Source: a virus
Lineage: Duplodnaviria; Caudoviricetes
DNA: 64,000 bases
IMG/VR virus record: IMGVR_UViG_3300037991_006036
Location: 32,001-96,000 of that record
Reading direction: 5' to 3' (one strand)
Shown here: one piece after another, positions 1-64,000 of the stretch
How positions within the stretch are numbered: position 1 is the first letter of the stretch
How the letters are laid out: every line of letters begins with the position of its first letter
The notes under the pieces: generated by a model
Told to the model about the DNA's origin: nothing
The model's database searches: none
Seen by the model: the letters and a program-made list of their open reading frames with translations, nothing else
Position numbers and translations under genes: made by a program

Positions 1-1273
1 GAGAACAAACTAAGAAGTTAGCTCCACCTCTTAATGTCTTAGCATGGATCTCGTTAGATACTTTTTGTACTTTAGTACCTAAAGTAGCAAACCAAGTACC
101 TTGGATGTATGCTTGACCATTAAATTGTGATGCTTCAAATGCATTAGTAGCAGAGTTAAACTCTTGACCTACTTTAGCAGACCAGAAGTCTGTAGAAGCA
201 GCTGATGAGATCAACATATCTAAGATCTCTAAGTCAATTTCCATAGAAACATACTCAGATAACATAGAAGTCAACTCACCTTCAGCATCTACTGAATGGT
301 ATGCGTTAAGGTCTTGTGCGAACTCAGGAGTCCAGCTTGCTTTCAACTTACGAGTCTTAGCAGTTACTGGAATACTTCTCATTTGCAACTCGATGCTTGG
401 GATGTTCAAGTCTGTATCCAAGTCTCTGTTTGTAGCAGATACTGGCTTAGCCTCGAAGTCACCTCTATCATCGTTAGTAGGTTGTACTGAGAATGATACA
501 GCTGTAGTAAATGATCCAGTTCCGATTGTTGTAGCTGCTGAAGATCCAGTTGTAATAAACTGAAGGTTTCCACCAACAACTTGTGTAAAGGCTTCAATTA
601 CATCTAGTTCAGTTGAACCTGAAAGTAATTGGAAAGATCTTACAGCTTCTGCATCAAATGCAGTCCCGTTAGAAGACGTCAAAGATGATGTAGGTATAGC
701 AATCGATTGTAATGTACCAAGCGATCCAGTGTAATCTCCATCATAAAATACGTCAGCTGCGCTAACAGATCCAGTAGCAATATAGTTAGTGGTTCTGTTT
801 ACTGAGTTGATTGAGTATCCAAATCTACCAGCTCCATAAAGTCCATCAGATGGATCAGAAGTAGTGTCAGTGATACCTTGTAATGTACCAGTTTGGTTTT
901 TATCCTGTGGAGCGAATCCAAATGGATTTTTATCATTAGCATATTTGAAATCTAGGTAGAATACTAGTCCTGATGGCAAGTTCATTGGCTGAACGCTAAC
1001 AAATTCCTTTGCTGCGATCTCAGCGTAAACTCTCCTAATCAAAGGAAGAGCAACTCCTGTCCACTGCTCATATCCAGCACCTGCAGTACCAGCTGTTGTA
1101 GCAGACCCCTCTTTCAAAAGCTGTTTTGCTTGGTTTTCTAAAAGAACAGAAACTGTTGCCTGCTCATTTTTATCACCAAGACCTTCTAATAGGCCCGTTC
1201 TAGACCATTTGGAGATCAAAGCCTTATTTTCTTGGCTTCTGTTTGTTTCTCCCATTCCTTCAAATAAATTCAT
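1..1273 (-). CDS. gp23: Major capsid protein, T4 gp23-like (3' end runs off the window)
   Basis: Not in the ORF track because its stop lies outside the window. Manual translation from ATG at 1273 gives MNLFEGMGETNRSQENKALISKWSRTGLLEGL...LLENQAKQLLKE|GS...LPLIRRVYAEIAAKEFVSVQPMNLPSGLVFYLDFKY...VTAKTRKLKASWTPEFAQDLNAYHSVDAEGELTSMLSEY, which contains the gp23 motifs. It follows the scaffold gene. Confidence 0.97.
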   Translation of the reverse strand, partial: MNLFEGMGETNRSQENKALISKWSRTGLLEGLGDKNEQATVSVLLENQAKQLLKEGSATTAGTAGAGYEQWTGVALPLIRRVYAEIAAKEFVSVQPMNLPSGLVFYLDFKYANDKNPFGFAPQDKNQTGTLQGITDTTSDPSDGLYGAGRFGYSINSVNRTTNYIATGSVSAADVFYDGDYTGSLGTLQSIAIPTSSLTSSNGTAFDAEAVRSFQLLSGSTELDVIEAFTQVVGGNLQFITTGSSAATTIGTGSFTTAVSFSVQPTNDDRGDFEAKPVSATNRDLDTDLNIPSIELQMRSIPVTAKTRKLKASWTPEFAQDLNAYHSVDAEGELTSMLSEYVSMEIDLEILDMLISSAASTDFWSAKVGQEFNSATNAFEASQFNGQAYIQGTWFATLGTKVQKVSNEIHAKTLRGGANFLVCS

Positions 1274-1300
1274 AGTGAATAATTTTTAGCTTTTTTTAGG

Positions 1301-2326
1301 TTACTTGTTGTAGTTAATTAATTCTGTAAAACGGTTATAAACTCCGTTACTGTCAGCAATCACTTTTTTAGTTCCTCTTGTAGGAGCTGAAGCGATACCT
1401 TCAGTTAGGTTTTTTGCTTTTCTTTTAGGAGCAGCCTTTCTTATAGGTCTTGCAGTCATTGATTCTGCTAATGTAGCGTATACTAATTTAGCTTCTCTAA
1501 CTGTTTTAACTCTATCAAAAGTTTCGATGATTTTCACTTTCTTAGTTTCACTCAATTCACCTTTCTTAAACAACTTGTTTACATAAAGTAATTTAGCGTT
1601 AAGTAAGTTCACTTCATTTAACTTAGAACGTAAAAACTTGATAACATTATAAGCCTCTTCTAACTCATCTTCGTCTTTCTCCTCATCCATGGATTTTTCA
1701 TCTTTTTCCTCTTCTCTAAGAGCTTTGATGATTTCTTCTAGATCGATATCTTCTTCCATCTCTCCATCATCTTCATCATATTCTTCTTTATAAAGACCTT
1801 TTTCCATTTTTTCTTTAGACGACATTTTTTCATCCATTGGCTCTTCGTCAGATTTCTCACCTTCTTCCATTTCTTCGGTTTCAGCGTGAGCTTCTTCTTC
1901 CATTTCGCCTTCGTCTTCATCTCCTTCTTCCATAGAATCTTCTTCTCCTTCTAACTCTCTTAGAATTTCTTCTAATTCGTCATCAGTCATTTCAGCTTCT
2001 TCGGCTTCAGCAGATGCTTCCTCTTCGGAACCTTCGTCAGAAACTTCAGCCTCTTCTTCTGATTCAACTTCGTCTTCAACTTCAGGCTCTCCGCCTTCAC
2101 CTTCTGACTTCATCTCCTCATCGTCATGAGACATCTCCATTGTTACCTCTTCATCTTCAGCTTCGTCCACTGGCTCTTCGTCTTCCATCTCTTCTTTGAT
2201 TTTGTGAGATAGCATAGACTGCAGCTTAGGAGCAAAGGCTTCTTCTAAAGCAAGTTTTGCGTTTGCTAATGCAGTTTCACGGACAGCTTTTGCGTCTGCG
2301 ATTGCATCTTTTAATAATTTGTTCAT
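1301..2326 (-). CDS. Prohead core/scaffold protein (gp22-like)
   Basis: 341 aa with a very acidic central region and coiled-coil ends, many [LIM]-x-E sites, located immediately upstream of the capsid gene. Confidence 0.8.
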   Translation of the reverse strand: MNKLLKDAIADAKAVRETALANAKLALEEAFAPKLQSMLSHKIKEEMEDEEPVDEAEDEEVTMEMSHDDEEMKSEGEGGEPEVEDEVESEEEAEVSDEGSEEEASAEAEEAEMTDDELEEILRELEGEEDSMEEGDEDEGEMEEEAHAETEEMEEGEKSDEEPMDEKMSSKEKMEKGLYKEEYDEDDGEMEEDIDLEEIIKALREEEKDEKSMDEEKDEDELEEAYNVIKFLRSKLNEVNLLNAKLLYVNKLFKKGELSETKKVKIIETFDRVKTVREAKLVYATLAESMTARPIRKAAPKRKAKNLTEGIASAPTRGTKKVIADSNGVYNRFTELINYNK

Positions 2327-2343
2327 GTGATTTGTTTTATGAA

Positions 2344-2423
2344 CGTCCTACAACTATTTTGAGTTGCAATGTGAATAGATTATTTAGGACGCCATATCAG
2401 GATAGCGTATTTAATCATACATA
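2344..2423 (-). promoter_or_regulatory. Structured 5' leader and possible variant late promoter of the scaffold/capsid operon
   Basis: Inverted repeats CGTCCTA (2344-2350)/TAGGACG (2385-2391) enclose CAACT/AGTTG. A competing stem lies at 2389-2408. TATGTAT (minus strand, within 2416-2423) is one mismatch from the TATTTAT motif. Confidence 0.4.
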
Positions 2424-2472
2424 GTATGAAGAAAAACCAAAACGTGTTTTTATTGTGAAAAAGTTGAAGTAT

Positions 2473-3303
2473 TTACGCCATTGCTGGGGCTGGTGCATCT
2501 CCACCAGCTTGCATTTTTGCCTTGAGCTCTTTGTTATCCTTTATTGCTTTTTTAATGTACTTGATTAATTGCTTTCCAAGCACTATAAGCTCAAACCCTT
2601 TACCAATCATTGAAGTTATAGATATTATAATACCAATTATACTTGCTCCTGCAAGAGGAAAGTGTGAAATTCCAAGAATAAACAAAGCCACTACACCAAT
2701 AAACTTTACACCATAAGCTCCTATTTTTTGAGCATTAGGTCCACCACCCATTTTCCCTATAATCCACTCAATAGCTTGTCCAATTTTTTTCATTACCCAA
2801 CCGGATGCTTTCTTCAAGCTACCAACCATTGTCTCTGCTGCTTTTTTAGCTTTGTCAACTGGTACCTTTTTTCCTGTGACTTTTTCAATAGCTGTACAGA
2901 TAGCTTCAATAAATGCCATGTTTCCTAAAACAAGAGATACAACTGTCATGACAGTATCGACAACTCCTCCACCACTTTCGTTTACTAACCGTCTTTCTTT
3001 GACAGTAGGCAATTCTTTTTCAACATCGTCTGCATTAACTTTTGAGATATCACCACCCTTTTCGATAGCAGCCATCATCATTGCTGCTTGCACCTCTTCA
3101 TCATCCATATCCTCCCCATCCTTTTCTACCTCTTTAGACACTTTTAAGATGCCTTGATCGATACCTGATGGTATTCCAGCCTCCTTAAGCATTTTAGATG
3201 ACGATTTCATAGCTGCTGTAATTTCAGCTACCATTTTATTGAATTTACGCTCTCGCAAAATTCTGTATGTTATTTCAGATAAACTTAATGTTGGCTTATT
3301 CAT
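2473..3303 (-). CDS. Hypothetical protein with C-terminal hydrophobic helices; candidate internal head/ejection protein
   Basis: 276 aa between protease and scaffold; LSE/LRE/LKE/VNE sites; hydrophobic hairpin FIGVVALFILGI...IIGIIISITSMIG. Confidence 0.6.
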   Translation of the reverse strand: MNKPTLSLSEITYRILRERKFNKMVAEITAAMKSSSKMLKEAGIPSGIDQGILKVSKEVEKDGEDMDDEEVQAAMMMAAIEKGGDISKVNADDVEKELPTVKERRLVNESGGGVVDTVMTVVSLVLGNMAFIEAICTAIEKVTGKKVPVDKAKKAAETMVGSLKKASGWVMKKIGQAIEWIIGKMGGGPNAQKIGAYGVKFIGVVALFILGISHFPLAGASIIGIIISITSMIGKGFELIVLGKQLIKYIKKAIKDNKELKAKMQAGGDAPAPAMA

Positions 3304-3674
3304 TTCTTTTTGTTTTCAGTAAGATCGCTGAAGTTTACTAATATTGTGTTTCCATCAACATCTACTTCTAAACCTTTTTTTGATATTCCTTTTACTTCAC
3401 CTTCCCCAGCTCTCCAGTTTGTGTTGGTGTTGTATTTTTTTACAGCAGATGGATCAAAGAAAACTTTTAATGCTTCTTCACCACCACCTTTCTTGTCATC
3501 TTTTTTTTCTTCTTCACCTTTGTCACCGCCTTCATCACCACCAGCATCACCACCAGCATCTCCGCCACCTTCTTTTTCAGCAGCATCAGCAAATGGATTC
3601 TCAAGTAACTTGTACTCAAGCATTAATTCACCTAGGATATCTATTAGGGTGTTTTTATTAGTGACCAACTTCAT
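3300..3674 (-). CDS. Hypothetical head-module protein with GGD[A/E/K] repeats
   Basis: 124 aa, overlaps both neighbours, low-complexity GGDA linker. Confidence 0.7.
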   Translation of the reverse strand: MKLVTNKNTLIDILGELMLEYKLLENPFADAAEKEGGGDAGGDAGGDEGGDKGEEEKKDDKKGGGEEALKVFFDPSAVKKYNTNTNWRAGEGEVKGISKKGLEVDVDGNTILVNFSDLTENKKK

Positions 3675-4041
3675 AGTAGCGAGATAGATTGTTGCCCATC
3701 TCCTCGTATAAAGATTCTAGGCGTTGTTGCAATTTACCAATTTCAGAAACAGTTTTTGTGAATTCTTTATTGTTGTTGTTAAGCTCTTTCATGTTTCTTT
3801 TTACAGTCACTTCATCAAACCACTCTTCGGTTTCTTGTAGTGCTACACGTTCTGCTTTTTCGACAATTTCAGAAATTCTATTTGCAGCTTCTTTCAAACC
3901 TTCGCTACGATAAATTACCTCTTCAAAAGATCCGTACTCTCTAATTTCTTCAAGTACTTGAGCTTTTTCACTGAGCTTCATTTTTGTAGATGCTGCACCG
4001 TTAATTGCTTCGCTAAGTTGTTTTAATATATTTTTACTCAT
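3658..4041 (-). CDS. Hypothetical coiled-coil head-module protein
   Basis: ATG at 4041 overlaps the protease stop (ORF track starts at GTG 4044); helical; N-terminal LKQLSE. Confidence 0.75.
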   Translation of the reverse strand: MSKNILKQLSEAINGAASTKMKLSEKAQVLEEIREYGSFEEVIYRSEGLKEAANRISEIVEKAERVALQETEEWFDEVTVKRNMKELNNNNKEFTKTVSEIGKLQQRLESLYEEMGNNLSRYYEVGH

Positions 4042-4658
4042 CACATTACTGATATTATCTCACTTATTAGTGAGTTGATTTTTGTATACTTGTTATTGGT
4101 GTTTGAATTAACTCCTTCGTTTAACGACGGATTCATAAAAGCTCCTTGTGTTGATGGATTACTTACTAAATCCCAACATACGATTTCAAAGTCGTTTTGT
4201 ACCTCTACCTTTCCTTCACCTAATTCTTTTACCGATCCCATTCCTCGTGAGCTAATTCCCAATCTAATTCCACACTTTAATAGCTCCTTTGCAATGTTTC
4301 CAGATGGAGTTGATAAGATTTCAATTTTTCCCATCAAATCATTCCCTTGCCACCACAAATCTAATACATTGTGTGATACGTTAGATAGGTTTACTACTTG
4401 AGAGTCTGGATGATCTAGTTCACCTAATGCTCTACGTTCTTTTACAAAAGTATTTTTGTAATTTTCTGTTTCTTTTTTTAATATTGGTAATGGATAGCTT
4501 CTGCCATTTTGATTGAAGTTTTTATCCCCACCAGAGCTGCCTCGTTGCATTATACCCGATACGATAATTTTTCCATTGTTTTTGTTCATGGACTCGTTAA
4601 TCTGTTGAGGTGTTACCTCAATCGATCCTATATAATCAACTAAGACTGATTTGCTCAT
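4041..4658 (-). CDS. gp21: Prohead maturation protease (T4 gp21-like)
   Basis: Motifs NQNGRSYP, RRALGELDHP, VSH, LGISSRGMGS, WDLVSNPSTQGAF. Confidence 0.96.
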   Translation of the reverse strand: MSKSVLVDYIGSIEVTPQQINESMNKNNGKIIVSGIMQRGSSGGDKNFNQNGRSYPLPILKKETENYKNTFVKERRALGELDHPDSQVVNLSNVSHNVLDLWWQGNDLMGKIEILSTPSGNIAKELLKCGIRLGISSRGMGSVKELGEGKVEVQNDFEIVCWDLVSNPSTQGAFMNPSLNEGVNSNTNNKYTKINSLISEIISVM

Positions 4659-5401
4659 AATTCAAATGTTTTTTGGATGTTTTGAATGACCATTTCTGGT
4701 TGGTCAATATTCCCTAATGGTACTTCTTCGTTGTAATCCTGAAAAACTAAGTTACCTTTATCGTAATCTATTGCATGCGGTTCTCCGTTAATCATTACAT
4801 CAAACTCAAAATGATCTGCACCTATTGGATTGTAGTCTATGTCATTTGGTGTAAGTGTAGTAAGACCTGCATCTTTGAACATATCTAAAAGTTGTTCTTT
4901 AACTTGTCCAGCTACCGCTTCTTTCAAGTTATATAATTCGTTTGCTTTTTCGGATAATACCGATATGCGTTGGTGCATTTTTGCCAATGCTTCATTTGTA
5001 CGTTTCCAATGGATATTGTTATCCATCTTAGATTCGTTTTTTAGTTTAATGCTATGTTGAAGCATTCTTGCCAACTCTCTGATATTTTTGTTTACTTCTA
5101 AGATGTTTGCATTTACTTTCTGTACTGTAGATCGGGATTCATCTCGCTTAAACGCTTTGTACGATACTTCGTTTAATTTTACAGAATATTTAGGATTTCT
5201 TTTTTTTGGTCCTTTGATTGAGTATGCATATTCTGGATCAGTAAGATCAACTGATTGTGTTCCATCATCATCCTCATCACCAGTAAACGCGTTTGGTGTA
5301 TCATAAGTAGCAATGTTGGCTGTAGTGTTTTCTTTCATCTGAGCAGCCTGCTCTTTGATATACTTTTTCAATTCCTCTCTTTCTTCTAAACTCAATGCCA
5401 T
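4655..5401 (-). CDS. Hypothetical head-module protein
   Basis: Likely start ATG 5401 (MALSLEERE), just after the upstream stop; ORF track start is 5425. MKE, LNE and LKE sites separate its segments. Confidence 0.75.
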   Translation of the reverse strand: MALSLEEREELKKYIKEQAAQMKENTTANIATYDTPNAFTGDEDDDGTQSVDLTDPEYAYSIKGPKKRNPKYSVKLNEVSYKAFKRDESRSTVQKVNANILEVNKNIRELARMLQHSIKLKNESKMDNNIHWKRTNEALAKMHQRISVLSEKANELYNLKEAVAGQVKEQLLDMFKDAGLTTLTPNDIDYNPIGADHFEFDVMINGEPHAIDYDKGNLVFQDYNEEVPLGNIDQPEMVIQNIQKTFEL

Positions 5402-5402
5402 A

Positions 5403-6233
5403 CTATAATTCTTTAAGAAGTTCATGATACAATAACAACGAATGAACGTGATCTTCTTTAACGCGTTTTATTTTTTTGTTGTTATCTAGTAGGTTCATTA
5501 CCTCTGTCAATTTAATAGATATAACTTGGTCTTTAACTTGTGAAAGTTTTTTTGATAACTTTGCTTGAAGACTTGCGCTTTCTTTAATTACAAAGTCACG
5601 TAGAGTTGTTGTATTGCTAATATTGTTTATATATTCTCTCAACACTACTTGCTGATTGTCAGAAAGTTTAGCGTATTTAGTGTTAAACTTTTCTAACATT
5701 AATTTGTATGCTAATACTCTAACCTCCTCATCTTCTTGTAAAAACTCTTGCTTTTTGGTTGCAGGCTTTTCTGACACTTTGGTTATGTGTTCAGTAATGG
5801 TAGCTCTGCTTCTTACTACATCTGCTGCTTGTGAGATTGCAGCACCTTCAAATACTCTATAAACAGAAGCATATACTTTGTAGTTGTTTATAGTTGATTT
5901 GAAAAAATCTTTGAGATCGTAGTGTTTTTTGATCTCCTTAATCAAATCGTATTTGGAATTATTAAGCGCTTTTTCATTAAGACTTCTACGCATCTTAATT
6001 GTTGTGTTAAGCAACATCGTCGCTTTTTGTGGTGTCCTAAACTGCTCGTTTAGCAATGTTTGGTACAATACCAATTCTTTCGCCAAAGCTGTCTTAGCTG
6101 CGAAATATTCTTTTATTATTTTGAGTGCGGGAGAATTCTTTACACCAGTCATTGTGTCTGCTGTAATTTGTCTCGTTAGCAACTCAAAAAGAATTCCGGT
6201 ATTCTTTATTTTTGAGTGTGTCGACTTCTTCAT
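5403..6233 (-). CDS. Hypothetical head-module protein downstream of the portal
   Basis: 276 aa, helical, begins HSKIKNTGILFELLTRQIT; has its own late-motif copy at 6251-6258. Confidence 0.8.
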   Translation of the reverse strand: MKKSTHSKIKNTGILFELLTRQITADTMTGVKNSPALKIIKEYFAAKTALAKELVLYQTLLNEQFRTPQKATMLLNTTIKMRRSLNEKALNNSKYDLIKEIKKHYDLKDFFKSTINNYKVYASVYRVFEGAAISQAADVVRSRATITEHITKVSEKPATKKQEFLQEDEEVRVLAYKLMLEKFNTKYAKLSDNQQVVLREYINNISNTTTLRDFVIKESASLQAKLSKKLSQVKDQVISIKLTEVMNLLDNNKKIKRVKEDHVHSLLLYHELLKEL

Positions 6234-6250
6234 ATAATATATTACCTAAT

Positions 6251-6258
6251 AATAAATA
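6251..6258 (-). promoter_or_regulatory. Late promoter-like motif TATTTATT
   Basis: 17 nt before ATG 6233; one of 13 copies. Confidence 0.65.
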
Positions 6259-6276
6259 TGTCGGTTTTTTTTATTA

Positions 6277-8118
6277 TTACTCATCTAGCAGGTTTTCTTC
6301 ATTAAGAAGACCAGGTTTTTTTTCATCCTTAGTGTATGTACTTTGCAACGCAGCTGCTTTTAGGTTAGTTTTTAAACCTTTAAAGTTGTCTAGATTTTGT
6401 GCTTCGTACACCACTCTTCCAGCTGATTTATTTTGTTTGTGTCCCATAGGGTCCCATCCTAATGGATGAGCATGCTTACCGTATGTACCAGGTTCTTTTG
6501 GTCTTCCAGCTCCAGGCCATCCACCTTCAGGTACTTCCTTTTCATCATATCCTTTTGGTACTCCAGCATCACCTTTGTATAGGCTAGCTATATCGTGTGG
6601 AGTTCCAAATGATTGTCCAGATTTTTTTGGATCGTTACCTTCGGTTTTGATCTGTTCAATTCTAAACTGCTCTTGTGCATCTTTTGCAATCTGATCCTGC
6701 TCTTCCATCCATTGCTCAGGCTGCATATTGAATATGTGTTCGTAAGCCCAGAATCTGCTGAAAAGTTTTTTCTCAACTAGATCTCCTGCTAGAGTTGCTT
6801 TTTGAGTCCACAGCTCTAGTTTTTCTCTCTCGTAATATGTTGAAGGTGGTGTTAGTTTTAATGAAAAATCAACAATCTCTTCATCTGTAAATCCTTGTGC
6901 ATATAAGTGAACAATTGCTATTTTTGTTAATTCACTTACAATAATTTTTTGTACTCTTTCAATAGTTCTTGCAAATCTAAAATCTTGAGAAGCTAAAGAA
7001 GCCTTTCCAGTTGTATCTTCTAAAAATCCTAAATATGCTTTTGGAATTTTTAATGCACCTAACATTCTATTTTGTAGATACTCAATATCTGGAATTGCAT
7101 CCATTTGTAATCCTGGGGTTGTTTCTATCATTGTACCACTTTCTGCTCCACGAACCGGTAGATAGAAATCTTCAAGAATGTTTTGCATGTTGTACTTTAA
7201 GTTGTAATCTCCAGTACTTTCGTCAATAAATGGAACCTTTTTCATTTTATTAATCATACCTTCCATAAAAGTATCAACTTCATTAGGTGGTATATTACCA
7301 ATATCTATTTTGAAAATTCGTTTGTCGGGAGCTCTCATTATACGATGAATTAACATCGCATCTTCCATTAAAGTAAGTTGTTTCCACACTTTTCTTGCTG
7401 GCTCGAGTAAAGATCTACCATAAGGTAAAAAGTTTGTATCGTTTAACAATCTAAAATGTGCAATTTCGTAATTGTCATATTCTTCAGTGTCGTTACGGTA
7501 TATTGTAGATGGCGTTGCAACTCCACTCATTAAGTCTCTTTTAAAAGTTACTTTGTTTGGATTTTTTGGATCAATACCTTCTTCTCTAACCATTTCATAT
7601 GCTGAAATAGGTTCTACATTTGTGATACCAAACTTTTCTGTAATACTTAGGTGTAGATAAAAATCACCGTATTTGAGTGTGCTACGAACCCAAGGCCATA
7701 AATTAAATTCTACATTTATAATGTCATAAAACAAGTTATGAAGTACTTTGTGTATCTTATCATTATTAGTCATAATGGTAAGTGTATCTTCAAACTCATC
7801 TTTTGCAGTACATTCATCTGCATATATGTCTAATGCGGATGAGATGATACTATCAGAGTCCATTGCTTCATAATCTCTAAACAACTGGATTCTGGTAGCT
7901 TGAAGAATTTGACCGTTATTATATACTGTATTGATGCTCGTTCCATACATTCGATTGAATCGATCAATACGGCTATTGTTCTGTAAATTTCCTACAGATT
8001 GAAGATTGTCGGTATCAATTACTTTTAATTGCTTACCTCCAACATTACGAATAATTACATCAGTACTGAATAATCTTCGTAGTCTGTTAAATAAATTAGG
8101 TTTTTTTTCTTCTGCCAT
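6277..8118 (-). CDS. gp20: Portal protein (T4 gp20-like)
   Basis: Motifs LLEPARKVWKQLTLMEDAMLIHRIMRAPDKRIFKIDIGNIP, LEDFYLP, DIEY, ALKIP, RFARTIERVQ. Confidence 0.96.
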   Translation of the reverse strand: MAEEKKPNLFNRLRRLFSTDVIIRNVGGKQLKVIDTDNLQSVGNLQNNSRIDRFNRMYGTSINTVYNNGQILQATRIQLFRDYEAMDSDSIISSALDIYADECTAKDEFEDTLTIMTNNDKIHKVLHNLFYDIINVEFNLWPWVRSTLKYGDFYLHLSITEKFGITNVEPISAYEMVREEGIDPKNPNKVTFKRDLMSGVATPSTIYRNDTEEYDNYEIAHFRLLNDTNFLPYGRSLLEPARKVWKQLTLMEDAMLIHRIMRAPDKRIFKIDIGNIPPNEVDTFMEGMINKMKKVPFIDESTGDYNLKYNMQNILEDFYLPVRGAESGTMIETTPGLQMDAIPDIEYLQNRMLGALKIPKAYLGFLEDTTGKASLASQDFRFARTIERVQKIIVSELTKIAIVHLYAQGFTDEEIVDFSLKLTPPSTYYEREKLELWTQKATLAGDLVEKKLFSRFWAYEHIFNMQPEQWMEEQDQIAKDAQEQFRIEQIKTEGNDPKKSGQSFGTPHDIASLYKGDAGVPKGYDEKEVPEGGWPGAGRPKEPGTYGKHAHPLGWDPMGHKQNKSAGRVVYEAQNLDNFKGLKTNLKAAALQSTYTKDEKKPGLLNEENLLDE

Positions 8119-8132
8119 TCTTGTTTATTTTA

Positions 8133-8140
8133 TATAAATA
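8133..8140 (-). promoter_or_regulatory. Late promoter-like motif TATTTATA (portal)
   Basis: 14 nt before the portal ATG. Confidence 0.7.
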
Positions 8141-8142
8141 GG

Positions 8143-9708
8143 CTACAATAACCAATTCAAGTCTTCGTCCTTACCTTTTACATCCATTTTCCACGAATTG
8201 TTTTCGTGTGATGTTTTATATACAGCTGTGGATTTTGCATGATCCAAAGCTCTTTTTGTTAATTCAATTCCTGCCTGGCGTAGTTTTAATGCTGTGTCTC
8301 TTACCCATAATGCCATACACCAACTCATTACTAAATCATCATTGTATCCTTGTTGTGCTTCTGGTCTTGCGTTTCTCCATATGAATACGCCAAGTTCATC
8401 AAGAAGCCTTCTACTCCTTATTATACAACTTTTTTCTCTCATATACAACTCCATCTTGGAAATAATTAATGGTCGTACTTTTGAAGACATTGTAAAACCA
8501 GCTACCTGATCTTTGGTACGTTGTACATCTGTTGCTCGAGCTAGATATCTATCTGAGTCTAATCCAATATCTTTAGGTGTATAGTATAGGTTTTTATAAC
8601 CACGTTCAATTACTTGTTGAATTGTTGCCCATCCTATGTTTGCATTCTCAATGACTAGTAACGCATCGTTATATTCTGTTGCAATTGAAACAAGCATATT
8701 ACCATAATCTTTTGTAGTCACTTGTCCTTTATACTCAGCTACCTGAGATGCTTCTTCTAAATCAAAAACATGGAAAGCAGAATAATCTGTTCCATCACCA
8801 CGTGCAACGTCAGCCACTACTACATAATCCTTTGTGTAGTTTGGAATCTCCCACACCCACATATTACTATCAAATCCACGTTTTTCAATTGGATCTTGCA
8901 TATATGTCTGTCTATAGAAGTTTAACATTTCTGGGTGCACAACTGTGTTACCTGATGTGCTGAAATCACAATCACACTCTTGTGCTGCTAATCTAAGACC
9001 TAACTCTTCGTCTTGTCTGTCTCTCCACTCTTGATCTCTTTCTGGATGTACTTGCCATGGAAGTCTCTTGGTAAAGAATTGGTTTTGCCCTTCTTCGGAT
9101 TTCATCCATGTTTTGTGAAAAAAGTTACCAGTTCCATTGGGTGTGCTTAGTATAACACCTCTACCTCCAGTTGCTAGCGTTTGTTGTAGTGATGCCCACA
9201 ACTCTTCAGCATTGTCAACGAATGCAGCCTCATCAATAATAACTAAAGATAATGCTTCTGAACGTCCTGATGTTCCAGAGCTTGCTACAGCTTTTATTTG
9301 TGATCCGTTTGTTAATCTAAGTGACAGTTTGTTTTTTTCTGTTGTTTTTAGTTGTAGCCAACTTGGTAGATTTTCAAACATTACACTAACCTTTGTTACA
9401 AGGTTTTTTGATGTATTCTGATCGATTGCAACAACAAGTATGTTTTTATCGCTATGAAATAACATTGTCCATAAAGAATATCCTGCAGATAGTGTTGATA
9501 TTCCTAACTGTCGGGATTTCAAGATAATGACCCTATCATTTTCTTGCATATCATTAGTCAACTCTTCTTGATATGGATATAGCTTAAATGGTATTTTTCC
9601 TTTGGAAGGATGCTGGATCAAGCAATATTTTTTCATGAAGTATACTGGATCCTTAGCACATTTTACGTACTCAGTTTTGATCAGTTGCTTCAAGTTTACA
9701 TTGCTCAT
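8143..9708 (-). CDS. gp17: Terminase large subunit (T4 gp17-like)
   Basis: KLYPYQ, Walker A KSRQLGIST, Walker B IIDEAAF, STPNG, RNase-H-like DVARG...DYS, NDDLVM. Confidence 0.97.
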   Translation of the reverse strand: MSNVNLKQLIKTEYVKCAKDPVYFMKKYCLIQHPSKGKIPFKLYPYQEELTNDMQENDRVIILKSRQLGISTLSAGYSLWTMLFHSDKNILVVAIDQNTSKNLVTKVSVMFENLPSWLQLKTTEKNKLSLRLTNGSQIKAVASSGTSGRSEALSLVIIDEAAFVDNAEELWASLQQTLATGGRGVILSTPNGTGNFFHKTWMKSEEGQNQFFTKRLPWQVHPERDQEWRDRQDEELGLRLAAQECDCDFSTSGNTVVHPEMLNFYRQTYMQDPIEKRGFDSNMWVWEIPNYTKDYVVVADVARGDGTDYSAFHVFDLEEASQVAEYKGQVTTKDYGNMLVSIATEYNDALLVIENANIGWATIQQVIERGYKNLYYTPKDIGLDSDRYLARATDVQRTKDQVAGFTMSSKVRPLIISKMELYMREKSCIIRSRRLLDELGVFIWRNARPEAQQGYNDDLVMSWCMALWVRDTALKLRQAGIELTKRALDHAKSTAVYKTSHENNSWKMDVKGKDEDLNWLL

Positions 9709-9709
9709 T

Positions 9710-10132
9710 CTATCTTATAAATAGTACCAAAATAGTAGTTAAGATTGCTGCACCACATCCTGCTCCTAACCATCGTTGATTACGTTTGAGCTTTTCGTTT
9801 TGCTTTTGCAGATCTTCTAATCCGGTAACATATATGTTGATCTTTTGAGATTGAGCATCAACTTGTTTTCTACACAATATTGATTTTTCTGTGCTTTGTT
9901 TTATTAGACTATCTTGTTTTGCTATTTTTTCGTTAGCTAAATCTAATGCTCTATTTGTCCAGTCAAGTATTTCAGTACAATGATCATACTTAATTAAATC
10001 TTCTGCTATCTGTTGTGCTATGTTATATGGTAAAACTACAACAGAATCTTCACTACTTCTTGTATCGGTTTGCGAAAAACTCGTCAAGGTCAGTAACAGT
10101 AAAACGCTCAATATTGTTAAGATCTTCTTCAT
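9710..10132 (-). CDS. Secreted coiled-coil protein with C-terminal hydrophobic anchor; candidate spanin partner
   Basis: Probable start 10132 gives signal peptide MKKILTILSVLLLLTLTSFS|Q; coiled coil; C-terminal WLGAGCGAAILTTILVLFIR; overlaps the upstream membrane gene out of frame. Confidence 0.55.
   Translation of the reverse strand: MKKILTILSVLLLLTLTSFSQTDTRSSEDSVVVLPYNIAQQIAEDLIKYDHCTEILDWTNRALDLANEKIAKQDSLIKQSTEKSILCRKQVDAQSQKINIYVTGLEDLQKQNEKLKRNQRWLGAGCGAAILTTILVLFIR
9716..9723 (-). promoter_or_regulatory. Late promoter-like motif TATTTATA (terminase)
   Basis: 7 nt before the terminase ATG, embedded in the upstream gene's last codons. Confidence 0.65.
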
Positions 10133-10409
10133 GTTGGTTTTGTATTTGTGTAATTTTAGTTTCAGTTGCATCAATTTGAATATCTAAAGCTGATATGTCT
10201 TCTTGATACGCTGTTATGATACTGTCTTTTTCAAACTGTCGATACTCCAATACAGATATCATATTTGTAAGACTATCAACAATTTGCTGATTTTCTTTTG
10301 TTAATCCGGTATTGCTTGTGGGTTGAGGTTTGACAAAATACCATGTAATGAACACAACTACAGCGGTGTATAGTGCCAGGAAGATAAGATGGAATTTGTT
10401 TAAAGTCAT
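10053..10409 (-). CDS. N-terminally anchored coiled-coil membrane protein; candidate i-spanin
   Basis: TM segment LIFLALYTAVVVFITWYFV followed by a periplasmic-type coiled coil. Confidence 0.55.
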   Translation of the reverse strand: MTLNKFHLIFLALYTAVVVFITWYFVKPQPTSNTGLTKENQQIVDSLTNMISVLEYRQFEKDSIITAYQEDISALDIQIDATETKITQIQNQHEEDLNNIERFTVTDLDEFFANRYKK

Positions 10410-10424
10410 AACTTATTATTAATT

Positions 10425-11828
10425 CTACTCGCTTTTAGCTTTGTAGTTTTTGTCTACGTAGTTAAAGAATTCCTTTTTCTTTTTGTCGTTTTTTAAATCG
10501 GCTGGTGAGCTTATGTCAAACTTCTTCAAAGCAGATTTAAAAAACTTTTGGTATTCAGTATCTTCTTTTAATCGCTTTACGATTGATTCTGTTTTTGCGT
10601 TCATTTTATTTTCGTTTATGGTACCTCCTAAATGATCCACCATTTCTTTGGTAAATTCTTCTAATTCTTGATCGTTGAGTTTTCTATATACTTTCTCGCG
10701 TAAATGTTTAATGAGTTTGGATGCTTCATCTAAACCTCTACCTTCATTAATAGGCTGACCATCGTCGTGATATGCTCCAGGCATATCCTCTTCATCATGT
10801 TTTTGCTCTTTGTCAGCATCATAAAATTTATCATTCTCGCTTAGTCCAGATGCGAGTTTTTCTAACCTTTCACGTTCTTGTTCTAGTGCTTGCAAGGTTT
10901 CGTCTGTTAAAGGCTCACCAAATCCACCAGTTTCTGTCTCAATTTGTTTATCAATAACTGCTATTTGTTTTCGAATAGCATTCTTATCTATATCCTCATT
11001 AAGTGACTCACTAACTCTTTTTCCCAACATTCCTAATCTTTCTAAATCTCTCAAATCTTTTATATACTCATCTGTTGTTGCAAGAATTGCTCCCATCTTA
11101 TCGTTTTGATCTTCGCCACCAAAAAAGTTAAGTTCAGTCACTCTTGGATTGAAGTTTTCTCCTCCCGGCTTATCTTTAAAGTTGGAGTTGTAATATTGAG
11201 TTTGATGTACTCCAAATGTTTGTCCAGAAGTTTCTGTAAATGTGTGATATTGAACATGCACAAACATTGGAGCATATTGTCCCATTCTTTTTTTGATTGG
11301 ACTATTATCACTAGCTTGTAAATTCGCTTTAGCTTTTGACATACTCTTTACAGCGTTTGGAAAGTATTTTGTAATAAATTCCATATCCTCGCTATCAGGC
11401 TTCTCACTTGCCATATCTGATATTAGCTTTGCGCCTGAGAAGTTGTTGTCTGTGTATTCTTTTAATGAATCCTTATCCATCATGCCATGCTTCTTCATAA
11501 GATCAGCTAACTTTTTTAAAGTTTCTTTATCTTTAGTAGATAACATTTTCAACTGTCTTTCTCTTTCTAACGCTTTCAATGCAGCTCCATAAGCTGATGT
11601 AGATTCGTCAACTTTTTGAGGTAATCCTTTATGTTTAGTTGAAGCATACTTATCTACATCTTTTTTTGTCATATCCTTAGCAGCATCTCCAGCTTTTCCT
11701 TTTTTAGGAATATCACCTTTTTGCATAGCCTTTACTACTCCAAAGAATTTTTGCTGTTGCTTAGATACAGCTTTTTCTTTGACCATAGCTTTTACAGTGT
11801 TTTCTATTAATGCATCTAATTTTTTCAT
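10425..11828 (-). CDS. Multi-module candidate internal head polyprotein with DUF3008-like module
   Basis: AVSKQQQKFFG...DVDKYASTKHKGLPQKV resembles DUF3008; modules are separated by VKE, VDE, LKE, LNE, LSE, INE, INE, LKE. Confidence 0.65.
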   Translation of the reverse strand: MKKLDALIENTVKAMVKEKAVSKQQQKFFGVVKAMQKGDIPKKGKAGDAAKDMTKKDVDKYASTKHKGLPQKVDESTSAYGAALKALERERQLKMLSTKDKETLKKLADLMKKHGMMDKDSLKEYTDNNFSGAKLISDMASEKPDSEDMEFITKYFPNAVKSMSKAKANLQASDNSPIKKRMGQYAPMFVHVQYHTFTETSGQTFGVHQTQYYNSNFKDKPGGENFNPRVTELNFFGGEDQNDKMGAILATTDEYIKDLRDLERLGMLGKRVSESLNEDIDKNAIRKQIAVIDKQIETETGGFGEPLTDETLQALEQERERLEKLASGLSENDKFYDADKEQKHDEEDMPGAYHDDGQPINEGRGLDEASKLIKHLREKVYRKLNDQELEEFTKEMVDHLGGTINENKMNAKTESIVKRLKEDTEYQKFFKSALKKFDISSPADLKNDKKKKEFFNYVDKNYKAKSE

Positions 11829-12229
11829 CGTAGACTATCTTCTTTTACTCTTTGTAGAATTGTTAATTTGTCTTGGTTTCCGTAACCAAAACTTTCTAAC
11901 ATATCAACTACTATTGCAACTATATCAGTCTGATCTACTTCAGCAGTAGCATCTTTGAGTTTTTTAATATACAGATCAGTAAGTTCTTGTAATTCTTCAT
12001 CAAGACCTGGCTCATCCTCTTCTCCTGCTTCTGGATCTTCGGTAGGCTCCTCAGTTGGTTCCTCGGCTGGTTCTTCTGCAGGCTCCTCTGTAGGTTCTTC
12101 AGTAGGCTCTTCTTCTGGAGTTTCTTCTTCCGGTGCACCTCCTGCTCCTTCATTAACTACATTGTAAAGCTCACGTCTTATAAGTTCACGAATCAATGCT
12201 TTTTGTAATTGTTTTTTTGTGTACTTCAT
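11825..12229 (-). CDS. Acidic hypothetical protein with EEP[T/A] repeats; candidate internal head protein
   Basis: 134 aa; leader ...LIRELIRRELYNVVNE followed by a Glu/Pro linker. Confidence 0.7.
   Translation of the reverse strand: MKYTKKQLQKALIRELIRRELYNVVNEGAGGAPEEETPEEEPTEEPTEEPAEEPAEEPTEEPTEDPEAGEEDEPGLDEELQELTDLYIKKLKDATAEVDQTDIVAIVVDMLESFGYGNQDKLTILQRVKEDSLR
12029..12112 (-). repeat. 12-bp-period coding tandem repeat (about 7 EEPT/EEPA units)
   Basis: Encodes EEPTEEPTEEPAEEPAEEPTEEPTEDPE with synonymous variation between units. Confidence 0.85.
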
Positions 12230-12633
12230 TTTATTGCATTTTTAAACTTCACATCTTCTCCAGAGAAATTCTTCTTGTCTTCTGAGTCAAACATTATACC
12301 TTCAAGAGTAGCGTATCCGTCTTTCTCTTTTTTTACAATTTTGCAAATTGTTGCATCTAATTTTTCTAATCCGTTTAACACATAAACTAATCCAAACATG
12401 CAATATTTTTTAGAGCATTTAGCGACAATATATGCTTTAGATACTACAAGACCCATATCACCAAAATTAGTAAGATCTGCTGTGTATATCTTTACGTCAT
12501 CCTTTACTCCAACGTAATCAAATAATACATCATATCCGTCGTTAAGTTCTGCAAACTTGCGAACGTAATCTACCCACTCTGTTCCGTCGTTTTCATTTAT
12601 TGGTTGTAGTGGTAATAAGTCTTTTAATTTCAT
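12226..12633 (-). CDS. Hypothetical protein; candidate internal head protein
   Basis: 135 aa; leader MKLKDLLPLQPINE. Confidence 0.7.
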   Translation of the reverse strand: MKLKDLLPLQPINENDGTEWVDYVRKFAELNDGYDVLFDYVGVKDDVKIYTADLTNFGDMGLVVSKAYIVAKCSKKYCMFGLVYVLNGLEKLDATICKIVKKEKDGYATLEGIMFDSEDKKNFSGEDVKFKNAIK

Positions 12634-12636
12634 AGT

Positions 12637-13527
12637 TTATATTTTAATTCCAGCTCTGTGTTGGAATGTTTCTTTTAAGTGTGATTCTACGTCTTGGCTG
12701 TAGGGTGGTAAAACATCTGCAGTTCCTTTGTTTAGATGCCCTACAACATCTTTCACTTTTTCTGCATCAATAACTGGCATATCTTTTCTTTCTGGAGCAC
12801 CTTGCATTTTTTGTTTTACAAGTTTTCCGGCATTGTCTGCCATTATGGCCATTCCTTTTTCTGAATCTCCATTTGCTCCTGGAACCTTTCCTAATGCTAT
12901 TTTTACTTCTTCAGGTGACAGATGAGGCCATTGTTTCAATCCTTGTTCTGTACCGTCTTTTAAAGCATATTTAATTGCATTTTGTACTTTGTCTCCAGTA
13001 AAGTTTGCTACATCACCCTTTCCTTTATTTCCTACATCAATACCTAACTTACCTTTTGTCATAGCATTAAGAGCTGATATAAGTTGTTGGCCTGGCAAAT
13101 CCAATTTTGTTACAGCTACTTTTGCACTTGGTGATAATAATGTTGCTGCTGCCCATCTATGGTGTCCATCCATAATAAAGTCGTCTTTAGACACGATAGC
13201 TTCCATGTTTGCTAAGTCAGGAGCACCATTTTTTGCTTTAACTTCTTTGAAATCGTTAAAAGCATATCCTAAAGCAAATGCTACTGCTTTTGATACAATC
13301 ACTTCTTTTTGTGCAGGCTTGAGTTGACTTACTGGGATTGCATCAGGACCTCCATCGATAACATCATCCTCTTTATTGCCATCATCTAATCCACCTCCGA
13401 TTGCATCTCCTGCTAGATCTTTATCCATCTTACTTAGACCAATTGCTTTTGGATTGTTGAATACATCCGCTTCAGATAAAATATCTTTACGCATATTATT
13501 GATAGTATTACCTAACGACTTCTTCAT
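12637..13527 (-). CDS. ParB/sulfiredoxin-like domain protein
   Basis: IPVSQLKPAQ...AIVSKDDFIMDGHHRWAA. Probable start is ATG 13527, 3 nt after a late motif (ORF track start 13560). Confidence 0.75.
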   Translation of the reverse strand: MKKSLGNTINNMRKDILSEADVFNNPKAIGLSKMDKDLAGDAIGGGLDDGNKEDDVIDGGPDAIPVSQLKPAQKEVIVSKAVAFALGYAFNDFKEVKAKNGAPDLANMEAIVSKDDFIMDGHHRWAAATLLSPSAKVAVTKLDLPGQQLISALNAMTKGKLGIDVGNKGKGDVANFTGDKVQNAIKYALKDGTEQGLKQWPHLSPEEVKIALGKVPGANGDSEKGMAIMADNAGKLVKQKMQGAPERKDMPVIDAEKVKDVVGHLNKGTADVLPPYSQDVESHLKETFQHRAGIKI

Positions 13528-13530
13528 ACT

Positions 13531-13538
13531 TATAAATA
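13531..13538 (-). promoter_or_regulatory. Late promoter-like motif TATTTATA
   Basis: 3 nt before ATG 13527. Confidence 0.6.
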
Positions 13539-14012
13539 TTACCATTTTCTGCAAGACCAATATCTTGCTTTAGTTTTTGGTCCTGGATTATCGCAATTGT
13601 GTCTTGCTCTGAAAGACTTACGTCGGTTAGGATTGCTTTTTTTAATTTTCATTCCTTTTTGACCAAAATTGACTTTTTTTGCTTTTATAGTACCGTCTGC
13701 ATTCTTTTTGCCTGAGTTGACAAATACCTTGAATTTTTTCACGTCACCACGCATAATCTTGTTTAGCTTTACTGTACGACCAGCGTACTTAGCTTCTTGA
13801 AAAACTACCGGTTCAGAGTGTTCGACTATTTCTAATCTTAAACTCTCATTTTGATATACAACAGTTTCTTTTGCATTAATTCTCTTTCCAGCTTTGACTG
13901 CAGCTTTGTATGCTTTAGATCCTTTAGGAGATGATTTTTCTCCTCGAGCTTTTTTAGCTCTGATGTTGTGCCACAATCCTTTATTCTCCTTTAGGTTGTT
14001 TTTCTTCTCCAT
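13539..14012 (-). CDS. Highly basic phage protein (GLWxNI module plus RRKSFRARHNC...ARYWSC module)
   Basis: Lys/Arg-rich; the two modules are preceded by LKE and FQE respectively; ATG at 14012. Confidence 0.7.
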   Translation of the reverse strand: MEKKNNLKENKGLWHNIRAKKARGEKSSPKGSKAYKAAVKAGKRINAKETVVYQNESLRLEIVEHSEPVVFQEAKYAGRTVKLNKIMRGDVKKFKVFVNSGKKNADGTIKAKKVNFGQKGMKIKKSNPNRRKSFRARHNCDNPGPKTKARYWSCRKW

Positions 14013-14514
14013 CAATTTTATCTTTTAACTTACCGACAATTTCTTCTAACTTTTCTATCTCTTTGTCGATATATTCGCTCATAATTTTATTGTCGGGATT
14101 AGCCCATTTTTCAATTTTTCCTTTTTCTGAAACATGTGTGTTTTCAGCTGAGCTTTCCTTAAATTCCTGCAAGCCAGCTTTAACCTCTTTTAAATACGTT
14201 TTAGCATTTTCATACTTTTTCTTCGCATTAAATTCTTTTTTTAGCCCTTTCGCTCTCAACTTATGTTGATCCCAAACAACACAATCAAAACACTTACGAT
14301 CAGTTTTCCAAAACTTGGCATCTAATCGATTATTCATTTTCTTACCACAACATGGACATGCTAAAGGAACCAAAAAGTCTTTTCTAGCTTTATCCATTTT
14401 TGTAACTGTTCTTTTTATGCCGTTTTTAATTGTCCATGTTTTACCACTTTCTTCCCAAATATCACCCTCTACACGCTCGACATATTTTTTTCTTGTAACC
14501 TTAATTTTTTTCAT
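13981..14514 (-). CDS. Hypothetical zinc-finger protein
   Basis: CPCC...CFDC motifs, 177 aa. Confidence 0.7.
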   Translation of the reverse strand: MKKIKVTRKKYVERVEGDIWEESGKTWTIKNGIKRTVTKMDKARKDFLVPLACPCCGKKMNNRLDAKFWKTDRKCFDCVVWDQHKLRAKGLKKEFNAKKKYENAKTYLKEVKAGLQEFKESSAENTHVSEKGKIEKWANPDNKIMSEYIDKEIEKLEEIVGKLKDKIDGEEKQPKGE

Positions 14515-14813
14515 TATCGTGCTTTTGCATTAAATTTTTCTAACACTTCTTCTACTCTCTTATCAAACTTTCTCAAAGCTCTACGTAGTTCTAATTTCAT
14601 AGCTTCTGCAAGTTTCTTTTCTTCATCCTTGTCAGCTACTGTTCTGTAAAACTCTTTACCTCCTACAGATGACATTGTTATAGTGAATGAGAATTCTGGC
14701 TTGCCATCCTCTCCTACCTCAGAGAATTGAGGGTCGTAATGTAACGTCATATTTGTGTTTGGTGACGTTGCAATTGCTTCTTTTTTTTCGCTTAAAAGTT
14801 TTTTTAATTCCAT
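14514..14813 (-). CDS. Hypothetical protein; candidate internal head protein
   Basis: 99 aa; leader MELKKLLSE; translationally coupled to neighbours. Confidence 0.7.
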   Translation of the reverse strand: MELKKLLSEKKEAIATSPNTNMTLHYDPQFSEVGEDGKPEFSFTITMSSVGGKEFYRTVADKDEEKKLAEAMKLELRRALRKFDKRVEEVLEKFNAKAR

Positions 14814-17074
14814 TATCTTCCGAATTTTAAATATCCTAATATTTGATTCACTGGTGCAAACGCTCCAGTTAATTTGTACAGTTTTCCTTTGTGTTTAAAC
14901 ACTATACCTTCTGATGGCACGATAGCATCAAATCCTCCAATCTTTTCTAATCTTTTTAGTTGAGTTTTGAGAAAACGTAAAGGTGCATCATCGTCTTGTA
15001 ATTTGTCATTACTAGCTTTTGCCTTTAATTGCTCGATTGCACTTGCCAATTCTCTTTTCATCTTAGCTACAGAGTCGTTTGGATTAATTGCTACTAAACC
15101 TTCTAACCCCTTCAACACAAAAACTCCTAATTTTAAAAAGATGTCTTCTATTGGTTCTACTGCTATTTTTTTCTGATCACGTACACCACCACCTTTGTCC
15201 ATATCGTTAAACCATTGTAAAAACTCAGGGTTATCTATAGACTTTTTTAATATTCTTAGATTTGGATCTTTTGATCCAAAAGCCCATCTGTTAATTATAT
15301 TTTGAAGTACATCGTCTGGTATATCGTATTTGTAAGTTTTAGCATTATTTTTGATAAAACTAGACCAAAAGTTTTGAAAATATAATCCAAGTTTATCGCT
15401 TTTTGTTAGTTGGTATTTACCTCTGACGTTGTTAAGGTCTTTGATTAGTTGTTCTTTTTGATCTTCGTAATCTTCAGTCTTTTTGAGATCAACTAAGTCT
15501 GTAGCTCTTATTTCGTATGTATCTTGTTTTGATGCTTCAACTCGATCCAATGCTTGTTGTATTTTTGAAGGAGCTTCGCTATCACTTCCAATAACATTTC
15601 CGTTTTCGTCATACTCTTGAACATTATGCATTCTTAGCTGAGTTACACCATAAGCAGCTACATTTTCGCTAGCTGGATGTAACAACTCCATATTTACAAA
15701 CTTAGTACCATTTGCAAAAAATTCTTCTTTTTCTGTTGGATTAAGTTTAGATATAGCGTCAGTCATATCTTGCATTGCATCAAGAAATGCGTTACGAACA
15801 TTGTCTGGTAGATGCTGCATTGACTTTTCCATATCTGTTTTAGTCATTGCTTTTTCTGCTCCATTTTTCAATTGTCCTTTATTTCTAGCTGATAACACTT
15901 TACCATCTTTGTAAGTTACCATTAAATTTTGACCATCTAATTTTTCTTGAGCATATTCAACTTTACCGCTCAAAGCTGCATCTATCATATCTTCGATATC
16001 ATCAAACGTCATATCCATATCTTCGTATGGATGTGCCATGTGTCCAGCTGCTCCTCCCTCTTTTAAAAGTGTACGACTTTCGTTGACAGCTAAAAGTTCT
16101 GCAGGAGTTTCGATATCTTGAAACGCTGAGGGTGTCAGTGTTTTCTTTAGCATAGGCATTCTAGCCAATAACAAATAGATCACACCTCCAGGCAACACAG
16201 ATGCTGCTGAAAATCCAGCTAACTTTAATACATCTTTTAGTTGATCACCTATGGCTGTTCTTTCTGATTTTGATAATGTTTCACCATTTTTAACTGCGTC
16301 AGCTATCTTGAGAAATGCCACTTTTGTTTCTTGACCTTCTTGTTTTAATTTTTCAATAAATGATTTGAATTTACCTTTAAGTTGGTCAAAATATTTTCGT
16401 AAAACTACTTCATCCAAAGTAGACTGGGAGTGGCCCTCCAGAGTCTTTTTTTTTACGAGTAGATCAAATATGTCTCTAAGTTGTGAATCTGAAGTTACAC
16501 TTGGATAGTTTGTTTTGAAGTTATCGTAATCGTTTGCAGATAAATCAGATCTAAGCTGAGAAGCGGAGATTGGTTTACCGTTTTGGTCATCTGTTCTTTT
16601 TTTATAAAAAAGCGGTCTTGATTTGTCCAACGGTAATTCAACAACATCTACACCATCTTTGTGATATTTGCCATCTGCCTGATGTTGATCTACAAAACCA
16701 CGAATACGATCATAATCACTTCCCTTACTACTAGAACCTAACGCGTATGATTCTCCTGGTTGTGCTTTTTCTTCAATATATTTGTAAGCTGTTAGTAGTG
16801 GGCTTGGATATCTTGATCTTTCTACTCTAATGTTTTGAGTTCCAGCTAACAACTTTTCCCACACTTTCTCACTATCTTCGAGTGTAATTCCATCACGCTC
16901 TTTTGGTCCGATAAGAATAACAACCTCCTTTACTTGTGGCATTTCTTCATACCCCTTTGCAAGTGATAAATGACCTTCATGTGGAGGTTTGAATCCTCCA
17001 GGCAACATTACAGTAATTCCCTCTTCAACTTCGTTGAGAATACTTTCAACTAGAAATTTTGATAATTCGTTCAT
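14813..17074 (-). CDS. Three-module protein: HxGH nucleotidyltransferase + LETM1-like domain + KxDG ligase-like nucleotidyltransferase
   Basis: PGGFKPPHEGH and ISASQLR (cytidylyltransferase-like fold); QLKDVLK...LPGG...LTPSAF (LETM1-like); GGAAGHMAHP, EKLDG, EGIVF, YKLTG (DUF6267-like/covalent NTase motifs). Confidence 0.75.
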   Translation of the reverse strand: MNELSKFLVESILNEVEEGITVMLPGGFKPPHEGHLSLAKGYEEMPQVKEVVILIGPKERDGITLEDSEKVWEKLLAGTQNIRVERSRYPSPLLTAYKYIEEKAQPGESYALGSSSKGSDYDRIRGFVDQHQADGKYHKDGVDVVELPLDKSRPLFYKKRTDDQNGKPISASQLRSDLSANDYDNFKTNYPSVTSDSQLRDIFDLLVKKKTLEGHSQSTLDEVVLRKYFDQLKGKFKSFIEKLKQEGQETKVAFLKIADAVKNGETLSKSERTAIGDQLKDVLKLAGFSAASVLPGGVIYLLLARMPMLKKTLTPSAFQDIETPAELLAVNESRTLLKEGGAAGHMAHPYEDMDMTFDDIEDMIDAALSGKVEYAQEKLDGQNLMVTYKDGKVLSARNKGQLKNGAEKAMTKTDMEKSMQHLPDNVRNAFLDAMQDMTDAISKLNPTEKEEFFANGTKFVNMELLHPASENVAAYGVTQLRMHNVQEYDENGNVIGSDSEAPSKIQQALDRVEASKQDTYEIRATDLVDLKKTEDYEDQKEQLIKDLNNVRGKYQLTKSDKLGLYFQNFWSSFIKNNAKTYKYDIPDDVLQNIINRWAFGSKDPNLRILKKSIDNPEFLQWFNDMDKGGGVRDQKKIAVEPIEDIFLKLGVFVLKGLEGLVAINPNDSVAKMKRELASAIEQLKAKASNDKLQDDDAPLRFLKTQLKRLEKIGGFDAIVPSEGIVFKHKGKLYKLTGAFAPVNQILGYLKFGR

Positions 17075-17614
17075 TTATAAAGAGTCTTTTGTATAAATAG
17101 GCTTCGTTTTTACTTTAGCCTTTAATTGAGCAACTTCTTTTGTAAGCTGATCAACTCTATCTAATAATTTTGTAATTATATTAGTAAGCGATTTGTCTTT
17201 TATATTTTCGTTTTTGTATAGATACAAATCCTCCAACACTGCACTACCGTTTACAATCATATCACACTGATCATATTCACCTTCTAATGTGGATTGTCCG
17301 ACGTATAATTTTTCCATAACACGTCTAGATATGATGTCTCTATTTTCAAGATCTTGTGTAATTGGATTATAAGCAAGGTAGTGTGAAATAAAATATATGT
17401 TATCAGATCGGAGTTTAGCATCTGTGTTGGGTGTACCGATTCTTACTAAGTAAGGATTAGTATTATGCTTTGCTTTTATATCAGCAACACTTTCACCACT
17501 CCAGCTTGTATATATATTTTTTAAACGTATCTTACCCAACGTCTCTCCAGTTGCTAATCCTTCGATTGGCTTAAAGGGTACCCTTGTGTTTCTTACTTTA
17601 TCGTTGTTTATCAT
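17075..17614 (-). CDS. Hypothetical tail-associated protein with C-terminal coiled coil
   Basis: 179 aa ending LLDRVDQLTKEVAQLKAK; last gene of a structural operon. Confidence 0.65.
   Translation of the reverse strand: MINNDKVRNTRVPFKPIEGLATGETLGKIRLKNIYTSWSGESVADIKAKHNTNPYLVRIGTPNTDAKLRSDNIYFISHYLAYNPITQDLENRDIISRRVMEKLYVGQSTLEGEYDQCDMIVNGSAVLEDLYLYKNENIKDKSLTNIITKLLDRVDQLTKEVAQLKAKVKTKPIYTKDSL
17092..17099 (-). promoter_or_regulatory. Late promoter-like motif TATTTATA
   Basis: 17 nt before ATG 17074. Confidence 0.65.
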
Positions 17615-19068
17615 TTTCCTACTAAAATTGCATCTTGCGCTTGATCTACTACAATAGAACCAATAGTTTCAGGTTCTATCAAACTTGGATCTGTTGATAC
17701 TCCTACTTGACAAAATTCCACATCATCTATAATACATCCAAAATATGTATCATCATCTAAACTTCCACTAGCTTCAAAAACCAATTGAGCGTTTGTTCCA
17801 TATTGTACTACGTTAATATTGAAACTTTCAATTAAGAATCCAGTAGCTGGATTAATGAAGGACATTGCTGGATTGTTTTTTATTCTAACAATGTTATTTT
17901 CGGGTGGATAGAATCCTGCTGTACCTGCTACTCGATCAACTGTATTTCCAACATTTGGTTTTACATTAAAAATGTATACAAGTAATTGACTATTTTCTCC
18001 GGTGTCAGGAAACATATCGATTGTAGTATCTTTTTTAAGGTTAAATTTTACATTAAAAATAGCACCATTTGTGTTAAAAATATCTACGGTATTTGTGAAA
18101 CCATTGACTGGTGTTGTCCATGTAGTGAACCATTCGACTCCAGTGTATGGTGGATTATATACACCAGTGGCAGAAGATCCAGTTGCTATTGTTGGAAAGA
18201 ACAATCTTCGTCGCTTCAATTCATTTGATAGGTTTATTTTAACTGCAGTAGTTTGTGAGTTGGATTGTGAAGCATATCCAGCTAAAGATGCACTTATGTC
18301 GTATCTTGAGATTCCAATGCCTCCTGCTAGATCGTAAAACCTTCCATCAAAAGATCCAGTAGATGCATCTCCAAAAGTTATCATTTCTGGATTAGTGCCG
18401 TTGGGAAGAGGGGCTTGTACTGCTACAGCTACACCATCCTCCTGATATCCTGGAATTGTAGAGCTGAATGCACTTGGTTGAGCATATGGTACAATTTGAG
18501 TATTGGTACCATCTCTGTGGATTGTTGAAGGTTCATATACGTTTTGAGTCCCATTTTTAATTGTTGTGTAAACCATTTTAGAATGAGTCATAAAAGGTTC
18601 TATTGCTTTCCAACTAGAAGTAATTGGGTATGCAGCTATTCCTCTTTCTGTAAAAGCACTATATCCGTTTGTGTAAAAAAAGCTAGCACTGCTATATGTA
18701 AAGGTGTATGTTGTTGTGTTTGCATAACTTTCTCCAGTGCTTTCATTTACTCTAGTGAACCCAGATTGAGTTGGTACTAAACAATTCCATAAAAAATCTG
18801 CTGCTGGACTTCCCCACGGTAATGCTCCTGCACTTGTTGATAATGGTGCAGATTCTCTTGTTAAGATTGTTGGATTATTAGCTCCACCGTAAATTGTGCC
18901 ATATTCATAGAAACCGTTTATCATTGATAAACCTTGACCATTCCATGAAGCAATATTATATAGATTTGGCCAACCGATTGGCAAAGTTAGGGATGCTGAG
19001 GGACACCACTTATAATAAAAATCAAACACATGTTTGTATACGTATCTTCCGTCTTCTAGTACTGGCAT
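17611..19068 (-). CDS. Putative virion structural protein
   Basis: 485 aa, Ser/Thr/Gly/Asn-rich with beta-type composition; in a late operon. Confidence 0.6.
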   Translation of the reverse strand: MPVLEDGRYVYKHVFDFYYKWCPSASLTLPIGWPNLYNIASWNGQGLSMINGFYEYGTIYGGANNPTILTRESAPLSTSAGALPWGSPAADFLWNCLVPTQSGFTRVNESTGESYANTTTYTFTYSSASFFYTNGYSAFTERGIAAYPITSSWKAIEPFMTHSKMVYTTIKNGTQNVYEPSTIHRDGTNTQIVPYAQPSAFSSTIPGYQEDGVAVAVQAPLPNGTNPEMITFGDASTGSFDGRFYDLAGGIGISRYDISASLAGYASQSNSQTTAVKINLSNELKRRRLFFPTIATGSSATGVYNPPYTGVEWFTTWTTPVNGFTNTVDIFNTNGAIFNVKFNLKKDTTIDMFPDTGENSQLLVYIFNVKPNVGNTVDRVAGTAGFYPPENNIVRIKNNPAMSFINPATGFLIESFNINVVQYGTNAQLVFEASGSLDDDTYFGCIIDDVEFCQVGVSTDPSLIEPETIGSIVVDQAQDAILVGK

Positions 19069-19077
19069 ATATCTTTT

Positions 19078-21210
19078 TTATGGGCTAAATGATCCACTCT
19101 GGACAGCAGTGAAGTATTGAAACTTTACTATGCTAGCTTGGCAGGTGTTTGACGGTATTTCAGTCTTTACATTAACCTGCAAATCATTCAAAAACGTAAC
19201 GTATTCGGACTGCTCTCCAGTGTAATTAAAGTATTCTATTTTAAAGTCTAACGATTGCGATATAGCAAGTATGTCGTCAATCTCAGTATTCATTGGTATT
19301 TGAAACTGTACTAAGTTTGGAGAAAAGCCGTTAATGGCTAGAGGTTTTATACTAACCTCACTCACATAAGCATTACCAGTTTCGTTAGCAAAGTTGATTG
19401 GTTTTGCTCTAAACACTGGACCTCCTAATCCTGATGCATCAGTTTTAAAGTCAAACTCAACTCTACCGTAATTTTTTTGTATATTTCTTTTGTTTTGCAC
19501 TCTACCTACAAATTTTCCAAAACGATTAAAACCTCCACCATACCTTGTTTTTTCTAAGTTTATATCTTTTAAGAAAGCTCTTGTGTAATTTTGAGGTAAA
19601 GATGTGTTTGTGCTTAGTGGATCACTATTCATATAAAGCTCCAACTCCATATTAGCATCTAAAGTTAGATTAAATCCTAATGTATATATTTGGTCAATGT
19701 TGTAGTTTTGATTAAATTGAGTTGTAAATAATCCTGAATGTGTGTGTGCACACTCTATTATTGCGCTTTCGTGCAATGATGAACTATTAATTGCTGGAAT
19801 AATCCCAGGATATATTGCTTCAGGTGTTTCTACTAAATAACTCCAATAATCTACTGCTATTTGTTGTTTTGTAAAATGACCTATTAATCTAAAATCCGAA
19901 TCTCTTTTAGCGTAGGTAGTTTGATTAGGAAATTGTGCATCTGTTAAATATTCCACTGGTTGCACAAGCGAATCATATATTACTTTATAATCTCCAGTTG
20001 ATGTGCCTTTTCTGTATGAAGTTTTTATCCTATAAACATCTCCACCAATAGGTTTAAGGTCTGCAAAGGTGGTTTCTAGATAATTCATATTTACTGTTGA
20101 GCTTGTAACAAACGATTGATCGGATGGTAAGTAGGCGATGCTCGCTTTAAATTGACTAGCTTCGCGAACTTTTTGAGTTGTAGTGAATCCTCCTCCCAAT
20201 ACATTATTATCTAGTGTTATTAGTTCAATTGGTTTACTAATCCTCATCTCTGTGTCTGTCATCACCTCTACTATGTTTGCAGTGAATCCTTCAAGTTGAG
20301 AAGACACGCTTCCGGATACTGAGAAGTTTGAAGGTATTGTAGGTAGGATTGTAGAGGGTGTGTTTGATGCATCAAAAAACTGAAAGGTTCCTCCTAGAAA
20401 ATCTTTTTGAATTGTTCTATCTGCTGATTTTACTGTTGTACTAAATCTGGTTGATAAATCTCGTCGATATCCGTTTTGGATTTCTGATATTTCTTGTCGT
20501 AGTGAAGAGTTGACACTATTTACAGTTGAAGGTTTTTGTAGTGGGTTTAGTAGTATTCTTTGTAAGTTTACATCTAAGATCTCTTCACTAGATTGAAAAT
20601 CTAGATCGTACCCCTTAAAACTAGGTGTGACTATTTTATAGTCGCTTGTGCTTGATGTGTATTGTAAAAACTGACTGCCACTCAAAGATGAAGCGTTTGT
20701 AAACTCTCTTTCTGGAGTTTGCACTTGGACTATGTCAATTAGAGGTGGATCATTGAATACTAGCTTTGAAGTGTTTCTTTCCATAGGTACAATATTAACA
20801 GCTCGCGACCATCTAACATTATAATCTCTTGAGGGAGACTCTGGTATTGGATTACCCTCTAGATCGATAATAGCTTCACCTACTAAGTAAACAACTGCTA
20901 AACCTTTAGCAGTAATATCATACACTTCAATTGTTATATAATAATCATTAAACCTATCAACATAATCGTTTACCTCAGCAAATATATTGTCACCATTTGC
21001 ATCAATTACTTCTATATCGATATCGCTATCTGCTCGAAGATTCAAGCCATTTCCTTTCAATCGCATTATATAACGACCACCTCCTAATGTATCAGAAAAC
21101 TCTGTGATCTGAAAATAATCAGGTGAATCAGGACTTGTATCTTCTACAAGATAATCTCTTGTTGAGTATCCTCTCGGTTGTGGTTTTTTATAAAAAGAAA
21201 CGAAGCTCAT
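19078..21210 (-). CDS. Putative tail/baseplate structural protein
   Basis: 710 aa, beta-rich; late motif 5 nt upstream of the ATG. Confidence 0.65.
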   Translation of the reverse strand: MSFVSFYKKPQPRGYSTRDYLVEDTSPDSPDYFQITEFSDTLGGGRYIMRLKGNGLNLRADSDIDIEVIDANGDNIFAEVNDYVDRFNDYYITIEVYDITAKGLAVVYLVGEAIIDLEGNPIPESPSRDYNVRWSRAVNIVPMERNTSKLVFNDPPLIDIVQVQTPEREFTNASSLSGSQFLQYTSSTSDYKIVTPSFKGYDLDFQSSEEILDVNLQRILLNPLQKPSTVNSVNSSLRQEISEIQNGYRRDLSTRFSTTVKSADRTIQKDFLGGTFQFFDASNTPSTILPTIPSNFSVSGSVSSQLEGFTANIVEVMTDTEMRISKPIELITLDNNVLGGGFTTTQKVREASQFKASIAYLPSDQSFVTSSTVNMNYLETTFADLKPIGGDVYRIKTSYRKGTSTGDYKVIYDSLVQPVEYLTDAQFPNQTTYAKRDSDFRLIGHFTKQQIAVDYWSYLVETPEAIYPGIIPAINSSSLHESAIIECAHTHSGLFTTQFNQNYNIDQIYTLGFNLTLDANMELELYMNSDPLSTNTSLPQNYTRAFLKDINLEKTRYGGGFNRFGKFVGRVQNKRNIQKNYGRVEFDFKTDASGLGGPVFRAKPINFANETGNAYVSEVSIKPLAINGFSPNLVQFQIPMNTEIDDILAISQSLDFKIEYFNYTGEQSEYVTFLNDLQVNVKTEIPSNTCQASIVKFQYFTAVQSGSFSP

Positions 21211-21215
21211 ATACT

Positions 21216-21223
21216 AATAAATA
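21216..21223 (-). promoter_or_regulatory. Late promoter-like motif TATTTATT
   Basis: 5 nt before ATG 21210, where the block switches from replication to structural genes. Confidence 0.65.
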
Positions 21224-21229
21224 GTATTG

Positions 21230-24200
21230 TTAACAGTTTATATACGACAAATCGTTTTTTCTGTCGATTGTTAAAATACTGTCAACCATATCTCTCACAA
21301 CATCGATGTGAGATATCACTAAACTAAATCTGAAAATATCTTTCATATTAGTAAATAATGTGTGCATTGAGTTGAGATTCGTACTGTCTAAAACTCCTAA
21401 ACCTTCATCTATTGCAATGAAATCTGGTTTTGGAAGATTAGTAATCTTAATTAGAGCTATACGTAAAGCAATTGAAGATAGGAATCTTTCCATGCCTGAG
21501 CTCAACTCTAATGGCCATTTTTCATCTTCATAACAAATGAATCCATTTATATTTTTACCGTCAGTTTCTAGTGCTATTTCAAAATCAATAATTTGATTCA
21601 GTATGATGTTAGCGTGCTGTTCTATATAAGGAACAGCTTTTGATATTAACTGAAATGGTATTCCATCTTTGTACATTGCTTTACAATACAAATCATAAAT
21701 ATACTGATCTTCTACCAATTGTGTCATGTGTTGTATAGTCTTTGTACACTCTTCGATGGTTTCTTCAGCTACACACTTTTTAGCATAAAAATCACGCACA
21801 GACTTGTTTGCTTTCTGTACAATTATAGATTGTTTATTTTTTTCTTTGTTTAGTTGATTTACTTTTTCGTTGATTATTTTATTACGTTCTATAATTTTTA
21901 AAGATTTATTGTATCTTCTAATATCTGCCTTTGTGTCTGTAATGGATTGCTTGCATGTAGCAATCTTTGAAATTAACTTTTCATATTCAGATTCAGCATC
22001 ACTTTTATCTGCTCTTGCAGCGTTATAGTCTGTTGCTAGTGTTTTTATATACTCTGCTTGATCTTGGATTTCTTTATTATCTTCGATAAAATCTACAATC
22101 CTCATACGCTTTTGCAAAAAGTCTGCTACCGTTGTCTTATCGTCCTCAAGCTCCTGCTTTGTAGTTATAGCATCTTGTACGAACACATTAGAAGTACAAT
22201 AGCTGCAGTTTGGATCATACTCATGTTTATTGAGTTTTTCGAGCTTTGATAACTTGTTTTTGATTGTGATTTTCAACTCACCCAATTCAGTGTCAAGTTG
22301 TACTTTCTCAGCTGTTTTGGTTTGATAATCGTTGTACAAGTCTGTATCGAAGCTGTTGAGTGCTCGCTCCTTATCATACTCTAATCCGGTTAATTTCTTC
22401 TTTGCAGCCTCCCAATTTTTTGTTGATGTTTTTTTGTCAGCTTGTAATGTTTTGAGGTTTTCTTGATGAGTTTCCAGATCAGTATTTAGTTGATCAATGT
22501 CTAAATCTTCTTCATCACATTGTTCTATTTTTTCAGATAATCCAATTATTTTATCTATTTGATCGTCTAATACAGCTTTCTGTGTTTTATGATGATCAAC
22601 TGCATCGTCATGCTTTTGTGTGTAATCACCTAAGGAATTTTCAGCATCACCTAGTTTGGTTTCAAAATCTTGCTTTTGATACTCTTCAAGCACAATTGCA
22701 GCATTTCTATTGTTCTTATTTGCTAGGTCATGCAATTGATCGAATATAGTTACATCTAAGAAATTGGCTAATAAGTCCTTTCTTTCACTTTGTGTCTTAT
22801 CGATAAAGTTAGAGTTGTTTTGTTGTAGTGATAGCGCAGTTAGAATAAAATCATCAAACGTACCAACATAAGATTGTATGATCTTATCTGTATCACGTCT
22901 CTGCTCTCCATTCAACGACACTTTATCACCATCCTCATTTATGTACCAGAAATCTATCTCTACACGCAGTCTTCCTTTTAGTGCGCCACTCCGGTACTTA
23001 AAGGCTTTTTTGTGAATGAAATAGTCCAATCCTTCCAGCTCAAAGTTGAAGGTACACTCGAATGATTCTTTCTTGCGATTGAGTACTTGATCAGCTTTGC
23101 TAGCTCTAAAAGAGTGATCGAATAGGCAAAAGCATAGAGCGTCTAATATAGCAGACTTACCGGCATGGTTAGGTGCAAATATCCCGCAAGTACCCATCTT
23201 CGTGCTGAAGTCTATGGTATTGTTTTCACCATAACTAAACATGTTGCTAAACTCAAACTTCTTAGGCTTCCACACAACATTACGTGCTGCTTCTGGTTGC
23301 TGTAACTCTTGGTTTAGCTTTTTATTTATTTTCAAAACCTTATCAATTGAGTCTTGATCAACTCCTTCATCTGTAAGGTAATCAGTTAGTAGTTGGTTTT
23401 GATATTGAAGGTTCCGCACGTCTCCTTGGTCAAGCTGTGCGTTAAGATGATTGTCTCCGTGTTTGCTGCCTTTATCGAGTTTGATAACTATTGCATCTCG
23501 GTTTTTGTACTTTTTACGAATCGTAGCTAGTATCCGTTTCATCTGGGCAGCATCTGTATTTATTGTTTTGATTCGCAGTCTTGTATTCTTTGTTATTGGT
23601 AAATTGTCTGCTAACACTCCATCAGTAACCTCTAACGTATAATATCCATATTCGTTAGGTAAATCATGAAACTCGTATTTGATATCCTTTCGATCTCTTA
23701 TATCAATAATACCATATCCATGTCCTTCGTATGCTTCTCCAAAGTTTTGCTGTACAGTTGAGCCTGGATAAAACATTAATGGATTCTCTGCAGATAATAC
23801 TTGACGTTTATGTATATCTCCTAGTGGTGCTAGATCAAAGCCAGCAAACTTATCCCAACTTAATCCGTGTTCAATATTCATACCACTATCAACTTTACTA
23901 TTAGCTACTGTACCATGATACAAAGCCATTAAAAGATCATATTGATCAGGATTATCTATCTTATCATATGTAATATAATCATCAGTTTCGCCTAATAAAG
24001 AAAACACACTAAGTCCTATTTTTTGTCCTGGAGCTTCTAATTCATACAATCCTGAATCTCTCAAGTAGTAAAGATCTGGATGTCGTAGCCCTTCAACGAT
24101 TGGAGTTAGCGCATCTAATCTGTGTGGATTATTTAAGTTTGCATCGTGGTTTCCTGTGATTACAAATGTAGGTCTTCTGTCAGCTAATCCTTCAAACAAG

Positions 24201-24421
24201 TACGACACCATATTGATAAGTTCTGGACTCATCTCAGTTTTAGCATGAACAATATCACCTCCAACAGTCACAATAGTGTTGCTAGAACACTTCTCTAATT
24301 CCTTGAACATCTTGTCAAAAACCTGCTTAAACTCCTTATGTCGCTTCCAATTCCTGATGTGTACATCAGCGATGTGAAAAATATAATCAACGGTATTGGG
24401 TAGTTGAATCTTCTTTATCAT
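21230..24421 (-). CDS. Fused Mre11/SbcD nuclease - Rad50/SbcC ATPase (gp47-gp46 fusion)
   Basis: Metallophosphoesterase motifs HIADVH, GGD, GNHD, YHG, GDIH; Walker A APNHAGKS; Q-loop LQQ; long coiled coil with CSYC zinc hook; signature LSSGME; Walker B IAIDEG; ISH. Confidence 0.93.
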   Translation of the reverse strand: MIKKIQLPNTVDYIFHIADVHIRNWKRHKEFKQVFDKMFKELEKCSSNTIVTVGGDIVHAKTEMSPELINMVSYLFEGLADRRPTFVITGNHDANLNNPHRLDALTPIVEGLRHPDLYYLRDSGLYELEAPGQKIGLSVFSLLGETDDYITYDKIDNPDQYDLLMALYHGTVANSKVDSGMNIEHGLSWDKFAGFDLAPLGDIHKRQVLSAENPLMFYPGSTVQQNFGEAYEGHGYGIIDIRDRKDIKYEFHDLPNEYGYYTLEVTDGVLADNLPITKNTRLRIKTINTDAAQMKRILATIRKKYKNRDAIVIKLDKGSKHGDNHLNAQLDQGDVRNLQYQNQLLTDYLTDEGVDQDSIDKVLKINKKLNQELQQPEAARNVVWKPKKFEFSNMFSYGENNTIDFSTKMGTCGIFAPNHAGKSAILDALCFCLFDHSFRASKADQVLNRKKESFECTFNFELEGLDYFIHKKAFKYRSGALKGRLRVEIDFWYINEDGDKVSLNGEQRRDTDKIIQSYVGTFDDFILTALSLQQNNSNFIDKTQSERKDLLANFLDVTIFDQLHDLANKNNRNAAIVLEEYQKQDFETKLGDAENSLGDYTQKHDDAVDHHKTQKAVLDDQIDKIIGLSEKIEQCDEEDLDIDQLNTDLETHQENLKTLQADKKTSTKNWEAAKKKLTGLEYDKERALNSFDTDLYNDYQTKTAEKVQLDTELGELKITIKNKLSKLEKLNKHEYDPNCSYCTSNVFVQDAITTKQELEDDKTTVADFLQKRMRIVDFIEDNKEIQDQAEYIKTLATDYNAARADKSDAESEYEKLISKIATCKQSITDTKADIRRYNKSLKIIERNKIINEKVNQLNKEKNKQSIIVQKANKSVRDFYAKKCVAEETIEECTKTIQHMTQLVEDQYIYDLYCKAMYKDGIPFQLISKAVPYIEQHANIILNQIIDFEIALETDGKNINGFICYEDEKWPLELSSGMERFLSSIALRIALIKITNLPKPDFIAIDEGLGVLDSTNLNSMHTLFTNMKDIFRFSLVISHIDVVRDMVDSILTIDRKNDLSYINC

Positions 24422-25341
24422 ATGTTCATTTTATACTTAATCAAATCAAAAAAGCTAAGCTGTTGAGCCTGCTCTAACGCATGTAACATGCCTTTGTATC
24501 CAGTTTCGTTTGGATCTTTGTCTTTGAGGTTGGTGTAGTAAACTGCTATACCATTATTAACAAAATACTCTATCTCTTCTAAACTATCCTTATATGCGTC
24601 TGGATCCAGCGCTAGATATAATTTAGGAGGTCTTTCGTGTAAAATACGTGATCTCAGAGTTGGAAGTATCTTTTTACCAAACAAAGGTATTACGTTCCGT
24701 TTAGTTGATATTGCATCAAACGCACCCTCTACTATTACAATTGGCTCTTTCCAATTTATATGACTCCCAAACCCTATAACATCCTTTGATACTGGTGGAT
24801 TTTTGTGTTTATGTTCTGTATCATAGAAACTTCTACCAGCATAGTAGTTTAAGAATCCATCCTCATTATAGCTAGGAACAATTAACATACCTCCATAAGG
24901 TCCATCTTCACAATAACCAATTTCATACTTTACTATATCGATAGGAGAAAGCCCTCGTTTGCGGATAGCATAATGTAATGCGTTTTTGTAGTGAGGAGTG
25001 TTTTGTTGGTTGTGTAGTGGCTTGTATTGAGCTGGTAAAGAGTATAGTGTGTTAGATTTTTTTGTTTGAGTTGTAACCTTTGTATCACCATAAACTTCTC
25101 GTATTTTAGGAAAAACGAAGTCTGGAGCTTTGCTTTTTCTTAATAGTGAGTTTATAGTTTGACCACGAGCATTACACACCCAGCAATGCCATTTTTGTGT
25201 TAATATATTTACTTGTAGTTTCTTTTTGTGATGATTACAGAATGGACAATGAAAGCTCTTTTCCCCATTTTTATGCGGTATAGATCTTCCCAAGTGACCA
25301 TGCAACACCTTCATCACAACCTCAGTCTGTGATACATTCAT
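24418..25341 (-). CDS. DNA primase (zinc ribbon + TOPRIM)
   Basis: CPFC...HCWVC, IVEGAFDA, LALDPDA, KDPNE. Confidence 0.9.
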   Translation of the reverse strand: MNVSQTEVVMKVLHGHLGRSIPHKNGEKSFHCPFCNHHKKKLQVNILTQKWHCWVCNARGQTINSLLRKSKAPDFVFPKIREVYGDTKVTTQTKKSNTLYSLPAQYKPLHNQQNTPHYKNALHYAIRKRGLSPIDIVKYEIGYCEDGPYGGMLIVPSYNEDGFLNYYAGRSFYDTEHKHKNPPVSKDVIGFGSHINWKEPIVIVEGAFDAISTKRNVIPLFGKKILPTLRSRILHERPPKLYLALDPDAYKDSLEEIEYFVNNGIAVYYTNLKDKDPNETGYKGMLHALEQAQQLSFFDLIKYKMNI

Positions 25342-25347
25342 ATACTA

Positions 25348-25376
25348 ACTATACAAAAAACTATTCGTTTAACCAA
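25348..25376 (-). promoter_or_regulatory. Sigma70-like promoter candidate for the primase operon
   Basis: TTGGTT-N17-TATAGT, ending 6 nt before the primase ATG. Confidence 0.4.
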
Positions 25377-25768
25377 CTTTCTGGGATCTCTTTATCACTA
25401 TACAAAAAGTTGTTTTTTACACACCAATCTGCATAAGTTGTTTTTGATCCCTTTCTAATTTTATTTCTAGAATTTTGAAATACAAATCGTATATCCAACT
25501 CTGGATGTTGGCTTTTTATTAAAATATGCTTTTTACGATCTGCTAGCACAAATCTACCTTTTGTTTCAATAAAAATGCCATTTGGTAGTTTGAAGTCTGG
25601 AGTGTAAGTATGGTGAGTAGCTGGTTTTGTGTATGATATTTTGTGTTGTTCATACTCACCATTAACACCATGACTTTTTAATGACCTATCTATATCTTCT
25701 TCTAAGCCACTTCTAAATCCATGCTTCTTAGCTATTGCTCTTTTGCTTGATTTTTTTCTTCTGGCCAT
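25361..25768 (-). CDS. Endonuclease I-type Holliday junction resolvase (T7 gp3-like)
   Basis: FRSGLE, YTPDFKLPNGIFIETKGRF...DRKKH, LDIRFVF, TTYADWC. Confidence 0.93.
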   Translation of the reverse strand: MARRKKSSKRAIAKKHGFRSGLEEDIDRSLKSHGVNGEYEQHKISYTKPATHHTYTPDFKLPNGIFIETKGRFVLADRKKHILIKSQHPELDIRFVFQNSRNKIRKGSKTTYADWCVKNNFLYSDKEIPESWLNE

Positions 25769-26127
25769 AACTGTTGTATTTTGTAATTTCGATCAAATAA
25801 TTTAGCTGAGGTTTCTTTCATTCCATACAGACTAATTACTAAATCTATGTTATCTTTTTCAAAAGATTTACATGAATAAATATCTAGCTGATAATCCAAA
25901 GTATTGTCCCATGTGTGTATTGCAATGTGTGATGTTGTAATAATACCAACACCCGATACTCCTGGATGTTCGTTAGGTTCATATCCTACAACTGGGTTTA
26001 TTGGCATTGTTTCAACATATTTCATGTTGAGTGCTTTTACTAAGTTGTTTATTAGATCTGTTACTTGATCGACTGTCAAGGTACTGTCTAAAGTTCCTTT
26101 GGATATGAGGTGTTTATGGTCGAGCAT
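25732..26127 (-). CDS. speD: Pyruvoyl-dependent S-adenosylmethionine decarboxylase-family proenzyme
   Basis: GVSGVGIITTSHIAIHTW (self-cleavage Ser-His) and LDIYSC (catalytic Cys); size fits class 1B. Confidence 0.85.
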   Translation of the reverse strand: MLDHKHLISKGTLDSTLTVDQVTDLINNLVKALNMKYVETMPINPVVGYEPNEHPGVSGVGIITTSHIAIHTWDNTLDYQLDIYSCKSFEKDNIDLVISLYGMKETSAKLFDRNYKIQQLWPEEKNQAKEQ

Positions 26128-26128
26128 A

Positions 26129-26791
26129 TTAATATACTTTTAGAAAAGATAACATTTTTGGTTCGTGTAAGTATTCTAAATGATCTATTCCAAAGTACTT
26201 TGCTTTAATCTTAGATTGTTCATACTCATCAAAGCTATCTTCTGATATTAACGGCTTCAAATCCTCGTAAACTTTCTCCCAATCTTGACTCAAAATTAAA
26301 TCTTCTAAGAATCTTACATGTTGCTTATATAATTCAAAATCATGAAAATCATGTTCGATGTGCATTAACTCAAAAACTTTACCATCCTCTATCCAATCAA
26401 TACAAAAATCAGCCATATACTTAGGCTTAATATTGATTAGTTTTTGCAGACGTTTGTTGTGTTTGGCAAACTCTTTTAGCTGCTCTAACGCTTCACCAGC
26501 ATACCCGTATCTGGTGTTTAAATGGCAGTGGTCTAAGAAAATGTGGGGGTGAGGTGTGTCTTGAGACATCCAATCTTGAAAGCATGCAGATGCATCTGTA
26601 GGTCGTCCAGGTACAAGTATATGGCCTGGGATGTTGGATTGTTTATGGTATTCGCCTTCTACATAAGTTAATTCGTATCCAATACGATCAAAAAAATCTG
26701 GTATGATCATTTTTTCAAATACGGTTTCATCTTCTAAAGGTTTTATAATATATGGGTAATCAACTAAATGGTAATTAAGTTTACTTATCAT
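26129..26791 (-). CDS. Hypothetical protein
   Basis: 220 aa, coupled to neighbours; no family recognised. Confidence 0.7.
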   Translation of the reverse strand: MISKLNYHLVDYPYIIKPLEDETVFEKMIIPDFFDRIGYELTYVEGEYHKQSNIPGHILVPGRPTDASACFQDWMSQDTPHPHIFLDHCHLNTRYGYAGEALEQLKEFAKHNKRLQKLINIKPKYMADFCIDWIEDGKVFELMHIEHDFHDFELYKQHVRFLEDLILSQDWEKVYEDLKPLISEDSFDEYEQSKIKAKYFGIDHLEYLHEPKMLSFLKVY

Positions 26792-29717
26792 ATCTAACTA
26801 TAAAAGTTGTATCTACGTTGTTTGGTAGTTTTAATGGAAATCCTAGTTTTGCAACTGCTAACATTTCTCCATATTCGTTATATAATCCTATAGCAGTTAC
26901 GTATGGTTTAAAATCAGATCCAGTTGTGAATGGTCTAAATTCGTATTGGTTTGAAGCAGGATTATATTCTTGTATGGTGGGATTATTGCTACGATTAAAC
27001 TCTCCTGCCCCAACTGTACATGCTACCTCTTTTTCGTATATCGTATGAGTTCCTCGTGCTGACACTTCTTTTATGTCCATGTAACGAGATATAATTGATC
27101 CTAGAACCATTTGACCGTGATTGTAAAACACATTACCTACTACTGTTGTAGCACGCCCAAGTGTATGATAAGATAAAAATCTATCACTATCACTCATCAC
27201 TCCTGCATACATTTTTATGTTGTCAATTAATCCATCAAACCCTCGATCCGCTGATACATTGTTACCTATATATATGTCAGACTTGTTGGAGCATCCCGCT
27301 ACATCTGTGACGTCGGATCCAGTTGTTTGTAAGACATTGTCTATGTACATCATCAATTTTGAAGAGCTTAGTTGACAAGTTACGTGATGCAATTGGTTTA
27401 ATGTTAAACTGCCAGAAACTTCTGCTTGCTCAAACAAATTATCACGTTTGAATCGTAAAATCGTACTTCCGGAATCCATAGTAATAACATATGGAGTTCG
27501 ATCGTCGCTTGCGTATGAGAACACATTGCCATTTATATCTACTCCATGATCCTCAGAGGTGCCTTGTTTGGTTAAAACTACAGAACCGGAAGGGTGTGCA
27601 GAGTGGGCAGTGGGTCTTATCATAAAAGTAAACGTAAAGTCGTTATTTTCAAAATTGTAAGACTGTCTATAATTTTGTACTGCTGCTGGTTGTATGTGAA
27701 CGCTTGAAGATAAGCTACTGCTAAATGTTGGAACCACTCCTAGTAGATCGATGGGTTGAGGTACTGGTAAGGTTGTTCCAGCAATATCGGTAAATTTTAT
27801 GTTTTTGTAGTGAGTTTCCATTACCCAATTACCGCGATTAAAGCTACTTGTCAAGTTAACTGCTCCTTTGCCATTATACTTATACAAATCTCTAGTAGGC
27901 CATTCTCCTACGCTAGTTATTGATAATGATTCACTTACTCTTGTTGTTGGAGATATTGGTGAAATCAATCCTCCTGATACATATAGATTACCGTTAAGGT
28001 CATCTGTTATTTCTATAGATTCGTTATTGCTACCGCTTATATTATAGTTTGCTTTTAGTAATAAAGAGGATTGCTGAATACCTTCTCCAAATTTTGTTTG
28101 AGCAAGATTTACTATATATGCTTGATCTTCTAAATCTCTAATTTGGTTGTTAATATTTCCATTACCGAACGCTGCTTTAGTGTTACTATAAAAATCTTCG
28201 TAAAATAAATGGTTTATAGATTTATGTACAACTCGTTGGAATTTTTTATTGACCGTGATTGGTTCGTAATATTGGAAATGTGGATTGCCTTGATCAAAGA
28301 GTGTGTTTAAGGGGTTGTAGCTTGGGTGTGATGGTATAGGATTGTAATCTGCTTTGTATACAGAAAAAGTTGGTTCTGAGTTTATATCAAATTGAATAAA
28401 TCTTTCACTGTATGATGAGCTAAATCCAACAAATATGTCTGAACTTGATACATCTGCTTTTAGTGCTGTTCCTATACGTAAATCTCCTTTTGTAGCTCCA
28501 AAATGATCTGGATCTGAAATTTCGTATGTATCAGGATTGATTGTAAAAAACACAGACTCTTGCAAACTACCTGTACTTCCTGCGAATACTCCTATTGTTG
28601 CTGGTGTTTGGTTAGTTTGTATTGTTGCTTTAACTTCACGTTTCAATGCTACCCACTTTCTTGCATCTACGACTTTTTCAAAAGATGCTACATTATAGGC
28701 AGTGTTAACTGCATACAAATCAATTCCAACTCTGCCATCACGATACACAACATGCACTTTACTTGTCTGTAAAGTTGCTGATCCAGATATAAAGTTGGTT
28801 TTGTCCATTAGAATATCTGCAACGCCTGATGTTACGAGTTGTGATACTGCTGTATCTTTTACTACAAATAATTTTCCGTCTTCAAATAATGCAAAGTATC
28901 TGTTTTGAGTACCACAATATAAAAATGTTTTTAAAGCAGTTGGTGTTGTTGCTCCATAAACACTCGCTCCATATACAGAATAACCAAAAGCACTTCCCGG
29001 ATTTACAGATCCACTAAAACTAGCGGTTAGTGTTTGTGGAAATGATCCAGTAAAAGAAACAGCATAAGCTCCTAAAGAGCCGGTAGATGCAATTGCTAAA
29101 ATTTTATCATTTACGCTTTTACCTTCTGCATTTACAGCACTAAATGATCCAGTAAGAGTGGGTGCAATAGAGGTTGGCATTATTACACCTTCTGCTACAG
29201 ATGATGTATAAGCTAGTGAGTTAGGAAAGTATAATTTTGAAGTTATGCCTTTTTCACCAGCAACATAAACGTAGTCAAAACTAGCTGATGGTGTTGAGGA
29301 AATACTTGCAATGCTTGTTACTTTTGAGCTGGTATAACATGCTTTTGCGTGTGTAGGGTTTTTTGTTAAAGTTCGTGAAAACGCACTTATTGCTCCAAAT
29401 CCATTAGCTGTTGAAGCTGCATGAATACTGCTTTGAAGTTGACCTACACCATAAGCAGTTACACCGTTTAAGTTTGGTGTACTTATATCATTAAGTATTT
29501 CGTAATTGTCGTTCTGATTAAGTCGTAACAATCTGCTACTACTTACGTCGGTTGTATAAAGGTGTGTACCGCTGTATAATGTTCCAACACTAACTGGACT
29601 AGCTTGTACATTAGAGTAATAGTTTTTGTAACAAACAGTGCTAAACCATTTCTTGTGTGCTTTAAACGGGGTGAGCCGAATATCAGATGCGTCTAGATTT
29701 TTGAAAACTCCTGCCAT
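26781..29717 (-). CDS. Tail/baseplate structural protein with LamG/ConA-like domain
   Basis: DFTFTFMIRP...LHHVT...MYIDN...FDGLIDNIKMY; C-terminal PYVTAIGLYN...LAVAKL shared with the neighbouring gene. Confidence 0.75.
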   Translation of the reverse strand: MAGVFKNLDASDIRLTPFKAHKKWFSTVCYKNYYSNVQASPVSVGTLYSGTHLYTTDVSSSRLLRLNQNDNYEILNDISTPNLNGVTAYGVGQLQSSIHAASTANGFGAISAFSRTLTKNPTHAKACYTSSKVTSIASISSTPSASFDYVYVAGEKGITSKLYFPNSLAYTSSVAEGVIMPTSIAPTLTGSFSAVNAEGKSVNDKILAIASTGSLGAYAVSFTGSFPQTLTASFSGSVNPGSAFGYSVYGASVYGATTPTALKTFLYCGTQNRYFALFEDGKLFVVKDTAVSQLVTSGVADILMDKTNFISGSATLQTSKVHVVYRDGRVGIDLYAVNTAYNVASFEKVVDARKWVALKREVKATIQTNQTPATIGVFAGSTGSLQESVFFTINPDTYEISDPDHFGATKGDLRIGTALKADVSSSDIFVGFSSSYSERFIQFDINSEPTFSVYKADYNPIPSHPSYNPLNTLFDQGNPHFQYYEPITVNKKFQRVVHKSINHLFYEDFYSNTKAAFGNGNINNQIRDLEDQAYIVNLAQTKFGEGIQQSSLLLKANYNISGSNNESIEITDDLNGNLYVSGGLISPISPTTRVSESLSITSVGEWPTRDLYKYNGKGAVNLTSSFNRGNWVMETHYKNIKFTDIAGTTLPVPQPIDLLGVVPTFSSSLSSSVHIQPAAVQNYRQSYNFENNDFTFTFMIRPTAHSAHPSGSVVLTKQGTSEDHGVDINGNVFSYASDDRTPYVITMDSGSTILRFKRDNLFEQAEVSGSLTLNQLHHVTCQLSSSKLMMYIDNVLQTTGSDVTDVAGCSNKSDIYIGNNVSADRGFDGLIDNIKMYAGVMSDSDRFLSYHTLGRATTVVGNVFYNHGQMVLGSIISRYMDIKEVSARGTHTIYEKEVACTVGAGEFNRSNNPTIQEYNPASNQYEFRPFTTGSDFKPYVTAIGLYNEYGEMLAVAKLGFPLKLPNNVDTTFIVRYDK

Positions 29718-29721
29718 TACA

Positions 29722-29729
29722 TATAAATA
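29722..29729 (-). promoter_or_regulatory. Late promoter-like motif TATTTATA
   Basis: 4 nt before ATG 29717, just after the terminator. Confidence 0.7.
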
Positions 29730-29736
29730 TGTCGGT

Positions 29737-29770
29737 AAAACAAATCCCTTCCATTATGTTGAAAGGGATT
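29737..29770 (-). terminator. Probable intrinsic terminator
   Basis: Minus strand AATCCCTTTC-aacataat-GGAAGGGATT (10-bp stem with one G-U pair) followed by TGTTTT. It lies between the stop at 29796 and the next late motif. Confidence 0.65.
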
Positions 29771-29795
29771 GTTGGCTAGTTTGATTGTGTGATTT

Positions 29796-30857
29796 TTAGT
29801 AGTCTAGCTTTACCTTCACTAATGCTTCTCTATTGAAACTCTTTAGTAATGGCTTGCTCAATTTAGCAACAGCTACTAATCTATTATTATCATCATACAT
29901 TCCAATTGTCGTAACATAAACACTTGGATTTCTTAACATGCTAGCATGCTTAAAAGTTCCAGTACTTCCAGTTACAAATGTTGGATTGTTTGAAAAGTTA
30001 AAGTTTTTATTTGTTACACGAACAAAATAGTGTGTAGAGGTTATTTTTTCTTCACTCCTTGCTGCAAAATATGTAGATGCAGAAATGTACATTGATGCTG
30101 TTACTGCATTTTTTGGTTGGGTTCCGGCTGCTGATAATGTAGTTGCATTACCAGTATTGAAATTCATTCCTGTTTCTGTTTTTAATCTTGTAGCATTAAA
30201 TACCAACACTCCGTGGTCTGGATAGAATAATCCATACTGTGTGTTGGAGGCTGTTACTGCTCCAGATCCACTAAAGATTCCAACTACACGTCCAGCTTCG
30301 TTTACAGTTGGTGTTTCTTCTTCACCACTATTATCGATAAACGACATATAAGAACCTACAGATAAACCACCACTAGAAATTCGTAGTTCCCAGTTTCCTG
30401 GATCAATTTTTTGTCTAAATCTTGCTCGAGCAACATTAATTACCATAATGTCGTCTGGTGTATCACTTCCAAAAGTAAATGCTGTATCTGTAGGAGGTAG
30501 TAGTTGGTTTCTGTACTGTGAGTATATAGCTCTTGTTGGTGTATCGTTGGCGTTTTGACCAACAGTATTAGGATCTCCAAATGATCCACTTCCTAATCTA
30601 TTACCATAAGCTACAGCAAACTGCACAGCTGCTGAAGCAGCCTCGTTAGTGTCTTGTGGATTTCTGTGAAGTACGTTTACATAATAATCACCAGATTGTG
30701 ATACCTGAGCTGATGATGTAAAGAATCCTATTCCGGTTGAACCTCCGTAAGATTGTGAATATGGATTCATATTTTCTGACCATACTGGTTGTGATACTGT
30801 TTGAGTGTCCCCAGGTACTATGTCGTCTCCTTGAAAGTCTTTATATATTTCTGCCAT
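29796..30857 (-). CDS. Tail/baseplate structural protein
   Basis: C-terminal YVTTIGMYDDNNRLVAVAKLSKPL; NFSNNPTF motif shared with 26781-29717. Confidence 0.7.
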   Translation of the reverse strand: MAEIYKDFQGDDIVPGDTQTVSQPVWSENMNPYSQSYGGSTGIGFFTSSAQVSQSGDYYVNVLHRNPQDTNEAASAAVQFAVAYGNRLGSGSFGDPNTVGQNANDTPTRAIYSQYRNQLLPPTDTAFTFGSDTPDDIMVINVARARFRQKIDPGNWELRISSGGLSVGSYMSFIDNSGEEETPTVNEAGRVVGIFSGSGAVTASNTQYGLFYPDHGVLVFNATRLKTETGMNFNTGNATTLSAAGTQPKNAVTASMYISASTYFAARSEEKITSTHYFVRVTNKNFNFSNNPTFVTGSTGTFKHASMLRNPSVYVTTIGMYDDNNRLVAVAKLSKPLLKSFNREALVKVKLDY

Positions 30858-30867
30858 TTTATTTTAT

Positions 30868-31620
30868 TTATCTAACGGATGTTGCTGTTGTAATATCTAA
30901 TGTTGTAAACTGTGTTGGATCAACAGTTACAACTACTGTCTTGAATCCACCAGTTTCATTACCTACAATTGTTAACAACGCTTTTACTGTCTTAGTTGTG
31001 TCTGCTTGTGGTTTAGCTTTGATAATAAACTTGCTTCCAGTTCGTGTAATCGTTTTACCAGTTGTAGAGGTTCCAGTCACTTCGTCATCTATAAAGCTAG
31101 TTGCAGCTGAAGCTAAGTCTGTATTTCCAGCAGTAGGGCTAGCTGAAGCTGGTGATGTCTGTCTTCGTGCTTTAGAAACGGCACCGTCTGGAGCAACTTC
31201 TAAGGTTGCTACAGTATCGTCACTCAAGATGGCTGTATATCCGTTTGTTGAATTTGCACCTTGTAAGTTTAGAGTACTTGGTGCAACAGTAATCTCTTGA
31301 GTAAGAGATGTAAATGTTACTGCTGATGGTGTAACACTAATCACTGGTATACCGATAACATCCTTGGGCAGAGTAATTAACTTGTATCGCAACATTTGCG
31401 TTTCATCGGGAAGTGCTTCTAAAACTGGCATGTCTTCTATGACCTTTCCGTAAAAATTAGTCCCTAATGTATGAGCTGGATTCCATAAATCGTAATCTAC
31501 TTCGTCATCTGATAATGCGAATTTTACGATATTCAATCGGCCTCCTGCCGCCAGGATCTCTCGTCCTTTGTTAGTTAAGATTGCGTCAACTGTGACGGTT
31601 GTATTATCTAAATATCCCAC
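30868..31620 (-). CDS. Tail/baseplate structural protein (tail-collar-fibre-like N-terminus)
   Basis: GTG start; MGYLDN...DAILTNKGREILA...IVKFALSDDEVDY; late motif upstream. Confidence 0.7.
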   Translation of the reverse strand: MGYLDNTTVTVDAILTNKGREILAAGGRLNIVKFALSDDEVDYDLWNPAHTLGTNFYGKVIEDMPVLEALPDETQMLRYKLITLPKDVIGIPVISVTPSAVTFTSLTQEITVAPSTLNLQGANSTNGYTAILSDDTVATLEVAPDGAVSKARRQTSPASASPTAGNTDLASAATSFIDDEVTGTSTTGKTITRTGSKFIIKAKPQADTTKTVKALLTIVGNETGGFKTVVVTVDPTQFTTLDITTATSVR

Positions 31621-31645
31621 TGTAGTAAAGTTTTATCTTGTTTTA

Positions 31646-31653
31646 TATAAATA
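31646..31653 (-). promoter_or_regulatory. Late promoter-like motif TATTTATA
   Basis: 25 nt before GTG 31620. Confidence 0.7.
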
Positions 31654-31673
31654 TGCAGTTATTAAGAAAAACG

Positions 31674-34600
31674 TTATCTAATTGCAAACGTACCTGCTTG
31701 CTTTCCTGGTTTAACTGCTAATTGTTTTCCTCCACCTTCTGTTACGGTGATTACGGGTCCTCCATCTACTGTATCTGGACTATCAACATTGTAATCTGTA
31801 GAAGTTAGTTTGCATCCTTCGTATCGAGCATTCACCATTCCTTTGGCATTCCACAAATGATAATCTTGTACAGATTCAAAATAATTTAATGGTTGTACTC
31901 GTAAGTTATTTATAGCACTGAAAGCTGCTGCTGCACCCCTAAACGATTGTATCGTTATAACAAGGTTTGGTCCATCTGCTTGTGTAATAAAATCGAAAGA
32001 TTGATCATTTCCAGCAACGTTGTTTGTGTTAGTTACTACAATGCTATCGCTGTATGCTGATCCTTCTTTACCATATTGTAAGTGCAGTTCTACTCTACCA
32101 GTTCCGGTTGAAGAAGCAAAGTTTCCTGTAATTCTGTATCTAATATCTTTTGTTGATGCATCCTCTCTTTCACTAAAAAAACTATTAAGTAATACAGATC
32201 CAGTATACCTACCGGTAGTTGTTGCTCTCCAGTTTAATCCGTCATAAGGACCGGAGCCACCTCCATTATTTGTACCAATTCGTGATCCGCTTATTTGCCA
32301 ATACGCAGTGGTATTAAGTGGTGAGCTGTATTGTGTAGTTCCGCTGTAAGAGCTGGATATACGTAAACCAAAATTGGTTACCCATATGTTTTCGTCAACG
32401 GTTGCTGATGAGGTTAGTAGTGTGTTGACACTTCCAGTAACTATTCCACCATAAGTTACTGGGTATAGTTGTTCAAGTGCTTTATAGCTCCAAATATCTT
32501 TTTGATATTTTGGTTCATCTGGAGCACTTCTTTCACTAAATCGACTTGTTATTATTGTTGGGTTTATTGCTTGCCAATCATCATATCGGCTAGCGGTTAC
32601 AAAAGTCAATACTCGAGGGTTACTGCCACTTGAGTTGTATGTCATGTAGATGTATTTACTACCTTCATAACGTGAATTGTGTCCAGTTCCGTTTACTCCT
32701 AAGTCAATAGCAGCACCTTCTCTCATTTCAAAAATTGATCCAGTAGGTTCTCCAGTCATATCAATAGGTGGAGTAGATTCAGCCACTACACCATACAATC
32801 CAGATGGTTGAAGAATTTGTAAATCTATAGATGCTGTGTTTTGTTTAGGTAATAAATCTTGTGCAGAGCTGGTTATTTGTAAATAATCCGACAGATCACC
32901 TCCTATTGTAGCTGCTGCTACATAATGTGTTAGTGGTGTATTTGTTGGATCTTCAACCTCACCTTTGGGTGGAAAAACTTTTTCCGGACCTAAATCTAAA
33001 GATGCTGTTAGTAGTAAGTCTTCAGCTACTGGAGGTGGAGTTGGTAATTTGCTACGTTCTAATATAGTAGGTTCAATTAATAAACCAGTTTGTGTGTTTG
33101 CTCTATAAGGCACAAACTTTTTTATAAGTTTAAACAAAGCTGCATTGTAGTGTTGTAACAATCTAATATATTCGTTTGGCTTATTTGTGCCTTTATATTT
33201 TTTTGAATATACCCTTGCTAGGCCTTGTAAATCTGTATAATCGTCTAATTTTAGTTGAGCTGGATTACCTATATAATCATCTATACTAAGTCCACCAAAC
33301 TGTTCTGCTATGTCTTGGTTAACTTCGTTTGTTGGAGATAAGAAAACACCTAATTTAGAGTTATCAGGCGGATTATTATCAGTTAACGGCTTCTCTGCTT
33401 TACTGTCTTTGAATAGTTGATTTCCTGCTAATGTTGTGTTATCAATTCGTATTTTTGAAGAAATACTTCTATTTGCTCCTAAATCAGGCCATTCTAATGA
33501 GTTTTGTTCAATTACTCGAAAATATGCTGAGCTTGTTACATTGTAAAAGGATGCTGACGGTTGTGTTATGTCTTGGTTTGGGTGTTGAGAGTTGAAACTA
33601 CTAGTTGCAGGATAATGGTCGTCTAGGGTTGTTTTATTATCTGTACCTAAAGTCAATCGATACATTAAACTATCAAAACTTGATGTACTTCCTGTAAACA
33701 CCCCATCAGTATTGCCTTGAAAACTTGTTGGAGTCAGTGTATGGTTATCGAGTATAGCATCTTGTAACTCAGAAGACCACATTCTAAATTCTTGAATACT
33801 CCCTGAAAACAAATCCATTGAGTGCGAATCTGCTAATGTATAGCTTCCTGATCCTGGTATCCATAAACTACCACTATTTGTAAAAGAATAATTATATGAT
33901 GATGAATCGTTTCCGTCTACAAACAACGATGCAGTTGTTGTCGATACAACTTTGTTGTAACGAGAAGTTTTTACTATTAGTCTATATGTTTGATCTGTGG
34001 TAATATCGTCATCTTGAGCCTCTCTTCTCAATGCAATATGGTGCCATCTCGTGTCTTGATTTGTGTAAGGATCTTCTGTGTCTGTATCGTATATAGATGA
34101 GCTTACACTTGATGTAGCCCAAGTTGCACCACTTCCACTACTCAAAAAGAAACCTATATGATTCCCACTACCACTCTGAAATGCTCGAATTTTCCATCTA
34201 CCAGGAACCTCCATGATGGTTTGATCTTTAGTCTGGCTATCAGCCATTCTAACTCTCATCTCAATAGTTTGCGCAGTTGCGTTACTACCACTTAATCTTT
34301 GCCACGGTACCTTTACTTGTTGAGCTGGTAATCCAGTTGTTTGTCCATTGTATCCAGCAACAAATGCGTAGTTAAATCTGTCATAAACAAAATCAGATTT
34401 TTTATCAAATCCACCTTCATGACCTCCATATTCTTTTATGCGTAAGATTGACTCCGGAATTCCAAAACAATTAATTAATGCTCTTAGACATCTTTCGGTG
34501 CCTTTAGTTTGTACGAGATATGGCAAATTGTTTATAAGACGTTTCCACGTCTCTTTCATGGTATCTGAAGTGCTGGTTTCGTATGCTGTGTTTACACTAC

Positions 34601-36311
34601 CAGTTGCATCTGTGCCTAAGGTGTAATTCCATAACTCGTCTAAAGCTGCACCGTTTTCAAATTCAAATCCTAAATTTTGACCAATTAGATATAACAAATC
34701 CTTACTTAATCCAGCAGTTAATTCTTGACTTTTATTATATTTGTTGGTGTATTCGTCAATATATGGAAGTATATCATCAAAGTAGTGACCAGCAACTTTT
34801 ACGACTTGTGTAAAAGTGTCATTATCTGAATCTTCTACGATGTGGGCTGGTAAGTTTCTTGTTAATGCGTTTGTATTATTTTGATCATATATACTTGCTG
34901 AAGCTAAGGCACCTACATACCACTCTTCAACTTGAGAAGATGTAAACGAATAAAGAGGATAAGGTTTAGTAGTTGTTGACTTAGGCCATGTAGAGGGATA
35001 AAACTCACCATAAGAGCTTGTTTCGTAGCTAGCTGATTCGTAGTAAAGATATCTTTCGTAAGCATCAAATCCTCCAATAACACTACTCTTTCGTTTAATG
35101 TTTGTTAAGATGTTTGTGTTGAACGCTGCACTACTAGATGCTGATGAGCTTACTAGACCAGTTAGGTCAGTAGTTAAGGCTGCTATTCTTGCATCGTAGC
35201 TTTCAATTAACCTTACTTTGTGTCTAAAGTTAAATAAACGAGCTTCCGCATTACTGTATGTGATAAAGTTTTCATATTTTCGAAAATCGACATTAATATC
35301 AATATTTTCAATAAGCGAGCTACTTGTTAATCTATCTTGTAGTTGATAATATACACTATTAGCAGATCCCGTATCAGTTCCTACTAAATCGTCTTTATCT
35401 TTATATTCTGTAGAAACTCCAGTTCTAATTCTAGCTAATATATCAAAATTAGGTCCAGCTATTTCTAAAGTTCTAGGTTTTAGATCTGGTGGTATTAGTG
35501 TTATATCTGTACTAAAGTCTCCGCTAACCTCTTGTGCTAACCATAACTCATCACCTACAACAATGTCTGCAGGGATTGGAGCAGCTAGTTTGAATATAAT
35601 ACTATAGGGTGATGAGTTTATTGTAAACTTGTCTTGTACATAATCAAATACTGGAAAGGATAAATTTGCATTCTTAAAAAGAAATAGATTGCTTAGTATT
35701 TGGCTTTTTGGTGTAATGAATAAACCACTCTCAAACTGGTTTAAGAAGCTAGTATTGTCAAGTGTAGATGATAATATTGGTCGTACTCTAAGCTCTAATC
35801 CGTTGGAGCTTATTTCTTGAACAACAATCTTATGACCATCTCCAGATCCTAATATGTTTCTGTGAAACTTATAAACTGGTTTGTATCTTCCAGCAACGTA
35901 TCCCAACTCTTGTATGTCTTCTTCAACGTTAAGTAATACGGATACGTTTGGTGATGGATCGTTTGATATGCTAGACTGTCTACCTTCTTCCTTATATCTT
36001 TCGATTGTAAAATCTGGTACACGGTAGTTTGTTCCTAAGTACGCATCTACAGCGTTAAAAAGATCCAATCTAACTACATCGTTTGGATAGTTGGTTAGAT
36101 TTTGTGCTTTAGTACCAAAAGCCTGTACTGGAGATGTATTATCCTGTTGCGGGGTTTCTTGGTCACGGCTTGCGGTCACGATCGGTGTAATGCCATCAGA
36201 CACATCTGTTGGTTTAGATGGTGATGTTAAAGGTGCTCGCTCTTGTTGTTTTGATATTAGAGGTTTTGATTCTCCAACAACTTGCCTAATATTTTTTGGT
36301 CCGTATGCCAC
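31674..36311 (-). CDS. Large baseplate wedge-like structural protein with LamG-like domain
   Basis: 1545 aa; LPYLVQTKGTERCLRALINCFG resembles the P2 gpI/gp7-type KGT motif; TIEMRV...WHHIAL...FSGSIQEFRMW is LamG-like. Confidence 0.7.
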   Translation of the reverse strand: MAYGPKNIRQVVGESKPLISKQQERAPLTSPSKPTDVSDGITPIVTASRDQETPQQDNTSPVQAFGTKAQNLTNYPNDVVRLDLFNAVDAYLGTNYRVPDFTIERYKEEGRQSSISNDPSPNVSVLLNVEEDIQELGYVAGRYKPVYKFHRNILGSGDGHKIVVQEISSNGLELRVRPILSSTLDNTSFLNQFESGLFITPKSQILSNLFLFKNANLSFPVFDYVQDKFTINSSPYSIIFKLAAPIPADIVVGDELWLAQEVSGDFSTDITLIPPDLKPRTLEIAGPNFDILARIRTGVSTEYKDKDDLVGTDTGSANSVYYQLQDRLTSSSLIENIDINVDFRKYENFITYSNAEARLFNFRHKVRLIESYDARIAALTTDLTGLVSSSASSSAAFNTNILTNIKRKSSVIGGFDAYERYLYYESASYETSSYGEFYPSTWPKSTTTKPYPLYSFTSSQVEEWYVGALASASIYDQNNTNALTRNLPAHIVEDSDNDTFTQVVKVAGHYFDDILPYIDEYTNKYNKSQELTAGLSKDLLYLIGQNLGFEFENGAALDELWNYTLGTDATGSVNTAYETSTSDTMKETWKRLINNLPYLVQTKGTERCLRALINCFGIPESILRIKEYGGHEGGFDKKSDFVYDRFNYAFVAGYNGQTTGLPAQQVKVPWQRLSGSNATAQTIEMRVRMADSQTKDQTIMEVPGRWKIRAFQSGSGNHIGFFLSSGSGATWATSSVSSSIYDTDTEDPYTNQDTRWHHIALRREAQDDDITTDQTYRLIVKTSRYNKVVSTTTASLFVDGNDSSSYNYSFTNSGSLWIPGSGSYTLADSHSMDLFSGSIQEFRMWSSELQDAILDNHTLTPTSFQGNTDGVFTGSTSSFDSLMYRLTLGTDNKTTLDDHYPATSSFNSQHPNQDITQPSASFYNVTSSAYFRVIEQNSLEWPDLGANRSISSKIRIDNTTLAGNQLFKDSKAEKPLTDNNPPDNSKLGVFLSPTNEVNQDIAEQFGGLSIDDYIGNPAQLKLDDYTDLQGLARVYSKKYKGTNKPNEYIRLLQHYNAALFKLIKKFVPYRANTQTGLLIEPTILERSKLPTPPPVAEDLLLTASLDLGPEKVFPPKGEVEDPTNTPLTHYVAAATIGGDLSDYLQITSSAQDLLPKQNTASIDLQILQPSGLYGVVAESTPPIDMTGEPTGSIFEMREGAAIDLGVNGTGHNSRYEGSKYIYMTYNSSGSNPRVLTFVTASRYDDWQAINPTIITSRFSERSAPDEPKYQKDIWSYKALEQLYPVTYGGIVTGSVNTLLTSSATVDENIWVTNFGLRISSSYSGTTQYSSPLNTTAYWQISGSRIGTNNGGGSGPYDGLNWRATTTGRYTGSVLLNSFFSEREDASTKDIRYRITGNFASSTGTGRVELHLQYGKEGSAYSDSIVVTNTNNVAGNDQSFDFITQADGPNLVITIQSFRGAAAAFSAINNLRVQPLNYFESVQDYHLWNAKGMVNARYEGCKLTSTDYNVDSPDTVDGGPVITVTEGGGKQLAVKPGKQAGTFAIR

Positions 36312-36325
36312 TTACTTGCGTTTTA

Positions 36326-36333
36326 TATAAATA
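36326..36333 (-). promoter_or_regulatory. Late promoter-like motif TATTTATA
   Basis: 14 nt before GTG 36311. Confidence 0.7.
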
Positions 36334-36348
36334 GTTGCATTAAACAAT

Positions 36349-38793
36349 TTATGCATCATCTTCATCTACATCTCCACTAGCAAAATCAATACCCTCCTGA
36401 TCAATAGAAGTAGCACCAAAGTCTGCTTCTTCTTTGGGTGAAAATCTGTTTGGTGGTGTTGCGTTTTCGGTCAAGTCTCCTGCATCAACAGCGTCTGTGT
36501 ATGCTTGTTTACCAGCTTCTACTGTGTCTAGAGTAGGTTCTGGAGAGGCTGGAAGACCTAATGGTTGTACTAATAAATATTTGAATTCTGTTTTACCAGA
36601 CGTATCCCACACTGGCTGCTGTACAAGACTTTTTGCAATTCCAGCTACTGTCACATTGTTAGGTGGTATTGTGTATGTAGAGTGTTTTTCGGATGCTATA
36701 TCTCTATTTGGTACAAGTTGTAGTTTCATTTTTGTAATAGCACATCTAGGTTCTCCATATGCAAAATAGGGTTGTGGTACATTTTCAGCAGTACCTTCTA
36801 CACTAAACAAGTTATTGTATATATCGCTCTGATTCCAATTTTTTGATATAGCAGAATCATCATTTCTCGATGGTGTGTCGTTTGCAAACCTTACAGTTAT
36901 AGATATTCGTCTGGTTCCTATTGGAATATCAATGTCTCTACCTACAGCAAAAAATGCTTCAGCTCCAGCACCCTGATCAACTGCCAGATTTTTACGCTTA
37001 TCATCTACAATATCTTTATACCAATCGTTTTCTCGTATCCATGTGTCTTTGGGATATCCTTTGTTCCATTGTGAATAAAACGATCCATATCTTTTTGCTA
37101 AAAATCTAATATTAATGTCATCAACGTTAGGAGACACTGCTCCAGTAAACTGTCCAACTGTAACACCTCCTGGACCGTTACTACTCTCTATTACAGACTT
37201 ATCAAACATTCCTAAACCACTTTCGGGTTCTTCTGATAAAAGTTTAAATAGTGATTTTGTGTTAGTGTATTTTTGGCCATAGAATAAAATGTCATGGCCT
37301 GAGTCATTATCATCGTCATCGTCAAAAAAAGCATATATTGGAAACAACATTAATCCAATGTCTACCTTCTCTTTCACAGCCCATAAGTCTATAGCTTGAG
37401 GTCCTTTAAGAGTTTCTTGTTTTGTTTCTATAAGTTCTTGATTAAAGTATGTTATGTCTATTTCTGTAGTATCGTCTGTACAAGGTATTATTTCGATTGG
37501 AGTTAGTGGATCACATGTTATTGGTGCAATACCTCCTCCAGCTAAAAAGTTTTTATATGATTCGTAATCATAAACAAGCCATGGATAATCCACAACATCT
37601 CCATTTTGTATCACTCTAATCTTATATCTACTCAAAGCAATTCCAACATATGAGAAGAATTGTGCTGTCATATAATCAACACCTCCTACTTGTCCGTCTA
37701 CTAAGTTAGCTACTTCACTTATGTCGATAGTTTGGGTAAAATCATGCTCCTCATCTTCGTTGAATTCAATTAAGTCTCTTGTAAAATAGCTTGTTGGTCT
37801 TACCCCTTTTTTTAATTCCTCTTCTAGTGGATAAAATCCTTGACGTACTGATTCATTTCTGTTATAACGATCAATAAACGCTGGTGCTGGAAAGTATCCT
37901 TGTGGAGCATTTTCGTTATCTATATCTTCGTTTGGAATAATACTTGCTCTCTGTGCTACACTAGCATAATTAAACCAATCAGATATCTTAGCTTTCATTG
38001 CATCAGAGGTCGGTATGTCTAAATTTAACAAGTCTGGTTCTTTACTAGACCATAAATTGTACATTGGATAAAATAAGTTCCATTTATTTATCTGTGTGTT
38101 AAATCTAAAAGGAAGAGGTGGTGTGTAATCTGGATCAGTGACTGGAATTACTGGATAGTCGCTAGTGTATCTTGTCATGGTGTTTGGAGTATATCTTGCT
38201 GAGTTGTTTCCAACTACTGATATTATTTTACCACTAGGATTAGTCCAGTTTTCTAATCCAAACTCTCCATCTCCGTTTTTGATTAAATTTGTATACAAGA
38301 TTGCACTACTGTCTAAATCGATTACTTGCAGTGTAAATGGTACTGTACGTGTTGTGCCAAATTCGTTTGATACCTCACACACATACTCACCTTCAATTTC
38401 ACCAGTGCATTGTTCTTCTGAAAATTCTATGGCAGTTACACCAAGTCCATCATTTTGATTATTAATTGTAAATAGCGAGTTTCCATCTCTTTTCCACACA
38501 AATTGCAAATTTGAAATATCATTTATGTTATTAACATTAGATGGATCAACACAAAAAAACTCAAACCTAACTCGCGTACCCTTTCTTACAGTAAACACAT
38601 CGAATATAGGATTCACTTGTTTGAAAGCTAAACTACCGTCTGAATCAACTGATGCCCATGTTAGTTGAGAAAAGTTACGTATTGGATGTGAAGTAATTAC
38701 CGGAGGTTGTGGGTTATCCGGTAACAAAGCAAAGTCCCCTACACGTAGTGCGTCATCTGGTTTAGCTGTTTTTATGTTTACTCTTTGTTTCAT
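36349..38793 (-). CDS. Ig-domain virion protein (paralogue 1)
   Basis: FVWKRDG...EGEYVCEVSNEFG Ig motif, then YTNLIKNGDGEFGLENW (CBM-like). Confidence 0.7.
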   Translation of the reverse strand: MKQRVNIKTAKPDDALRVGDFALLPDNPQPPVITSHPIRNFSQLTWASVDSDGSLAFKQVNPIFDVFTVRKGTRVRFEFFCVDPSNVNNINDISNLQFVWKRDGNSLFTINNQNDGLGVTAIEFSEEQCTGEIEGEYVCEVSNEFGTTRTVPFTLQVIDLDSSAILYTNLIKNGDGEFGLENWTNPSGKIISVVGNNSARYTPNTMTRYTSDYPVIPVTDPDYTPPLPFRFNTQINKWNLFYPMYNLWSSKEPDLLNLDIPTSDAMKAKISDWFNYASVAQRASIIPNEDIDNENAPQGYFPAPAFIDRYNRNESVRQGFYPLEEELKKGVRPTSYFTRDLIEFNEDEEHDFTQTIDISEVANLVDGQVGGVDYMTAQFFSYVGIALSRYKIRVIQNGDVVDYPWLVYDYESYKNFLAGGGIAPITCDPLTPIEIIPCTDDTTEIDITYFNQELIETKQETLKGPQAIDLWAVKEKVDIGLMLFPIYAFFDDDDDNDSGHDILFYGQKYTNTKSLFKLLSEEPESGLGMFDKSVIESSNGPGGVTVGQFTGAVSPNVDDINIRFLAKRYGSFYSQWNKGYPKDTWIRENDWYKDIVDDKRKNLAVDQGAGAEAFFAVGRDIDIPIGTRRISITVRFANDTPSRNDDSAISKNWNQSDIYNNLFSVEGTAENVPQPYFAYGEPRCAITKMKLQLVPNRDIASEKHSTYTIPPNNVTVAGIAKSLVQQPVWDTSGKTEFKYLLVQPLGLPASPEPTLDTVEAGKQAYTDAVDAGDLTENATPPNRFSPKEEADFGATSIDQEGIDFASGDVDEDDA

Positions 38794-38796
38794 AAT

Positions 38797-41700
38797 CTAG
38801 TCTAGTGTGGGAGTATATCTACTATAATCTAAATCTGGGTCTGTTACACCTCCACTAACCGTTTCAATTTGTTCTATCTTAATATTTTTTACAACATACT
38901 CTACGTTTCTTGAATCATCTTCACCACTTAACGGTGTACCTACAAACGAATCCGCAAATACAACATCGGCTCCTTCTCGCGCTGTTTCAAAGCCATTAAT
39001 TTTATTTGCTAATGTTGATGGTCGCACACCATATAGGCATACCCTATAATTAGGATCTGGAGCCATTGAACCGCTTCCATCAACGTCTATCATAGGAATT
39101 CCTAATCCTCCTTGTAATCTGGATCGAGTTAAAAACTCGTCAGGTAGTGGAATACCAGCTGTGGTTGTTTGTGAGCCTGCTGCTTTTTCTATATCAATTA
39201 TCACAGGTTTCATGTTTATAGACTCACTACCAAAAGATTTATAAACCTTTGTACCAGTTGTTGTTGTGTTATCTTCTGGAGTTAATCCTTGTACTGCAAA
39301 TGCGGTAGTTGCACTTGGATCGGCAAGATTTGTTATATCGTTTGCGGACGGAAATTCAAAGCTGTCAAAGCTCGGTAAATATTCAACACCTCCTAAGTTT
39401 GGTGTTTTGTGAATTATAGCTTGATCTGCTCGACAATCTAAATAATAATTATCTACAGCATACAAACTTCCAGTACTGTCTATACTTTCGCTTACGTTAT
39501 GTACACCAAGCGTAATAACAAATCTACTTTCTTGCATCCAAGTAGTTTCTTTCTCATCCATCTTAGGTTTGAAAAAACCTTGGCCTGGTGAGAAAGGTCC
39601 GTTATTCCAATTTTGTATATATTGTCTGTAATTTAGATCTGAACCTGGAACAGCCCAGTATGTGTATTTTTGAAGAGCATCTGTTGCTACAGATCCAGTT
39701 TTATATATGTTTAATTTGTCCACATCTCTTAGAGAGTACCAATATATTGGAAATCTTGGAGCTATGGTAGGATTAGGGTCAAACAGTTTGTTTGTTACTC
39801 CCTTATTTAAAGCCTTATCGTGTAGTTGAGTATATCTTGTTCGTAGTTGATCTTCTATAGGTTGTATGTATATTGGCGACAACAAGCCGTTTGTTTTTAC
39901 CATATTGTTAAACAATCCACCTGGTGGATTTGTGTTTAAATTTGAGCTACCTTCTATTGTAGGTGCTGATGGTATTGTAGTTATTGAGCTTGGTAGAAAT
40001 GGAAACAATCCAGGAACATATTGTTCTACGTTCTTATTTGACGGTTTGCTTGGATTGTATGTTTCTACCTTTATGTTAATATTGTTTTGATCTTTTATTA
40101 ATGCAAAACTAACATCAACATGTTTAGTTTGTACTTCTGTTGAAACAGTTTTATCGACAATTGGTCCTGGTACTAATGCTTTTACAACTTCGTTTTGAGT
40201 ATATATGTTGTTTACTGCTGCTCTTATAGAGGCTTCTTTTCCTATTTCATTAGGAATTAAACACAAGTTGAATCCAGTTGCAAATGCTTTTGATAATGGT
40301 GATTTTGGCAATCGCTGTTCAACAGAATCTGGCCAAGAAGCGCTTGTTCTGTATTCATTTCTTATCACATCGACAATTCTACGCTCTGTGGGAGGATCGT
40401 TTGTTTTGTTGGCTGGACTATTTTGTTGATAAGTACCTTGCCAACCAGGCTGAGCAAATACACCACCCCTGAGAGAAGTTACTGGTAAACCGGTTTTTGT
40501 TTCTTGCATTACAAATCCTAGATCACCCATTACTTCGATTGTAAAGTTGATGCGAATTTTATTTGTTTTAGGATTAAGGAATGGTATTTCAATTTTATGA
40601 AACTCTGCATATTGACCATATGTGTATCGGTCAGCTATGTTTGGAACAAGCTCATCTATTATATACAGATGTACATCTCGACTATCACCAGTCAGAGATG
40701 CTGGTAATGCATCATCGCCAGGATCAGCAAAATATCTTTGGTTTCGGTAATTTGGTATTCTACTATTCCATGGATCGAGTACACGTTCCAAAATTTTTCG
40801 TGGATTACCAGCTGCATCTAAGCTAAGCAATCTCTCTTCTCTATCATACTCCTCAATCTCAACATAAATTTTTTCTTGCACAAATCCTGGTCCCATTTTT
40901 CTAAAATTGAAATATCCTACTCTTGGACTATCAATATCATAATTCTCAATGTCAGCTATTGTGTCGGGTGTTACGTTTGGAAAGGCTGGAATAAAATTGT
41001 GTATAGCCATTCCTAAGTAAAAAGATACAACAGCTCTAACTCCACCTACTCCGTAAATAGATCCATTTATCTGGTTTTGGATTTCTGATAAATCTATATC
41101 TTGATAAACTTCTAACGTATTAGATCCACCATTAAGGAGATATTCGTGATTTTCTTTACTAAAGTAAGAGTTGAGATTTTTTAGTGGATTGTTTTGTAGA
41201 GTACCTCCATCTAGTTGATATGGTTTAGGATGCAACATTTCTTTTGTCCAACGAAAATCTGGATTCATTGGGTCAACAGCTATTCTTTTATCACGAAATC
41301 CATTCGATCTTTGTATTAGTTTTCGTGAAATAACATCACCTCCCACTGTATTCCAGTTATCTACCGATAACTCACCATCTACTCTACCATTTGGATTTTG
41401 TATAAGATTAGTGTAGAAAAAACTATCGAAATCTGAATTGAAGACTTCTAAATTTATTGAGCCACCATCAGTAGCTCCTATATCGTTAGACACTAAACAT
41501 CCATAAGTTCCAGCAAATTGCGGACATATGTTTTTAATTGTTAATGTATTGCCGCTTACTATTCTTGATGATCGTAGCTCAGGAATTGCATCGTTAGCTA
41601 CAATATTTTCGCCATCAAGATTCCATCGATATGTAAGTTCCGTTTTAGGTGGAATAATTTCCAACACTCCATTCTCTACATTGAATACGTCAGGTTGTTC

Positions 41701-42123
41701 TGCTTCAATTCGCAATACAATTGTAGTTCCAGCATGCACTTTAACTGTACCATCTGGGAACAAATACATATGATCTCCTTGTAGAGACGTTCTTGCTGCT
41801 GCATACGGTTTTACTGATGGAGTAGAAGCATCTGCAATTGGTTTTGTTATTATTGGAGGTTTATTTGCTAATACTGGAAGTAAATCATATACTGTATCGT
41901 TTTCGTTTAGATCTGTGTTTGGTGATATTGTTTGTAGTGGTCGTGTTTTGCGTTTTCTTCTATTCGTTGTTGCTACTATAACTTCGGAATCAGTTGAATG
42001 TCCAGTTCCAGTCATAAGTGCTCCAGATGGCATCTTATGAAAAGCACCAATGTAAGGTTGGCCAGTTAACGTAACGTACTCACCTTCCTTCGCATAGAAT
42101 ATGTTTTGTTCGTTGTATTCCAT
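38797..42123 (-). CDS. Ig-domain virion protein (paralogue 2)
   Basis: YRWNLDG...AGTYGCLVSNDIG Ig motif; YTNLIQNPNG...NW; QDIDLSE. Confidence 0.7.
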   Translation of the reverse strand: MEYNEQNIFYAKEGEYVTLTGQPYIGAFHKMPSGALMTGTGHSTDSEVIVATTNRRKRKTRPLQTISPNTDLNENDTVYDLLPVLANKPPIITKPIADASTPSVKPYAAARTSLQGDHMYLFPDGTVKVHAGTTIVLRIEAEQPDVFNVENGVLEIIPPKTELTYRWNLDGENIVANDAIPELRSSRIVSGNTLTIKNICPQFAGTYGCLVSNDIGATDGGSINLEVFNSDFDSFFYTNLIQNPNGRVDGELSVDNWNTVGGDVISRKLIQRSNGFRDKRIAVDPMNPDFRWTKEMLHPKPYQLDGGTLQNNPLKNLNSYFSKENHEYLLNGGSNTLEVYQDIDLSEIQNQINGSIYGVGGVRAVVSFYLGMAIHNFIPAFPNVTPDTIADIENYDIDSPRVGYFNFRKMGPGFVQEKIYVEIEEYDREERLLSLDAAGNPRKILERVLDPWNSRIPNYRNQRYFADPGDDALPASLTGDSRDVHLYIIDELVPNIADRYTYGQYAEFHKIEIPFLNPKTNKIRINFTIEVMGDLGFVMQETKTGLPVTSLRGGVFAQPGWQGTYQQNSPANKTNDPPTERRIVDVIRNEYRTSASWPDSVEQRLPKSPLSKAFATGFNLCLIPNEIGKEASIRAAVNNIYTQNEVVKALVPGPIVDKTVSTEVQTKHVDVSFALIKDQNNINIKVETYNPSKPSNKNVEQYVPGLFPFLPSSITTIPSAPTIEGSSNLNTNPPGGLFNNMVKTNGLLSPIYIQPIEDQLRTRYTQLHDKALNKGVTNKLFDPNPTIAPRFPIYWYSLRDVDKLNIYKTGSVATDALQKYTYWAVPGSDLNYRQYIQNWNNGPFSPGQGFFKPKMDEKETTWMQESRFVITLGVHNVSESIDSTGSLYAVDNYYLDCRADQAIIHKTPNLGGVEYLPSFDSFEFPSANDITNLADPSATTAFAVQGLTPEDNTTTTGTKVYKSFGSESINMKPVIIDIEKAAGSQTTTAGIPLPDEFLTRSRLQGGLGIPMIDVDGSGSMAPDPNYRVCLYGVRPSTLANKINGFETAREGADVVFADSFVGTPLSGEDDSRNVEYVVKNIKIEQIETVSGGVTDPDLDYSRYTPTLD

Positions 42124-42133
42124 GCTTTGTTGT

Positions 42134-43255
42134 TTATTGTCTTTCTATCTTGAATATAAAATTGTGATCCCGTACTTCATAACTCACACCATCTTCTTCT
42201 GGTACTTTAATCATTATTCTATAATATCGCTCAGGCTGAAAGCTATCTAAATGTAATCTAAAGAAGCTGCCTCGGCTGTCTGATGCCATATATGTGTATT
42301 TTGAAAATGGTATCACAGCATCATCAGAATTTGCATAATAGACAGCATATTGTGATCCAGTTGGAAGTCTGAATGAGTCTAAGAATAGTGATGATGTTTG
42401 GTATACTAGAGCTGGATATCTGTATCGTGGAGCGAAATTAAACTTAGGTCTTGCTGTTTCTTTGTAAACTTCTCTCAAGTTAGTACACACTAAATTGTAA
42501 TCTTCCTCTGTATCTAATACTGCAAGTGAACCGGTATTTGTTTGATAACTAGACTCGTCATACCTTGCTTCAATTACTGGAGAATATATAGTGTGAGTTT
42601 CTTTGCTATAAAATCCTAAGTTTCTAAACTTGTTCAAGGATGTTTCATCAGCTTCAGTCTTCTTTATAATTAACCCATTAAAGCTAATAGATCCGTTCTG
42701 TACTTCTCGTATAATAGATGTGATATCCATATCAACATCTGTAGTTGTATAGCTGAAAGATTGTGTAGCTTGGCTTGATGTATACCAGGTTCCTCCTCCA
42801 GGATTAACTGAATATGATCCAGTTGATAGTGCCGCAAAGGATGCGGTCAACCATGCTGTGCTTGGTGTTTCCTTTCCTTCTCTATAATACCAACTACATC
42901 CTTCTGTCGTTGCGGGAGTAGTTCCTTTTTTTCCTATTCCCATATTCCATGATTGTGATACTGGAAAGGCTTCTATTGTGTAGTCGAGTGGAATCTCATC
43001 TGCTTGTGTAGCATATAATCTTAATCCAAAATCAAAAGTATTTGGATCGTATCCTAAATCTACAATACTTTTTGATATAGCGGTATAATCAAAATCTAGT
43101 AATATACGAGAATTAAAGCTCGACGTTGCAGCAGCTCCAGTAGATCCTGTGGCTGCTTGTTTTGATATCTCCAATATACTATCCAAACCGGTATTTGTCT
43201 CCGGTGAGTTTTCATATATTGTTGCGTCCTTTGTTGGGTAAAATCTTAATATCAT
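42134..43255 (-). CDS. Structural protein with DNRLRE-like domain
   Basis: YPTKDATIYE, SRILLDFD, VSQSWNMG, FYSKET...PVIE. Confidence 0.6.
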   Translation of the reverse strand: MILRFYPTKDATIYENSPETNTGLDSILEISKQAATGSTGAAATSSFNSRILLDFDYTAISKSIVDLGYDPNTFDFGLRLYATQADEIPLDYTIEAFPVSQSWNMGIGKKGTTPATTEGCSWYYREGKETPSTAWLTASFAALSTGSYSVNPGGGTWYTSSQATQSFSYTTTDVDMDITSIIREVQNGSISFNGLIIKKTEADETSLNKFRNLGFYSKETHTIYSPVIEARYDESSYQTNTGSLAVLDTEEDYNLVCTNLREVYKETARPKFNFAPRYRYPALVYQTSSLFLDSFRLPTGSQYAVYYANSDDAVIPFSKYTYMASDSRGSFFRLHLDSFQPERYYRIMIKVPEEDGVSYEVRDHNFIFKIERQ

Positions 43256-43256
43256 G

Positions 43257-45197
43257 TTAGTAGTTTACAATTCGTCCTTTAATATCGTTATCTGGAAGCT
43301 TCACTTCAAATATCATTGGATCAAGACTTGGATATATAATTCCGTTTCTTGTTGCTTCTTTTATGTTGTATGCAATATTACTATAACCTAAACTAGAATC
43401 ATTCAGATTGTTTATTACCACATTTGTTACTGTTTGTACTCCAGGCTGTCTTAATAAGATATTGTAAATGTCTGTGTATTGTATTGGTTGGTTTATTTGC
43501 CATTTTTCAACATCAAAATAATCTTTTATGGCATTCACACAAGTTAGTAATACTTGATTTGCGTTTCGATCACCAAGTGGTATAATGTCAAAGTTTACTT
43601 GAATATTAATGATAAACGCATCTCTCAAATTAATACTATCTGTCAACATTCTATATTGTGATAGATATGTTTTAAGGTTTTCTTTTACAGCTCGATTTGT
43701 TGTGGTTAGGTTCTTATTAGAATCGTAACCTAACACATACATATTCATAGCTAGTGGGTTAGATACGGTATCTGTAGTATCACTAGTCAGTAGGTTGTTT
43801 TGCTCATCTGGAGTGATAAACACCTTGCTAACGCTTCCAAACTTAGGTGGCATTGTTATTGCTCTCACCATATAATCATCCCGAGTAACTGCTCGATTTT
43901 GTGATGATAATTGTTTGATTGCATTTTGACGCACCTCATCTAAAGTTTCTTGAGATCTTCCTCCAAATGCTGGATTTGGATTGTTGCATGCTACAGAGTT
44001 TAAAACTGTAGTGTTTAGTGTTCCAGTATTTGGAAATCCGTTTGTGTTGGTGTCTAGTGCTGTTATGTTGGTGATAGTATCACTTGTAACATTAGATCTT
44101 ATTCCTCCTCCAGTCAAGTAAGTGACTGTTAGTGTTGTGTTGGAAGGTGCAATACCATATGCTTTTGTTACTCCTGGAGAATTGGGATCAATCGATTGGT
44201 CAATGTTTATTTTTCCAGTAGGTAAGTTTAATCCTATATTTTCTGGTGTAGGTAAAAGCTCTTCGTCAGCTGACGTACTTATTCCGCTACCAAATTGAAT
44301 TTCAATTCCATCATCCAGTATGCGAGTAACAAAACGTCTTGGTACTTTTTTTAATTTTAATAGATATGGTATTTCATCACTATATACAGCAGCATCTGGA
44401 TCATTTAGAGCTGTGTTTTGTATTGACTCAAATACAGTATCTTGAGCGAGGTATGGTACTTCTGTCCAAGTGTTTCCATCTGAATCTACTATTGAGTCGA
44501 TTCCAATAAAGGTTGGAGTGTTAATATCGTCAAAGGGTATCTTAAATTTGTAAAACTTTTTTACAGCTCCAACAACTTCTTCATAAACTGTTGGTGTTGC
44601 TGATACTGCTTTTGCTGTTTTTTTAGCTAAGTAATATTCTGGATTACCAGCGGCATCAATACTATACACTTGAAATTCAATTGGATCATCTGCTGTATCT
44701 ATAGAAAAATCAACAGCTTCTTGTATATAAAAATCAACAGTATCGCTTTGGTCTTGGCTTTGATAAGTGTTATCAATTAAAGTAGATAAAGTAGCTTGTG
44801 CTTGCATTCCAGGTTGGATACGTAGTGCATATCTCATATCAGGAGCTGCATTATCACCCGTACCAGTTGAAGGCATTAATTGAAATATGTCTAAGTCTAC
44901 ATTTGCAGGAACACTTGTAAGAGGCTTGTATCCCATTGCTGCTGCAATAGCTAACACGTTTCTTCTTTCTGTTGCTTGAAGCAGTTGAGATTCTTTAAAC
45001 TGCGAATCTATATAATAGTTTAATGTATCACCAACATACGCCATCAACTCTAAAAACATCATTCCAGGTGATGCCTCATTGAAATCGTTGTAGGTGTTTG
45101 GATAATAATTTTTAACAAACTCAACTAAGCCTTGTTTGATTGTATCAAAATCTCTTCCTAAGTATTCTATATTTTTTGATGGATCGTATTCTGGCAT
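43257..45197 (-). CDS. gp6: Baseplate wedge subunit (T4 gp6/baseplate J-like)
   Basis: YLGRDFDTIK...YNDFNEASPGMMFLELMAYVGD, IQFGSG, GG..ETLDEVRQNA...QNRAVTRDDY. Confidence 0.92.
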   Translation of the reverse strand: MPEYDPSKNIEYLGRDFDTIKQGLVEFVKNYYPNTYNDFNEASPGMMFLELMAYVGDTLNYYIDSQFKESQLLQATERRNVLAIAAAMGYKPLTSVPANVDLDIFQLMPSTGTGDNAAPDMRYALRIQPGMQAQATLSTLIDNTYQSQDQSDTVDFYIQEAVDFSIDTADDPIEFQVYSIDAAGNPEYYLAKKTAKAVSATPTVYEEVVGAVKKFYKFKIPFDDINTPTFIGIDSIVDSDGNTWTEVPYLAQDTVFESIQNTALNDPDAAVYSDEIPYLLKLKKVPRRFVTRILDDGIEIQFGSGISTSADEELLPTPENIGLNLPTGKINIDQSIDPNSPGVTKAYGIAPSNTTLTVTYLTGGGIRSNVTSDTITNITALDTNTNGFPNTGTLNTTVLNSVACNNPNPAFGGRSQETLDEVRQNAIKQLSSQNRAVTRDDYMVRAITMPPKFGSVSKVFITPDEQNNLLTSDTTDTVSNPLAMNMYVLGYDSNKNLTTTNRAVKENLKTYLSQYRMLTDSINLRDAFIINIQVNFDIIPLGDRNANQVLLTCVNAIKDYFDVEKWQINQPIQYTDIYNILLRQPGVQTVTNVVINNLNDSSLGYSNIAYNIKEATRNGIIYPSLDPMIFEVKLPDNDIKGRIVNY

Positions 45198-45198
45198 A

Positions 45199-45639
45199 TT
45201 AATAGCTTGTTTCAGGGTTATCGTTTTCTAATGTAACGTCTATTTGTCTGGTATCGAATTCGTTCCCAATCAAGTTTATATTTAACGTGATACCAATTAA
45301 ATTAGGATTAGTATCGGATCTAGAAACTGTCAGTTTTTGTATATTAATGTACGGTAATTGTACTTGAAAATTGTCACGAATAGTTTCTTCTACTTCTTCT
45401 ACAAATTCATCAGTGGCGTTATCGAACAAGACTCCTCTTAAATTGCATCCAAAACTTGGACGCATTGGTCTTTCTCCATGATTCGTTAGTAGTAAATTTT
45501 TAGCATTAGCTACTGCTTGATCTATGCTAGCATAATTCAATTGAAATGTAGAACCAGCACGTCCATTCATAGGTAAATCAATACCTATTGCTACATCTTT
45601 TTCAAAATCTAATGCTGGTTGGTTTATCTCAATTGCCAT
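45199..45639 (-). CDS. gp25: Baseplate gp25-like (GPW/gp25 family) protein
   Basis: NLLLTNHGERPMRPSFGCNLRGVLFD. Confidence 0.92.
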   Translation of the reverse strand: MAIEINQPALDFEKDVAIGIDLPMNGRAGSTFQLNYASIDQAVANAKNLLLTNHGERPMRPSFGCNLRGVLFDNATDEFVEEVEETIRDNFQVQLPYINIQKLTVSRSDTNPNLIGITLNINLIGNEFDTRQIDVTLENDNPETSY

Positions 45640-46070
45640 TATCCTCTATTATACTTTTTATCGTGTATTGCTGTTGCTGATTTTAATACTTGTGAATAAT
45701 CTTTAACAAATGCTGATGTTGGATCATTTGGGTTTACTGCTGGCATTGTATCCTGCATCATATGTCCAAATCCTTGAGCTTGATCAGCAGTGAATTGTGA
45801 AGCCATATCTGGATATGCTCCGTCATCTCCTATTGGAGCTGATAGACCGCTTCTCATAGCGTTAGCTGTTTCAGCCAATATTCCATCCAAACTAGTATTT
45901 CCAGTTTTTGGAATTGGTTTTTGAGTTACTGGAGCGTGTGTAGTGCTCTGTATATCTCTTACCGGTTGTTTGTTTGTCTTTAGTGCTTCTTTCAGCTCTT
46001 CTCGTATAACTGTTCGCACTTCTTTTTTAATGATCTCTTTTAAGATCTTTGCAAAATCTACTGCTTTCAT
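45639..46070 (-). CDS. Hypothetical late protein
   Basis: 143 aa; amphipathic leader KILKEIIKKEVRTVIREELKE; LAETA and KDYS motifs; late motif upstream. Confidence 0.7.
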   Translation of the reverse strand: MKAVDFAKILKEIIKKEVRTVIREELKEALKTNKQPVRDIQSTTHAPVTQKPIPKTGNTSLDGILAETANAMRSGLSAPIGDDGAYPDMASQFTADQAQGFGHMMQDTMPAVNPNDPTSAFVKDYSQVLKSATAIHDKKYNRG

Positions 46071-46088
46071 AATAATTGTGTTGTTTTA

Positions 46089-46096
46089 TATAAATA
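46089..46096 (-). promoter_or_regulatory. Late promoter-like motif TATTTATA
   Basis: 18 nt before ATG 46070. Confidence 0.7.
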
Positions 46097-46105
46097 GGCA
46101 AGTTT

Positions 46106-49100
46106 TTATTTATACCCTACAAATGGAAAGGGTGGAATTCCAGTTGCTGGATTGGGTATACATAATCCTTGCATTTGTGTTAATTGTAGTTCAAAGTTTC
46201 TTGCTAACTCTCTTACTGATGGAGCTGTTCCTTCTAATCGTCCATCAATTCTTAGTTTCTTGAATGGTGGAATAGTAATTACTTGGAAAGTTGCTCCAGT
46301 TGTATTTGTCCATACAGCTCCAGTCCAAAACAATAAAGATGCTATATTGTATGTTATAGATTGAGGAATTAAGTCGTTTTGTAGTTTCTTTTTGAGGATA
46401 GCTTGTAATCGGTCTTCGTATTGTTTTTTTTCTTTATCAACTCTTCCTTTAACTTCTTTTTTTATAAAAGAAACAATTTTATCTATTTGTATATTTACAA
46501 AACGTGTAAACTTAGCTATTAATTTTGATAATTCTTTTATTAGAAAAATTATAAAAGAGCCAGTTTGTTGGCTTAAAACTTTATGCATTTTTCGTAGAGT
46601 TGTGTACATTTTTGTACTTCCTAATTTTTCTTTAGCAGCTTGCTGTCTTCGTTCTTTTGCTTCTTGAGCTTTTCTAAAATTACTAGCAATTAATCCTTCA
46701 TTGTTTGTATCTCGTATTGGATCATCCTCATCTTTAGGCTCTACAACGCCAACCATTTGTCCTAATAATTTTCTTACTTTCACCAAATACTTTTGTTCTA
46801 AACTTATAAGGCTAGGCGCAAAACTGACCGGTTGTAAGAGATCTTCTAAAAGAACTCCTTTTGTTGTAGCTTCAATTTCTTTGAGAGTGCTGATTAATCC
46901 TTTGGGATCTTCTATAGGTGCATCAATAAAATTTTTAACAATGTTAATATTGTTATTAACTAACCTGCCTGCAGTATTGCTAAGATCTATATTTGTTGCT
47001 TGATTTTGTACTCTATTAGCTGCTTGTAATAGATCTCGCTCCAACTCTTCGGCAAAGTTTTTTGGTCCATCTGCAACTTTAGTAGGGTTTTCTCTTAATC
47101 CTTTAATAGTTAATGATGCAATAGTAACCAACTGTTCAATCTGTTTAAGAGTTTCAATTTCTTTTAAGAATCGTTTTTTATCATCTTCTTGTTTTTTATA
47201 TTGTGGACTGGACGATTCTACACCAACAGTAAAATATTGAAACTTGGCATTAGCTACTTTTTGTAGGGGTTGTTCGTTTTTGGCTGACGAAAAGTCGCCT
47301 CTTCCTATGTTTGTTCCAACTTTAGCTGCATTGGAAGCTAATAATCCTGCAGCTTGTATTTTTTGTTTTGTCTGTTGTACCTTTACCTTGTATTGTTTTA
47401 TTGTTTCTTTTTTTTCTTCGGCTGCTGCTCGTTTAGTTTCAAAGTCAGCTGTTATTGTTGGTATTGGTAGTGAAGCTATTACAGCTATTTCAATATCTTT
47501 TGCTATACGTTTTGCTTTTGCTATTTGCTCATTAGCTATCTTTTCGGCTCTCTGCAATTGCTTATTTATAAACGATTCTACCCGCTGCAACAGTACATTT
47601 AATTTTTTTAAAACTGATATGATTGTGTTTCGAGCTCTAGTTCTAGTTGGTGCTTTTTTCCTTGAAGGTTTTTGTTTTGGTGGTATGTTTTGAAATTCTC
47701 TTAGTGAATTTTCAATAGCTATAAATTGATCTTGCAAAGCTACTATCTTTTTTTCATACTGATCGTATTTTGTGTCTGTTTGTTCGAGCAACTTCCTTAT
47801 GTCAATAAAATCAACAGTTAAAGATCCTATAGATTTATTAATAGGTTCATATAACTCCTTTAAACCTTGTGCTGTTAAATAACTTCTCAACTCACCAGAA
47901 GTGTTTGATCCAGATAAATTAATACTTGTTTCTACAACATCTTTTTTAGTTCGTTCTTTTAATTTTTCAAAATCTACTTTTAATGTGTCTATTTCTTTTG
48001 TAATCTCATCTGCAAGTTGAGTACCAGCTGTCAAAAGTGCAGTTCCGTTTTTTGTTATGGTTGTTACTAATTTTATTGCTTTTTTAGCTCGAACAATATT
48101 AGCTTCGTTTTCTTTTTTTAATCTTTTAGCATCATCAATATACTTCTCAAACAATTTCTTTTTTTCAGATTTATTTTTACGTATAGTGAGTTCTTTTGCC
48201 TTTTTGCTGATTGCTTCTTTTTGTCTATCAAGCTCGGTTTTAATCCTTTTTTCAATGTTTTCTTTTTGAACATTTACCTTTTGTTGCAAAACTCTAATTT
48301 GAGGTTCTACAACAAACTTAATAAATTTTATAGCTTGAATTGCTTGATCAGCTTGCCGAAGTTTTCTTTGTGTAGCTTCTGTTATATTAGATTTATCGGC
48401 TATGAATTGAGTTAATAGACTGCCAAAACTTTCCGGTTCTATTAGTGTTGCTACAATTTTTGTAATTTTTTGTGCAGCTGAAGATAGTCGTTGTTTTATG
48501 TATCTTCTAGTTTGATCTTCGTTAGATGCTACACGATTAGCTTTTTCTATATATTGTATAACAATTTGTATATTGTTAAAAGTCTGACGGATTTCTCCTA
48601 TAGAGCTAAGCTTAAACTCTAAGTTTTTTAAAGTCTCTATTACAGCATGTTCTTCTGGAAAAGCATCTTCAAATTTAATGTTGATATCAATATCTGAAGC
48701 AGCTATTTGTTTTACTTCATCAGCTACTTTTAACAATTCTTCCACATAATACGCTTCCATCTCTTTAGCAGTTTCTCCTAGCTGCTTTATGTTGGCTGGA
48801 AGTTCCTTTACTTTTTGAGATAGTGTTTTAATTTGAGTTATAGTTGCTTGTATTAGTTCTTTTTGGTATTTTGCTTTTCTTATAATACCTTCAAGAGCTT
48901 TCTTTTTTTGTTCTAAATTTTCTTTTTGTAATAAAAGTTCTTTGGTGTTAAAGTATGCAAATACAGCTCTGTTGAACTTTTGTTTGCTGATATCGTTAAA
49001 TGGTAGCTTGTAGTTGTCACCAGGACCAGTGCCTACTGGAGCAGGAGCTCCTAACGCTACCGGTGAAGGTAGTGTTGGTGGTATTCCAATCGGTGCTCCT

Positions 49101-49225
49101 TTTTGAATCGTTTGTGTATAATATTTTGTCACACCATCTGCAAATTCACCAACATCTTTAAAGTTGCCGTTTTCCAGATCTTTTAATAAGGGCTGGACAA
49201 AATCTAACTCAAAATTAATTGGCAT
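46106..49225 (-). CDS. Large helical/coiled-coil protein of the spike module
   Basis: 1039 aa; Pro/Gly-rich globular-looking ends flank roughly 850 aa of Lys/Glu/Gln-rich helix. Confidence 0.65.
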   Translation of the reverse strand: MPINFELDFVQPLLKDLENGNFKDVGEFADGVTKYYTQTIQKGAPIGIPPTLPSPVALGAPAPVGTGPGDNYKLPFNDISKQKFNRAVFAYFNTKELLLQKENLEQKKKALEGIIRKAKYQKELIQATITQIKTLSQKVKELPANIKQLGETAKEMEAYYVEELLKVADEVKQIAASDIDINIKFEDAFPEEHAVIETLKNLEFKLSSIGEIRQTFNNIQIVIQYIEKANRVASNEDQTRRYIKQRLSSAAQKITKIVATLIEPESFGSLLTQFIADKSNITEATQRKLRQADQAIQAIKFIKFVVEPQIRVLQQKVNVQKENIEKRIKTELDRQKEAISKKAKELTIRKNKSEKKKLFEKYIDDAKRLKKENEANIVRAKKAIKLVTTITKNGTALLTAGTQLADEITKEIDTLKVDFEKLKERTKKDVVETSINLSGSNTSGELRSYLTAQGLKELYEPINKSIGSLTVDFIDIRKLLEQTDTKYDQYEKKIVALQDQFIAIENSLREFQNIPPKQKPSRKKAPTRTRARNTIISVLKKLNVLLQRVESFINKQLQRAEKIANEQIAKAKRIAKDIEIAVIASLPIPTITADFETKRAAAEEKKETIKQYKVKVQQTKQKIQAAGLLASNAAKVGTNIGRGDFSSAKNEQPLQKVANAKFQYFTVGVESSSPQYKKQEDDKKRFLKEIETLKQIEQLVTIASLTIKGLRENPTKVADGPKNFAEELERDLLQAANRVQNQATNIDLSNTAGRLVNNNINIVKNFIDAPIEDPKGLISTLKEIEATTKGVLLEDLLQPVSFAPSLISLEQKYLVKVRKLLGQMVGVVEPKDEDDPIRDTNNEGLIASNFRKAQEAKERRQQAAKEKLGSTKMYTTLRKMHKVLSQQTGSFIIFLIKELSKLIAKFTRFVNIQIDKIVSFIKKEVKGRVDKEKKQYEDRLQAILKKKLQNDLIPQSITYNIASLLFWTGAVWTNTTGATFQVITIPPFKKLRIDGRLEGTAPSVRELARNFELQLTQMQGLCIPNPATGIPPFPFVGYK

Positions 49226-50631
49226 TATGTTGGTATATTATTCAATCCTAAATCTGCATACCATAAGTTAGATTCACTATTTTTTACTCTAGCATATGGT
49301 CCTTTAACAGCTTCGTTTGGTCTAAATTCAAAGTGCCACTCTTCCGATCTTACCGCTCTTATAAAGCCATATTTGTGAGCATTGAAAGCTAACCATTTGT
49401 ACACTGCGTCATTTAATTTTTTACTAAAGAACTTACGACTTCCAGTATTAAAATCTAAAGCAAATCCTAATCCGTGATTTGATCTTCCTGGAGGTGCTGT
49501 TGGTGCTGAAAACGCTCCTGATGTTGCATACCATATGAACGCTTCCTTTCCACTTTTTAGACCCCACATACCGTTTCCTCCTTTGCTTGTTTTGTATGTT
49601 TCTCCACCAGTCACAAACCTTTTATAGTGACTATGCCCTTTTACCCATCTACCACTATCTCGTCTCAAAGCTTCTTGTGTGGTAAACTTACCACTCACTC
49701 CACTGTCTGAAGTCCATGACATTGCTGATCCTGCAGCAGGCCTAAATCCAGAATTACAGCTGAGGGTTATGCCTGCAGATTTTGCTGCTGCAAACATCTT
49801 GGAGTATGCTTGTACAGCCTCTTTTGTTCCAGTTTGTTTGTTAACTCTAAATAATATTGAATACTGATTTCCATCATTATCGGAAACGGGAGATGTTAAT
49901 CTAACCGCATCCATCCCTAATGATACTGGATCTTTTGCTGCTTGAATAGTAGATGCTTTTAGTTGTATAGCAGAAGCTGGTATAGCTGTTCGTTGAAATC
50001 TATTTACTATATTAGCAACAGCTGCTGCGCTAGTTGCTTCATCTTTTATTTGCTTGAAGCCTATGTAATACAATCCAACACTTCCATACATAGTTAAGCC
50101 ATATAGTAGTGCGTTGTTTTGTAACCATTTTTTTACTGCACCATCATATTCTTGTACCATAATGATACGACCATGTCGTCTAGGGTCTAGCTCTGTCGTG
50201 TTTGGAATATTGTAAACACTTGTTGGTCCTCCACTTCCACTTGGGGGAGTTGCAGCTGACTTGTATGCATCCGCTAATGGTGGATCAAAAGCTCCTTTTG
50301 CTTTAGTGACGCAATCGTTCATATATCTTTCTAAATCAGGATAATCTGTTTGTTTTGCTATTTCTAGCATTGCTTTTTCTGGATCTAATAATGGTGTCAG
50401 TGTCTCCTTAAAAGTAGATACTCCTGGTGGTGCTGCTGTTTTAAATTCATCTCGCAATTTTTTACGAAGATCATCAACCACTTCAAATTTTGATAGATAG
50501 CTTGGCTGTAATACTAACTCTTTTGTAGTGCTCTCTTTAAGTTTTGCATTCAATGCTTGAAAATAGTCGTGTGCCTCTCTCAATACGACACTATCTCCAA
50601 ATTGTGCTAATTTTCCTTCTAATGATGCCAT
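49225..50631 (-). CDS. M15B (VanY-like) zinc peptidase, peptidoglycan hydrolase
   Basis: NSGFR, APPGRSNHGLGFALDF, WLAFNAHKYGF, EEWHFEF. Confidence 0.88.
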   Translation of the reverse strand: MASLEGKLAQFGDSVVLREAHDYFQALNAKLKESTTKELVLQPSYLSKFEVVDDLRKKLRDEFKTAAPPGVSTFKETLTPLLDPEKAMLEIAKQTDYPDLERYMNDCVTKAKGAFDPPLADAYKSAATPPSGSGGPTSVYNIPNTTELDPRRHGRIIMVQEYDGAVKKWLQNNALLYGLTMYGSVGLYYIGFKQIKDEATSAAAVANIVNRFQRTAIPASAIQLKASTIQAAKDPVSLGMDAVRLTSPVSDNDGNQYSILFRVNKQTGTKEAVQAYSKMFAAAKSAGITLSCNSGFRPAAGSAMSWTSDSGVSGKFTTQEALRRDSGRWVKGHSHYKRFVTGGETYKTSKGGNGMWGLKSGKEAFIWYATSGAFSAPTAPPGRSNHGLGFALDFNTGSRKFFSKKLNDAVYKWLAFNAHKYGFIRAVRSEEWHFEFRPNEAVKGPYARVKNSESNLWYADLGLNNIPT

Positions 50632-50640
50632 AATAATATT

Positions 50641-51600
50641 TTATAACGCGTCTCCAAATAATGGTGATGCTGGTGTCTCGTAAAATCCTGCAACTTCTGC
50701 CATAGGGTTAGTTACCGGATTAGGTGGTGGTCCTGCTGCTCCAGGTCCTCCAGCTCCTACTGCGCCTGATACTGTTCCAGTTAAGGTTCTTGGTGGAACA
50801 TAGTCTTTAGCTTTTTCTTTAGCTGCTTTTACCGTCTTTAATCTCTCCGCATCTATAGTTCCGTGAGTTAAACCGTCTATGAATCCATATTCGCTAATAA
50901 GTTCAGGAAGTCTTGTTTTTAGTAATTCAAATTCTGCTAAAGAAGATGGTTGAAATACACCATTACCTAATGGTCCAGCTATTTCTGAATTTTCTAATGT
51001 TACAATGAAATCTTCTAAAAAGTTTATAAGTTTTACTCCTAAGATTAGAGGTTCATATAATTCGTCTGGTGTTGGATCACCTACTGATGCTGCTGGATCT
51101 CTTGCCTTATCTACATCTCCTGTAATCTCCTCTCCTCTATTAGGAACACCTATAAAAACCTGCTCATGACCAAATAAGGTTATAGATGTTCCTGAGTCTA
51201 TGTTTACTTCTTTAGGAGAACCAATGGCAACACCCTCCTTTCCAAACATCATGGTATAATCGTCTTTGGAATTTATAACAACGCGACTGCTGTTTAGAAA
51301 TATACTACCTCCAGTTGCTCCTGGAATGTAAATATTCTTTTTGCTATTATCAATTCCAAGTAATTTAGTTACATCTTGAGCTTTTACATCTACCCTTGCA
51401 TCAAAGGTTTGGTCTGACTCTTCAGAAAAAGAAAGAGCCATAACTTCGTCTTGATACTTACCTATATCAATAGTTGTAGTACCAGTGAAGGTTTGTGGAC
51501 CTGTGGCTTGCTGTGCATTTATTGTAGATGCTATTGCAGGAGGTAAGCCTCCATTATTGGCAACTATCTGTTTTATTTGATCGTAAGTATATTCTGCCAT
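50641..51600 (-). CDS. gp5-like central spike, C-terminal beta-strand part
   Basis: GSIFLNSSRVVINSKDDYTMMFGKEGVAIGS...VNID and EPLILG; located in the baseplate module. Confidence 0.55.
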   Translation of the reverse strand: MAEYTYDQIKQIVANNGGLPPAIASTINAQQATGPQTFTGTTTIDIGKYQDEVMALSFSEESDQTFDARVDVKAQDVTKLLGIDNSKKNIYIPGATGGSIFLNSSRVVINSKDDYTMMFGKEGVAIGSPKEVNIDSGTSITLFGHEQVFIGVPNRGEEITGDVDKARDPAASVGDPTPDELYEPLILGVKLINFLEDFIVTLENSEIAGPLGNGVFQPSSLAEFELLKTRLPELISEYGFIDGLTHGTIDAERLKTVKAAKEKAKDYVPPRTLTGTVSGAVGAGGPGAAGPPPNPVTNPMAEVAGFYETPASPLFGDAL

Positions 51601-52745
51601 TAGTCTCCTATTTCAAGTTTGAATTGAGTAGCTAATGCAGCTGCCATTGCTTTCATTCTAGCTGCACATTTGGGTGAGTATTGAAACTCATTTGCTCCAT
51701 TATTGTGTACACGTTCATTTATTATAATTAACATGTTAACAAGTGATTTTGGATTCTTGAAGAATCTATCAAACCATCCTTGATAAAAATCCTTGTTTGC
51801 GTTTGTTTTTTGAGCTTGTAACCATTTATATTGTGCTTGTATGGCTGCTACGCAGCATCCTATGCTAACTACATCAGCTGATGTTGCTGTATCATTAAAC
51901 ACAAACTTATTTGAATCAAACGGAAAAGTGCTAAACTTACTTTTTTCAGCAGCTTGTATTCCTCTCTTGGCTAAAGCAGTATCGCCTCCATTCCAACCAA
52001 TCATCATATTGAAATAACCCAAATATGAGTTTAGATTAGCACCCGTTAATATTGGACGTCCTAGTGCTGGATTGTTTCCGTATTGACTAATCCACCAAAC
52101 TTTTGCTGCTTGTTCAGTTGTAAATAATTGTTGAAGAAATGATTTAGTTTTAGATTGATCTATATCTCCTGCGTCACTAGGACCGAAAGAGATCGAAGAA
52201 TTGTTTTCAAATCCTAATTTAGGCTCGTATCGTGTATAAGACTTAGTCCATTTCATCACATCAACATACGCATCTGTGAGATCCCTAAAGTATCCATACT
52301 CTAGAGGTGCAAAAGCAAAATCTAATTTTCTAGAATAAGGTTTTCCACGACCACCACTCATCATTTTCATTACTGTCTTCATAGCAATTCCTCTCATAGA
52401 GGTTAACTCTTTTGCAGTAGGATGATCCACTAACGCTACATCAACTTCTTTAATGCTAGGCCACCAAACTCCGTCAACAATTTTCCACATTACGGATGGA
52501 TGGATTCTATTTACATCTTTAGTGATGTAGGCTTCAAAATCTTTTGCAATAACTTCATCAATACGCGTATTCAAAACATCTTTAGCGGTTGAAGGTCCTG
52601 CATTCAACACTTTTAAGTAGTTTGCCCACAACGTTGAATCAGTCCCAGCTACAATACGAATTGTATGAGCTCTAGCCAACTCATCACCTTTTTCGGTTAC
52701 GACTTGATTAAATCTTTGAATTGTACTTTCTGGTATTGCTCCCAT
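51600..52745 (-). CDS. Diverged GH108-like lysozyme with PG-binding-type C-terminus (tentative)
   Basis: TTEQAAKVWW, FNMMIGWNGG..A.KRGIQAA and FYQGWFDR resemble GH108/PG_binding_3 motifs; the canonical EGGY is absent (FEAYI instead). Confidence 0.4.
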   Translation of the reverse strand: MGAIPESTIQRFNQVVTEKGDELARAHTIRIVAGTDSTLWANYLKVLNAGPSTAKDVLNTRIDEVIAKDFEAYITKDVNRIHPSVMWKIVDGVWWPSIKEVDVALVDHPTAKELTSMRGIAMKTVMKMMSGGRGKPYSRKLDFAFAPLEYGYFRDLTDAYVDVMKWTKSYTRYEPKLGFENNSSISFGPSDAGDIDQSKTKSFLQQLFTTEQAAKVWWISQYGNNPALGRPILTGANLNSYLGYFNMMIGWNGGDTALAKRGIQAAEKSKFSTFPFDSNKFVFNDTATSADVVSIGCCVAAIQAQYKWLQAQKTNANKDFYQGWFDRFFKNPKSLVNMLIIINERVHNNGANEFQYSPKCAARMKAMAAALATQFKLEIGD

Positions 52746-52747
52746 AA

Positions 52748-53908
52748 TTAATCTTGTATTCCACTTAAACCAGTTTGACCTTGTGTATAGAATCCGTTAT
52801 AGCCTCCACTTCCTGGATCATTTGCTTCGTTATCTACAATTGGTGTTTCATCTTGAGGTGTGTCTGTTGGTGATGCTGTTGTAGATGGTGGCTCTTCGTT
52901 TACTTTAACATCCTCAGCTTTGTTTCCTTCCTTTGGTGCTGTTTTATTTGCTCCACTTCTAGCTGCTTCCCCATCCTTAGCTTTACCAGCCGTCTTCTTC
53001 ACATCAGTGAGGACTTCGATGCCATATGTGTTTGCCCACGATGCTAGTGGATGTGCTTTATTGCCCTTATCCGGCAAAGCTAGCTCTAATGGTATTTGTT
53101 GTGTAGATACTAAATACAAAGAAGTTCCATCTTCATTAATAGATTCTACTTCAATTGCATCATCTTCTAATTTACCCTTCTCATTTCTTCCATTATCAAC
53201 TCTCATCAACACTATAGGATCTCCAGGTGTTCCTTGTTTTCCTTTTGCCCAATCTTGATCACGCACTTGACTATCAATAGGTGTTCCAGCAAATCTTATG
53301 CTTCCGCCAAACCGACCTTGCAATATAAAATCTCCCTCATTCAACGATACTTGTTTACGTACTATTGAATTGCCTCTTGAATCTTTGAACGAGTCTAAGT
53401 TTTTTATCTTTTTATCAAATCTCCTAGACAGCTCTCCTACTGTTCTTGCTCCTGGAAGAAACGGATTAATTCTGTCTGGATCAATTCCTATAAATGGTGC
53501 TGAGTTTGATGTAATGTTGTTAGTGATGCTTACTACTTCTCCATAATAAGTTTTTGTAGTCATGAACACATCTGGTCCATCTAGTTTGCTAAACTTTGCA
53601 TCGTAGATTAAAACTTGTTCACCTGGTAATGGTACTTTAAAATTGCTACGATTGAGTGGATTAGCTTGTTTTGAAAGTAATGCTTCCATAAAGCTAAACG
53701 AAGTTCCTCCAGGTGATGCAAAAGCGTTTCGATAGAATATTGTACCAATTACTCTGTTTTCATCTGGATTGTATTGTGGATGGCTTTTGTCTAATATAAC
53801 ATCCAACACATGACCTACTCCAGACCGATTATATGGTAAATACGGTTTGGGAGGTTGAGGTGGTGCTGGTGGCTTAAATGCGCCAAATAATCCGCTAAAA
53901 AATCCCAT
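52748..53908 (-). CDS. gp5-like baseplate hub, N-terminal OB-fold part
   Basis: GHVLDVILD...IGTI...VPLPGEQVLI; EGDFILQGRFGGSIRF. Confidence 0.6.
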   Translation of the reverse strand: MGFFSGLFGAFKPPAPPQPPKPYLPYNRSGVGHVLDVILDKSHPQYNPDENRVIGTIFYRNAFASPGGTSFSFMEALLSKQANPLNRSNFKVPLPGEQVLIYDAKFSKLDGPDVFMTTKTYYGEVVSITNNITSNSAPFIGIDPDRINPFLPGARTVGELSRRFDKKIKNLDSFKDSRGNSIVRKQVSLNEGDFILQGRFGGSIRFAGTPIDSQVRDQDWAKGKQGTPGDPIVLMRVDNGRNEKGKLEDDAIEVESINEDGTSLYLVSTQQIPLELALPDKGNKAHPLASWANTYGIEVLTDVKKTAGKAKDGEAARSGANKTAPKEGNKAEDVKVNEEPPSTTASPTDTPQDETPIVDNEANDPGSGGYNGFYTQGQTGLSGIQD

Positions 53909-53911
53909 ATT

Positions 53912-54253
53912 CTATCCTTTATCTAATAAATCTTGTGCAGCATCCATTAATTGTTGCTTTTCAGCCTCTGTTAACATACCTTCATCGCTAGTGTTATTTT
54001 TAGCGCTAGAAACAAGTAATCGCTGCACAATTGCAGTTAATTTTACTAGATTATCGTCGTTTTTTACAGAAACTTCGAGATATTCCTTAATTAAAGGAAC
54101 CATCATAGAAGCATCTGTCATATTTCTAATCATAGGTTTTAACTGCTCGATTAAACCAGTGATTTGTGCTTCTTTCTTTTTGGTATTGTTATAAATATCT
54201 TTCAGAAGGTCTGAAAAATTCTTATCGTCAAATAATGGTGAATCTTTATCCAT
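53912..54253 (-). CDS. Helical late protein (possible terminase small subunit)
   Basis: 113 aa, helical, LIKEYLEVSVKNDDNLVKL..IVQRL; has its own late motif. The small-terminase call is inference only. Confidence 0.5.
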   Translation of the reverse strand: MDKDSPLFDDKNFSDLLKDIYNNTKKKEAQITGLIEQLKPMIRNMTDASMMVPLIKEYLEVSVKNDDNLVKLTAIVQRLLVSSAKNNTSDEGMLTEAEKQQLMDAAQDLLDKG

Positions 54254-54265
54254 AATGCCTTTCTA

Positions 54266-54273
54266 TATAAATA
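54266..54273 (-). promoter_or_regulatory. Late promoter-like motif TATTTATA
   Basis: 12 nt before ATG 54253. Confidence 0.7.
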
Positions 54274-54288
54274 GGTGAGAGGTAAGTT

Positions 54289-54534
54289 TTACGATTCTCC
54301 TCGACTCTCAATCTCTTCTAAGTAGGCATATAATTTTTTGATACGAATGCCTGCTGTCCAAGCTATTCTGTTTTCGTAGAATCCTAATTCTGTTAATTTA
54401 TCTTCTATATCTGGTTCTAAAGCGTCAAACTCAAATGCTAATAAATTTGGTGTACCATTACAAACACTCTCCCATGCTTTTATTTCGTCATGGATGAAAT
54501 CTCGAATATAGTCTTGTGATACATTTATTAACAC
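54289..54534 (-). CDS. Hypothetical protein
   Basis: 81 aa; GTG start overlaps the sigma stop. Confidence 0.6.
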   Translation of the reverse strand: MLINVSQDYIRDFIHDEIKAWESVCNGTPNLLAFEFDALEPDIEDKLTELGFYENRIAWTAGIRIKKLYAYLEEIESRGES

Positions 54535-55268
54535 TACTTTTCTATTTCGTATATTTTATCTTTTGGGATATATCCCTTTTCAAGAAAATCGCTGTACATA
54601 TGTTTCCATCGTAACTTCATATCTTTTACAACTTTAGTAATTTGTTGTGTATTAGCATTAGTCATCTCACGAATATATACATACAATGCTTTTTTGTTGA
54701 AGATCTCAATTCTATCTCTTTTTCTAAACAACTCCAATACCGCCTCAGCTAATCTTTGGTCACGTTCTTTTTTATAATACAACTCAACTTTATCATCCCA
54801 ATACTCCAAATACTTATCAAAAAACTTCTCTAAGTCTGGACCTTCTTCATCTGCAGTTGGGGTTGAGTCAGCTATCTCAATAGACAAATCATAATCGATT
54901 CGTTTTGTTTCGATTAGCTTTTTATAATTTTTTCTGTTTTTTAGAATGCAATAATTCTTAGCAACCATACTGAAGTAACTAAACGCTTTACTGCCTTTCT
55001 CAGGTTTAAACTTAGGTAACTTTTCGCATAAGAAAGAAACTACCTCATGCTGGACTTCATGTAAAGGAACATTATCGGTATAATAAAACTTGAAGGTGTG
55101 TATGATGTTTTCAACCAACTTTTCCATTGGATACTTAATCTCCCTTTCGTATATTCTACTTTTTATTTCCGGATCTTCTGTTGCGTTGTATTTGATGATG
55201 CTTTGGTCTACTTCCGGTCCAAAGTATTGTTTTTTACTCTTTCTCGTTCTCTTTTTCTTCTGCGTCAT
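54534..55268 (-). CDS. gp55: Late-transcription sigma factor (T4 gp55-like)
   Basis: Region-2-like KLVENII.TFKF..Y, KLPKFKPEKGSKAFSYFSMVAKNY. Probable ATG is 55268 (ORF track start 55295). Confidence 0.75.
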   Translation of the reverse strand: MTQKKKRTRKSKKQYFGPEVDQSIIKYNATEDPEIKSRIYEREIKYPMEKLVENIIHTFKFYYTDNVPLHEVQHEVVSFLCEKLPKFKPEKGSKAFSYFSMVAKNYCILKNRKNYKKLIETKRIDYDLSIEIADSTPTADEEGPDLEKFFDKYLEYWDDKVELYYKKERDQRLAEAVLELFRKRDRIEIFNKKALYVYIREMTNANTQQITKVVKDMKLRWKHMYSDFLEKGYIPKDKIYEIEK

Positions 55269-55545
55269 TAGATATATACTTTTTAACAAACTCATCTAAG
55301 TCTGTGGTTGCTTCCTTAATTTCTTTGAATATAAATCCAGTCTCGTCGTCTGCTTCAAAGGAACCTAAACGATCTACGTCTTTCATTCTCTTGTAAGCTC
55401 TATTTGTACGAAGTGCTATAACAGATAGCATTCTAACATAAAGCTCAAGGTACGCCATTAATTTTTCTGATTTTCTAAACTGAATGATAAGAAGCCATAT
55501 TGCTACAGCTAACAAAACAGACAGCGTTATAACTGCTACTAACAT
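55234..55545 (-). CDS. Hypothetical membrane protein
   Basis: N-terminal TM MLVAVITLSVLLAVAIWLLII; D..GSFEADDETGFIF; ATG at 55545. Confidence 0.7.
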   Translation of the reverse strand: MLVAVITLSVLLAVAIWLLIIQFRKSEKLMAYLELYVRMLSVIALRTNRAYKRMKDVDRLGSFEADDETGFIFKEIKEATTDLDEFVKKYISNDAEEKENEKE

Positions 55546-55546
55546 A

Positions 55547-56293
55547 TTACTTGAATAATTGATCAAACGCGTTTTTCAGATTATCCTTATCTGATTCTGT
55601 AACGCTTGTATTTTTTCTTTTAGAAGTTTTCTTTTCTGGAAAGGTTGCTACTGGTTCACCTTTTTGCATATTAGACTCGATTCGAGCTGCCATTGCATCT
55701 GCTTGATGTAACACATAAGGAAGATTAGTACGCAAAGCGCTATCCGGATTCCAACTAACGTAGTATGGTTTATTAGCTTCTTCATACATGCCATCGTGAA
55801 GTTTGATTCCAAACCACTCGTTATCAGTAATAGTGATACCTCTATCATATAGAAGTTTTAATCCTCTATCTGGAACAGTCATAAAAGCATTAACTGGATT
55901 GTTTGTGTATAGCTTTCCTTGATTCTTTCTATGCCAGTCAGATGGATTATGAATATACTGCTCAGCTTCTTCAGTTCCTATTTTTCCTAAGTCATGATTC
56001 ATTGCAGAGAATATTAATTCTTCTGTAGTATAATCTTTTGTTGCACCATGCTTACTCCAAAGCTCATCTACATCTAATGCACATTGCATAACACGTATGA
56101 CGTGATCTACATATCCACCAATAAAGCAATTGTGATAGTGAGCTGTACCTGAGGCAGGCATCATCATGATACGCTCTTCATGATCTGTGTATAACTTTTT
56201 TAACTTTTCTTTTCTTTCTCCAGTAATGTATTGATCAATGAAGGATAGAAAGGTTTTATAATTCTCTTGTAACTGTTCGGCTGTATAATTCAT
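55547..56293 (-). CDS. HD-domain phosphohydrolase (YhaM-like)
   Basis: PAS...YH...GGYVDH, NHDLGKIG, LHDG, LHQAD. Confidence 0.85.
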   Translation of the reverse strand: MNYTAEQLQENYKTFLSFIDQYITGERKEKLKKLYTDHEERIMMMPASGTAHYHNCFIGGYVDHVIRVMQCALDVDELWSKHGATKDYTTEELIFSAMNHDLGKIGTEEAEQYIHNPSDWHRKNQGKLYTNNPVNAFMTVPDRGLKLLYDRGITITDNEWFGIKLHDGMYEEANKPYYVSWNPDSALRTNLPYVLHQADAMAARIESNMQKGEPVATFPEKKTSKRKNTSVTESDKDNLKNAFDQLFK

Positions 56294-56709
56294 AACTGTT
56301 TGCTTAACTTTTTTAGCTTACTTTCTAATTTACGTCTATATGTAACACGCTTTTCTTTTTTTATTTCTTTTTTTAATCTACTAATACTTACAAGAAGATC
56401 TTGACGATCTCGTTGTTTTTGTGCTTTAGTTCTTGTGTCTTTTTTTGTTTCTTTTCTAGGAGTTGCAGGTAATGTACCTTTTAGATCAGGCTGTTCTACA
56501 CCTTTATGATACACAGTACCATTCTCATGCACAAACACTTTCATAAACTTCCACCCTCTATGAAATCCAGAAGGTCGTTTAGGTTTAGGAAGATCGTTAG
56601 GGTCCCAAGATTCTCTTACGCAATCAGAACACATTTTTAATTTAGTGCCAGGAGCAACGTAATCTCTTCTAAAAACTTGTCCGCAACATTGGCATTCTAT
56701 TTCTTGCAT
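56290..56709 (-). CDS. Hypothetical zinc-ribbon, basic protein
   Basis: CQCC...CSDC; Lys/Arg-rich C-terminus. Confidence 0.7.
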   Translation of the reverse strand: MQEIECQCCGQVFRRDYVAPGTKLKMCSDCVRESWDPNDLPKPKRPSGFHRGWKFMKVFVHENGTVYHKGVEQPDLKGTLPATPRKETKKDTRTKAQKQRDRQDLLVSISRLKKEIKKEKRVTYRRKLESKLKKLSKQL

Positions 56710-56767
56710 AGCTTTGTACTTATGTGACTATTATAGTAGTAACTATACAACTTTTTTTCCAAAAATG

Positions 56768-57208
56768 CTAATTTTCGCTAATAGGTTCAAAAGGAAACAC
56801 TGTCCAGGTAAGGCAAAACCACAAAAACTGGCCATTTACTTTACGTTTTGTGATATAATAAGGAATCATTCCCTGCTCTTTGAAATCTAAAAGAACAGAT
56901 TTTTTTATAGATTTTTTGTTTGGACTTGCGTATATAAGGATATCAAACGCGTTTAAAACCATCACATCATGCTCTTCATCGAGTTGATCTAGGTTATCAA
57001 TTACGTGGCTAAACAACTCTAGTTCATCGCATAAATAATCGAAGTCAAGTTTTTTTTCATTGCGATCAAAATGCCACATCCACTCTCCTTTTATCTCGGA
57101 TATGGATGGTAGAGTGGGTGGATATATAATAGCAGCCGCTTTGTTTATTTGACGTTTTGCCTTTGACAAAAAACCACTACTCACTAACGCGTTATAATAA
57201 TTATCCAC
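56768..57208 (-). CDS. Hypothetical protein
   Basis: 146 aa ORF with GTG start, collinear with the operon. Confidence 0.6.
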   Translation of the reverse strand: MDNYYNALVSSGFLSKAKRQINKAAAIIYPPTLPSISEIKGEWMWHFDRNEKKLDFDYLCDELELFSHVIDNLDQLDEEHDVMVLNAFDILIYASPNKKSIKKSVLLDFKEQGMIPYYITKRKVNGQFLWFCLTWTVFPFEPISEN

Positions 57209-57211
57209 TCT

Positions 57212-57472
57212 TTATTTCTTTTTTGGAGAACGTCTAGTTTTCTTTCTTGTACCATTTTTCTTTTGAGGAGAATCTAAATTTGATACATGTTCGAGAAGGG
57301 AATTTCTAGTCTCTTCTAATTTCTTAATTTTCTTATAGGCTTCATCAGCCCATCCTTGAATAGCTTTAACCTTGAATTGTAAATCTTTTCTAGTATTATT
57401 ATTTCGAAATATTACAATTGCTAATGCAATATTGATAAAGGTGCTAATTATTAATGAAGTTGTAAGTAACAT
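57212..57472 (-). CDS. Small membrane-anchored coiled-coil protein
   Basis: N-terminal hydrophobic helix and basic tail. Confidence 0.65.
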   Translation of the reverse strand: MLLTTSLIISTFINIALAIVIFRNNNTRKDLQFKVKAIQGWADEAYKKIKKLEETRNSLLEHVSNLDSPQKKNGTRKKTRRSPKKK

Positions 57473-57510
57473 AGTATATTTAATGTTTTAAATGTTAATA
57501 TATAACTTTT

Positions 57511-57539
57511 AATATCCGGAAAATAATCCAGAAAGTCAA
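57511..57539 (-). promoter_or_regulatory. Sigma70-like promoter candidate for the operon leading to the HD hydrolase and late sigma
   Basis: TTGACT-N17-GATATT in an 85-bp intergenic region. Confidence 0.45.
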
Positions 57540-57557
57540 CAGTTTTGCAAACTTTTT

Positions 57558-58928
57558 TTAGCCTGAGAAGTCGTATTTGTTAGCATCTCCAACTCGTCCA
57601 TTAAAATAAACTCTTCCAGCCGCATATGCTGTAAATTCAAAGTAATCACCTTTATAAAAATTCCCTACAGAGTTGTTCACAATCTGAGGAACATTACTTG
57701 CTGTGTAAGCAACAAAATTTGAACCACCAAATGTAGTCTGGGTACTTACGTGTCCATACAGAGTAGTAGCATCGAATGTAAAGGTAACACCGGTTCCAAC
57801 AGACATGCCTGGGTTGAAAAGAAACTTATAAACATCACCAGGTAACGCACTATTAAAGTTTATAGTAACATCGTTATCAGTTGTACTAAAGTTGCAGAGA
57901 TGCAATGCTCCAGGCACTAATGAGCTACTCAATTCTCCTGCAGATGCATTTGTTAAACTAACATTAGCAGGACTGCTTAGTCCACCAATCCAATCTTGAC
58001 GATTACTACAACTAATATTTGCCATAGATGCAGTTCCATTAGCTGATGTTTGCACATTACCAAAAGTTGCAGTAACTGTACTAGGATTGTACTGACATCC
58101 TTGACCTGATTTTACATTAACACCATCATTGCCACTTGTTGCACTGCCAAAATGAAAGAAAAAATTAGTATTACTTGTTTCTGCAGTAATTGCTACGTTA
58201 GTTGCAGCTGTTGCAGTAGCTACTGCACCAACCACATTATCTCCACTTATGTGTGATGAAGTTATTGCATGGGATGCTGTTGTTGCTGTTGTTGCTGATG
58301 TTGCTGTTGTTGCATTTCCATATAATGGACCCACAAACCTAGAAGCACTAACAATTCCAGATGCTGTTATATCAGCAGTTGGTCCATCTAAATTTAGATT
58401 ACCTGATACATGTAATTTAGCTGTAGGCGAAGTTGTGCCAATACCAACTTTACTTGTTGATCCATCTGTAAAAAATAATTTAGAATCTGCTTCTCCTTCT
58501 ATTCTGACATCTAAATTTTGTGAAGCTTCGTTGATAGTTAGTTCACTCACTGAATCTTGAGTGAAATCCATAAAGTTAATATTACCAACTGTGACGTTTA
58601 TATCATCATCTGTAAAATTAATGAATGTATCAGTATCACCGCTATGTTTAATGTATTGCTTAACTAATACGTCTCCATCTACAGTAAGCGATCCAGTTAT
58701 ACTAGCGTTACCGTTGTGAGAACCATCCCACTCACCAGTTACTCCAGTTATATTTGTTCCGTCTCCTGAAAATTTTCCAACATAAGATCCAGTAAAGGAT
58801 CCGGAAAAAGATCCAGATGCAACAACTTCAGTTGCTTCTGAACCGTCTAAAGCATCGATAATTCTTGTGATGTGTTCCGCATCAATAGTATTGGTATTCG
58901 AAATACCAGTTCTTGAGATTGTTGCCAT
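57558..58928 (-). CDS. Tail fibre-like protein
   Basis: SGSFSGSFTGS repeats, KVGIGTTSPTAKLHVSG fibre motif, GNATTATSATTATTAS; late motif upstream. Confidence 0.75.
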   Translation of the reverse strand: MATISRTGISNTNTIDAEHITRIIDALDGSEATEVVASGSFSGSFTGSYVGKFSGDGTNITGVTGEWDGSHNGNASITGSLTVDGDVLVKQYIKHSGDTDTFINFTDDDINVTVGNINFMDFTQDSVSELTINEASQNLDVRIEGEADSKLFFTDGSTSKVGIGTTSPTAKLHVSGNLNLDGPTADITASGIVSASRFVGPLYGNATTATSATTATTASHAITSSHISGDNVVGAVATATAATNVAITAETSNTNFFFHFGSATSGNDGVNVKSGQGCQYNPSTVTATFGNVQTSANGTASMANISCSNRQDWIGGLSSPANVSLTNASAGELSSSLVPGALHLCNFSTTDNDVTINFNSALPGDVYKFLFNPGMSVGTGVTFTFDATTLYGHVSTQTTFGGSNFVAYTASNVPQIVNNSVGNFYKGDYFEFTAYAAGRVYFNGRVGDANKYDFSG

Positions 58929-58944
58929 TTACGTACGTGTTTAT

Positions 58945-58952
58945 TATAAATA
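58945..58952 (-). promoter_or_regulatory. Late promoter-like motif TATTTATA
   Basis: 16 nt before the tail fibre ATG. Confidence 0.7.
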
Positions 58953-58965
58953 GCTAGGAATAAGA

Positions 58966-59472
58966 TTAAACTTGAAAAATTGAGTCACTTAATCTTCCTA
59001 AACCGTCTGGATGATCCATTCCATAGCCAAATACCCACTCATCTTGTATTGTATATCCAGAAAAATCTAACTCCATTGGACAATTGTGTCTTTTTAGTAG
59101 AGTTGCTTTGTAAACGCGTTTAGCTCCTTTGTCGTAAGCAAGTTTTTCTAAGTATGCCATAGTGCTTCCAGAGTCGCATATGTCATCGATCAACCAAACA
59201 TCTTTATCCATCAAATTGACGTTCCAGGCTTTATACAAATCAAAAGCTCCTTGTTGCTTTCCTTCATAAGATCGTATACCTACACAATCCACATAAGCAT
59301 CAAATAACAAAAATTTAGCTACATCTTGAAAGAATGTGATACCTCCTTGTAGGATTGGTGTTAGTACTGGGTAAAGTGCTTTTGGTTCGTTTGGATAGAG
59401 TTTATTCATCTTATCCGCTAACTCTAAAACTTTATCCTCTATTGCGTGAGGACTGAATAGTATTTTTTCCAT
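58966..59472 (-). CDS. hpt: Hypoxanthine/guanine phosphoribosyltransferase
   Basis: ILQGG..FF.D, SYEG, PRPP motif VWLIDDICDSGST, ATLL, WVFGYGMD. Probable ATG is 59472 (ORF track start 59487). Confidence 0.92.
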   Translation of the reverse strand: MEKILFSPHAIEDKVLELADKMNKLYPNEPKALYPVLTPILQGGITFFQDVAKFLLFDAYVDCVGIRSYEGKQQGAFDLYKAWNVNLMDKDVWLIDDICDSGSTMAYLEKLAYDKGAKRVYKATLLKRHNCPMELDFSGYTIQDEWVFGYGMDHPDGLGRLSDSIFQV

Positions 59473-59478
59473 AGACCT

Positions 59479-59507
59479 AATATACAAAATTCAAATCAAA
59501 CTATCAA
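59479..59507 (-). promoter_or_regulatory. Sigma70-like promoter candidate for hpt
   Basis: TTGATA-N17-TATATT, ending 6 nt before ATG 59472. Confidence 0.5.
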
Positions 59508-59674
59508 CTTTTAACTTGGATGATTATTTTATCATTGACTCTTTTAACAATAAAATTGGAAGGTACAATGTTTGTGAGATATTCTTCGTAGTATGCATTA
59601 CGATCAAACTTAGGCTTTTTAGGAACCTCAGCCTTAACATATCCGGGTGGCATTATGTCTTTTAGTTTGATCAT
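59504..59674 (-). CDS. Small protein (56 aa) below the ORF-track cutoff
   Basis: MIKLKDIMPPGYVKAEVPKKPKFDRNAYYEEYLTNIVPSNFIVKRVNDKIIIQVKS*. ATGA overlap with the upstream stop; fills the gap. Confidence 0.75.
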   Translation of the reverse strand: MIKLKDIMPPGYVKAEVPKKPKFDRNAYYEEYLTNIVPSNFIVKRVNDKIIIQVKS

Positions 59675-60795
59675 GTTAAATTATAGTATGTCATTATATC
59701 ATTATTAATAGCTGATATGTTAGCTTCCTCTGACGATTTAAAAACAATAGCTTCCATAAACTCAGGACCTGAAGCTTTGTTGCTTTGATCATACACAAAT
59801 TGTCTAGTTTGTGTTTTTGTAAAATCGGTACGTGAAGCTTGCAACACATTGTTTACATAATATGCAGTAGTTCCTGGATCGTTTTGTAATAATGTTGTGA
59901 AGGTGTATGGTGTATTAGTAGCAAATGTGTTTGTGCTTGTTAATATATTAGTAGGTCCCGTTCTATTAATTAATACAAATTGATCAGTAGTTTCATCATA
60001 CTCAATAATAGCGTTATTTGCAAATTGTTTTGGTGACATTGAAACTCCTTCTACAGTAAAACTACCTCCAGGATCTTTTACATTAGTTGTTGTAAATATA
60101 GTTAATGGTTGAGATGCATCAAGATAATCAGAAGCATCTAGTGTAGCTGTTTTGTCTTGTCTCCACGTATTTACTGCTGCTACAAATTCTTTTCCACCTA
60201 TTGTTATAGTTTCTAATACTCCATTAGTTACTAACTCATCCATTTGCCCACCAACATTAGCATTTAAGTGTGTCAATGTTTGATCTACTGTTTGGTTATA
60301 AAATTTTTCAATTTCTACAATATCTGCAGAAGGCATTGAATCAGGATTACTATATCCTGGTGCTGCACAAAATTCACCCAACGTTGTAGCTAAAACACCC
60401 GATGTAACTGCTGTTATTGGACTATCTAGTGATGTATAGTTGTTGCTATCAAAGTGTAAATCTGCCTGATCATCGGCAGTTCCTGTCGATCCAGCAGTAC
60501 CTCGTCTTCTTATTCTCATTGAGAATCCAGTATAATCTGTTCTGAGTTTTCTAAATGAAGTGGCTAAAAAGGCTGTTGATCTGTTATCTAATAGAAGACC
60601 TCCCGTATCAACACTGCCGTAGGTTCTAGCAAACTGTTGTCTCAGATGCTCTTGATAACGCAAAAACGCTTCTTTTTTTCTTCTTTGATTGCGAGCATTA
60701 TTAGCTTTAGAGGCTTCTTGTTCACGAAGCTCATCCTTAAGCGCTTGCTCTCTAGCCCAATCACTATTTCGTAAGTATTTGTTAAAATCTCCCAT
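59671..60795 (-). CDS. Common-leader protein A with ConA-like (AbfB-like) domain
   Basis: Leader NQRRKKEAFLRYQEHLRQQFA; SFRKLRTDYTGFSMRIRR; ends INNDIMTYYNL. Confidence 0.7.
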   Translation of the reverse strand: MGDFNKYLRNSDWAREQALKDELREQEASKANNARNQRRKKEAFLRYQEHLRQQFARTYGSVDTGGLLLDNRSTAFLATSFRKLRTDYTGFSMRIRRRGTAGSTGTADDQADLHFDSNNYTSLDSPITAVTSGVLATTLGEFCAAPGYSNPDSMPSADIVEIEKFYNQTVDQTLTHLNANVGGQMDELVTNGVLETITIGGKEFVAAVNTWRQDKTATLDASDYLDASQPLTIFTTTNVKDPGGSFTVEGVSMSPKQFANNAIIEYDETTDQFVLINRTGPTNILTSTNTFATNTPYTFTTLLQNDPGTTAYYVNNVLQASRTDFTKTQTRQFVYDQSNKASGPEFMEAIVFKSSEEANISAINNDIMTYYNLT

Positions 60796-60796
60796 A

Positions 60797-61630
60797 TTAT
60801 AATTCTGGAATATCTCCTTGTATATCTCCAGCTGTCATATTTTTTAACTCACCATTAAACCCACCGCTTCCATGATCAATTAAATCTGGGAACGTGTCAC
60901 CATCTCCCATTCGATACCATGAGTTTGGAGATAATGACGATAATCCTCCAGGCACTCCTCCATTATACATAGTTGCAAAGTTGGCTGATTGATCTGAAGT
61001 CCAAAAGGCAGCTTCATCAATTTTTCCTAAAAATCTACCATAAGCACTAATACTCAATCTTAACCCATTGTAAGAAGTATACAGAATTGTCGCACCTATA
61101 GATACATCACTACCTTGTACACCATTAACCATTCTCTTTAACGTACTTCCATCGTATGCAATGGCAACATGTGTCCACTCATCTTGTCCATTACCTGCAC
61201 CAAGACCTTGTGTTGTTCCATTTATTCTTGCAACAAATTGATTATAGTTCCAATAAATTTCTATTCCTTGATTACCTACACTGTGTGAGCCATTTAAGAA
61301 AATATTTCTTCTATTAGAAGCTTCTGGCTTAGCCCACACGCTCATTGTTAGAGTTTGCACTTTTCTTGATGCATCAGAACCTAAAATAGCAAAATCATTA
61401 CTTCCATCGAACGCTGTACTGAATTGGTTTACAAAAGACTCTTCACCATAAGCGCTACCATAAGTTTTTGCGAATTGCTGATTTAAGTGTTGTTGATATC
61501 GTAAGAATGCTTCCTTCTTTCTTCGCTGATTTTGTCTTTTCTTAGCGTTAAAAGCCTCCTCCTCTTGCAACTTTTGTTTTGCTGCTAGCTCCCTAATATA
61601 ATCTGCATTTCTAAGAAAGTCTCTTGACAT
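60797..61630 (-). CDS. Common-leader protein B with LamG domain
   Basis: Leader; FDGSNDF, TMSVWAKP, WTHVAIAYDG, FLGKIDEAAFW, WYRMGDG. Confidence 0.75.
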   Translation of the reverse strand: MSRDFLRNADYIRELAAKQKLQEEEAFNAKKRQNQRRKKEAFLRYQQHLNQQFAKTYGSAYGEESFVNQFSTAFDGSNDFAILGSDASRKVQTLTMSVWAKPEASNRRNIFLNGSHSVGNQGIEIYWNYNQFVARINGTTQGLGAGNGQDEWTHVAIAYDGSTLKRMVNGVQGSDVSIGATILYTSYNGLRLSISAYGRFLGKIDEAAFWTSDQSANFATMYNGGVPGGLSSLSPNSWYRMGDGDTFPDLIDHGSGGFNGELKNMTAGDIQGDIPEL

Positions 61631-61636
61631 AATTAA

Positions 61637-61885
61637 TTATTCTATTGTCCAATCATTTCCAGCTAATCGTGTTAAACATTCCGCATGAGTACCTCTCCAA
61701 GTTAAAGACACACTACCATCAGTAATAAATGTAGGTTCGTTTGCTGTAAACCATTTTAATGTAAATTGTGATTCGTCGACTGATAATCTGACTGTATCAG
61801 CTGATGTTTCCATCACTTGTGAAAAGTCTACCTTATCTATGTCTGTTGCGTTTGCGAATGCGTATGTTCTATCTGAATAATCCAT
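61637..61885 (-). CDS. Small partner protein of the LamG gene
   Basis: 82 aa, KVDFSQVMETSADTVRLSVD...LKW; tightly spaced between neighbours. Confidence 0.7.
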   Translation of the reverse strand: MDYSDRTYAFANATDIDKVDFSQVMETSADTVRLSVDESQFTLKWFTANEPTFITDGSVSLTWRGTHAECLTRLAGNDWTIE

Positions 61886-61887
61886 TA

Positions 61888-62895
61888 CTAATAAGTTTTG
61901 TAATAATTGTTAATATTAGTCTCTATAGCTGCTCTGTCAGTAGTCTTGTCTGCTAAATACATTATTAATTCAACTGGGTTTGCTGCATTATTAGATAATG
62001 CTTTATCGGGATAAAAAGTACTCCCCATTCGTGGAATAGTAGTCTCACTTCCTGATGCTATTTTATTTCCTTCAAAATATAAAGCTGTTTCTCCTGGTGC
62101 TTCATTAACAATAGCTGTTATTGTGTTTAGTGCATCTTGAGTGTGAGTTGCTGATCCTGATATATGACCTATGGTGCCATAAGGAGCATTCGACCCTGTT
62201 TCAAGAGTTATGACATCACTTACTGTTTCTATTATTTCTTTACCTGCAGTGTGTTCAGCTAAATTTAGATAAAATTGTGATGCTGCATGAGCGTAGTTGG
62301 TTACAAACACTGTATGAGATGTTCCTGGATCTATGTCTTGGAGTCTTGCAGTAGCAGCATATTGTTTGTAAGTTTCGTTTAGATATAAGATACTGCCCGA
62401 AACATACACATTACCACTTGTATCTGATACGAATAGAGAATTAGATCCAGCATTAATAGAATTTCTCACAGTTCCTTGCGATTGATCATACCAAGTATGC
62501 AATCTTCCCTGATTTCCATCTAAAAATGTACTTAAACTTTGTGTATCTAAATAATTGTCAATAAACCCAATATCCAATTCAGCATCATCAGAAGCACGTC
62601 TTACCCTAATAGCTGAGCCAGTGTAATCAGTACGTAGCTTTCTTAAAGACCATGCTAAATAAACGTCATCTCCATAATCATCTAACAGAAGTGATGTTGA
62701 TCCGCCAGGATTAGATCCTGCAGCCATTGCTCTTGCTGCTAACTCCTGTCGAAGATGTTCTTGATATCGTAAAAACGCTTCTTTTTTTCTTCGCTGATTT
62801 TGTTTCTTTTTAGCCTCAAACGCTTCTTCCTCTTGCAGTTTTTGTTTTGCTGCCCAATCTCGAATATGATCTGCATTTCTGAGAAAGTCTTTCAT
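61888..62895 (-). CDS. Common-leader protein C with ConA-like (AbfB-like) domain
   Basis: Leader; AWSLRKLRTDYTGSAIRVRRASDDAELDIGF, TWYDQS, IETNINNYY. Confidence 0.75.
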   Translation of the reverse strand: MKDFLRNADHIRDWAAKQKLQEEEAFEAKKKQNQRRKKEAFLRYQEHLRQELAARAMAAGSNPGGSTSLLLDDYGDDVYLAWSLRKLRTDYTGSAIRVRRASDDAELDIGFIDNYLDTQSLSTFLDGNQGRLHTWYDQSQGTVRNSINAGSNSLFVSDTSGNVYVSGSILYLNETYKQYAATARLQDIDPGTSHTVFVTNYAHAASQFYLNLAEHTAGKEIIETVSDVITLETGSNAPYGTIGHISGSATHTQDALNTITAIVNEAPGETALYFEGNKIASGSETTIPRMGSTFYPDKALSNNAANPVELIMYLADKTTDRAAIETNINNYYKTY

Positions 62896-63764
62896 TTGTC
62901 TGATGTGGTTTCTACTACAACTTGTATTTTTGGTTCATAGCCTTGAGGCAGTTTATTTACCAATCCTTTGAAAGTAGAGTTACCAGCATCGTGTCTGAAT
63001 TCAAACTTCAGATTATTAAGATCCATCATTACTTGTGATGATGTTGTAAAGCCATAACTGTTATCTCTTCTATATGGATTCATAAATTTATCACTATCAT
63101 GTTGCTTTGATAGTGCATCTAATATGTGTTCTTGTGACGATATATCCGACAATACATCGTATGCAATTTGTTGGCGTGACTTGGATGATTGTCTTTTTAT
63201 CCCTCCAGTATATCCAGTATCTGGATAAGCTACACCATGATTTGTTCTTGTGATTGTTTGATCTGGTTGAACACGTTTAATAGTTGGTAAATGCTTTGTT
63301 GTCATTTCAATAATAAAACTATGCTGTGCATTAGATACAATAGTCATTCCTTTAACTCCAACATCATCTTCATCCTCTCCTTTAAAGTTGATTATTGAGC
63401 GAATTGCTTTTGACAGCTTACCCTGCTCAAGAGCCTTTCTAATCTTTAACCCATCATATGATGGTTTTCCATTTTTACCCTTCTTAGCTTTATCCTTAGC
63501 AAGGTCACCTTCCTTTTCATCAAAACCAACCATCAAAGAAGCATTAACTATTCCAATCCCATTCTCATTCATCCCTTCACTCCAATCAGTTAACACATCT
63601 CTCATATATACAACCTCAACACCATCTACTAACTCATGCACTACTTCCAAATCAGGAGCATACATACGATCACGATTCTTTGCAAGAATAGTATTACCAT
63701 CAACACGACAACGTGCAATAACACACTCACTTAAATCGTGAAGAAGATGGCGAAGTTTAATCAT
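62892..63764 (-). CDS. Cys-nucleophile Ntn hydrolase (NRDE/TANGO2- or C45-like) with a 13-aa leader
   Basis: LSE|CVIA...TILAKNRDR, WSEGMNENGIGIVN, RTNHG, SKSR, TTSSQ. Confidence 0.75.
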   Translation of the reverse strand: MIKLRHLLHDLSECVIARCRVDGNTILAKNRDRMYAPDLEVVHELVDGVEVVYMRDVLTDWSEGMNENGIGIVNASLMVGFDEKEGDLAKDKAKKGKNGKPSYDGLKIRKALEQGKLSKAIRSIINFKGEDEDDVGVKGMTIVSNAQHSFIIEMTTKHLPTIKRVQPDQTITRTNHGVAYPDTGYTGGIKRQSSKSRQQIAYDVLSDISSQEHILDALSKQHDSDKFMNPYRRDNSYGFTTSSQVMMDLNNLKFEFRHDAGNSTFKGLVNKLPQGYEPKIQVVVETTSDK

Positions 63765-63776
63765 GATCAGCTTTCT

Positions 63777-63784
63777 AATAAATA
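63777..63784 (-). promoter_or_regulatory. Late promoter-like motif TATTTATT (Ntn hydrolase operon)
   Basis: 12 nt before ATG 63764. Confidence 0.65.
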
Positions 63785-63789
63785 GTCAA

Positions 63790-64000
63790 CTATTTTTTAG
63801 TTTCTTTGTGCTGATCGATTTTTTCTAGAATTTTAGATAGTACGTCTAATTGAATCCAACCACTCAGTGAAGCGTTTTTAAGTGCGCTGATAAGTTGGAA
63901 TATTAGGAAAGGAACAACAACGGTTTCACTTAACCAACCCGTTCCTACAAAGCCCTTTTCTACAGCTAAGATTACACCTAAGATAACCCACCACAATACT
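63790..64000 (-). CDS. Holin-like membrane protein (5' end outside the window)
   Basis: Two hydrophobic segments, then QLISALKNASLSGW and a charged tail, similar to phage holin 4_1 (SxxEN..G). The frame stays open to the window edge. Confidence 0.6.
   Translation of the reverse strand, partial: VLWWVILGVILAVEKGFVGTGWLSETVVVPFLIFQLISALKNASLSGWIQLDVLSKILEKIDQHKETKK

Follow-up and report, generated by a model that had tools for sequence, protein, structure and literature searches.

To our knowledge, chemical evidence for virion glycosylation by phage enzymes so far comes from a few mycobacteriophages only. Their virions are reportedly O-glycosylated by phage-encoded glycosyltransferases (GTs), as shown chemically, with the glycans sitting on capsid and tail-tube subunits, and we know of no short ordered sequon of the kind discussed below for that system. 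In bacteria, autotransporter heptosyltransferases and the GtfA/B enzymes acting on serine-rich repeat proteins perform cytoplasmic multisite glycosylation of adhesins, GtfA being a GT4-type enzyme with a GT-B fold. Such soluble GTs modify many Ser and Thr residues of beta-rich surface proteins, acting on short loops ahead of export or assembly. The general O-glycosylation of Bacteroidota, which reads the sequon D-[S/T]-[A/I/L/V/M/T], is periplasmic and host-encoded. Among the viruses, the capsid protein Vp54 of chlorovirus PBCV-1 is glycosylated in the cytoplasm by virus-encoded machinery at the atypical sequons NTXT and NIPG (PMC9614988).

Here, we analyze a window of 64,000 nucleotides from a tailed phage (positions 32,001 to 96,000 of IMG/VR record IMGVR_UViG_3300037991_006036), in which the tripeptide [S/T]-[G/A/S]-S recurs in the outer virion proteins. 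We consider it a candidate acceptor site for O-glycosylation of these proteins, a reading that we regard, judging from the sequence, as evenly balanced. As in the mycobacteriophages, the proposal is that soluble phage GTs glycosylate capsid and tail proteins within the cytoplasm, so that the particle acquires a glycan coat. However, whereas the mycobacteriophage modification has reportedly been shown chemically, the present case is built on sequence and on a tripeptide spread across nine or more, and perhaps as many as eleven, outer proteins, and it concerns myoviruses of Bacteroidota, Rhodothermota, and cyanobacteria. The likeness to the chloroviruses lies in the virus-encoded cytoplasmic machinery, and among solved structures the GT-B enzyme of the phage clade is most closely related to chlorovirus GT B736L (3oy2, E = 1.4e-12); chlorovirus glycans, however, belong to a eukaryotic virus and are N-linked, to Asn, whereas Ser or Thr would be the acceptors here. 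The adhesin systems differ in having repeats or low-complexity tracts as acceptor regions, unlike the isolated sites in unrelated folds seen in this clade. The Bacteroidota sequon is also a three-residue O-glycosylation signal, and Bacteroidota is the likely host phylum of the source phage, but unlike the present motif that sequon is not enriched here (126 copies against 128.2 expected). Neither is the N-glycosylation sequon N-x-[ST] (296 against 317.6).

The motif is ordered and residue-specific, reading hydrophobic-[S/T]-[G/A/S]-S-hydrophobic. Among all tripeptides in the window's proteins, TGS (32 copies against 7.6 expected) and SGS (30 against 7.8) rank first and second. The window total for [S/T]-[G/A/S]-S is 130, compared with 48.9 expected from whole-protein shuffles and 59.5 when residues are shuffled inside 10-residue blocks (z = 10.3), and for [ST]GS it is 62 against 18.6 (z = 10.5, 10-residue blocks); the enrichment thus persists under the control for S, T, and G content that the first-pass annotation had asked for, here applied locally. 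Position 1 admits only S or T (53 and 45 against 15 each), position 2 favors G (98 against 30), A (62 against 29), and S (56 against 33), with Asn depleted (9 against 24.7) and Asp flat, position 3 is Ser only (T, 32 against 29), and position 4 is F, L, or V. Thr-ending versions stay at baseline (SGT, 6 against 7.7; [ST][GAS]T, 50 against 49), and so do permuted or substituted tripeptides (G[ST]S, 14 against 16; GS[ST], 21 against 15.5; [ST]SG, 17 against 15); under 10-residue-block shuffling, G[ST]S, GS[ST], [ST]SG, and SGT reach 0.65-1.15x of expectation. On the whole 122-kb contig, eleven proteins hold 173 motifs against 41.6 expected, and in this phage and its relatives the outward-facing particle proteins carry the motif at about four times the chance frequency. 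The remaining 129 contig proteins hold 43 against 48.5 (0.89x), so the depletion that was sought in nonvirion proteins is not significant, and the subset of zero-count proteins was set aside, as a sign of motif avoidance, for being a post hoc selection.

Table 1. Motif-rich proteins of the window, with observed versus expected numbers of [S/T]-[G/A/S]-S motifs
Protein	Position	Strand	Observations
Major capsid protein (gp23-like), first 424 of 540 aa	2..1273	-	phrog_138 major head protein; 7 motifs vs 2.4
485-aa unannotated protein	17611..19068	-	7 motifs vs 1.8, p = 0.003; candidate virion protein
710-aa unannotated protein	19078..21210	-	6 motifs vs 2.5, p = 0.045, weak enrichment; candidate virion protein
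978-aa distal baseplate/fibre protein, LamG/ConA-like domain	26781..29717	-	23 motifs vs 5.7, z = 7.6
353-aa baseplate-block protein, immuto gp106 orthologue	29796..30857	-	7 motifs vs 1.7
1545-aa giant baseplate/fibre protein, GTG start	31674..36311	-	38 motifs vs 7.2, z = 11.9
373-aa CBM96-like peripheral baseplate protein	42134..43255	-	8 motifs vs 2.0; adjoins gp6-like wedge
456-aa tail-fibre/spike N-terminal-type protein	57558..58928	-	11 motifs vs 4.0; includes run SGSFSGSFTGSY
335-aa lectin-like protein	61888..62895	-	5 motifs vs 1.1

The counts behind Table 1 had been made before by eye and were nearly exact, coinciding for the capsid (7), 353-aa (7), 373-aa (8), 485-aa (7), 710-aa (6), and 335-aa (5) proteins and the tail fibre (11, noted as about 11), and coming out lower for the 978-aa (about 22) and 1545-aa (about 30) proteins. 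Among the motif-rich proteins only the capsid protein has a PHROGs match, and all look like all-beta, carbohydrate-binding-type folds. The 485-aa protein gave only weak CBM-like beta-sandwich leads (Atlas) and the 710-aa protein weak CBM and Big_5 leads, and both remain candidates for virion membership. The 978-aa protein has a Laminin_G_3 match (E = 4e-14) and is a partial orthologue of gp105 of phage immuto, the 1545-aa protein is immuto gp109-like by BLAST match, and the 456-aa protein resembles the N-terminus of immuto tail spike gp101 as well as a 1168-aa spike-like protein outside the window. For the 373-aa protein, a CBM96 match (Pfam) is joined by a fold match to 8wab; no sequence bridge from this protein to a solved structure was found. 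Two lectin-like paralogues bearing the same N-terminal leader as the 335-aa protein are motif-free (59671-60795, 0 against 1.1 expected; 60797-61630, 0 against 0.9). Terminase, portal, and the 1063-aa Mre11-Rad50 protein likewise have 0 motifs each, just as had been noticed at first sight.

In the capsid and sheath proteins the motifs sit in outward, nonconserved domains. All seven capsid copies lie inside the insertion domain (aa 167-254, nt about 510-775), and across 63 homologues this domain holds 5.1 motifs against 1.2 expected, compared with 0.21 against 1.0 in the rest of the protein. Only the insertion domain of the capsid model (pLDDT 62-82) was used, the full-length model from a shallow alignment having a pLDDT of 44. 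In the sheath, 11 of the 13 copies fall outside the core conserved with T4 gp18. The AF2 model of the 373-aa CBM96-like protein (pLDDT 87) places 83% of the motif residues in coil. The secondary-structure context of the motif is varied: some copies follow strands, some precede them, others lie within long coil, and one is in a helix. A further statistic, location within 2 residues of a secondary-structure boundary, was rejected as uninformative, with 74% of all residues qualifying. Mapping onto structures, as proposed in the first-pass annotation, answers only in part the objection that the motifs might be buried turns.

Comparison of relatives shows the motif to be specific to a clade of aquatic, distantly T4-like myoviruses, the RM378/immuto/Mel-JY01 group. 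It is enriched in Flavobacterium phage immuto (119 against 48 expected), Microcystis phage Mel-JY01 (105 against 37), and Rhodothermus phage RM378 (53 against 19), without excess in T4 (16 against 21) and crAss001 (11 against 16), and in weak excess in the kyanoviruses S-PM2, HTVC008M, and BUCT-ZZ01 (1.4-1.5x, [ST]GT being just as overrepresented). An effect of Bacteroidota hosts was rejected because crAss001, with its Bacteroides host, lacks the motif, whereas the cyanobacterial Mel-JY01 and the Rhodothermus phage RM378 have it. The clade is very abundant, with thousands of homologues in metagenomes of acceptor proteins and GT-B enzyme alike.

Within this one large clade the motif is under selection in the outward-facing parts of virion proteins. 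Motif Ser/Thr residues are retained more than other Ser/Thr residues (0.85 against 0.64, p = 0.01), also in the capsid insertion domain (0.69 against 0.48, p = 0.04). The family of the CBM96-like protein has 12 motif columns, and across 79 homologues positions 1 and 3 of the motif hardly vary, with G, A, and S replacing one another at position 2; one column, for example, has T in 79/79, then G or A, S in 77/79, and then W, Y, or F. The conserved baseplate proteins have 5/8 and 4/7 of their motif columns in common with immuto at 36-41% identity, the latter being the 353-aa protein (41%). In the variable domains, individual motifs turn over while their density is maintained.

The enzymes that could read such a motif are found in the relatives. 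The window encodes no GT, as first stated, and no PF00535 or PF00534 match occurs across the entire contig. Since this contig is 71% complete and colinear with its closest long relative (G001), ending about 13 kb short of the position of a sugar-nucleotide island there, the GT of the source phage is predicted to lie beyond the contig end. The search for GTs elsewhere in the genome, suggested at the outset, was thus empty on the contig but successful in the relatives: a conserved soluble GT-B enzyme, gp181-like and usually inside the sugar-nucleotide island, is present in 8/8 relatives examined (immuto, Mel-JY01, RM378, and 5/5 long IMG/VR relatives, G001-G005), compared with 0/5 control genomes. 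A contig of 167,742 bp with an 89%-identical capsid is absent among the 120 GT matches listed. The relatives' GTs have no transmembrane-like segment (maximum Kyte-Doolittle 19-residue window of 1.41 or less). The G001 island combines a sugar-nucleotide pathway with extra GTs, and no lipid-carrier machinery is among the 25 of its 26 matched Pfam families that were listed. In immuto, the late-type promoter word TATTTATA stands directly upstream of the island, as it does for the terminase, portal, sheath, and tube genes. A function of the island in glycosylating DNA is disfavored for immuto, as nucleoside mass spectrometry found its DNA to contain dA, dC, dT, and formyl-dPreQ1 only (10.1101/2023.04.13.536721).

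Because the motif is enriched about fourfold and the relatives all encode conserved soluble GTs, it is a credible candidate for the attachment site of a phage-made sugar coat. Late in infection, soluble phage GTs (a conserved GT-B pair and a GT2), supplied by the phage's sugar-nucleotide island, would work in the cytoplasm and add a glycan to Ser or Thr of short exposed loops bracketed by buried residues, by which capsid, sheath, baseplate periphery, and fibres would become coated. We infer that the GTs act on virion proteins, that the motif is their recognition site, and which residue is modified. The original idea of a sequon for a modifying enzyme is in part supported by the specificity of the motif and by the GTs and sugar-nucleotide pathways of the relatives, though not by the source contig, which is without the enzyme. 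That the motif is an O-glycosylation sequon read by soluble viral GT-B enzymes, and with that the first defined protein-glycosylation sequon of tailed phages, we would back with some hesitation, a little short of an even bet. Every positive genome falls within a single clade, so motif and GTs may occur together owing to one historical event, and the GT island could have another target, e.g., host surface glycans.

The same pattern might also arise without any modification. A lineage-specific structural or assembly motif, whose pair of hydroxyls and small central residue would cap or join beta-strands, is an appreciable possibility, albeit one from which we lean away; it would represent a preferred exposed-loop design of the clade's beta-sandwich and beta-helix virion modules, kept by purifying selection on folding, solubility, or intersubunit contacts. 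The near-invariance of positions 1 and 3 at many sites of the conserved baseplate proteins, together with the columns held in common with immuto, and the hydrophobic residues on either side of the motif (0.49 and 0.52 against a background of 0.31) suit a purely structural loop motif equally well, and the all-beta appearance of the enriched proteins and the source contig's missing GT point the same way. However, the motif is missing from T4 counterparts that share these folds (gp23 insertion domain, gp18 outer domains, and fibres), its secondary-structure context is heterogeneous, the lectin-like paralogues with a common leader have 5, 0, and 0 copies, and motifs in variable domains turn over at maintained density. 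The depletion of Asn alongside the enrichment of Ala and Ser at position 2 further argues against a positive-phi turn; on the grounds of Asn, the flat Asp, and the T4 folds, a generic Gly beta-turn (type I'/II') was rejected.

Specificity and conservation are in themselves silent on what recognizes the motif, which might instead serve phosphorylation, acylation, methylation, or the docking of a phage chaperone, assembly factor, or environmental ligand. One report describes methylation of a phage tail protein by a host enzyme in another system (PMC13445384). We nevertheless consider such a role unlikely: neither a kinase nor an acyltransferase emerged as a clade-conserved candidate, and the one clade-conserved enzyme set found adjoining the late genes is that for glycosylation. 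Far less probable still is that S/T/G-rich, low-complexity, or repeated sequence produced the pattern as an artefact of composition or at the nucleotide level. The motif-rich proteins are indeed higher in S, T, and G than the others, but the excess persists whether residues are shuffled locally in blocks of 30, 15, or 10 (z = 10-11 throughout), while permuted tripeptides stay at baseline. Codons at the motif are mixed, with background usage for the position-3 Ser, and when the enriched genes are read in all six frames the excess appears in the true one alone (4.1x, compared with 0.0-1.5x for the five others, in two of which the expected copies are too few to inform). These controls rule out composition, and the near absence of paralogy among the rich proteins likewise eliminates duplicated domains as the source of the copies, in line with the earlier remark that unrelated proteins with varied codons do not make a DNA repeat.

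If the motif is a true sequon for glycosylation, a coat of glycan would be a common trait of the abundant phages of marine and fresh waters, affecting adsorption, the stickiness and decay of particles, grazing, and immune recognition, and glycosylation sites would be predictable from sequence alone. If purely structural, it would still be an unusually sharp clade-specific signature of exposed loops, useful for predicting outward-facing phage proteins and domains. Cultures exist of all three phages immuto, Mel-JY01, and RM378.

The tripeptide [ST][GAS]S occurs 130 times in the window, against 49 expected from whole-protein shuffles, and its two glycine forms, TGS (32 vs. 7.6) and SGS (30 vs. 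7.8), head the ranking of all tripeptides in that order. The first-pass annotation had proposed this degenerate word as an O-glycosylation-like sequon from the sequence alone; its counts by eye are correct nearly to the unit when repeated per ORF, and its pattern is accurate at each position. Over the whole contig, only Ser (53 vs. 15) and Thr (45 vs. 15) are enriched before GS. At position 2, Gly (98 vs. 30), Ala (62 vs. 29), and Ser (56 vs. 33) exceed expectation and Asn falls below it (9 vs. 25); at position 3 the enrichment is for Ser only (Thr 32 vs. 29). The motif is flanked by I, A, F, and V before and by F, L, and V after. The shuffle control that had been suggested leaves the enrichment in place inside blocks of 30, 15, and 10 residues (for [ST]GS in 10-residue blocks, 62 vs. 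18.6, z = 10.5), and the permuted or near-variant words G[ST]S, GS[ST], [ST]SG, S[ST]G, SGT, TGT, [ST][GAS]T, and [ST]G[A/N/D] all stay at ~1x, without excess. The claim that this is not a DNA repeat also stands: the position-3 Ser codons follow background usage, and the excess in the enriched genes is confined to the true frame (4.1x vs. 0.0x–1.5x in the other five, two of which have too few expected copies to inform). Given the shuffles, variants, codons, and reading frames, the motif is thus an ordered word at the protein level.

Eleven contig proteins hold 173 copies (41.6 expected), compared with 43 (vs. 48.5) in the other 129. These carriers include proteins with LamG/ConA, CBM96, and DUF1565 signatures and are essentially without paralogy to each other, which rules out duplicated domains as the origin of the copies. 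A 710-aa protein adjoining the 485-aa carrier shows only slight enrichment (6 vs. 2.4, p = 0.044), which leaves it outside the 11. Terminase, portal, and the Mre11-Rad50 fusion, in which essentially no copies had been noted, indeed have zero or baseline counts, as do the tape measure, the gp6-like wedge, the T9SS-secreted protein, and two lectin-like paralogues. The three lectin-like proteins have their N-terminal 50–100 residues in common (53–81% identity) and diverge beyond; the motif is found only in the third (5 copies; 0 in the other two). The 1545-aa ORF starts at GTG, with its first in-frame ATG 584 codons further on, and the closeness of the gene upstream (end at 36349) supports the long form.

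Motif-enriched proteins and other features (window coordinates unless marked as contig)
Feature	Coordinates	Strand	Motif or remark
Capsid protein			enriched, one of 11
Sheath	outside window		enriched, one of 11
1168-aa spike-like protein	outside window		enriched, one of 11
473-aa beta-helix protein	outside window		enriched, one of 11
978-aa protein, distal baseplate/fibre block	26781-29717	minus	enriched, one of 11
353-aa protein, same block	29796-30857	minus	enriched, one of 11
1545-aa protein, same block	31674-36311	minus	enriched, one of 11
373-aa baseplate protein, same block	42134-43255	minus	enriched, one of 11
456-aa fibre protein			enriched, one of 11
Third lectin-like protein	61888-62895		enriched, one of 11
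485-aa protein, virion location unassigned			7 vs. 1.9, p = 0.002; one of 11
Lectin-like trio	59671-62895		
753-aa protein	14813-17074		2 vs. 0.9, not enriched
908-aa protein	66851-69577 (contig 98851-101577), outside window		0 vs. 1.3
Tape-measure-like gene	contig 12587-15763		
10-N run	contig 15288-15298, outside window		
Genes preceded by (C)TATTTATA, among others	ending 8118, 9708, 17074, 29717, 46070, 54253, 58928	minus	

The capsid protein is gp23-like, and its closest cultured relatives are those of the Microcystis phage Mel-JY01 (50% identity), the Flavobacterium phage immuto (46–52%), and the Rhodothermus phage RM378 (35%). [ST]GS is raised in all three (105 vs. 37, 119 vs. 48, and 53 vs. 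19, respectively; in RM378 [ST]GT is flat, 16 vs. 16) and not in T4 (16 vs. 21; TGS 2 vs. 9.8) or crAss001 (11 vs. 16). In S-PM2, HTVC008M, and BUCT-ZZ01 it reaches 1.4–1.5x, with [ST]GT raised equally. From this comparison, the motif tracks one phage lineage across hosts from three phyla and does not come with T4-type virion folds in general. The kyanoviruses S-PM2 and HTVC008M show a mild [ST]G[ST] signal (~1.5x) with Ser equal to Thr at position 3 and SGT 13th among tripeptides, unlike the Ser-specific signal of the clade.

Immuto encodes an 11-kb glycosylation island, whose first genes, two GT-B (Glycos_transf_1) and one GT2 glycosyltransferase (GT), are syntenic in Mel-JY01; the first GT-B also has a clear orthologue in RM378. 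GT-B genes are also present in all five long IMG/VR relatives, three of them at least 90% complete, and no homologue was found in five control genomes. The clade's GTs are without transmembrane segments. In the closest long relative, G001 (capsid identity 70%), the island spans 20 kb (111–131 kb), and its 20 genes all point the same way; they encode sugar-nucleotide dehydratases, reductases, an aminotransferase, methyltransferases, and a nucleotidyltransferase, together with two GT2, a GT10-like enzyme, and the GT-B pair. No lipid-carrier machinery is found among the matches listed (25 of 26 matched Pfam families). The G001 island also encodes a TPP-dependent enzyme and a C-methyltransferase, suggesting that the product is a deoxy-amino sugar that is branched or unusual in some other way. 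Metagenomes contain at least 8,000 homologues of the GT-B family, which apparently also occurs on two further long contigs carrying related capsids; among solved structures, chlorovirus B736L is closest to it, and this enzyme has no acceptor assigned (PMC9614988). DNA glycosylation is disfavored as the role of the immuto island, as the nucleosides of immuto DNA are dA, dC, dT, and formyl-dPreQ1 only (10.1101/2023.04.13.536721).

The window covers positions 32001–96000 of a single 122,293-bp IMG/VR viral contig that has no terminal repeat, begins within an ORF, and has an estimated completeness of 71%. The first-pass annotation saw no GT in the window, and the whole contig likewise gives no GT match. 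This absence is uninformative because the contig is colinear with G001 and its right end maps ~13 kb short of the G001 island.

Within the carriers, the copies are unevenly placed. The 109-residue capsid insertion domain, which by published gp23/gp24 structures lies on the outer capsid surface, has 5.1 motifs across 63 homologues where its own residue make-up predicts 1.2; for the remaining ~430 residues the figures are 0.21 vs. 1.0. Eleven of the 13 sheath motifs fall in residues 100–464, outside the C-terminal core alignable with T4 gp18. At three capsid sites, positions 1 and 3 hardly vary and position 2 alternates between G, A, and S. Ser/Thr retention in this variable domain is 0.69 in the motif vs. 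0.48 for others (p = 0.04). Among 79 homologues, the 373-aa baseplate protein has 12 motif columns (e.g., T in 79/79, G/A, S in 77/79, then W/Y/F) and a Ser/Thr retention of 0.85 in the motif vs. 0.64 elsewhere in the protein (p = 0.01). Between contig and immuto, conserved baseplate proteins have 5/8 and 4/7 motif columns in common; the capsid and sheath surface domains have few, at similar densities.

The data fit an O-glycosylation acceptor motif recognized by soluble GTs of the phage, a reading that we consider about as likely as not. The positive genomes all belong to one clade, which means that the association of motif and GTs is not statistically independent evidence. The main rival, a clade-specific loop motif with a structural role and no modification, appears possible though less likely. 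It is favored by how well the sites are conserved and by the hydrophobic residues on either side; against it, homologous T4 folds do without the motif, the position-2 preference is not turn-like, and the lectin-like paralogues are unequal in copies. The heterogeneous structural context also counts against it: in the 373-aa baseplate model (pLDDT 87, resembling CBM96 modules), motifs follow strands, precede strands, or lie in long coil, and in one case in a helix. In this model, motif residues are 83% coil vs. 56% for other small/hydroxyl residues.

All large ORFs in the window are on the minus strand. Sixteen minus-strand contig genes have the word (C)TATTTATA no more than 60 nt upstream, and it has 25 sites on the coding strand vs. 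8 on the opposite one. In immuto it precedes 24 genes, including terminase, portal, sheath, and tube, and the late-type word common to these also precedes the glycosylation island. The word (C)TATTTATA may thus serve as a late promoter element in this clade, and it differs from the T4 late promoter TATAAATA. The 753-aa protein shows partial similarity to immuto gp088, whose annotation is NadR-type NMN adenylyltransferase, and a late-type promoter word of its own precedes the gene. The right arm of the contig encodes a Por_Secre_tail (T9SS sorting) domain (E = 3e-9), implying a Bacteroidota host; its carrier is probably the 908-aa protein. The 10-N run lies inside the tape-measure-like gene.

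Follow-up and report, generated by a model that had tools for sequence, protein, structure and literature searches.

The window, that is, the whole 64,000-nucleotide stretch of DNA analysed here, comes from an uncultured marine phage that is T4-like and belongs to the Immutovirus / Mel-JY01 neighbourhood. It holds the phage's head-assembly module and, beside it, a series of late genes that appear to encode proteins addressed to the prohead; we give this explanation, with loading, cutting and partial delivery at infection taken together, a probability of roughly two in three. Protease-motif-ended N-terminal tags occur on most genes flanking the head module, and swappable modules are joined at the same motif; for these reasons the tagged proteins probably enter the capsid and are processed inside it, as in T4 but on a larger scale. 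The analysis itself establishes how the sequences are organised, that the protease and two cleavage sites are homologous to those of T4, that the leaders are conserved and motif-specific, and that sites coincide with linkers and module junctions. The portal is ~25% identical to T4-group portals, and the clade is distant from T4; our literature search found no paper on this phage clade.

The head module and its protease

The genes between the capsid protein and the portal encode the following products, in which "site" denotes the tripeptide [ILV]xE:

2..1273, minus strand: major capsid protein, gp23 family (Pfam Gp23, 1e-44), cut by the window edge (N-terminal 424 aa)
1301..2326, minus strand: 341-aa acidic scaffold-like protein in the gp22 position; pI ~4.2, 15 sites
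2473..3303, minus strand: 276-aa leader protein; LSE10, LRE18, VAE27; long hydrophobic segments in the C-terminal half
3300..3674, minus strand: 124-aa acidic core protein; LGE16, LLE25; 12/12 distinct family N-termini positive
3658..about 4041, minus strand: 127-aa acidic core protein; LSE12; 11 sites, 8.6 per 100 aa
4041..4658, minus strand: prohead maturation protease, T4 gp21 family (Peptidase_S77); self-sites INE22, LNE181
4655..5425, minus strand: 256-aa head-core protein; LEE15, IKE25; 26/27 distinct family N-termini positive
5403..6233, minus strand: 276-aa head-core protein adjoining the portal; leader ends LFE17; 14 sites, 5.1 per 100 aa

Judged by its matches to Pfam PF03420 (7e-27), phrog_207 (5e-51) and PDB 5JBL (3e-16), and by catalytic residues His83 and Ser136/137 that are invariant with T4 gp21, the protease is a genuine gp21-type enzyme. 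The sites that the initial annotation had reported, INE22 and LNE181 in the protease and LKE55|G in the capsid protein, are all present. LNE181|G aligns with the C-terminal site ITE|S of T4 gp21, and across the clade it has L/V/I/M at P3, an invariant E at P1 and G/S/N at P1'. The capsid propeptide contains LFE5, LLE30, LLE46 and LKE55|G; the last aligns with LTE65|A of T4 gp23, and LLE30|G and LLE46|N also match sites of the T4 propeptide in the alignment. In 16 clade members the capsid maturation site keeps L/I/V at P3, an invariant E at P1 and G/A/N at P1'.

The core proteins carry sites as densely as T4 gp67, gp68 and gp22 do. The 341-aa protein is called scaffold-like from its position between the protease and capsid-protein genes, its composition and its site density. 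Compared with T4 IPs, gp22 and gp68, the cargo and scaffold proteins have no sequence similarity, which holds for the 341-aa protein against gp22 (none detectable) and for the 5403..6233 protein, whose family carries the site on 25/26 distinct N-termini, against gp68. For the scaffold and core proteins this lack of similarity counts against our reading. The 2473..3303 product, with 5/5 distinct family N-termini positive, is a candidate ejected membrane-active protein. Membrane proteins had been proposed as a class of cargo; this product alone pairs a leader with hydrophobic segments, and both of the ORFs at 9710-10409, which encode membrane or secreted proteins, are leaderless and unlikely to be cargo.

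Leaders on the genes flanking the terminase and portal

Further tagged genes lie upstream of TerL and, in one case, near the far end of the window, with copies of a promoter-like motif:

17092..17100, minus strand: late-promoter-like motif [AC]TATTTAT[AT], 18 nt upstream of the 753-aa gene
14813..17074, minus strand: 753-aa tagged multi-domain protein; leader helix with sites LVE10, LNE15, VEE18
14514..14813, minus strand: 99-aa protein; 9-residue leader ending LSE9
13981..14514, minus strand: 177-aa basic Cys-rich protein; IWE21; leader status doubtful
13539..about 14012, minus strand: 157-aa very basic protein, mature pI ~10.7; LKE10 leader, basic N-module, IVE, DUF5754-like C-module
12637..13527, minus strand: 296-aa protein of unassigned family with a DGHHR motif; 19-residue leader ending LSE
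12226..12633, minus strand: 135-aa protein; 14-residue type-A leader ending INE14
11825..12229, minus strand: 134-aa acidic protein; double-site leader IRE15, VNE27
10425..11828, minus strand: 467-aa cassette polyprotein; invariant leader LIE9, VKE18; invariant basic C-terminal cassette
62892..63764, minus strand: 290-aa protein; type-A leader ending LSE13, with Cys14 directly next
13531-13539, 9716-9724 (TerL), 8133-8141 (portal), 6251-6259 (5403 gene) and 63777-63785: further copies of the promoter-like motif

All leader peptides previously listed for these genes were recovered at their genes, on the minus strand. Twelve of the 15 genes flanking TerL and the portal (head-core plus upstream-of-TerL) have a site at residues 5-20, against ~4.6 expected from shuffling each protein's own first 40 residues (P=0.003 and 0.008 for these two groups). 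The same shuffle applied to the genome's other 101 genes gave 24 positives against 18.9 expected, which is not significant.

These figures bear on the possibility that only the portal-to-capsid proteins are protease substrates (scaffold and core, as T4 gp22, gp67 and gp68), the genes upstream of TerL encoding ordinary cytoplasmic late enzymes and small proteins whose amphipathic first helices, rich in Lys, Leu and Glu in so AT-rich a genome, would produce an N-terminal [ILV]xE as a by-product. The region is indeed Glu-rich (9.1% versus 5.4% elsewhere), and nucleotidyltransferase and RNA-ligase enzymes are normally cytoplasmic in phages; moreover, a tripeptide is a weakly informative motif, and individual instances, such as IWE21 or triplets in folded cores, may be chance. 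Nevertheless, we consider this explanation unlikely, since the enrichment persists after shuffling of the proteins' own first 40 residues and conservation at the family level is confined to [ILV]xE. Across 82 related loci the trait is bimodal, being present in either 0.8-1.0 or 0-0.35 of family members, and is conserved in 13/34 families, whereas seven control tripeptides ([ILV]xD, Ex[ILV], [ILV]xK, [ILV]xQ, [ILV]xN, [AGS]xE and KxE) are conserved in just 0-4/34. [ILV]xD, which exceeded expectation in one redundancy-prone count and to that extent favours a by-product, did not do so at the family level; [AGS]xE, with a ratio of 0.62, is depleted and conserved in 0/34 families.

The leaders share a register of Lys at P5/P6, hydrophobic residues at P7 and P4, L/I/V at P3 and Glu at P1. 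In 410 distinct leaders P3 is L (0.52), I (0.33) or V (0.15), with hydrophobic P4 and P7, while control triplets in TerL and the portal use I, V and L evenly at P3. The leaders are common to the proteins at the peptide level and not at the DNA level, as the tagged genes use different synonymous codons and have unrelated DNA upstream. When a PSSM was trained solely on relatives, it flagged 36/136 proteins of the phage's own genome, against 6.8 expected, and 13 of them are encoded between 1301 and 17074.

Also contrary to a by-product, leader lengths differ while the site stays just ahead of the conserved body. Orthologs of the 12226..12633 gene have leaders of 10-14 residues with the site kept, and those of 14514..14813 keep it directly ahead of the conserved body. 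Among 120 environmental homologs of the 296-aa protein (36-100% identity), a site ends at residues 5-25 in 105/108 distinct N-termini, again just ahead of the body; in the window copy LSE is at residue 30 from a TTG start (12637-13560) and at residue 19 if counted from the ATG located after the promoter-like motif. None of these homologs has a Pfam domain or a name, and the "ParB-like" label given to this gene lacks Pfam, PHROG or named-homolog support. The leader moreover behaves as an optional add-on that is missing in some homologs, which also argues against a by-product; homologs of the 753-aa protein are in part leaderless, beginning at strand beta-1. Two genes fit the leader pattern less well. 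The N-terminal site of the 13539 gene is absent from some close orthologs, which counts against our reading, and IWE21 of the 13981..14514 gene is doubtful, as it falls within a conserved EGDVWE motif and 17/31 distinct family members are positive; distant orthologs have a separate 7-residue leader absent from this copy.

The leader pattern first described from this window is real, and larger than had been seen, with two further leader clusters outside the window; the accompanying proposal of packaging, cutting and delivery is supported in part. One of the outside clusters, made up of small genes, is preceded by a repeated element other than the promoter-like motif; it may not be late, which counts against our reading.

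Sites at linkers and module joints

Internal sites had been said to fall at domain boundaries, and this holds for the linkers of the 753-aa protein, the cassette junctions of the 467-aa protein and the joints of gene fusions. The 753-aa protein comprises an HxGH nucleotidyltransferase domain (~20-208), a helical middle (222-307) and an RNA-ligase-like domain (346-753; KxDG Lys378), with Foldseek matches to NaMNAT/PPAT and Rnl1/Trl1-type ligases; the nucleotidyltransferase named by the initial annotation is present, but as part of a protein that is also an RNA-ligase-like enzyme. In its AF2 model (pLDDT 77) the only low-confidence segments are 11-17, 209-222 and 308-345, and all three hold sites (LNE15; LDE222; VNE332/LKE339). 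L4, L8, E15, L337 and E339 are nearly invariant among 20 homologs, while the triplets at 50, 73, 102, 146 and 487 sit in folded cores and may be chance.

The 467-aa polyprotein is built of cassettes of ~40-150 aa bounded by VDE75, LKE124, VSE274/LNE278, INE362 and INE406, and 10/14 of its sites fall in low-pLDDT segments; cassette 19-75 has a weak DUF3008 match. In the family alignment, blocks are present or absent between the invariant leader and the invariant C-module, and [ILVM]xE lies within 4 residues of the gap junction in 22/32 cases, against 6.8 expected.

Genes that are separate in the window are fused in relatives, with sites at the joints. The 99-aa module is fused behind another domain in loci L026, L028 and L029, with the joint VKE|NLTE|. 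The 134-aa protein, in which the leader is followed by an acidic Pro/Glu-rich spacer, LDE78/LQE82 and a conserved C-module, is fused to the C-terminus of 296-aa homologs in L013, L016, L017, L020 and L022, with sites flanking the joint. The C-module of the 13539 gene, with a weak Pfam DUF5754 match, stands behind six different N-modules in relatives, always with [ILV]xE directly before it; in the window copy this is IVE, residue 65 counted from the TTG start. The same site thus precedes the same module as a gene start or as an internal joint, and linker composition does not predict a hydrophobic P3 in disordered linkers; both points weigh further against a by-product of composition.

Proposed loading, cutting and fate of the cargo

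The promoter-like motif that precedes the structural genes also stands at the head of the run upstream of TerL. Of its copies in the genome, 32 are on the coding strand and 4 on the opposite one; at least 21 precede start codons by 4-33 nt, including those of the sheath-size, tube-size, TerL and portal genes; the copy at 63777-63785 is 13 nt upstream of the 62892..63764 gene. We propose that the genes from 17074 down to 10425 and from portal to capsid protein would be co-transcribed with the structural genes from [AC]TATTTAT[AT]-type promoters. Each product would begin with a short amphipathic leader of ~8-25 residues, which would bind the scaffolding core as it forms on the portal. Once the gp23-type shell is closed, the gp21-type serine protease would cut after Glu in [LIV(M)]-x-E, removing the 55-residue propeptide of the capsid protein, trimming its own two ends and fragmenting the acidic core proteins. 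It would also strip the leaders and cut multi-module proteins at their linker sites, so that individual enzymes and small proteins, basic or acidic, would be set free within the head, and some of this cargo would exit with the DNA at infection. Core binding, cleavage, head retention and injection are steps that we infer from sequence.

T4 offers the closest parallel. Its gp21 cleaves at L/I-X-E, and in its CTS targeting was mapped to residues 4 and 7 and processing to residues 8 and 10 (PMC9026906); the CTS of IPII and IPIII, with hydrophobic residues at 4 and 7, Ile8 and Glu10, has the register of the leaders described here. The two systems share the protease family with its catalytic His/Ser, a gp23-family capsid protein with an aligned maturation site, hydrophobic-x-Glu specificity, and leaders (10-19 residues in the same register, hydrophobic 4/7, L/I at 8 and Glu10) of which one is common to unrelated proteins (in T4, IPI, IPII, IPIII and Alt), Alt being a precedent for a packaged enzyme. 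In contrast to the ~4 cargo proteins of T4, ~30 genes carry predicted tags here. There are also at least two leader types, a P3 that may be Val and, at calibrated sites, Met, many cargo genes directly upstream of TerL, and cassette polyproteins with sites at the joints, whose cassettes are swapped, dropped or split into genes among relatives.

Giant phages (phiKZ, 201phi2-1 and SPN3US, with gp175/gp245 proteases and inner-body or ejection proteins) likewise have a diverged gp21-type protease that cuts after Glu, in 19 head proteins of 201phi2-1 (PMC9026906), as well as redundant propeptide sites and a virion RNA polymerase that is packaged and ejected (PMC9026906). However, their motif is S/A(/G)-x-E, whereas small P3 residues are depleted here; the present genome is much smaller, and the region has no inner-body paralog families or vRNAP genes.

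The leader might instead have nothing to do with the capsid and act in docking or regulation, for example as a shared helix for oligomerisation or chaperone binding, as a degron, or as an inhibitory propeptide of the zymogen type that is cleaved off in the cytoplasm. Leaders do occur on genes distant from the head module, and one protein has a catalytic Cys directly after the leader Glu, which fits activation by cleavage; the 290-aa protein has a weak acyltransferase/Ntn-hydrolase-type match. We hold this to be very improbable, given that in both specificity and register the motif fits the gp21-type protease that the phage itself encodes, that T4 gp21 is active in the prohead only (PMC9026906), that leaders are densest around the head module, and that no second protease candidate was seen in the region.

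Somewhat less improbable, though still a little below the by-product explanation, is that the proteins are loaded and cut without delivery to the host, serving in the head (DNA condensation, an inner-body-like scaffold, head-size control or pressure management) and staying in the capsid or being expelled as fragments before packaging. In favour, many of the products resemble T4 internal peptides and core fragments (PMC9026906) in being small and strongly basic or acidic (pI 4.1-10.7), and several would be cut to pieces of 40-150 residues. Against this, the nucleotidyltransferase/RNA-ligase, HAD/PNK-phosphatase-like and Ntn-hydrolase-like proteins have no obvious role inside a capsid, and the CTS-bearing IPs and Alt of T4 are ejected (PMC9026906). 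The main explanation itself meets two objections: a load of ~30 tagged proteins, one of them a 735-residue enzyme, would be unusual in size and bulk for a genome of at least 122 kb, and passage through the tail would have to involve unfolding of large folded enzymes.

The hypervariable internal-protein loci of T-even phages (ref 69 in PMC9026906), with CTS-like leaders on diverse basic proteins, also combine variable, fast-evolving proteins with a conserved leader. Those loci are known only from close T4 relatives of enterobacteria and encode a few single-module basic proteins, whereas the present clade is distant and carries multi-module chains. Such a pairing of variable proteins with a conserved leader suggests plug-in loading of changeable cargo.

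The head module and its protease

The window is phage DNA with its genes essentially all on the minus strand, and it covers bases 32001-96000 of one contig, 122,293 bp long. A T4-type head module occupies positions 1-17074 (minus strand), with the following composition.

Features of the head module (window coordinates)
14813-17074, minus strand: 753-aa protein, first in transcription order
14514 down to 10425, minus strand: seven smaller genes, after the 753-aa gene
9710-10409, minus strand: two membrane or secreted ORFs
8143-9708, minus strand: TerL
6277-8118, minus strand: portal
5403-6233 and 4655-5425, minus strand: two putative core proteins, after the portal
4041-4658, minus strand: prohead protease
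3658-4044, 3300-3674 and 2473-3303, minus strand: three small proteins
1301-2326, minus strand: acidic scaffold-like protein
2-1273, minus strand: gp23-family capsid protein, extending past the window edge

The closest deposited phages, Flavobacterium phage immuto and Microcystis phage Mel-JY01, share this gene order and have portals 50-55% identical to the one described here. Hundreds of relatives are present in IMG/VR, of which 80 loci were taken for comparison. Searches of Pfam and PHROG with the putative cargo proteins returned mostly no annotation.

The gp21-type protease postulated in the initial annotation is present: the product of 4041-4658 belongs to Peptidase_S77 (Pfam PF03420, 7e-27), matches the T4 gp21 structure 5JBL (3e-16), and in alignment with T4 gp21 retains invariant His83 and Ser136/137 at the catalytic positions. 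Its LNE181/G (the slash marking the proposed cut) aligns with the C-terminal ITE/S of gp21. The capsid protein matches PF07068 (1e-44), and its LKE55/G, also pointed out in the initial annotation, falls on LTE65/A of T4 gp23, the known maturation cut; two additional sites in the capsid propeptide also align with gp23, and all of 16 clade members keep the Glu homologous to T4 Glu65. At the two T4-homologous sites (capsid protein and protease), the clade has an invariant Glu at P1, L, I or V (plus Met) at P3, and G, A, S or N at P1'. The conserved residues thus calibrate the likely cutting rule of the protease, [LIVM]-x-E followed by G/A/S/N.

Assignment of the scaffold and core proteins is provisional and draws on position, acidity and site density, the only features that agree with T4. 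The homology to gp22, gp67 and gp68 expected of T4-type scaffold and core proteins was not found: BLASTP gave E > 6 both for 1301-2326 compared with gp22 and for 5403-6233 compared with gp68, and in this respect the proteins differ from the T4 system.

The two overlapping ORFs at 9710-10409, directly upstream of TerL, have counterparts in the equivalent place in Mel-JY01. One has an N-terminal transmembrane segment and the other is signal-peptide-like from an internal Met; a role in lysis or superinfection exclusion is conceivable. Because of their signal or transmembrane N-termini, and having no leader, they are unlikely to be cargo, so the earlier inclusion of membrane proteins among the packaged proteins does not extend to this pair.

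N-terminal leaders and their register

Every leader peptide quoted in the initial annotation is present at the gene to which it was assigned. As a within-genome null, each protein's own first 40 residues were shuffled, and a site was required to end at residues 5-20. By this measure, an N-terminal [ILV]xE site occurs in six of the seven head-core genes (2.1 expected) and in six of the eight genes upstream of TerL (2.5 expected); the other 101 genes of the genome include 24 with a site, 18.9 being expected. Families were then defined in relatives from the protein bodies, and the fraction of distinct members carrying the site was recorded. The distribution is bimodal: 80-100% of distinct members are positive in the head-core and most upstream families, against 0-35% in TerL, portal, membrane protein, PhoH and tail-side families.

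With each family counted once, 13 of 34 conserve the N-terminal [ILV]xE, compared with 0-4 of 34 for the control tripeptides [ILV]xD, Ex[ILV], [ILV]xK, [ILV]xQ, [ILV]xN, [AGS]xE and KxE. In raw counts over redundant family sets, [ILV]xD had seemed enriched, as had Ex[ILV] among the controls; this was misleading, for [ILV]xD partly as a result of the leader consensus itself, and family-level counts were used instead. A position-specific scoring matrix (PSSM) trained on relatives only flags 36 of the 136 proteins of this genome (6.8 expected), 13 of them within 1301-17074. Three neighbouring genes at 59671-62895 encode proteins of 374, 277 and 335 aa that have the first ~50 residues, a charged region, in common and diverge beyond it; two are leader-positive by the PSSM (IRE14 and LQE22).

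The 296-aa protein (12637-13560) was compared with 120 environmental homologs; of their 108 distinct N-termini, 105 have the site just before the conserved body. The site of the 177-aa protein (13981-14514) is doubtful, as IWE21 lies inside a conserved motif and only 17 of 31 distinct family members are positive. Distant orthologs of this protein in nine loci of the comparison set (L035, L040, L042, L045, L048, L053, L055, L057 and L061) begin with a leader of 7 residues, MKK-x-I-[SP]-E, and also have ~25 additional residues, both features being absent from the window copy; it looks as if a leader was gained or lost within one family.

A sequence logo of 410 distinct clade leaders shows hydrophobic residues at P7 and P4, Lys at P5 and P6, L (0.52), I (0.33) or V (0.15) at P3, and Glu at P1, whereas I, V and L are about equally frequent in control triplets taken from within TerL and portal. 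In a 10-residue leader, P7, P4, P3 and P1 correspond to residues 4, 7, 8 and 10, which is the register of T4, where IPII and IPIII (T4 record) have a 10-residue leader with Tyr4, Phe7, Ile8 and Glu10. T4 gp21 cuts after Glu in L/I-X-E, and the internal protein propeptides, 10-19 residues long, are capsid targeting sequences (CTS) in which residues 4 and 7 have been mapped to targeting and residues 8 and 10 to processing; the CTS has also been suggested as a possible evolutionary means of loading varied proteins (PMC9026906). As in the T4 CTS, short leaders ending in L/I-x-E precede otherwise unrelated proteins here, and they are conserved as peptide, not as DNA.

Two further runs of small genes with near-identical leaders lie outside the window, at genome positions 101961-106318 (L083:5961-10318) and 117344-121797 (L084:7344-11797), L083 and L084 being stretches of the same genome. 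Two types of leader occur there, both with [ILV]xE at the end, and one of them has a double site (e.g. ...RLQE-LAGIKE). One product is a HAD/PNK-phosphatase-like enzyme (Pfam DUF2608/HAD; phrog_415) whose DxDxT begins ~10 residues past the leader. A DNA repeat could have been the source of these shared leaders, but the DNA upstream of the genes is unrelated and the leader codons differ at synonymous positions, which rules out this origin and identifies the shared element as a peptide signal.

Internal sites, module joints and enzyme identities

The claim that internal sites fall at domain boundaries is supported by structural models, alignment gaps and gene fusions. The model of the 753-aa protein, built with 20 homologs, has a mean pLDDT of 77 and exactly three low-confidence segments (11-17, 209-222 and 308-345), which hold LNE15, LDE222 and VNE332/LKE339, while five other triplets lie within confident domains; 4 of 11 sites thus fall in 7.8% of the length (binomial P ~0.008, by our own arithmetic). 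In the 467-aa family (10425-11828), the leader (L7, I8, E9) and the C-terminal module are invariant, and the blocks between them are present or absent. [ILVM]xE lies within four residues of 22 of 32 gap junctions, against 6.8 expected, although the aligned rows are related and do not represent 32 independent events; at least 8 distinct junction types are found. The model of this protein is weak (pLDDT 59.5), with 10 of 14 sites in low-confidence segments that bound confident modules.

Fusions mark the same joints. The 99-aa module (14514-14813) stands alone in the window behind LSE9 and is fused behind another domain in three loci, with VKE/NLTE/ at the joint. The DUF5754-like module (C-terminal in 13539-14012) follows six different N-modules, always with [ILV]xE immediately before it, and relatives have the 134-aa gene (11825-12229) fused to 296-aa protein homologs, where the joint is flanked by sites on either side. 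The ends of BLAST high-scoring pairs, which are noisy junction markers compared with the clearer alignment gaps and explicit fusion junctions, gave a weaker but concordant result (21 of 52 near a site, 14.2 expected, P=0.02).

By fold and signature residues, the 753-aa protein is predicted to combine an HxGH nucleotidyltransferase (NMNAT/PPAT-like) with an Rnl1/Trl1-type RNA ligase. The ligase-like domain carries the invariant KxDG lysine; the signature residues H35 and K378/D380/G381 are invariant, and Foldseek gave target-normalised TM scores of 0.6-0.69 to NaMNAT/PPAT and probabilities of 0.9-0.98 to RNA ligases. Homologs of the ligase-like half occur in the huge uncultured phages LR756508 and LR756500 (460-480 kb), and those of the nucleotidyltransferase half in Prevotella Lak megaphages (28-56% coverage, about 30-34% identity); the two halves therefore travel separately across very different phages. 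The label "ParB-like" given to 12637-13560 is not supported: the protein has no Pfam match, ParBc included, at E<=0.01, its sole PHROG match, phrog_2859, is of no known function, and none of its 120 listed homologs has a Pfam domain or a name.

Expression signals and biological interpretation

The T4 late promoter TATAAATA is not enriched on the coding strand (14 copies, 9 expected). The real signal is its complement on that strand, [AC]TATTTAT[AT], with 32 copies across the whole genome against 4 on the other strand; at least 21 copies precede a start codon by 4-33 nt.

Examples of [AC]TATTTAT[AT] in the window
17092-17100, 9716-9724, 8133-8141, 6251-6259, 58945-58953 and 63777-63785, coding strand

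The motif precedes the sheath-size, tube-size, TerL and portal genes, the genes at 5403 and 62892-63764, and the 753-aa gene, which opens the upstream run. It is a candidate late promoter that would leave very short 5' leaders. A motif common to structural genes and the upstream run fits the description of the latter as late genes, insofar as it acts as a promoter. A separate repeated element of ~60 nt occurs at genome positions 30860-30935, 108104-108202, 113516-113596 and 114426-114520, each copy preceding a gene (starts at 30859, 108103, 113515 and 114425). It comprises a TTGCAAAA-like box, a conserved stretch with the inverted repeat CTTTAC..GTAAAG, and an A-rich tail that stops shortly before the ATG; an early or middle promoter-operator is one possibility, an RNA element another.

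The association of [ILV]xE with N-terminal leaders and module joints is real and holds up both statistically and comparatively. Its most likely explanation (probability roughly 0.68) is capsid targeting and prohead-protease processing of the T4 type, here applied to many genes and also to cassette polyproteins, judging from the S77 protease, the gp23-type propeptide site, the L/I-x-E leaders and the leader register, all shared with T4. The inner-body/ejection maturation of phiKZ-like phages, which cuts at S/A/G-x-E, does not match this pattern: N-terminal [AGS]xE is rarer than expected (ratio 0.62), none of the 34 families conserves it, and the calibrated sites have L/I/V/M at P3. Within the T4-type explanation, we hold the protease-related nature of leaders and joints to be the more probable part and delivery at infection the less probable one. 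For a genome of this size, ~30 loaded proteins, one of them an enzyme of 735 residues, would be a large cargo. Literature searches covering the clade (CTS, virion proteomes) and Mel-JY01 found no paper or proteome.

More tentatively, and with the odds somewhat against the proposal as a whole, ~30 of the 136 genes (about a quarter) could encode plug-in capsid cargo, built from one T4-type leader and interchangeable modules flanked by protease sites, with cargo added, dropped, split and fused exactly there. The resulting preloaded toolkit would include an RNA-repair-type ligase/nucleotidyltransferase, a phosphatase, a cut-activated Ntn hydrolase and small basic DNA binders, and would act in the host before phage gene expression.

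If the T4-type explanation is confirmed, the T4 capsid-targeting/gp21 principle would reach well past the T-even phages, to marine and freshwater phages of a clade that is both large and abundant, and protease sites would serve as evolutionary joints for swapping virion cargo. Many proteins of unknown function would become candidates for the first molecules delivered by the phage, in counter-defence or host take-over. Mature N-termini can be predicted from the leaders together with the calibrated rule ([LIVM]-x-E, then G/A/S/N), and such predictions would improve the annotation of thousands of environmental phage genes.

What the first reader, a model, noticed from the sequence alone, without database searches (positions are those of the whole stretch)
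62892..63764. Ntn hydrolase zymogen whose catalytic Cys is masked by a prohead-protease-type leader
Seen: MIKLRHLLHDLSE|CVIA...LAKNRDR...WSEGMNENG...RTNHG. Cys14 (TGT, 63723-63725) directly follows L-S-E, no Met is adjacent to it, and a late motif lies 12 nt upstream. Established: Ntn hydrolases need the nucleophile as the free N-terminal residue (NRDE/TANGO2 proteins start Met-Cys; C45/C59 use Cys), and gp21-type proteases cut after (I/L)-x-E. Inference: one cut both removes the capsid-targeting tag and activates the enzyme, so it is inert in the producing cell and armed only in the mature head. The substrate is unknown; amide-linked lipids, signalling amides or protein conjugates are possibilities.
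Basis: partly seen in the sequence, partly recalled or inferred. Interest (0 to 1): 0.85.

Follow-up and report, generated by a model that had tools for sequence, protein, structure and literature searches.

The report
Phage Ntn hydrolase behind capsid-cargo leader
A T4-like phage of a Bacteroidota host encodes an amide-cleaving enzyme whose catalytic first residue sits right behind a short tag, shared with a dozen other phage proteins, that ends in the head-maturation protease's cutting motif, so removing the tag during head assembly probably also switches the enzyme on.

Summary
ORF 62892-63764(-) encodes 290 aa that begin MIKLRHLLHDLSE|C. No alternative start lies before residue 34, and a strand-specific late-type motif ends 12 nt upstream of the ATG.

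The protein is a C45/AAT-like Cys-Ntn hydrolase. In the AF2 model, Cys14 superposes on the nucleophile of NAAA, acid ceramidase, IAT, BSH and PVA (Z 15-19).

The leader is not private to this enzyme. About ten unrelated ORFs of the same 122-kb phage carry the same M(x)KLxx[IL][LV]...[LIV]xE leader (0.04 expected by chance), and seven more carry a second leader class. The phage encodes a Peptidase_S77 (T4 gp21-type) protease.

In other phage lineages the hydrolase carries that lineage's own leader, shared with 5-9 neighbouring genes, and always ends [LIV]-x-E|C. Of 294 distinct junctions, 204 are E|C, and 195 of those have a hydrophobic P3.

The family is essentially confined to viruses. A sister clade has [KR]-x-[ASG]|C, often inside giant polyvalent proteins. 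Met-Cys forms arose several times.

Cutting by the protease rather than self-processing, and packaging into the head, remain inferred. The closest family, C45, normally self-processes.

First readers of this scan noted the same idea on another genome.

Verdict: a plausible and easily tested new variant of T4-type capsid cargo. Confidence about 0.55.

The parts
62892..63764 (-). Whole ORF: 290-aa pro-form of a C45/AAT-like Cys-Ntn hydrolase. Its TGA stop overlaps the ATG of the next gene.
63726..63764 (-). 13-residue leader MIKLRHLLHDLSE. It belongs to the class-B cargo leader family and ends in L-S-E, a gp21-type site.
   Evidence: The model has pLDDT below 50 for residues 1-10.
63723..63725 (-). 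Cys14 codon (TGT), the predicted N-terminal nucleophile after leader removal.
   Evidence: Invariant in the alignment. Model residue 14 aligns with Cys126 of NAAA, Cys143 of acid ceramidase, Cys103 of IAT, Cys2 of BSH and Cys1 of PVA.
62895..63725 (-). Mature hydrolase domain (residues 14-290) with an alpha-beta-beta-alpha Ntn fold.
   Evidence: AF2 model with pLDDT 84.5 and pTM 0.86. Foldseek finds IAT at E 4.6e-9. VIA-align gives Z 15-19.
63666..63677 (-). Invariant N30-R31-D32-R33 motif, a candidate counterpart of the Arg/Asp pair of Cys-Ntn active sites.
   Evidence: Invariant columns; coordinates checked. The catalytic role is inferred.
63234..63242 (-). Invariant N175-H176-G177, a candidate oxyanion-hole or active-site Asn.
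   Evidence: The role is inferred.
63777..63785 (-). Late-promoter-like motif CTATTTATT, 12 nt upstream of the ATG.
4041..4658 (-). Prohead maturation protease of the Peptidase_S77 family (T4 gp21 type), the proposed activating protease.
   Evidence: Pfam 94.6 bits; PHROG 207; 55% identical to the protease of Flavobacterium phage immuto.
12226..12633 (-). Unrelated 135-aa ORF with the leader MKLKDLLPLQPINE|N. This is the same module that precedes Cys in hydrolase homologues such as MKLKDLIPKPINE|C.
   Evidence: homologue leaders
10425..11828 (-). Unrelated 467-aa ORF with the leader MKKLDALIE|N.
59504..59674 (-). 56-aa ORF beginning MIKLKDIMPPGYVKAE. In close relatives it lies directly downstream of the hydrolase gene.

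Best explanation
The gene encodes a virus-restricted, C45/AAT-like cysteine Ntn amidohydrolase made as a pro-enzyme.

Residues 1-13 are a copy of the phage's generic class-B cargo leader, M-x-K-L-x-x-[IL]-[LV]...[LIV]-x-E. By analogy with the 10-residue capsid targeting sequence of the T4 internal proteins, this leader takes the protein into the prohead core.

The phage's Peptidase_S77 (gp21-type) protease then cuts after L11-S12-E13. Because the next residue is Cys14, the same cut creates the free alpha-amino cysteine that every Ntn hydrolase needs as nucleophile and base. Activation is therefore coupled to head maturation, and the active enzyme is carried in the head and released into the next host with the DNA.

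Shown here: the fold and the nucleophile position, the shared leader, the protease family, the junction motif, and the late-type promoter motif.

Inferred: packaging, cutting by the protease rather than self-cleavage, inactivity of the precursor, and delivery. The substrate is unknown. It is presumably an amide bond, since the nearest folds are lipid-amide, bile-salt and penicillin amidases.
For: (1) Ntn identity. Pfam AAT is hit by 16 of 35 homologues, best E 1e-7. NCBIfam C45_proenzyme matches at E 4e-10. The AF2 model has pLDDT 84.5, its first strand starts at residue 15 and the leader is disordered. Foldseek and VIA-align start their alignments at model residue 14 opposite the nucleophile Cys of NAAA, acid ceramidase, IAT, BSH and PVA, with Z 15-19.

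(2) The leader is a portable module. Ten of 142 gene N-termini in this genome match it, against 0.04 expected (list). Seven more ORFs carry a second Glu-terminated leader class. Two non-hydrolase ORFs carry MKL[KR]DL[IL]P..INE|[NS], the same module, terminal INE included, that precedes Cys in homologues.

(3) The leader co-varies with lineage. In L046, L049, L050/60/68/83 and L080 the hydrolase carries that lineage's own leader, shared with 4-9 neighbouring unrelated ORFs.

(4) Junction logo. All 80 IMG/VR loci have [LIVF]-x-E|C. Of 204 distinct E|C junctions, P3 is L/I/V/M/F in 195, while P2, P4 and P5 are variable. This equals the T4 gp21 motif L/I-X-E (PMC9026906).

(5) Two-part leaders keep a second [LIV]xE exactly at the Cys behind spacers of variable length.

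(6) A Peptidase_S77 protease is present here, in 11 of 15 large short-leader E|C contigs including 3 of 3 that are at least 90% complete, and in Chryseobacterium phage MA9V-1.

(7) A late-type promoter motif is shared with structural genes and conserved in relatives.

(8) The T4 CTS MKTYQEFIAE (PMC8442874) has key positions 4, 7, 8 and 10. These match L4, I/L7, L8 and E10 of MIKLKDILKE.

(9) A targeting leader is only useful if it stays attached until assembly, which argues against fast self-cleavage (inference).
Against: The nearest characterised family, C45/IAT, and the other pro-peptide-bearing Cys-Ntn hydrolases (PVA, NAAA, acid ceramidase) self-process. The NCBIfam model is even named 'autoproteolytic'.

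Many relatives have leaders of only 4-7 residues, such as MKLSE|C, probably too short for a T4-type targeting signal.

Met-Cys forms arose at least three times. One sits in a contig whose other genes use MIKLKDIL-type leaders. So neither masking nor targeting is obligatory.

The split between E|C and [KR]x[ASG]|C is a single deep branch, so its link to protease type amounts to one event. The protease of the A|C clade could not be identified.

S77 was not found in 4 of 15 short-leader contigs or in 0 of 5 long-form E|C contigs, although all of these are incomplete.

There are no virion proteomics for any carrier.
Confidence: 0.55

Rival explanations
1. Self-processing pro-enzyme. As in IAT, PVA, NAAA and acid ceramidase, Cys14 attacks its own preceding peptide bond. 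The leader, or a stub left after an upstream protease cut, is removed autocatalytically. Under this reading the conserved [LIV]-x-E reflects the needs of the precursor's own active site, and the leader may still serve in targeting.
For: The closest sequence family is 'C45 family autoproteolytic acyltransferase/hydrolase' and the best structural matches include self-processing enzymes. Very short MKLSE|C leaders are easier to explain as self-removed. The sister clade's small P1 residue (A/S/G) resembles the Gly-Cys junctions of IAT and PVA (from general knowledge).
Against: The terminal [IL]-N-E belongs to a leader module that also occurs on non-hydrolase proteins, where Ser or Asn follows it. 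P3 and P1 reproduce the gp21 logo. Met-Cys and A|C relatives show that the fold does not require L-x-E. In long forms the junction lies at the end of a 17-residue disordered linker after a separate small beta domain, not in an integrated C45 alpha-subunit. Fast self-cleavage would waste a targeting leader (inference).
Confidence: 0.28
2. The leader has nothing to do with the capsid. It is a common N-terminal module of late phage proteins, for example for expression or for another localisation. The hydrolase then works in the infected cell, perhaps with the adjacent lysis genes.
For: The gene lies two genes downstream of an endolysin (PG_binding_1 + Amidase_2). A leaderless relative sits among signal-peptide proteins. 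No virion data exist.
Against: The leader is not hydrophobic enough to be a signal peptide. It always ends in the protease motif. It mirrors the T4 CTS in length and in its key positions. It co-varies by lineage across many unrelated cargo-like genes. Without removal of the leader the Ntn nucleophile could not work.
Confidence: 0.1
3. The domain's main role is as a self-cleaving or processing peptidase module. In the polyvalent relatives it would release neighbouring domains. The solo form would be a relic or a processing enzyme for other cargo.
For: The domain occurs inside proteins of 500-2800 aa next to topoisomerase IB, GNAT, RNA ligase, 2H phosphoesterase, poly(A) polymerase-type and SOD domains. 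The polyvalent-protein literature proposes processing peptidase domains in such proteins (PMC5512222).
Against: The window protein and hundreds of relatives are solo enzymes with a fully conserved pocket. Nothing lies upstream to be released except a 13-residue leader.
Confidence: 0.05

Closest known systems
T4 internal proteins IPI/IPII/IPIII and Alt, with their capsid targeting sequence cut off by gp21
   Same: A short N-terminal leader of about 10-20 residues is shared by unrelated proteins of one phage and ends in hydrophobic-x-Glu. A Peptidase_S77 protease is encoded in the genome. The cargo genes are polymorphic and clustered. Key leader positions 4, 7, 8 and 10 correspond.
   Different: The leader sequence is different (MIKLKDILKE type and a second KxRLxELAG[IL]xE type). 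The host is a Bacteroidota. The cleavage site abuts a catalytic nucleophile, so the cut would also activate an enzyme. No such coupling was found in the T4 literature read here or in the two literature searches.
Acyl-CoA:isopenicillin N acyltransferase and the C45 family (Pfam PF03417, NCBIfam NF040521)
   Same: Same Cys-Ntn fold, with the nucleophile at the equivalent position (Cys103 of IAT against Cys14). Remote sequence homology at E 4e-10.
   Different: The scores are below both curated cut-offs (19.1 against 23.2 bits; 39.5 against 85). There is no roughly 100-residue alpha-subunit. The junction is L-x-E|C rather than Gly-Cys. The family is confined to viruses. Self-processing is not established.
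NAAA and acid ceramidase (C89), and bile salt hydrolase and penicillin V acylase (C59)
   Same: These are the best structural matches, Z 15-19 over about 200-220 residues, starting at the nucleophile Cys. All are amidases that need a free N-terminal Cys.
   Different: Only 10-16% identity and no sequence-level hit. Substrate specificity cannot be transferred.
Propeptide-bearing ejection proteins of giant phages (phiKZ, 201phi2-1, SPN3US)
   Same: Many head proteins carry propeptides that are cut after x-x-Glu by a diverged gp21 homologue. Multiple sites occur within one propeptide (PMC5694885). Hydrolase-bearing contigs of 250-290 kb show the same pattern, with leaders such as MKNLIRSILNE...[LIV]xE|C.
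   Different: In those phages P3 is S/A/G rather than L/I/V. No Ntn hydrolase cargo has been described for them.

Membership tests
Cys-Ntn hydrolase superfamily (C45/C59/C89 clan) | Alpha-beta-beta-alpha sandwich fold | tested here: met
   AF2 model with pLDDT 84.5. Foldseek finds IAT, CV2077, BSH, NAAA and PVA with E down to 4.6e-9. VIA-align gives Z 15-19 with 196-230 aligned residues.
Cys-Ntn hydrolase superfamily (C45/C59/C89 clan) | Nucleophile Cys at the start of the first core strand, equivalent to the known nucleophiles | tested here: met
   Alignments begin at model residue 14 opposite Cys126 (NAAA), Cys143 (acid ceramidase), Cys103 (IAT), Cys2 (BSH) and Cys1 (PVA). Cys14 is invariant. 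Sixteen representative relatives start Met-Cys.
Cys-Ntn hydrolase superfamily (C45/C59/C89 clan) | Free alpha-amino group on the nucleophile in the mature enzyme | not testable with these tools
   Needs N-terminal sequencing or intact-mass measurement of the expressed or virion protein.
Pfam AAT (PF03417) / NCBIfam C45_proenzyme (NF040521) | Score above the curated cut-off | tested here: not met
   Window protein: 19.1 bits against 23.2 and 39.5 bits against 85. Sixteen of 35 homologues match AAT at E up to 0.01, best 1e-7. The protein is a distant relative, not a member by the curated thresholds.
Pfam AAT (PF03417) / NCBIfam C45_proenzyme (NF040521) | Autoproteolytic activation at the residue before the Cys | not testable with these tools
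   Requires expressing the full-length protein without the phage protease.
T4-type capsid-targeted, gp21-processed head cargo | Peptidase_S77 prohead protease encoded by the same phage | tested here: met
   Window 4041-4658, 94.6 bits. Also found in 11 of 15 large short-leader relatives' contigs and in MA9V-1.
T4-type capsid-targeted, gp21-processed head cargo | Short N-terminal leader ending in (L/I)-x-E | tested here: met
   L11-S12-E13 here. P3 is hydrophobic in 195 of 204 distinct E|C junctions. The motif definition is from PMC9026906.
T4-type capsid-targeted, gp21-processed head cargo | The same leader on otherwise unrelated proteins of the phage | tested here: met
   Ten of 142 N-termini against 0.04 expected. 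The same holds in other lineages with their own leaders.
T4-type capsid-targeted, gp21-processed head cargo | Presence in the virion with the leader removed | not testable with these tools
   No proteome exists for this phage or for MA9V-1 in the material searched.
   No Pfam family other than AAT was reported at E up to 1. The protein shares an N-R-D motif and a Cys nucleophile. The structural neighbour 3gvz (Z 18.8) is an uncharacterised protein whose family I did not verify.

The most novel reading that the evidence does not exclude
This would be the first Ntn hydrolase activated in trans. A viral head-maturation protease would remove a capsid-targeting leader whose last residue abuts the nucleophile, so that addressing, latency and activation are all encoded in one 13-residue tag. 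More broadly, a virus-restricted hydrolase clade (204 distinct E|C junctions) would have its junction motif tuned to the maturation protease of its phage. The sister clade's [KR]-x-[ASG]|C junction, often inside giant polyvalent proteins, would be matched to a different processing activity.
Probability: 0.5. Interest if true: 0.8.

Novelty: new variant of a known kind. Interest (0 to 1): 0.7.

Why it matters
If true, it gives a simple and general design rule. A phage can carry a potentially harmful enzyme safely by placing the protease site of its capsid-targeting tag directly before an N-terminal nucleophile.

It would add a trans-activated class to the Ntn hydrolases, which are otherwise activated by self-cleavage or by Met removal.

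It would also identify a large family of injected amidases, found only in viruses, whose target in the host is unknown. Candidates include amide-linked lipids of Bacteroidota, signalling amides and protein conjugates.

The leader families found here also extend the T4 internal-protein and CTS principle to uncultured marine and freshwater T4-like and jumbo phages. They provide a sequence handle for listing the injected cargo of these phages.

Tried and rejected
- PHROGs gave no family.
- PDB sequence searches with the single protein and with the profile gave nothing relevant.
- The cultured-phage collection holds only two carriers, Chryseobacterium phages MA9V-1 and MA9V-2, at about 38% identity.
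- The classical T4 late promoter TATAAATA is not enriched on the coding strand (8 hits against 25 on the other strand). The real motif is CTATTTAT[AT].
- The polyvalent-protein paper does not mention an Ntn domain.
- Literature searches for a phage or virion Ntn hydrolase, or for trans-activated Ntn enzymes, found nothing relevant.
- I tested whether the A|C clade sits in phages with another protease type. S77 and S78 gave 0 of 5 each, but those contigs are at most 27% complete, so the result is inconclusive.
- S77 in long-form E|C contigs was 0 of 5 at 33-43% completeness, also inconclusive. A protein-level search for the protease in the four S77-negative contigs found nothing.
- I tested the idea that the roughly 95-residue N-extension of long forms is the C45 alpha-subunit, which would favour classical self-processing. 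It was rejected: the model shows a separate small beta domain and a disordered linker. That domain has no homologue in this genome, and the long forms' neighbours share no leader with them.
- I looked for cellular homologues that might show an E|C junction outside phages. There were none among about 185,000 species genomes with profile A1 and two MAG contigs with A2.
- The tree of mature domains shows the E/A split as one deep event (6 label changes over 135 sequences), so it cannot serve as independent co-variation evidence.
Full report
**1. Observation**

The window holds an ORF at 62892..63764 on the minus strand. It encodes 290 residues that begin MIKLRHLLHDLSE followed by Cys14 (TGT at 63723-63725). 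Between codon 2 and codon 33 there is no in-frame ATG, GTG or TTG, so the protein cannot start Met-Cys.

The 'late motif' is real. CTATTTATT lies at 63777-63785(-), exactly 12 nt before the ATG. CTATTTAT occurs 19 times on the coding strand of the 122,293-bp genome and never on the other strand. Fifteen copies lie within 60 nt upstream of a start codon, including those of the terminase and several tail genes and the head of a leader-gene operon. In six relatives that are 76-84% identical, the motif is invariant at the same distance from the ATG while its flanks vary. The leader codons show synonymous changes.

**2. The genome**

The genome is a T4-like phage. It has a Peptidase_S77 (gp21-type) protease at 4041-4658 (94.6 bits), a T4-type portal and a large terminase. 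The capsid protein's N-terminal region contains several [LIV]-x-E sites. The protease is closest to that of Flavobacterium phage immuto, at 55% identity. A 926-aa phage protein carries a type IX secretion sorting domain. The host is therefore very probably a member of the Bacteroidota.

**3. The protein**

Sequence searches give only sub-threshold matches to the C45 family. Pfam AAT scores 19.1 bits against a cut-off of 23.2, and NCBIfam C45_proenzyme matches at E 4e-10 but 39.5 bits against 85. Sixteen of 35 homologues hit AAT, best E 1e-7.

An AlphaFold2 model built on 35 homologues has pLDDT 84.5 and pTM 0.86. The first strand starts at residue 15 and residues 1-10 are disordered. Foldseek finds isopenicillin N acyltransferase, CV2077, bile salt hydrolases, NAAA and penicillin V acylase with E down to 4.6e-9.

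VIA-align gives Z 15-19. Its alignments start at model residue 14, opposite the first residue of the mature chains: Cys126 of human NAAA, Cys143 of acid ceramidase, Cys103 of IAT, Cys2 of BSH and Cys1 of PVA. Cys14 is invariant, as are N30-R31-D32-R33, E63-G64, N66, N175-H176-G177 and N229-P230, R232. The protein is therefore a cysteine Ntn hydrolase with Cys14 as its nucleophile. That these invariant residues play the Arg/Asp/Asn/Arg roles known from BSH is my inference.

**4. The leader is a shared module**

In this genome, 10 of 142 called genes begin with M-(x)-K-L-x-x-[ILV]-[ILVM] followed shortly by [ILV]-x-E. The same pattern at internal positions predicts 0.04 such N-termini. The carriers are unrelated to each other. 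They include:
- a HAD-like protein;
- two HExxH-containing proteins;
- a 467-aa and a 135-aa protein inside the window (10425-11828 and 12226-12633);
- a tight operon at genome 117344-121797, headed by the same late motif.

A looser N-terminal scan also picked up a 56-aa ORF in the window, 59504-59674, that begins MIKLKDIM. A second leader class, roughly K-x-R-L-x-E-L-A-G-[IL]-x-E, starts seven more small genes at genome 103040-106318. A first-reader note led me to look for that second class.

The typical leader, MIKLKDILKE, has the length of the T4 capsid targeting sequence MKTYQEFIAE (PMC8442874). It is hydrophobic at positions 4, 7 and 8 and has Glu at position 10. In T4 IPIII, positions 4 and 7 matter for targeting and positions 8 and 10 for processing (PMC9026906). 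T4 gp21 cuts after L/I-X-E.

In the window's hydrolase, position 10 is Asp, which in T4 blocks processing but not targeting. The functional site would then be L11-S12-E13.

**5.

The large protein collection holds 286 relatives. Apart from five 5'-truncated entries with no junction region, the 120 best have x-E|C-V, with one Asp-Cys exception, behind leaders of 8 to about 115 residues. IMG/VR holds 475 relatives. Seventy-nine of the 80 best loci (42-84% identity) have [L/I/V/F]-x-E|C; no junction could be extracted from the eightieth, L055.

Over 294 distinct junction contexts pooled from all searches:
- 204 are E|C. Among these, P3 is L/I/V/M/F in 195. P2 is variable (Asn in 43%), and P4 and P5 are variable.
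- 69 are [K/R]-x-[A/S/G]|C. P3 is K or R in 68 of them.
- 16 are Met-Cys starts.

The leader of the hydrolase changes with the phage lineage and matches that lineage's leader on neighbouring, unrelated genes:
- MIKLIDLLKE|C, with nine neighbours of the form MIKLxxxLxE (L046);
- MNLKDSIKNILRE..., with nine MNLQESIRRILRE-type neighbours, on a 257-kb contig (L049);
- MKNLIRSILNE..., with 5-7 M[KR]xLIRxILKE neighbours (L050, L060, L068, L083);
- a fourth type in L080.

In these two-part leaders a spacer of 0-13 variable residues follows the generic leader. A second [LIV]-x-E is always kept exactly at the Cys.

Two non-hydrolase ORFs of the present genome carry MKL[KR]DL[IL]P..INE followed by Asn or Ser. 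This is the very module that precedes Cys in homologues such as MKLKDLIPKPINE|C. The [IL]-N-E before the Cys therefore belongs to the portable leader and is not a requirement of the hydrolase fold.

**6. Co-occurrence with the protease**

Peptidase_S77 was found in 8 of 10 large E|C contigs, including 3 of 3 that are at least 90% complete. It was found in 3 of 5 contigs with very short leaders and in Chryseobacterium phage MA9V-1, whose homologue begins MTSANNNEFLNE|C. It was not found in five long-form contigs, all 33-43% complete.

The family is essentially confined to viruses. There were no hits with profile A1 and two MAG contigs with A2 among about 185,000 prokaryotic species genomes. The nearest ESM Atlas clusters are 96-100% viral.

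**7. What remains open**

All characterised Cys-Ntn hydrolases with propeptides that I know of cleave themselves, and the nearest family model is named 'autoproteolytic'. Self-processing at E13|C14 is therefore the main rival.

- Leaders as short as MKLSE|C are unlikely to be targeting signals.
- Met-Cys forms arose at least three times. One has a stop four codons upstream and sits in a contig whose other genes carry MIKLKDIL-type leaders. The unmasked, untargeted enzyme is therefore tolerated.
- The split between E and A junctions is a single deep branch, and the protease of the A clade could not be identified.

Three points count against self-processing:
- The junction motif is that of the leader module and of gp21.
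- Neither Glu nor a hydrophobic P3 is needed by the fold, as the A|C and M|C clades show.
- In long forms the junction ends a 17-residue disordered linker after a separate small beta domain rather than an integrated C45 alpha-subunit.

A targeting tag that cleaved itself off in the cytoplasm would also be useless (inference).

**8. Context of the family**

In the sister clade the domain is embedded in proteins of up to 2,792 residues. Its companions there are topoisomerase IB, GNAT, RNA ligase, 2H phosphoesterase, poly(A)-polymerase-type, HAD and SOD domains. This is the polyvalent-protein type that has been proposed to be packaged and delivered at invasion (PMC5512222). It fits a role for the hydrolase as delivered cargo but does not reveal its substrate.

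In close relatives the hydrolase gene is directly followed by two further leader-bearing genes. In the window, three lectin-like genes are inserted between them.

**9. Verdict**

The interpretation passed every test that could be run in silico, but its central biochemical step is inferred. My estimates are:
- about 0.95 that this is a Cys14 Ntn hydrolase;
- about 0.8 that the leader is a propeptide cut by the S77 protease;
- about 0.55 for the full chain of targeting, a trans cut at E13|C14 and activation in the head.

It is a new variant of a known kind, T4-type capsid cargo. No published description of the activation logic turned up in the searches run here. First-reader notes of this scan record the same idea for this stretch and for a homologue in another genome. 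Those notes are unchecked and were not used as evidence.

Noticed in passing
outside the window: genome 117344-121797 (L002:13344-17797, minus strand): An operon of six consecutive genes all start with the class-B leader (MKLKDILKE, MKLKGIVKDIVLE, MIKLNNILLE, MIKLKDILKE, MSKLKDILYE, MIKLAEILNE). It is headed by the CTATTTATA motif. The cargo includes a HAD-like phosphatase (DUF2608/HAD) and two proteins with HExxH motifs.
   Followed up: partly
outside the window: genome 103040-106318 (L003/L002): Seven small genes form an array and share a second Glu-terminated leader, roughly K-x-R-L-x-E-L-A-G-[IL]-x-E. Their bodies are mostly unrelated and acidic.
   Followed up: partly
relatives: P0142-P0269 and L085, L088-L105: The sister clade of the hydrolase has a sharply defined [K/R]-x-[A/S/G]|Cys junction (P3 is K or R in 68 of 69, Met at P5 in 46%). 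It often lies inside polyvalent proteins of 500-2800 aa with topoisomerase IB, GNAT, RNA ligase, 2H, poly(A) polymerase-type, HAD and SOD domains. These occur on GC-rich contigs estimated to be 10-27% of very large phage genomes. What cuts this junction is unknown.
   Followed up: partly
outside the window: genome 98851-101631 (L003:2851-5631, minus strand): A 926-aa phage protein ends in a Por_Secre_tail (type IX secretion C-terminal sorting) domain. This points to a Bacteroidota host and to a phage protein exported by the host's T9SS.
   Followed up: no
window 63790-64000 and beyond: genome 95790-97787: A lysis cassette lies just upstream of the hydrolase gene. It comprises a small membrane protein, an endolysin (PG_binding_1 + Amidase_2, 319 aa), a lipoprotein-like 109-aa ORF and a 95-aa ORF with a transmembrane segment.
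   Followed up: partly
window 59671-62895: Three genes downstream of the hydrolase share a charged N-terminal segment of about 55 residues (DFLRNAD.IR..AAKQKLQEEEAF...). They continue into lectin-like domains; the 277-aa protein matches Laminin_G_3. In close relatives these genes are absent between the hydrolase and the 56-aa MIKLKDIM gene.
   Followed up: partly
genome-wide, e.g. upstream of genome 106964, 111395, 114006 and 121810: A second repeated upstream element, roughly TTACTACGTAAAGGAAAGATAATTA..AAATAATCAC, precedes several non-structural genes. It may be an early or middle promoter.
   Followed up: no
relatives P0030-P0107 (long forms), model ma02b520acfc9: About 40 clusters of hydrolase homologues carry an extra N-terminal region of about 95 residues. 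It consists of a helix, a small five-stranded beta domain with a conserved Cys and His, and a disordered linker ending in [LI]-x-E|C. The function of this domain is unknown.
   Followed up: partly
L086:14280-16127: A freshwater phage contig whose hydrolase starts Met-Cys still has MIKLKDILSE-type leaders on neighbouring genes. One of those is a Hint/PT-HINT (intein-like) domain protein.
   Followed up: no
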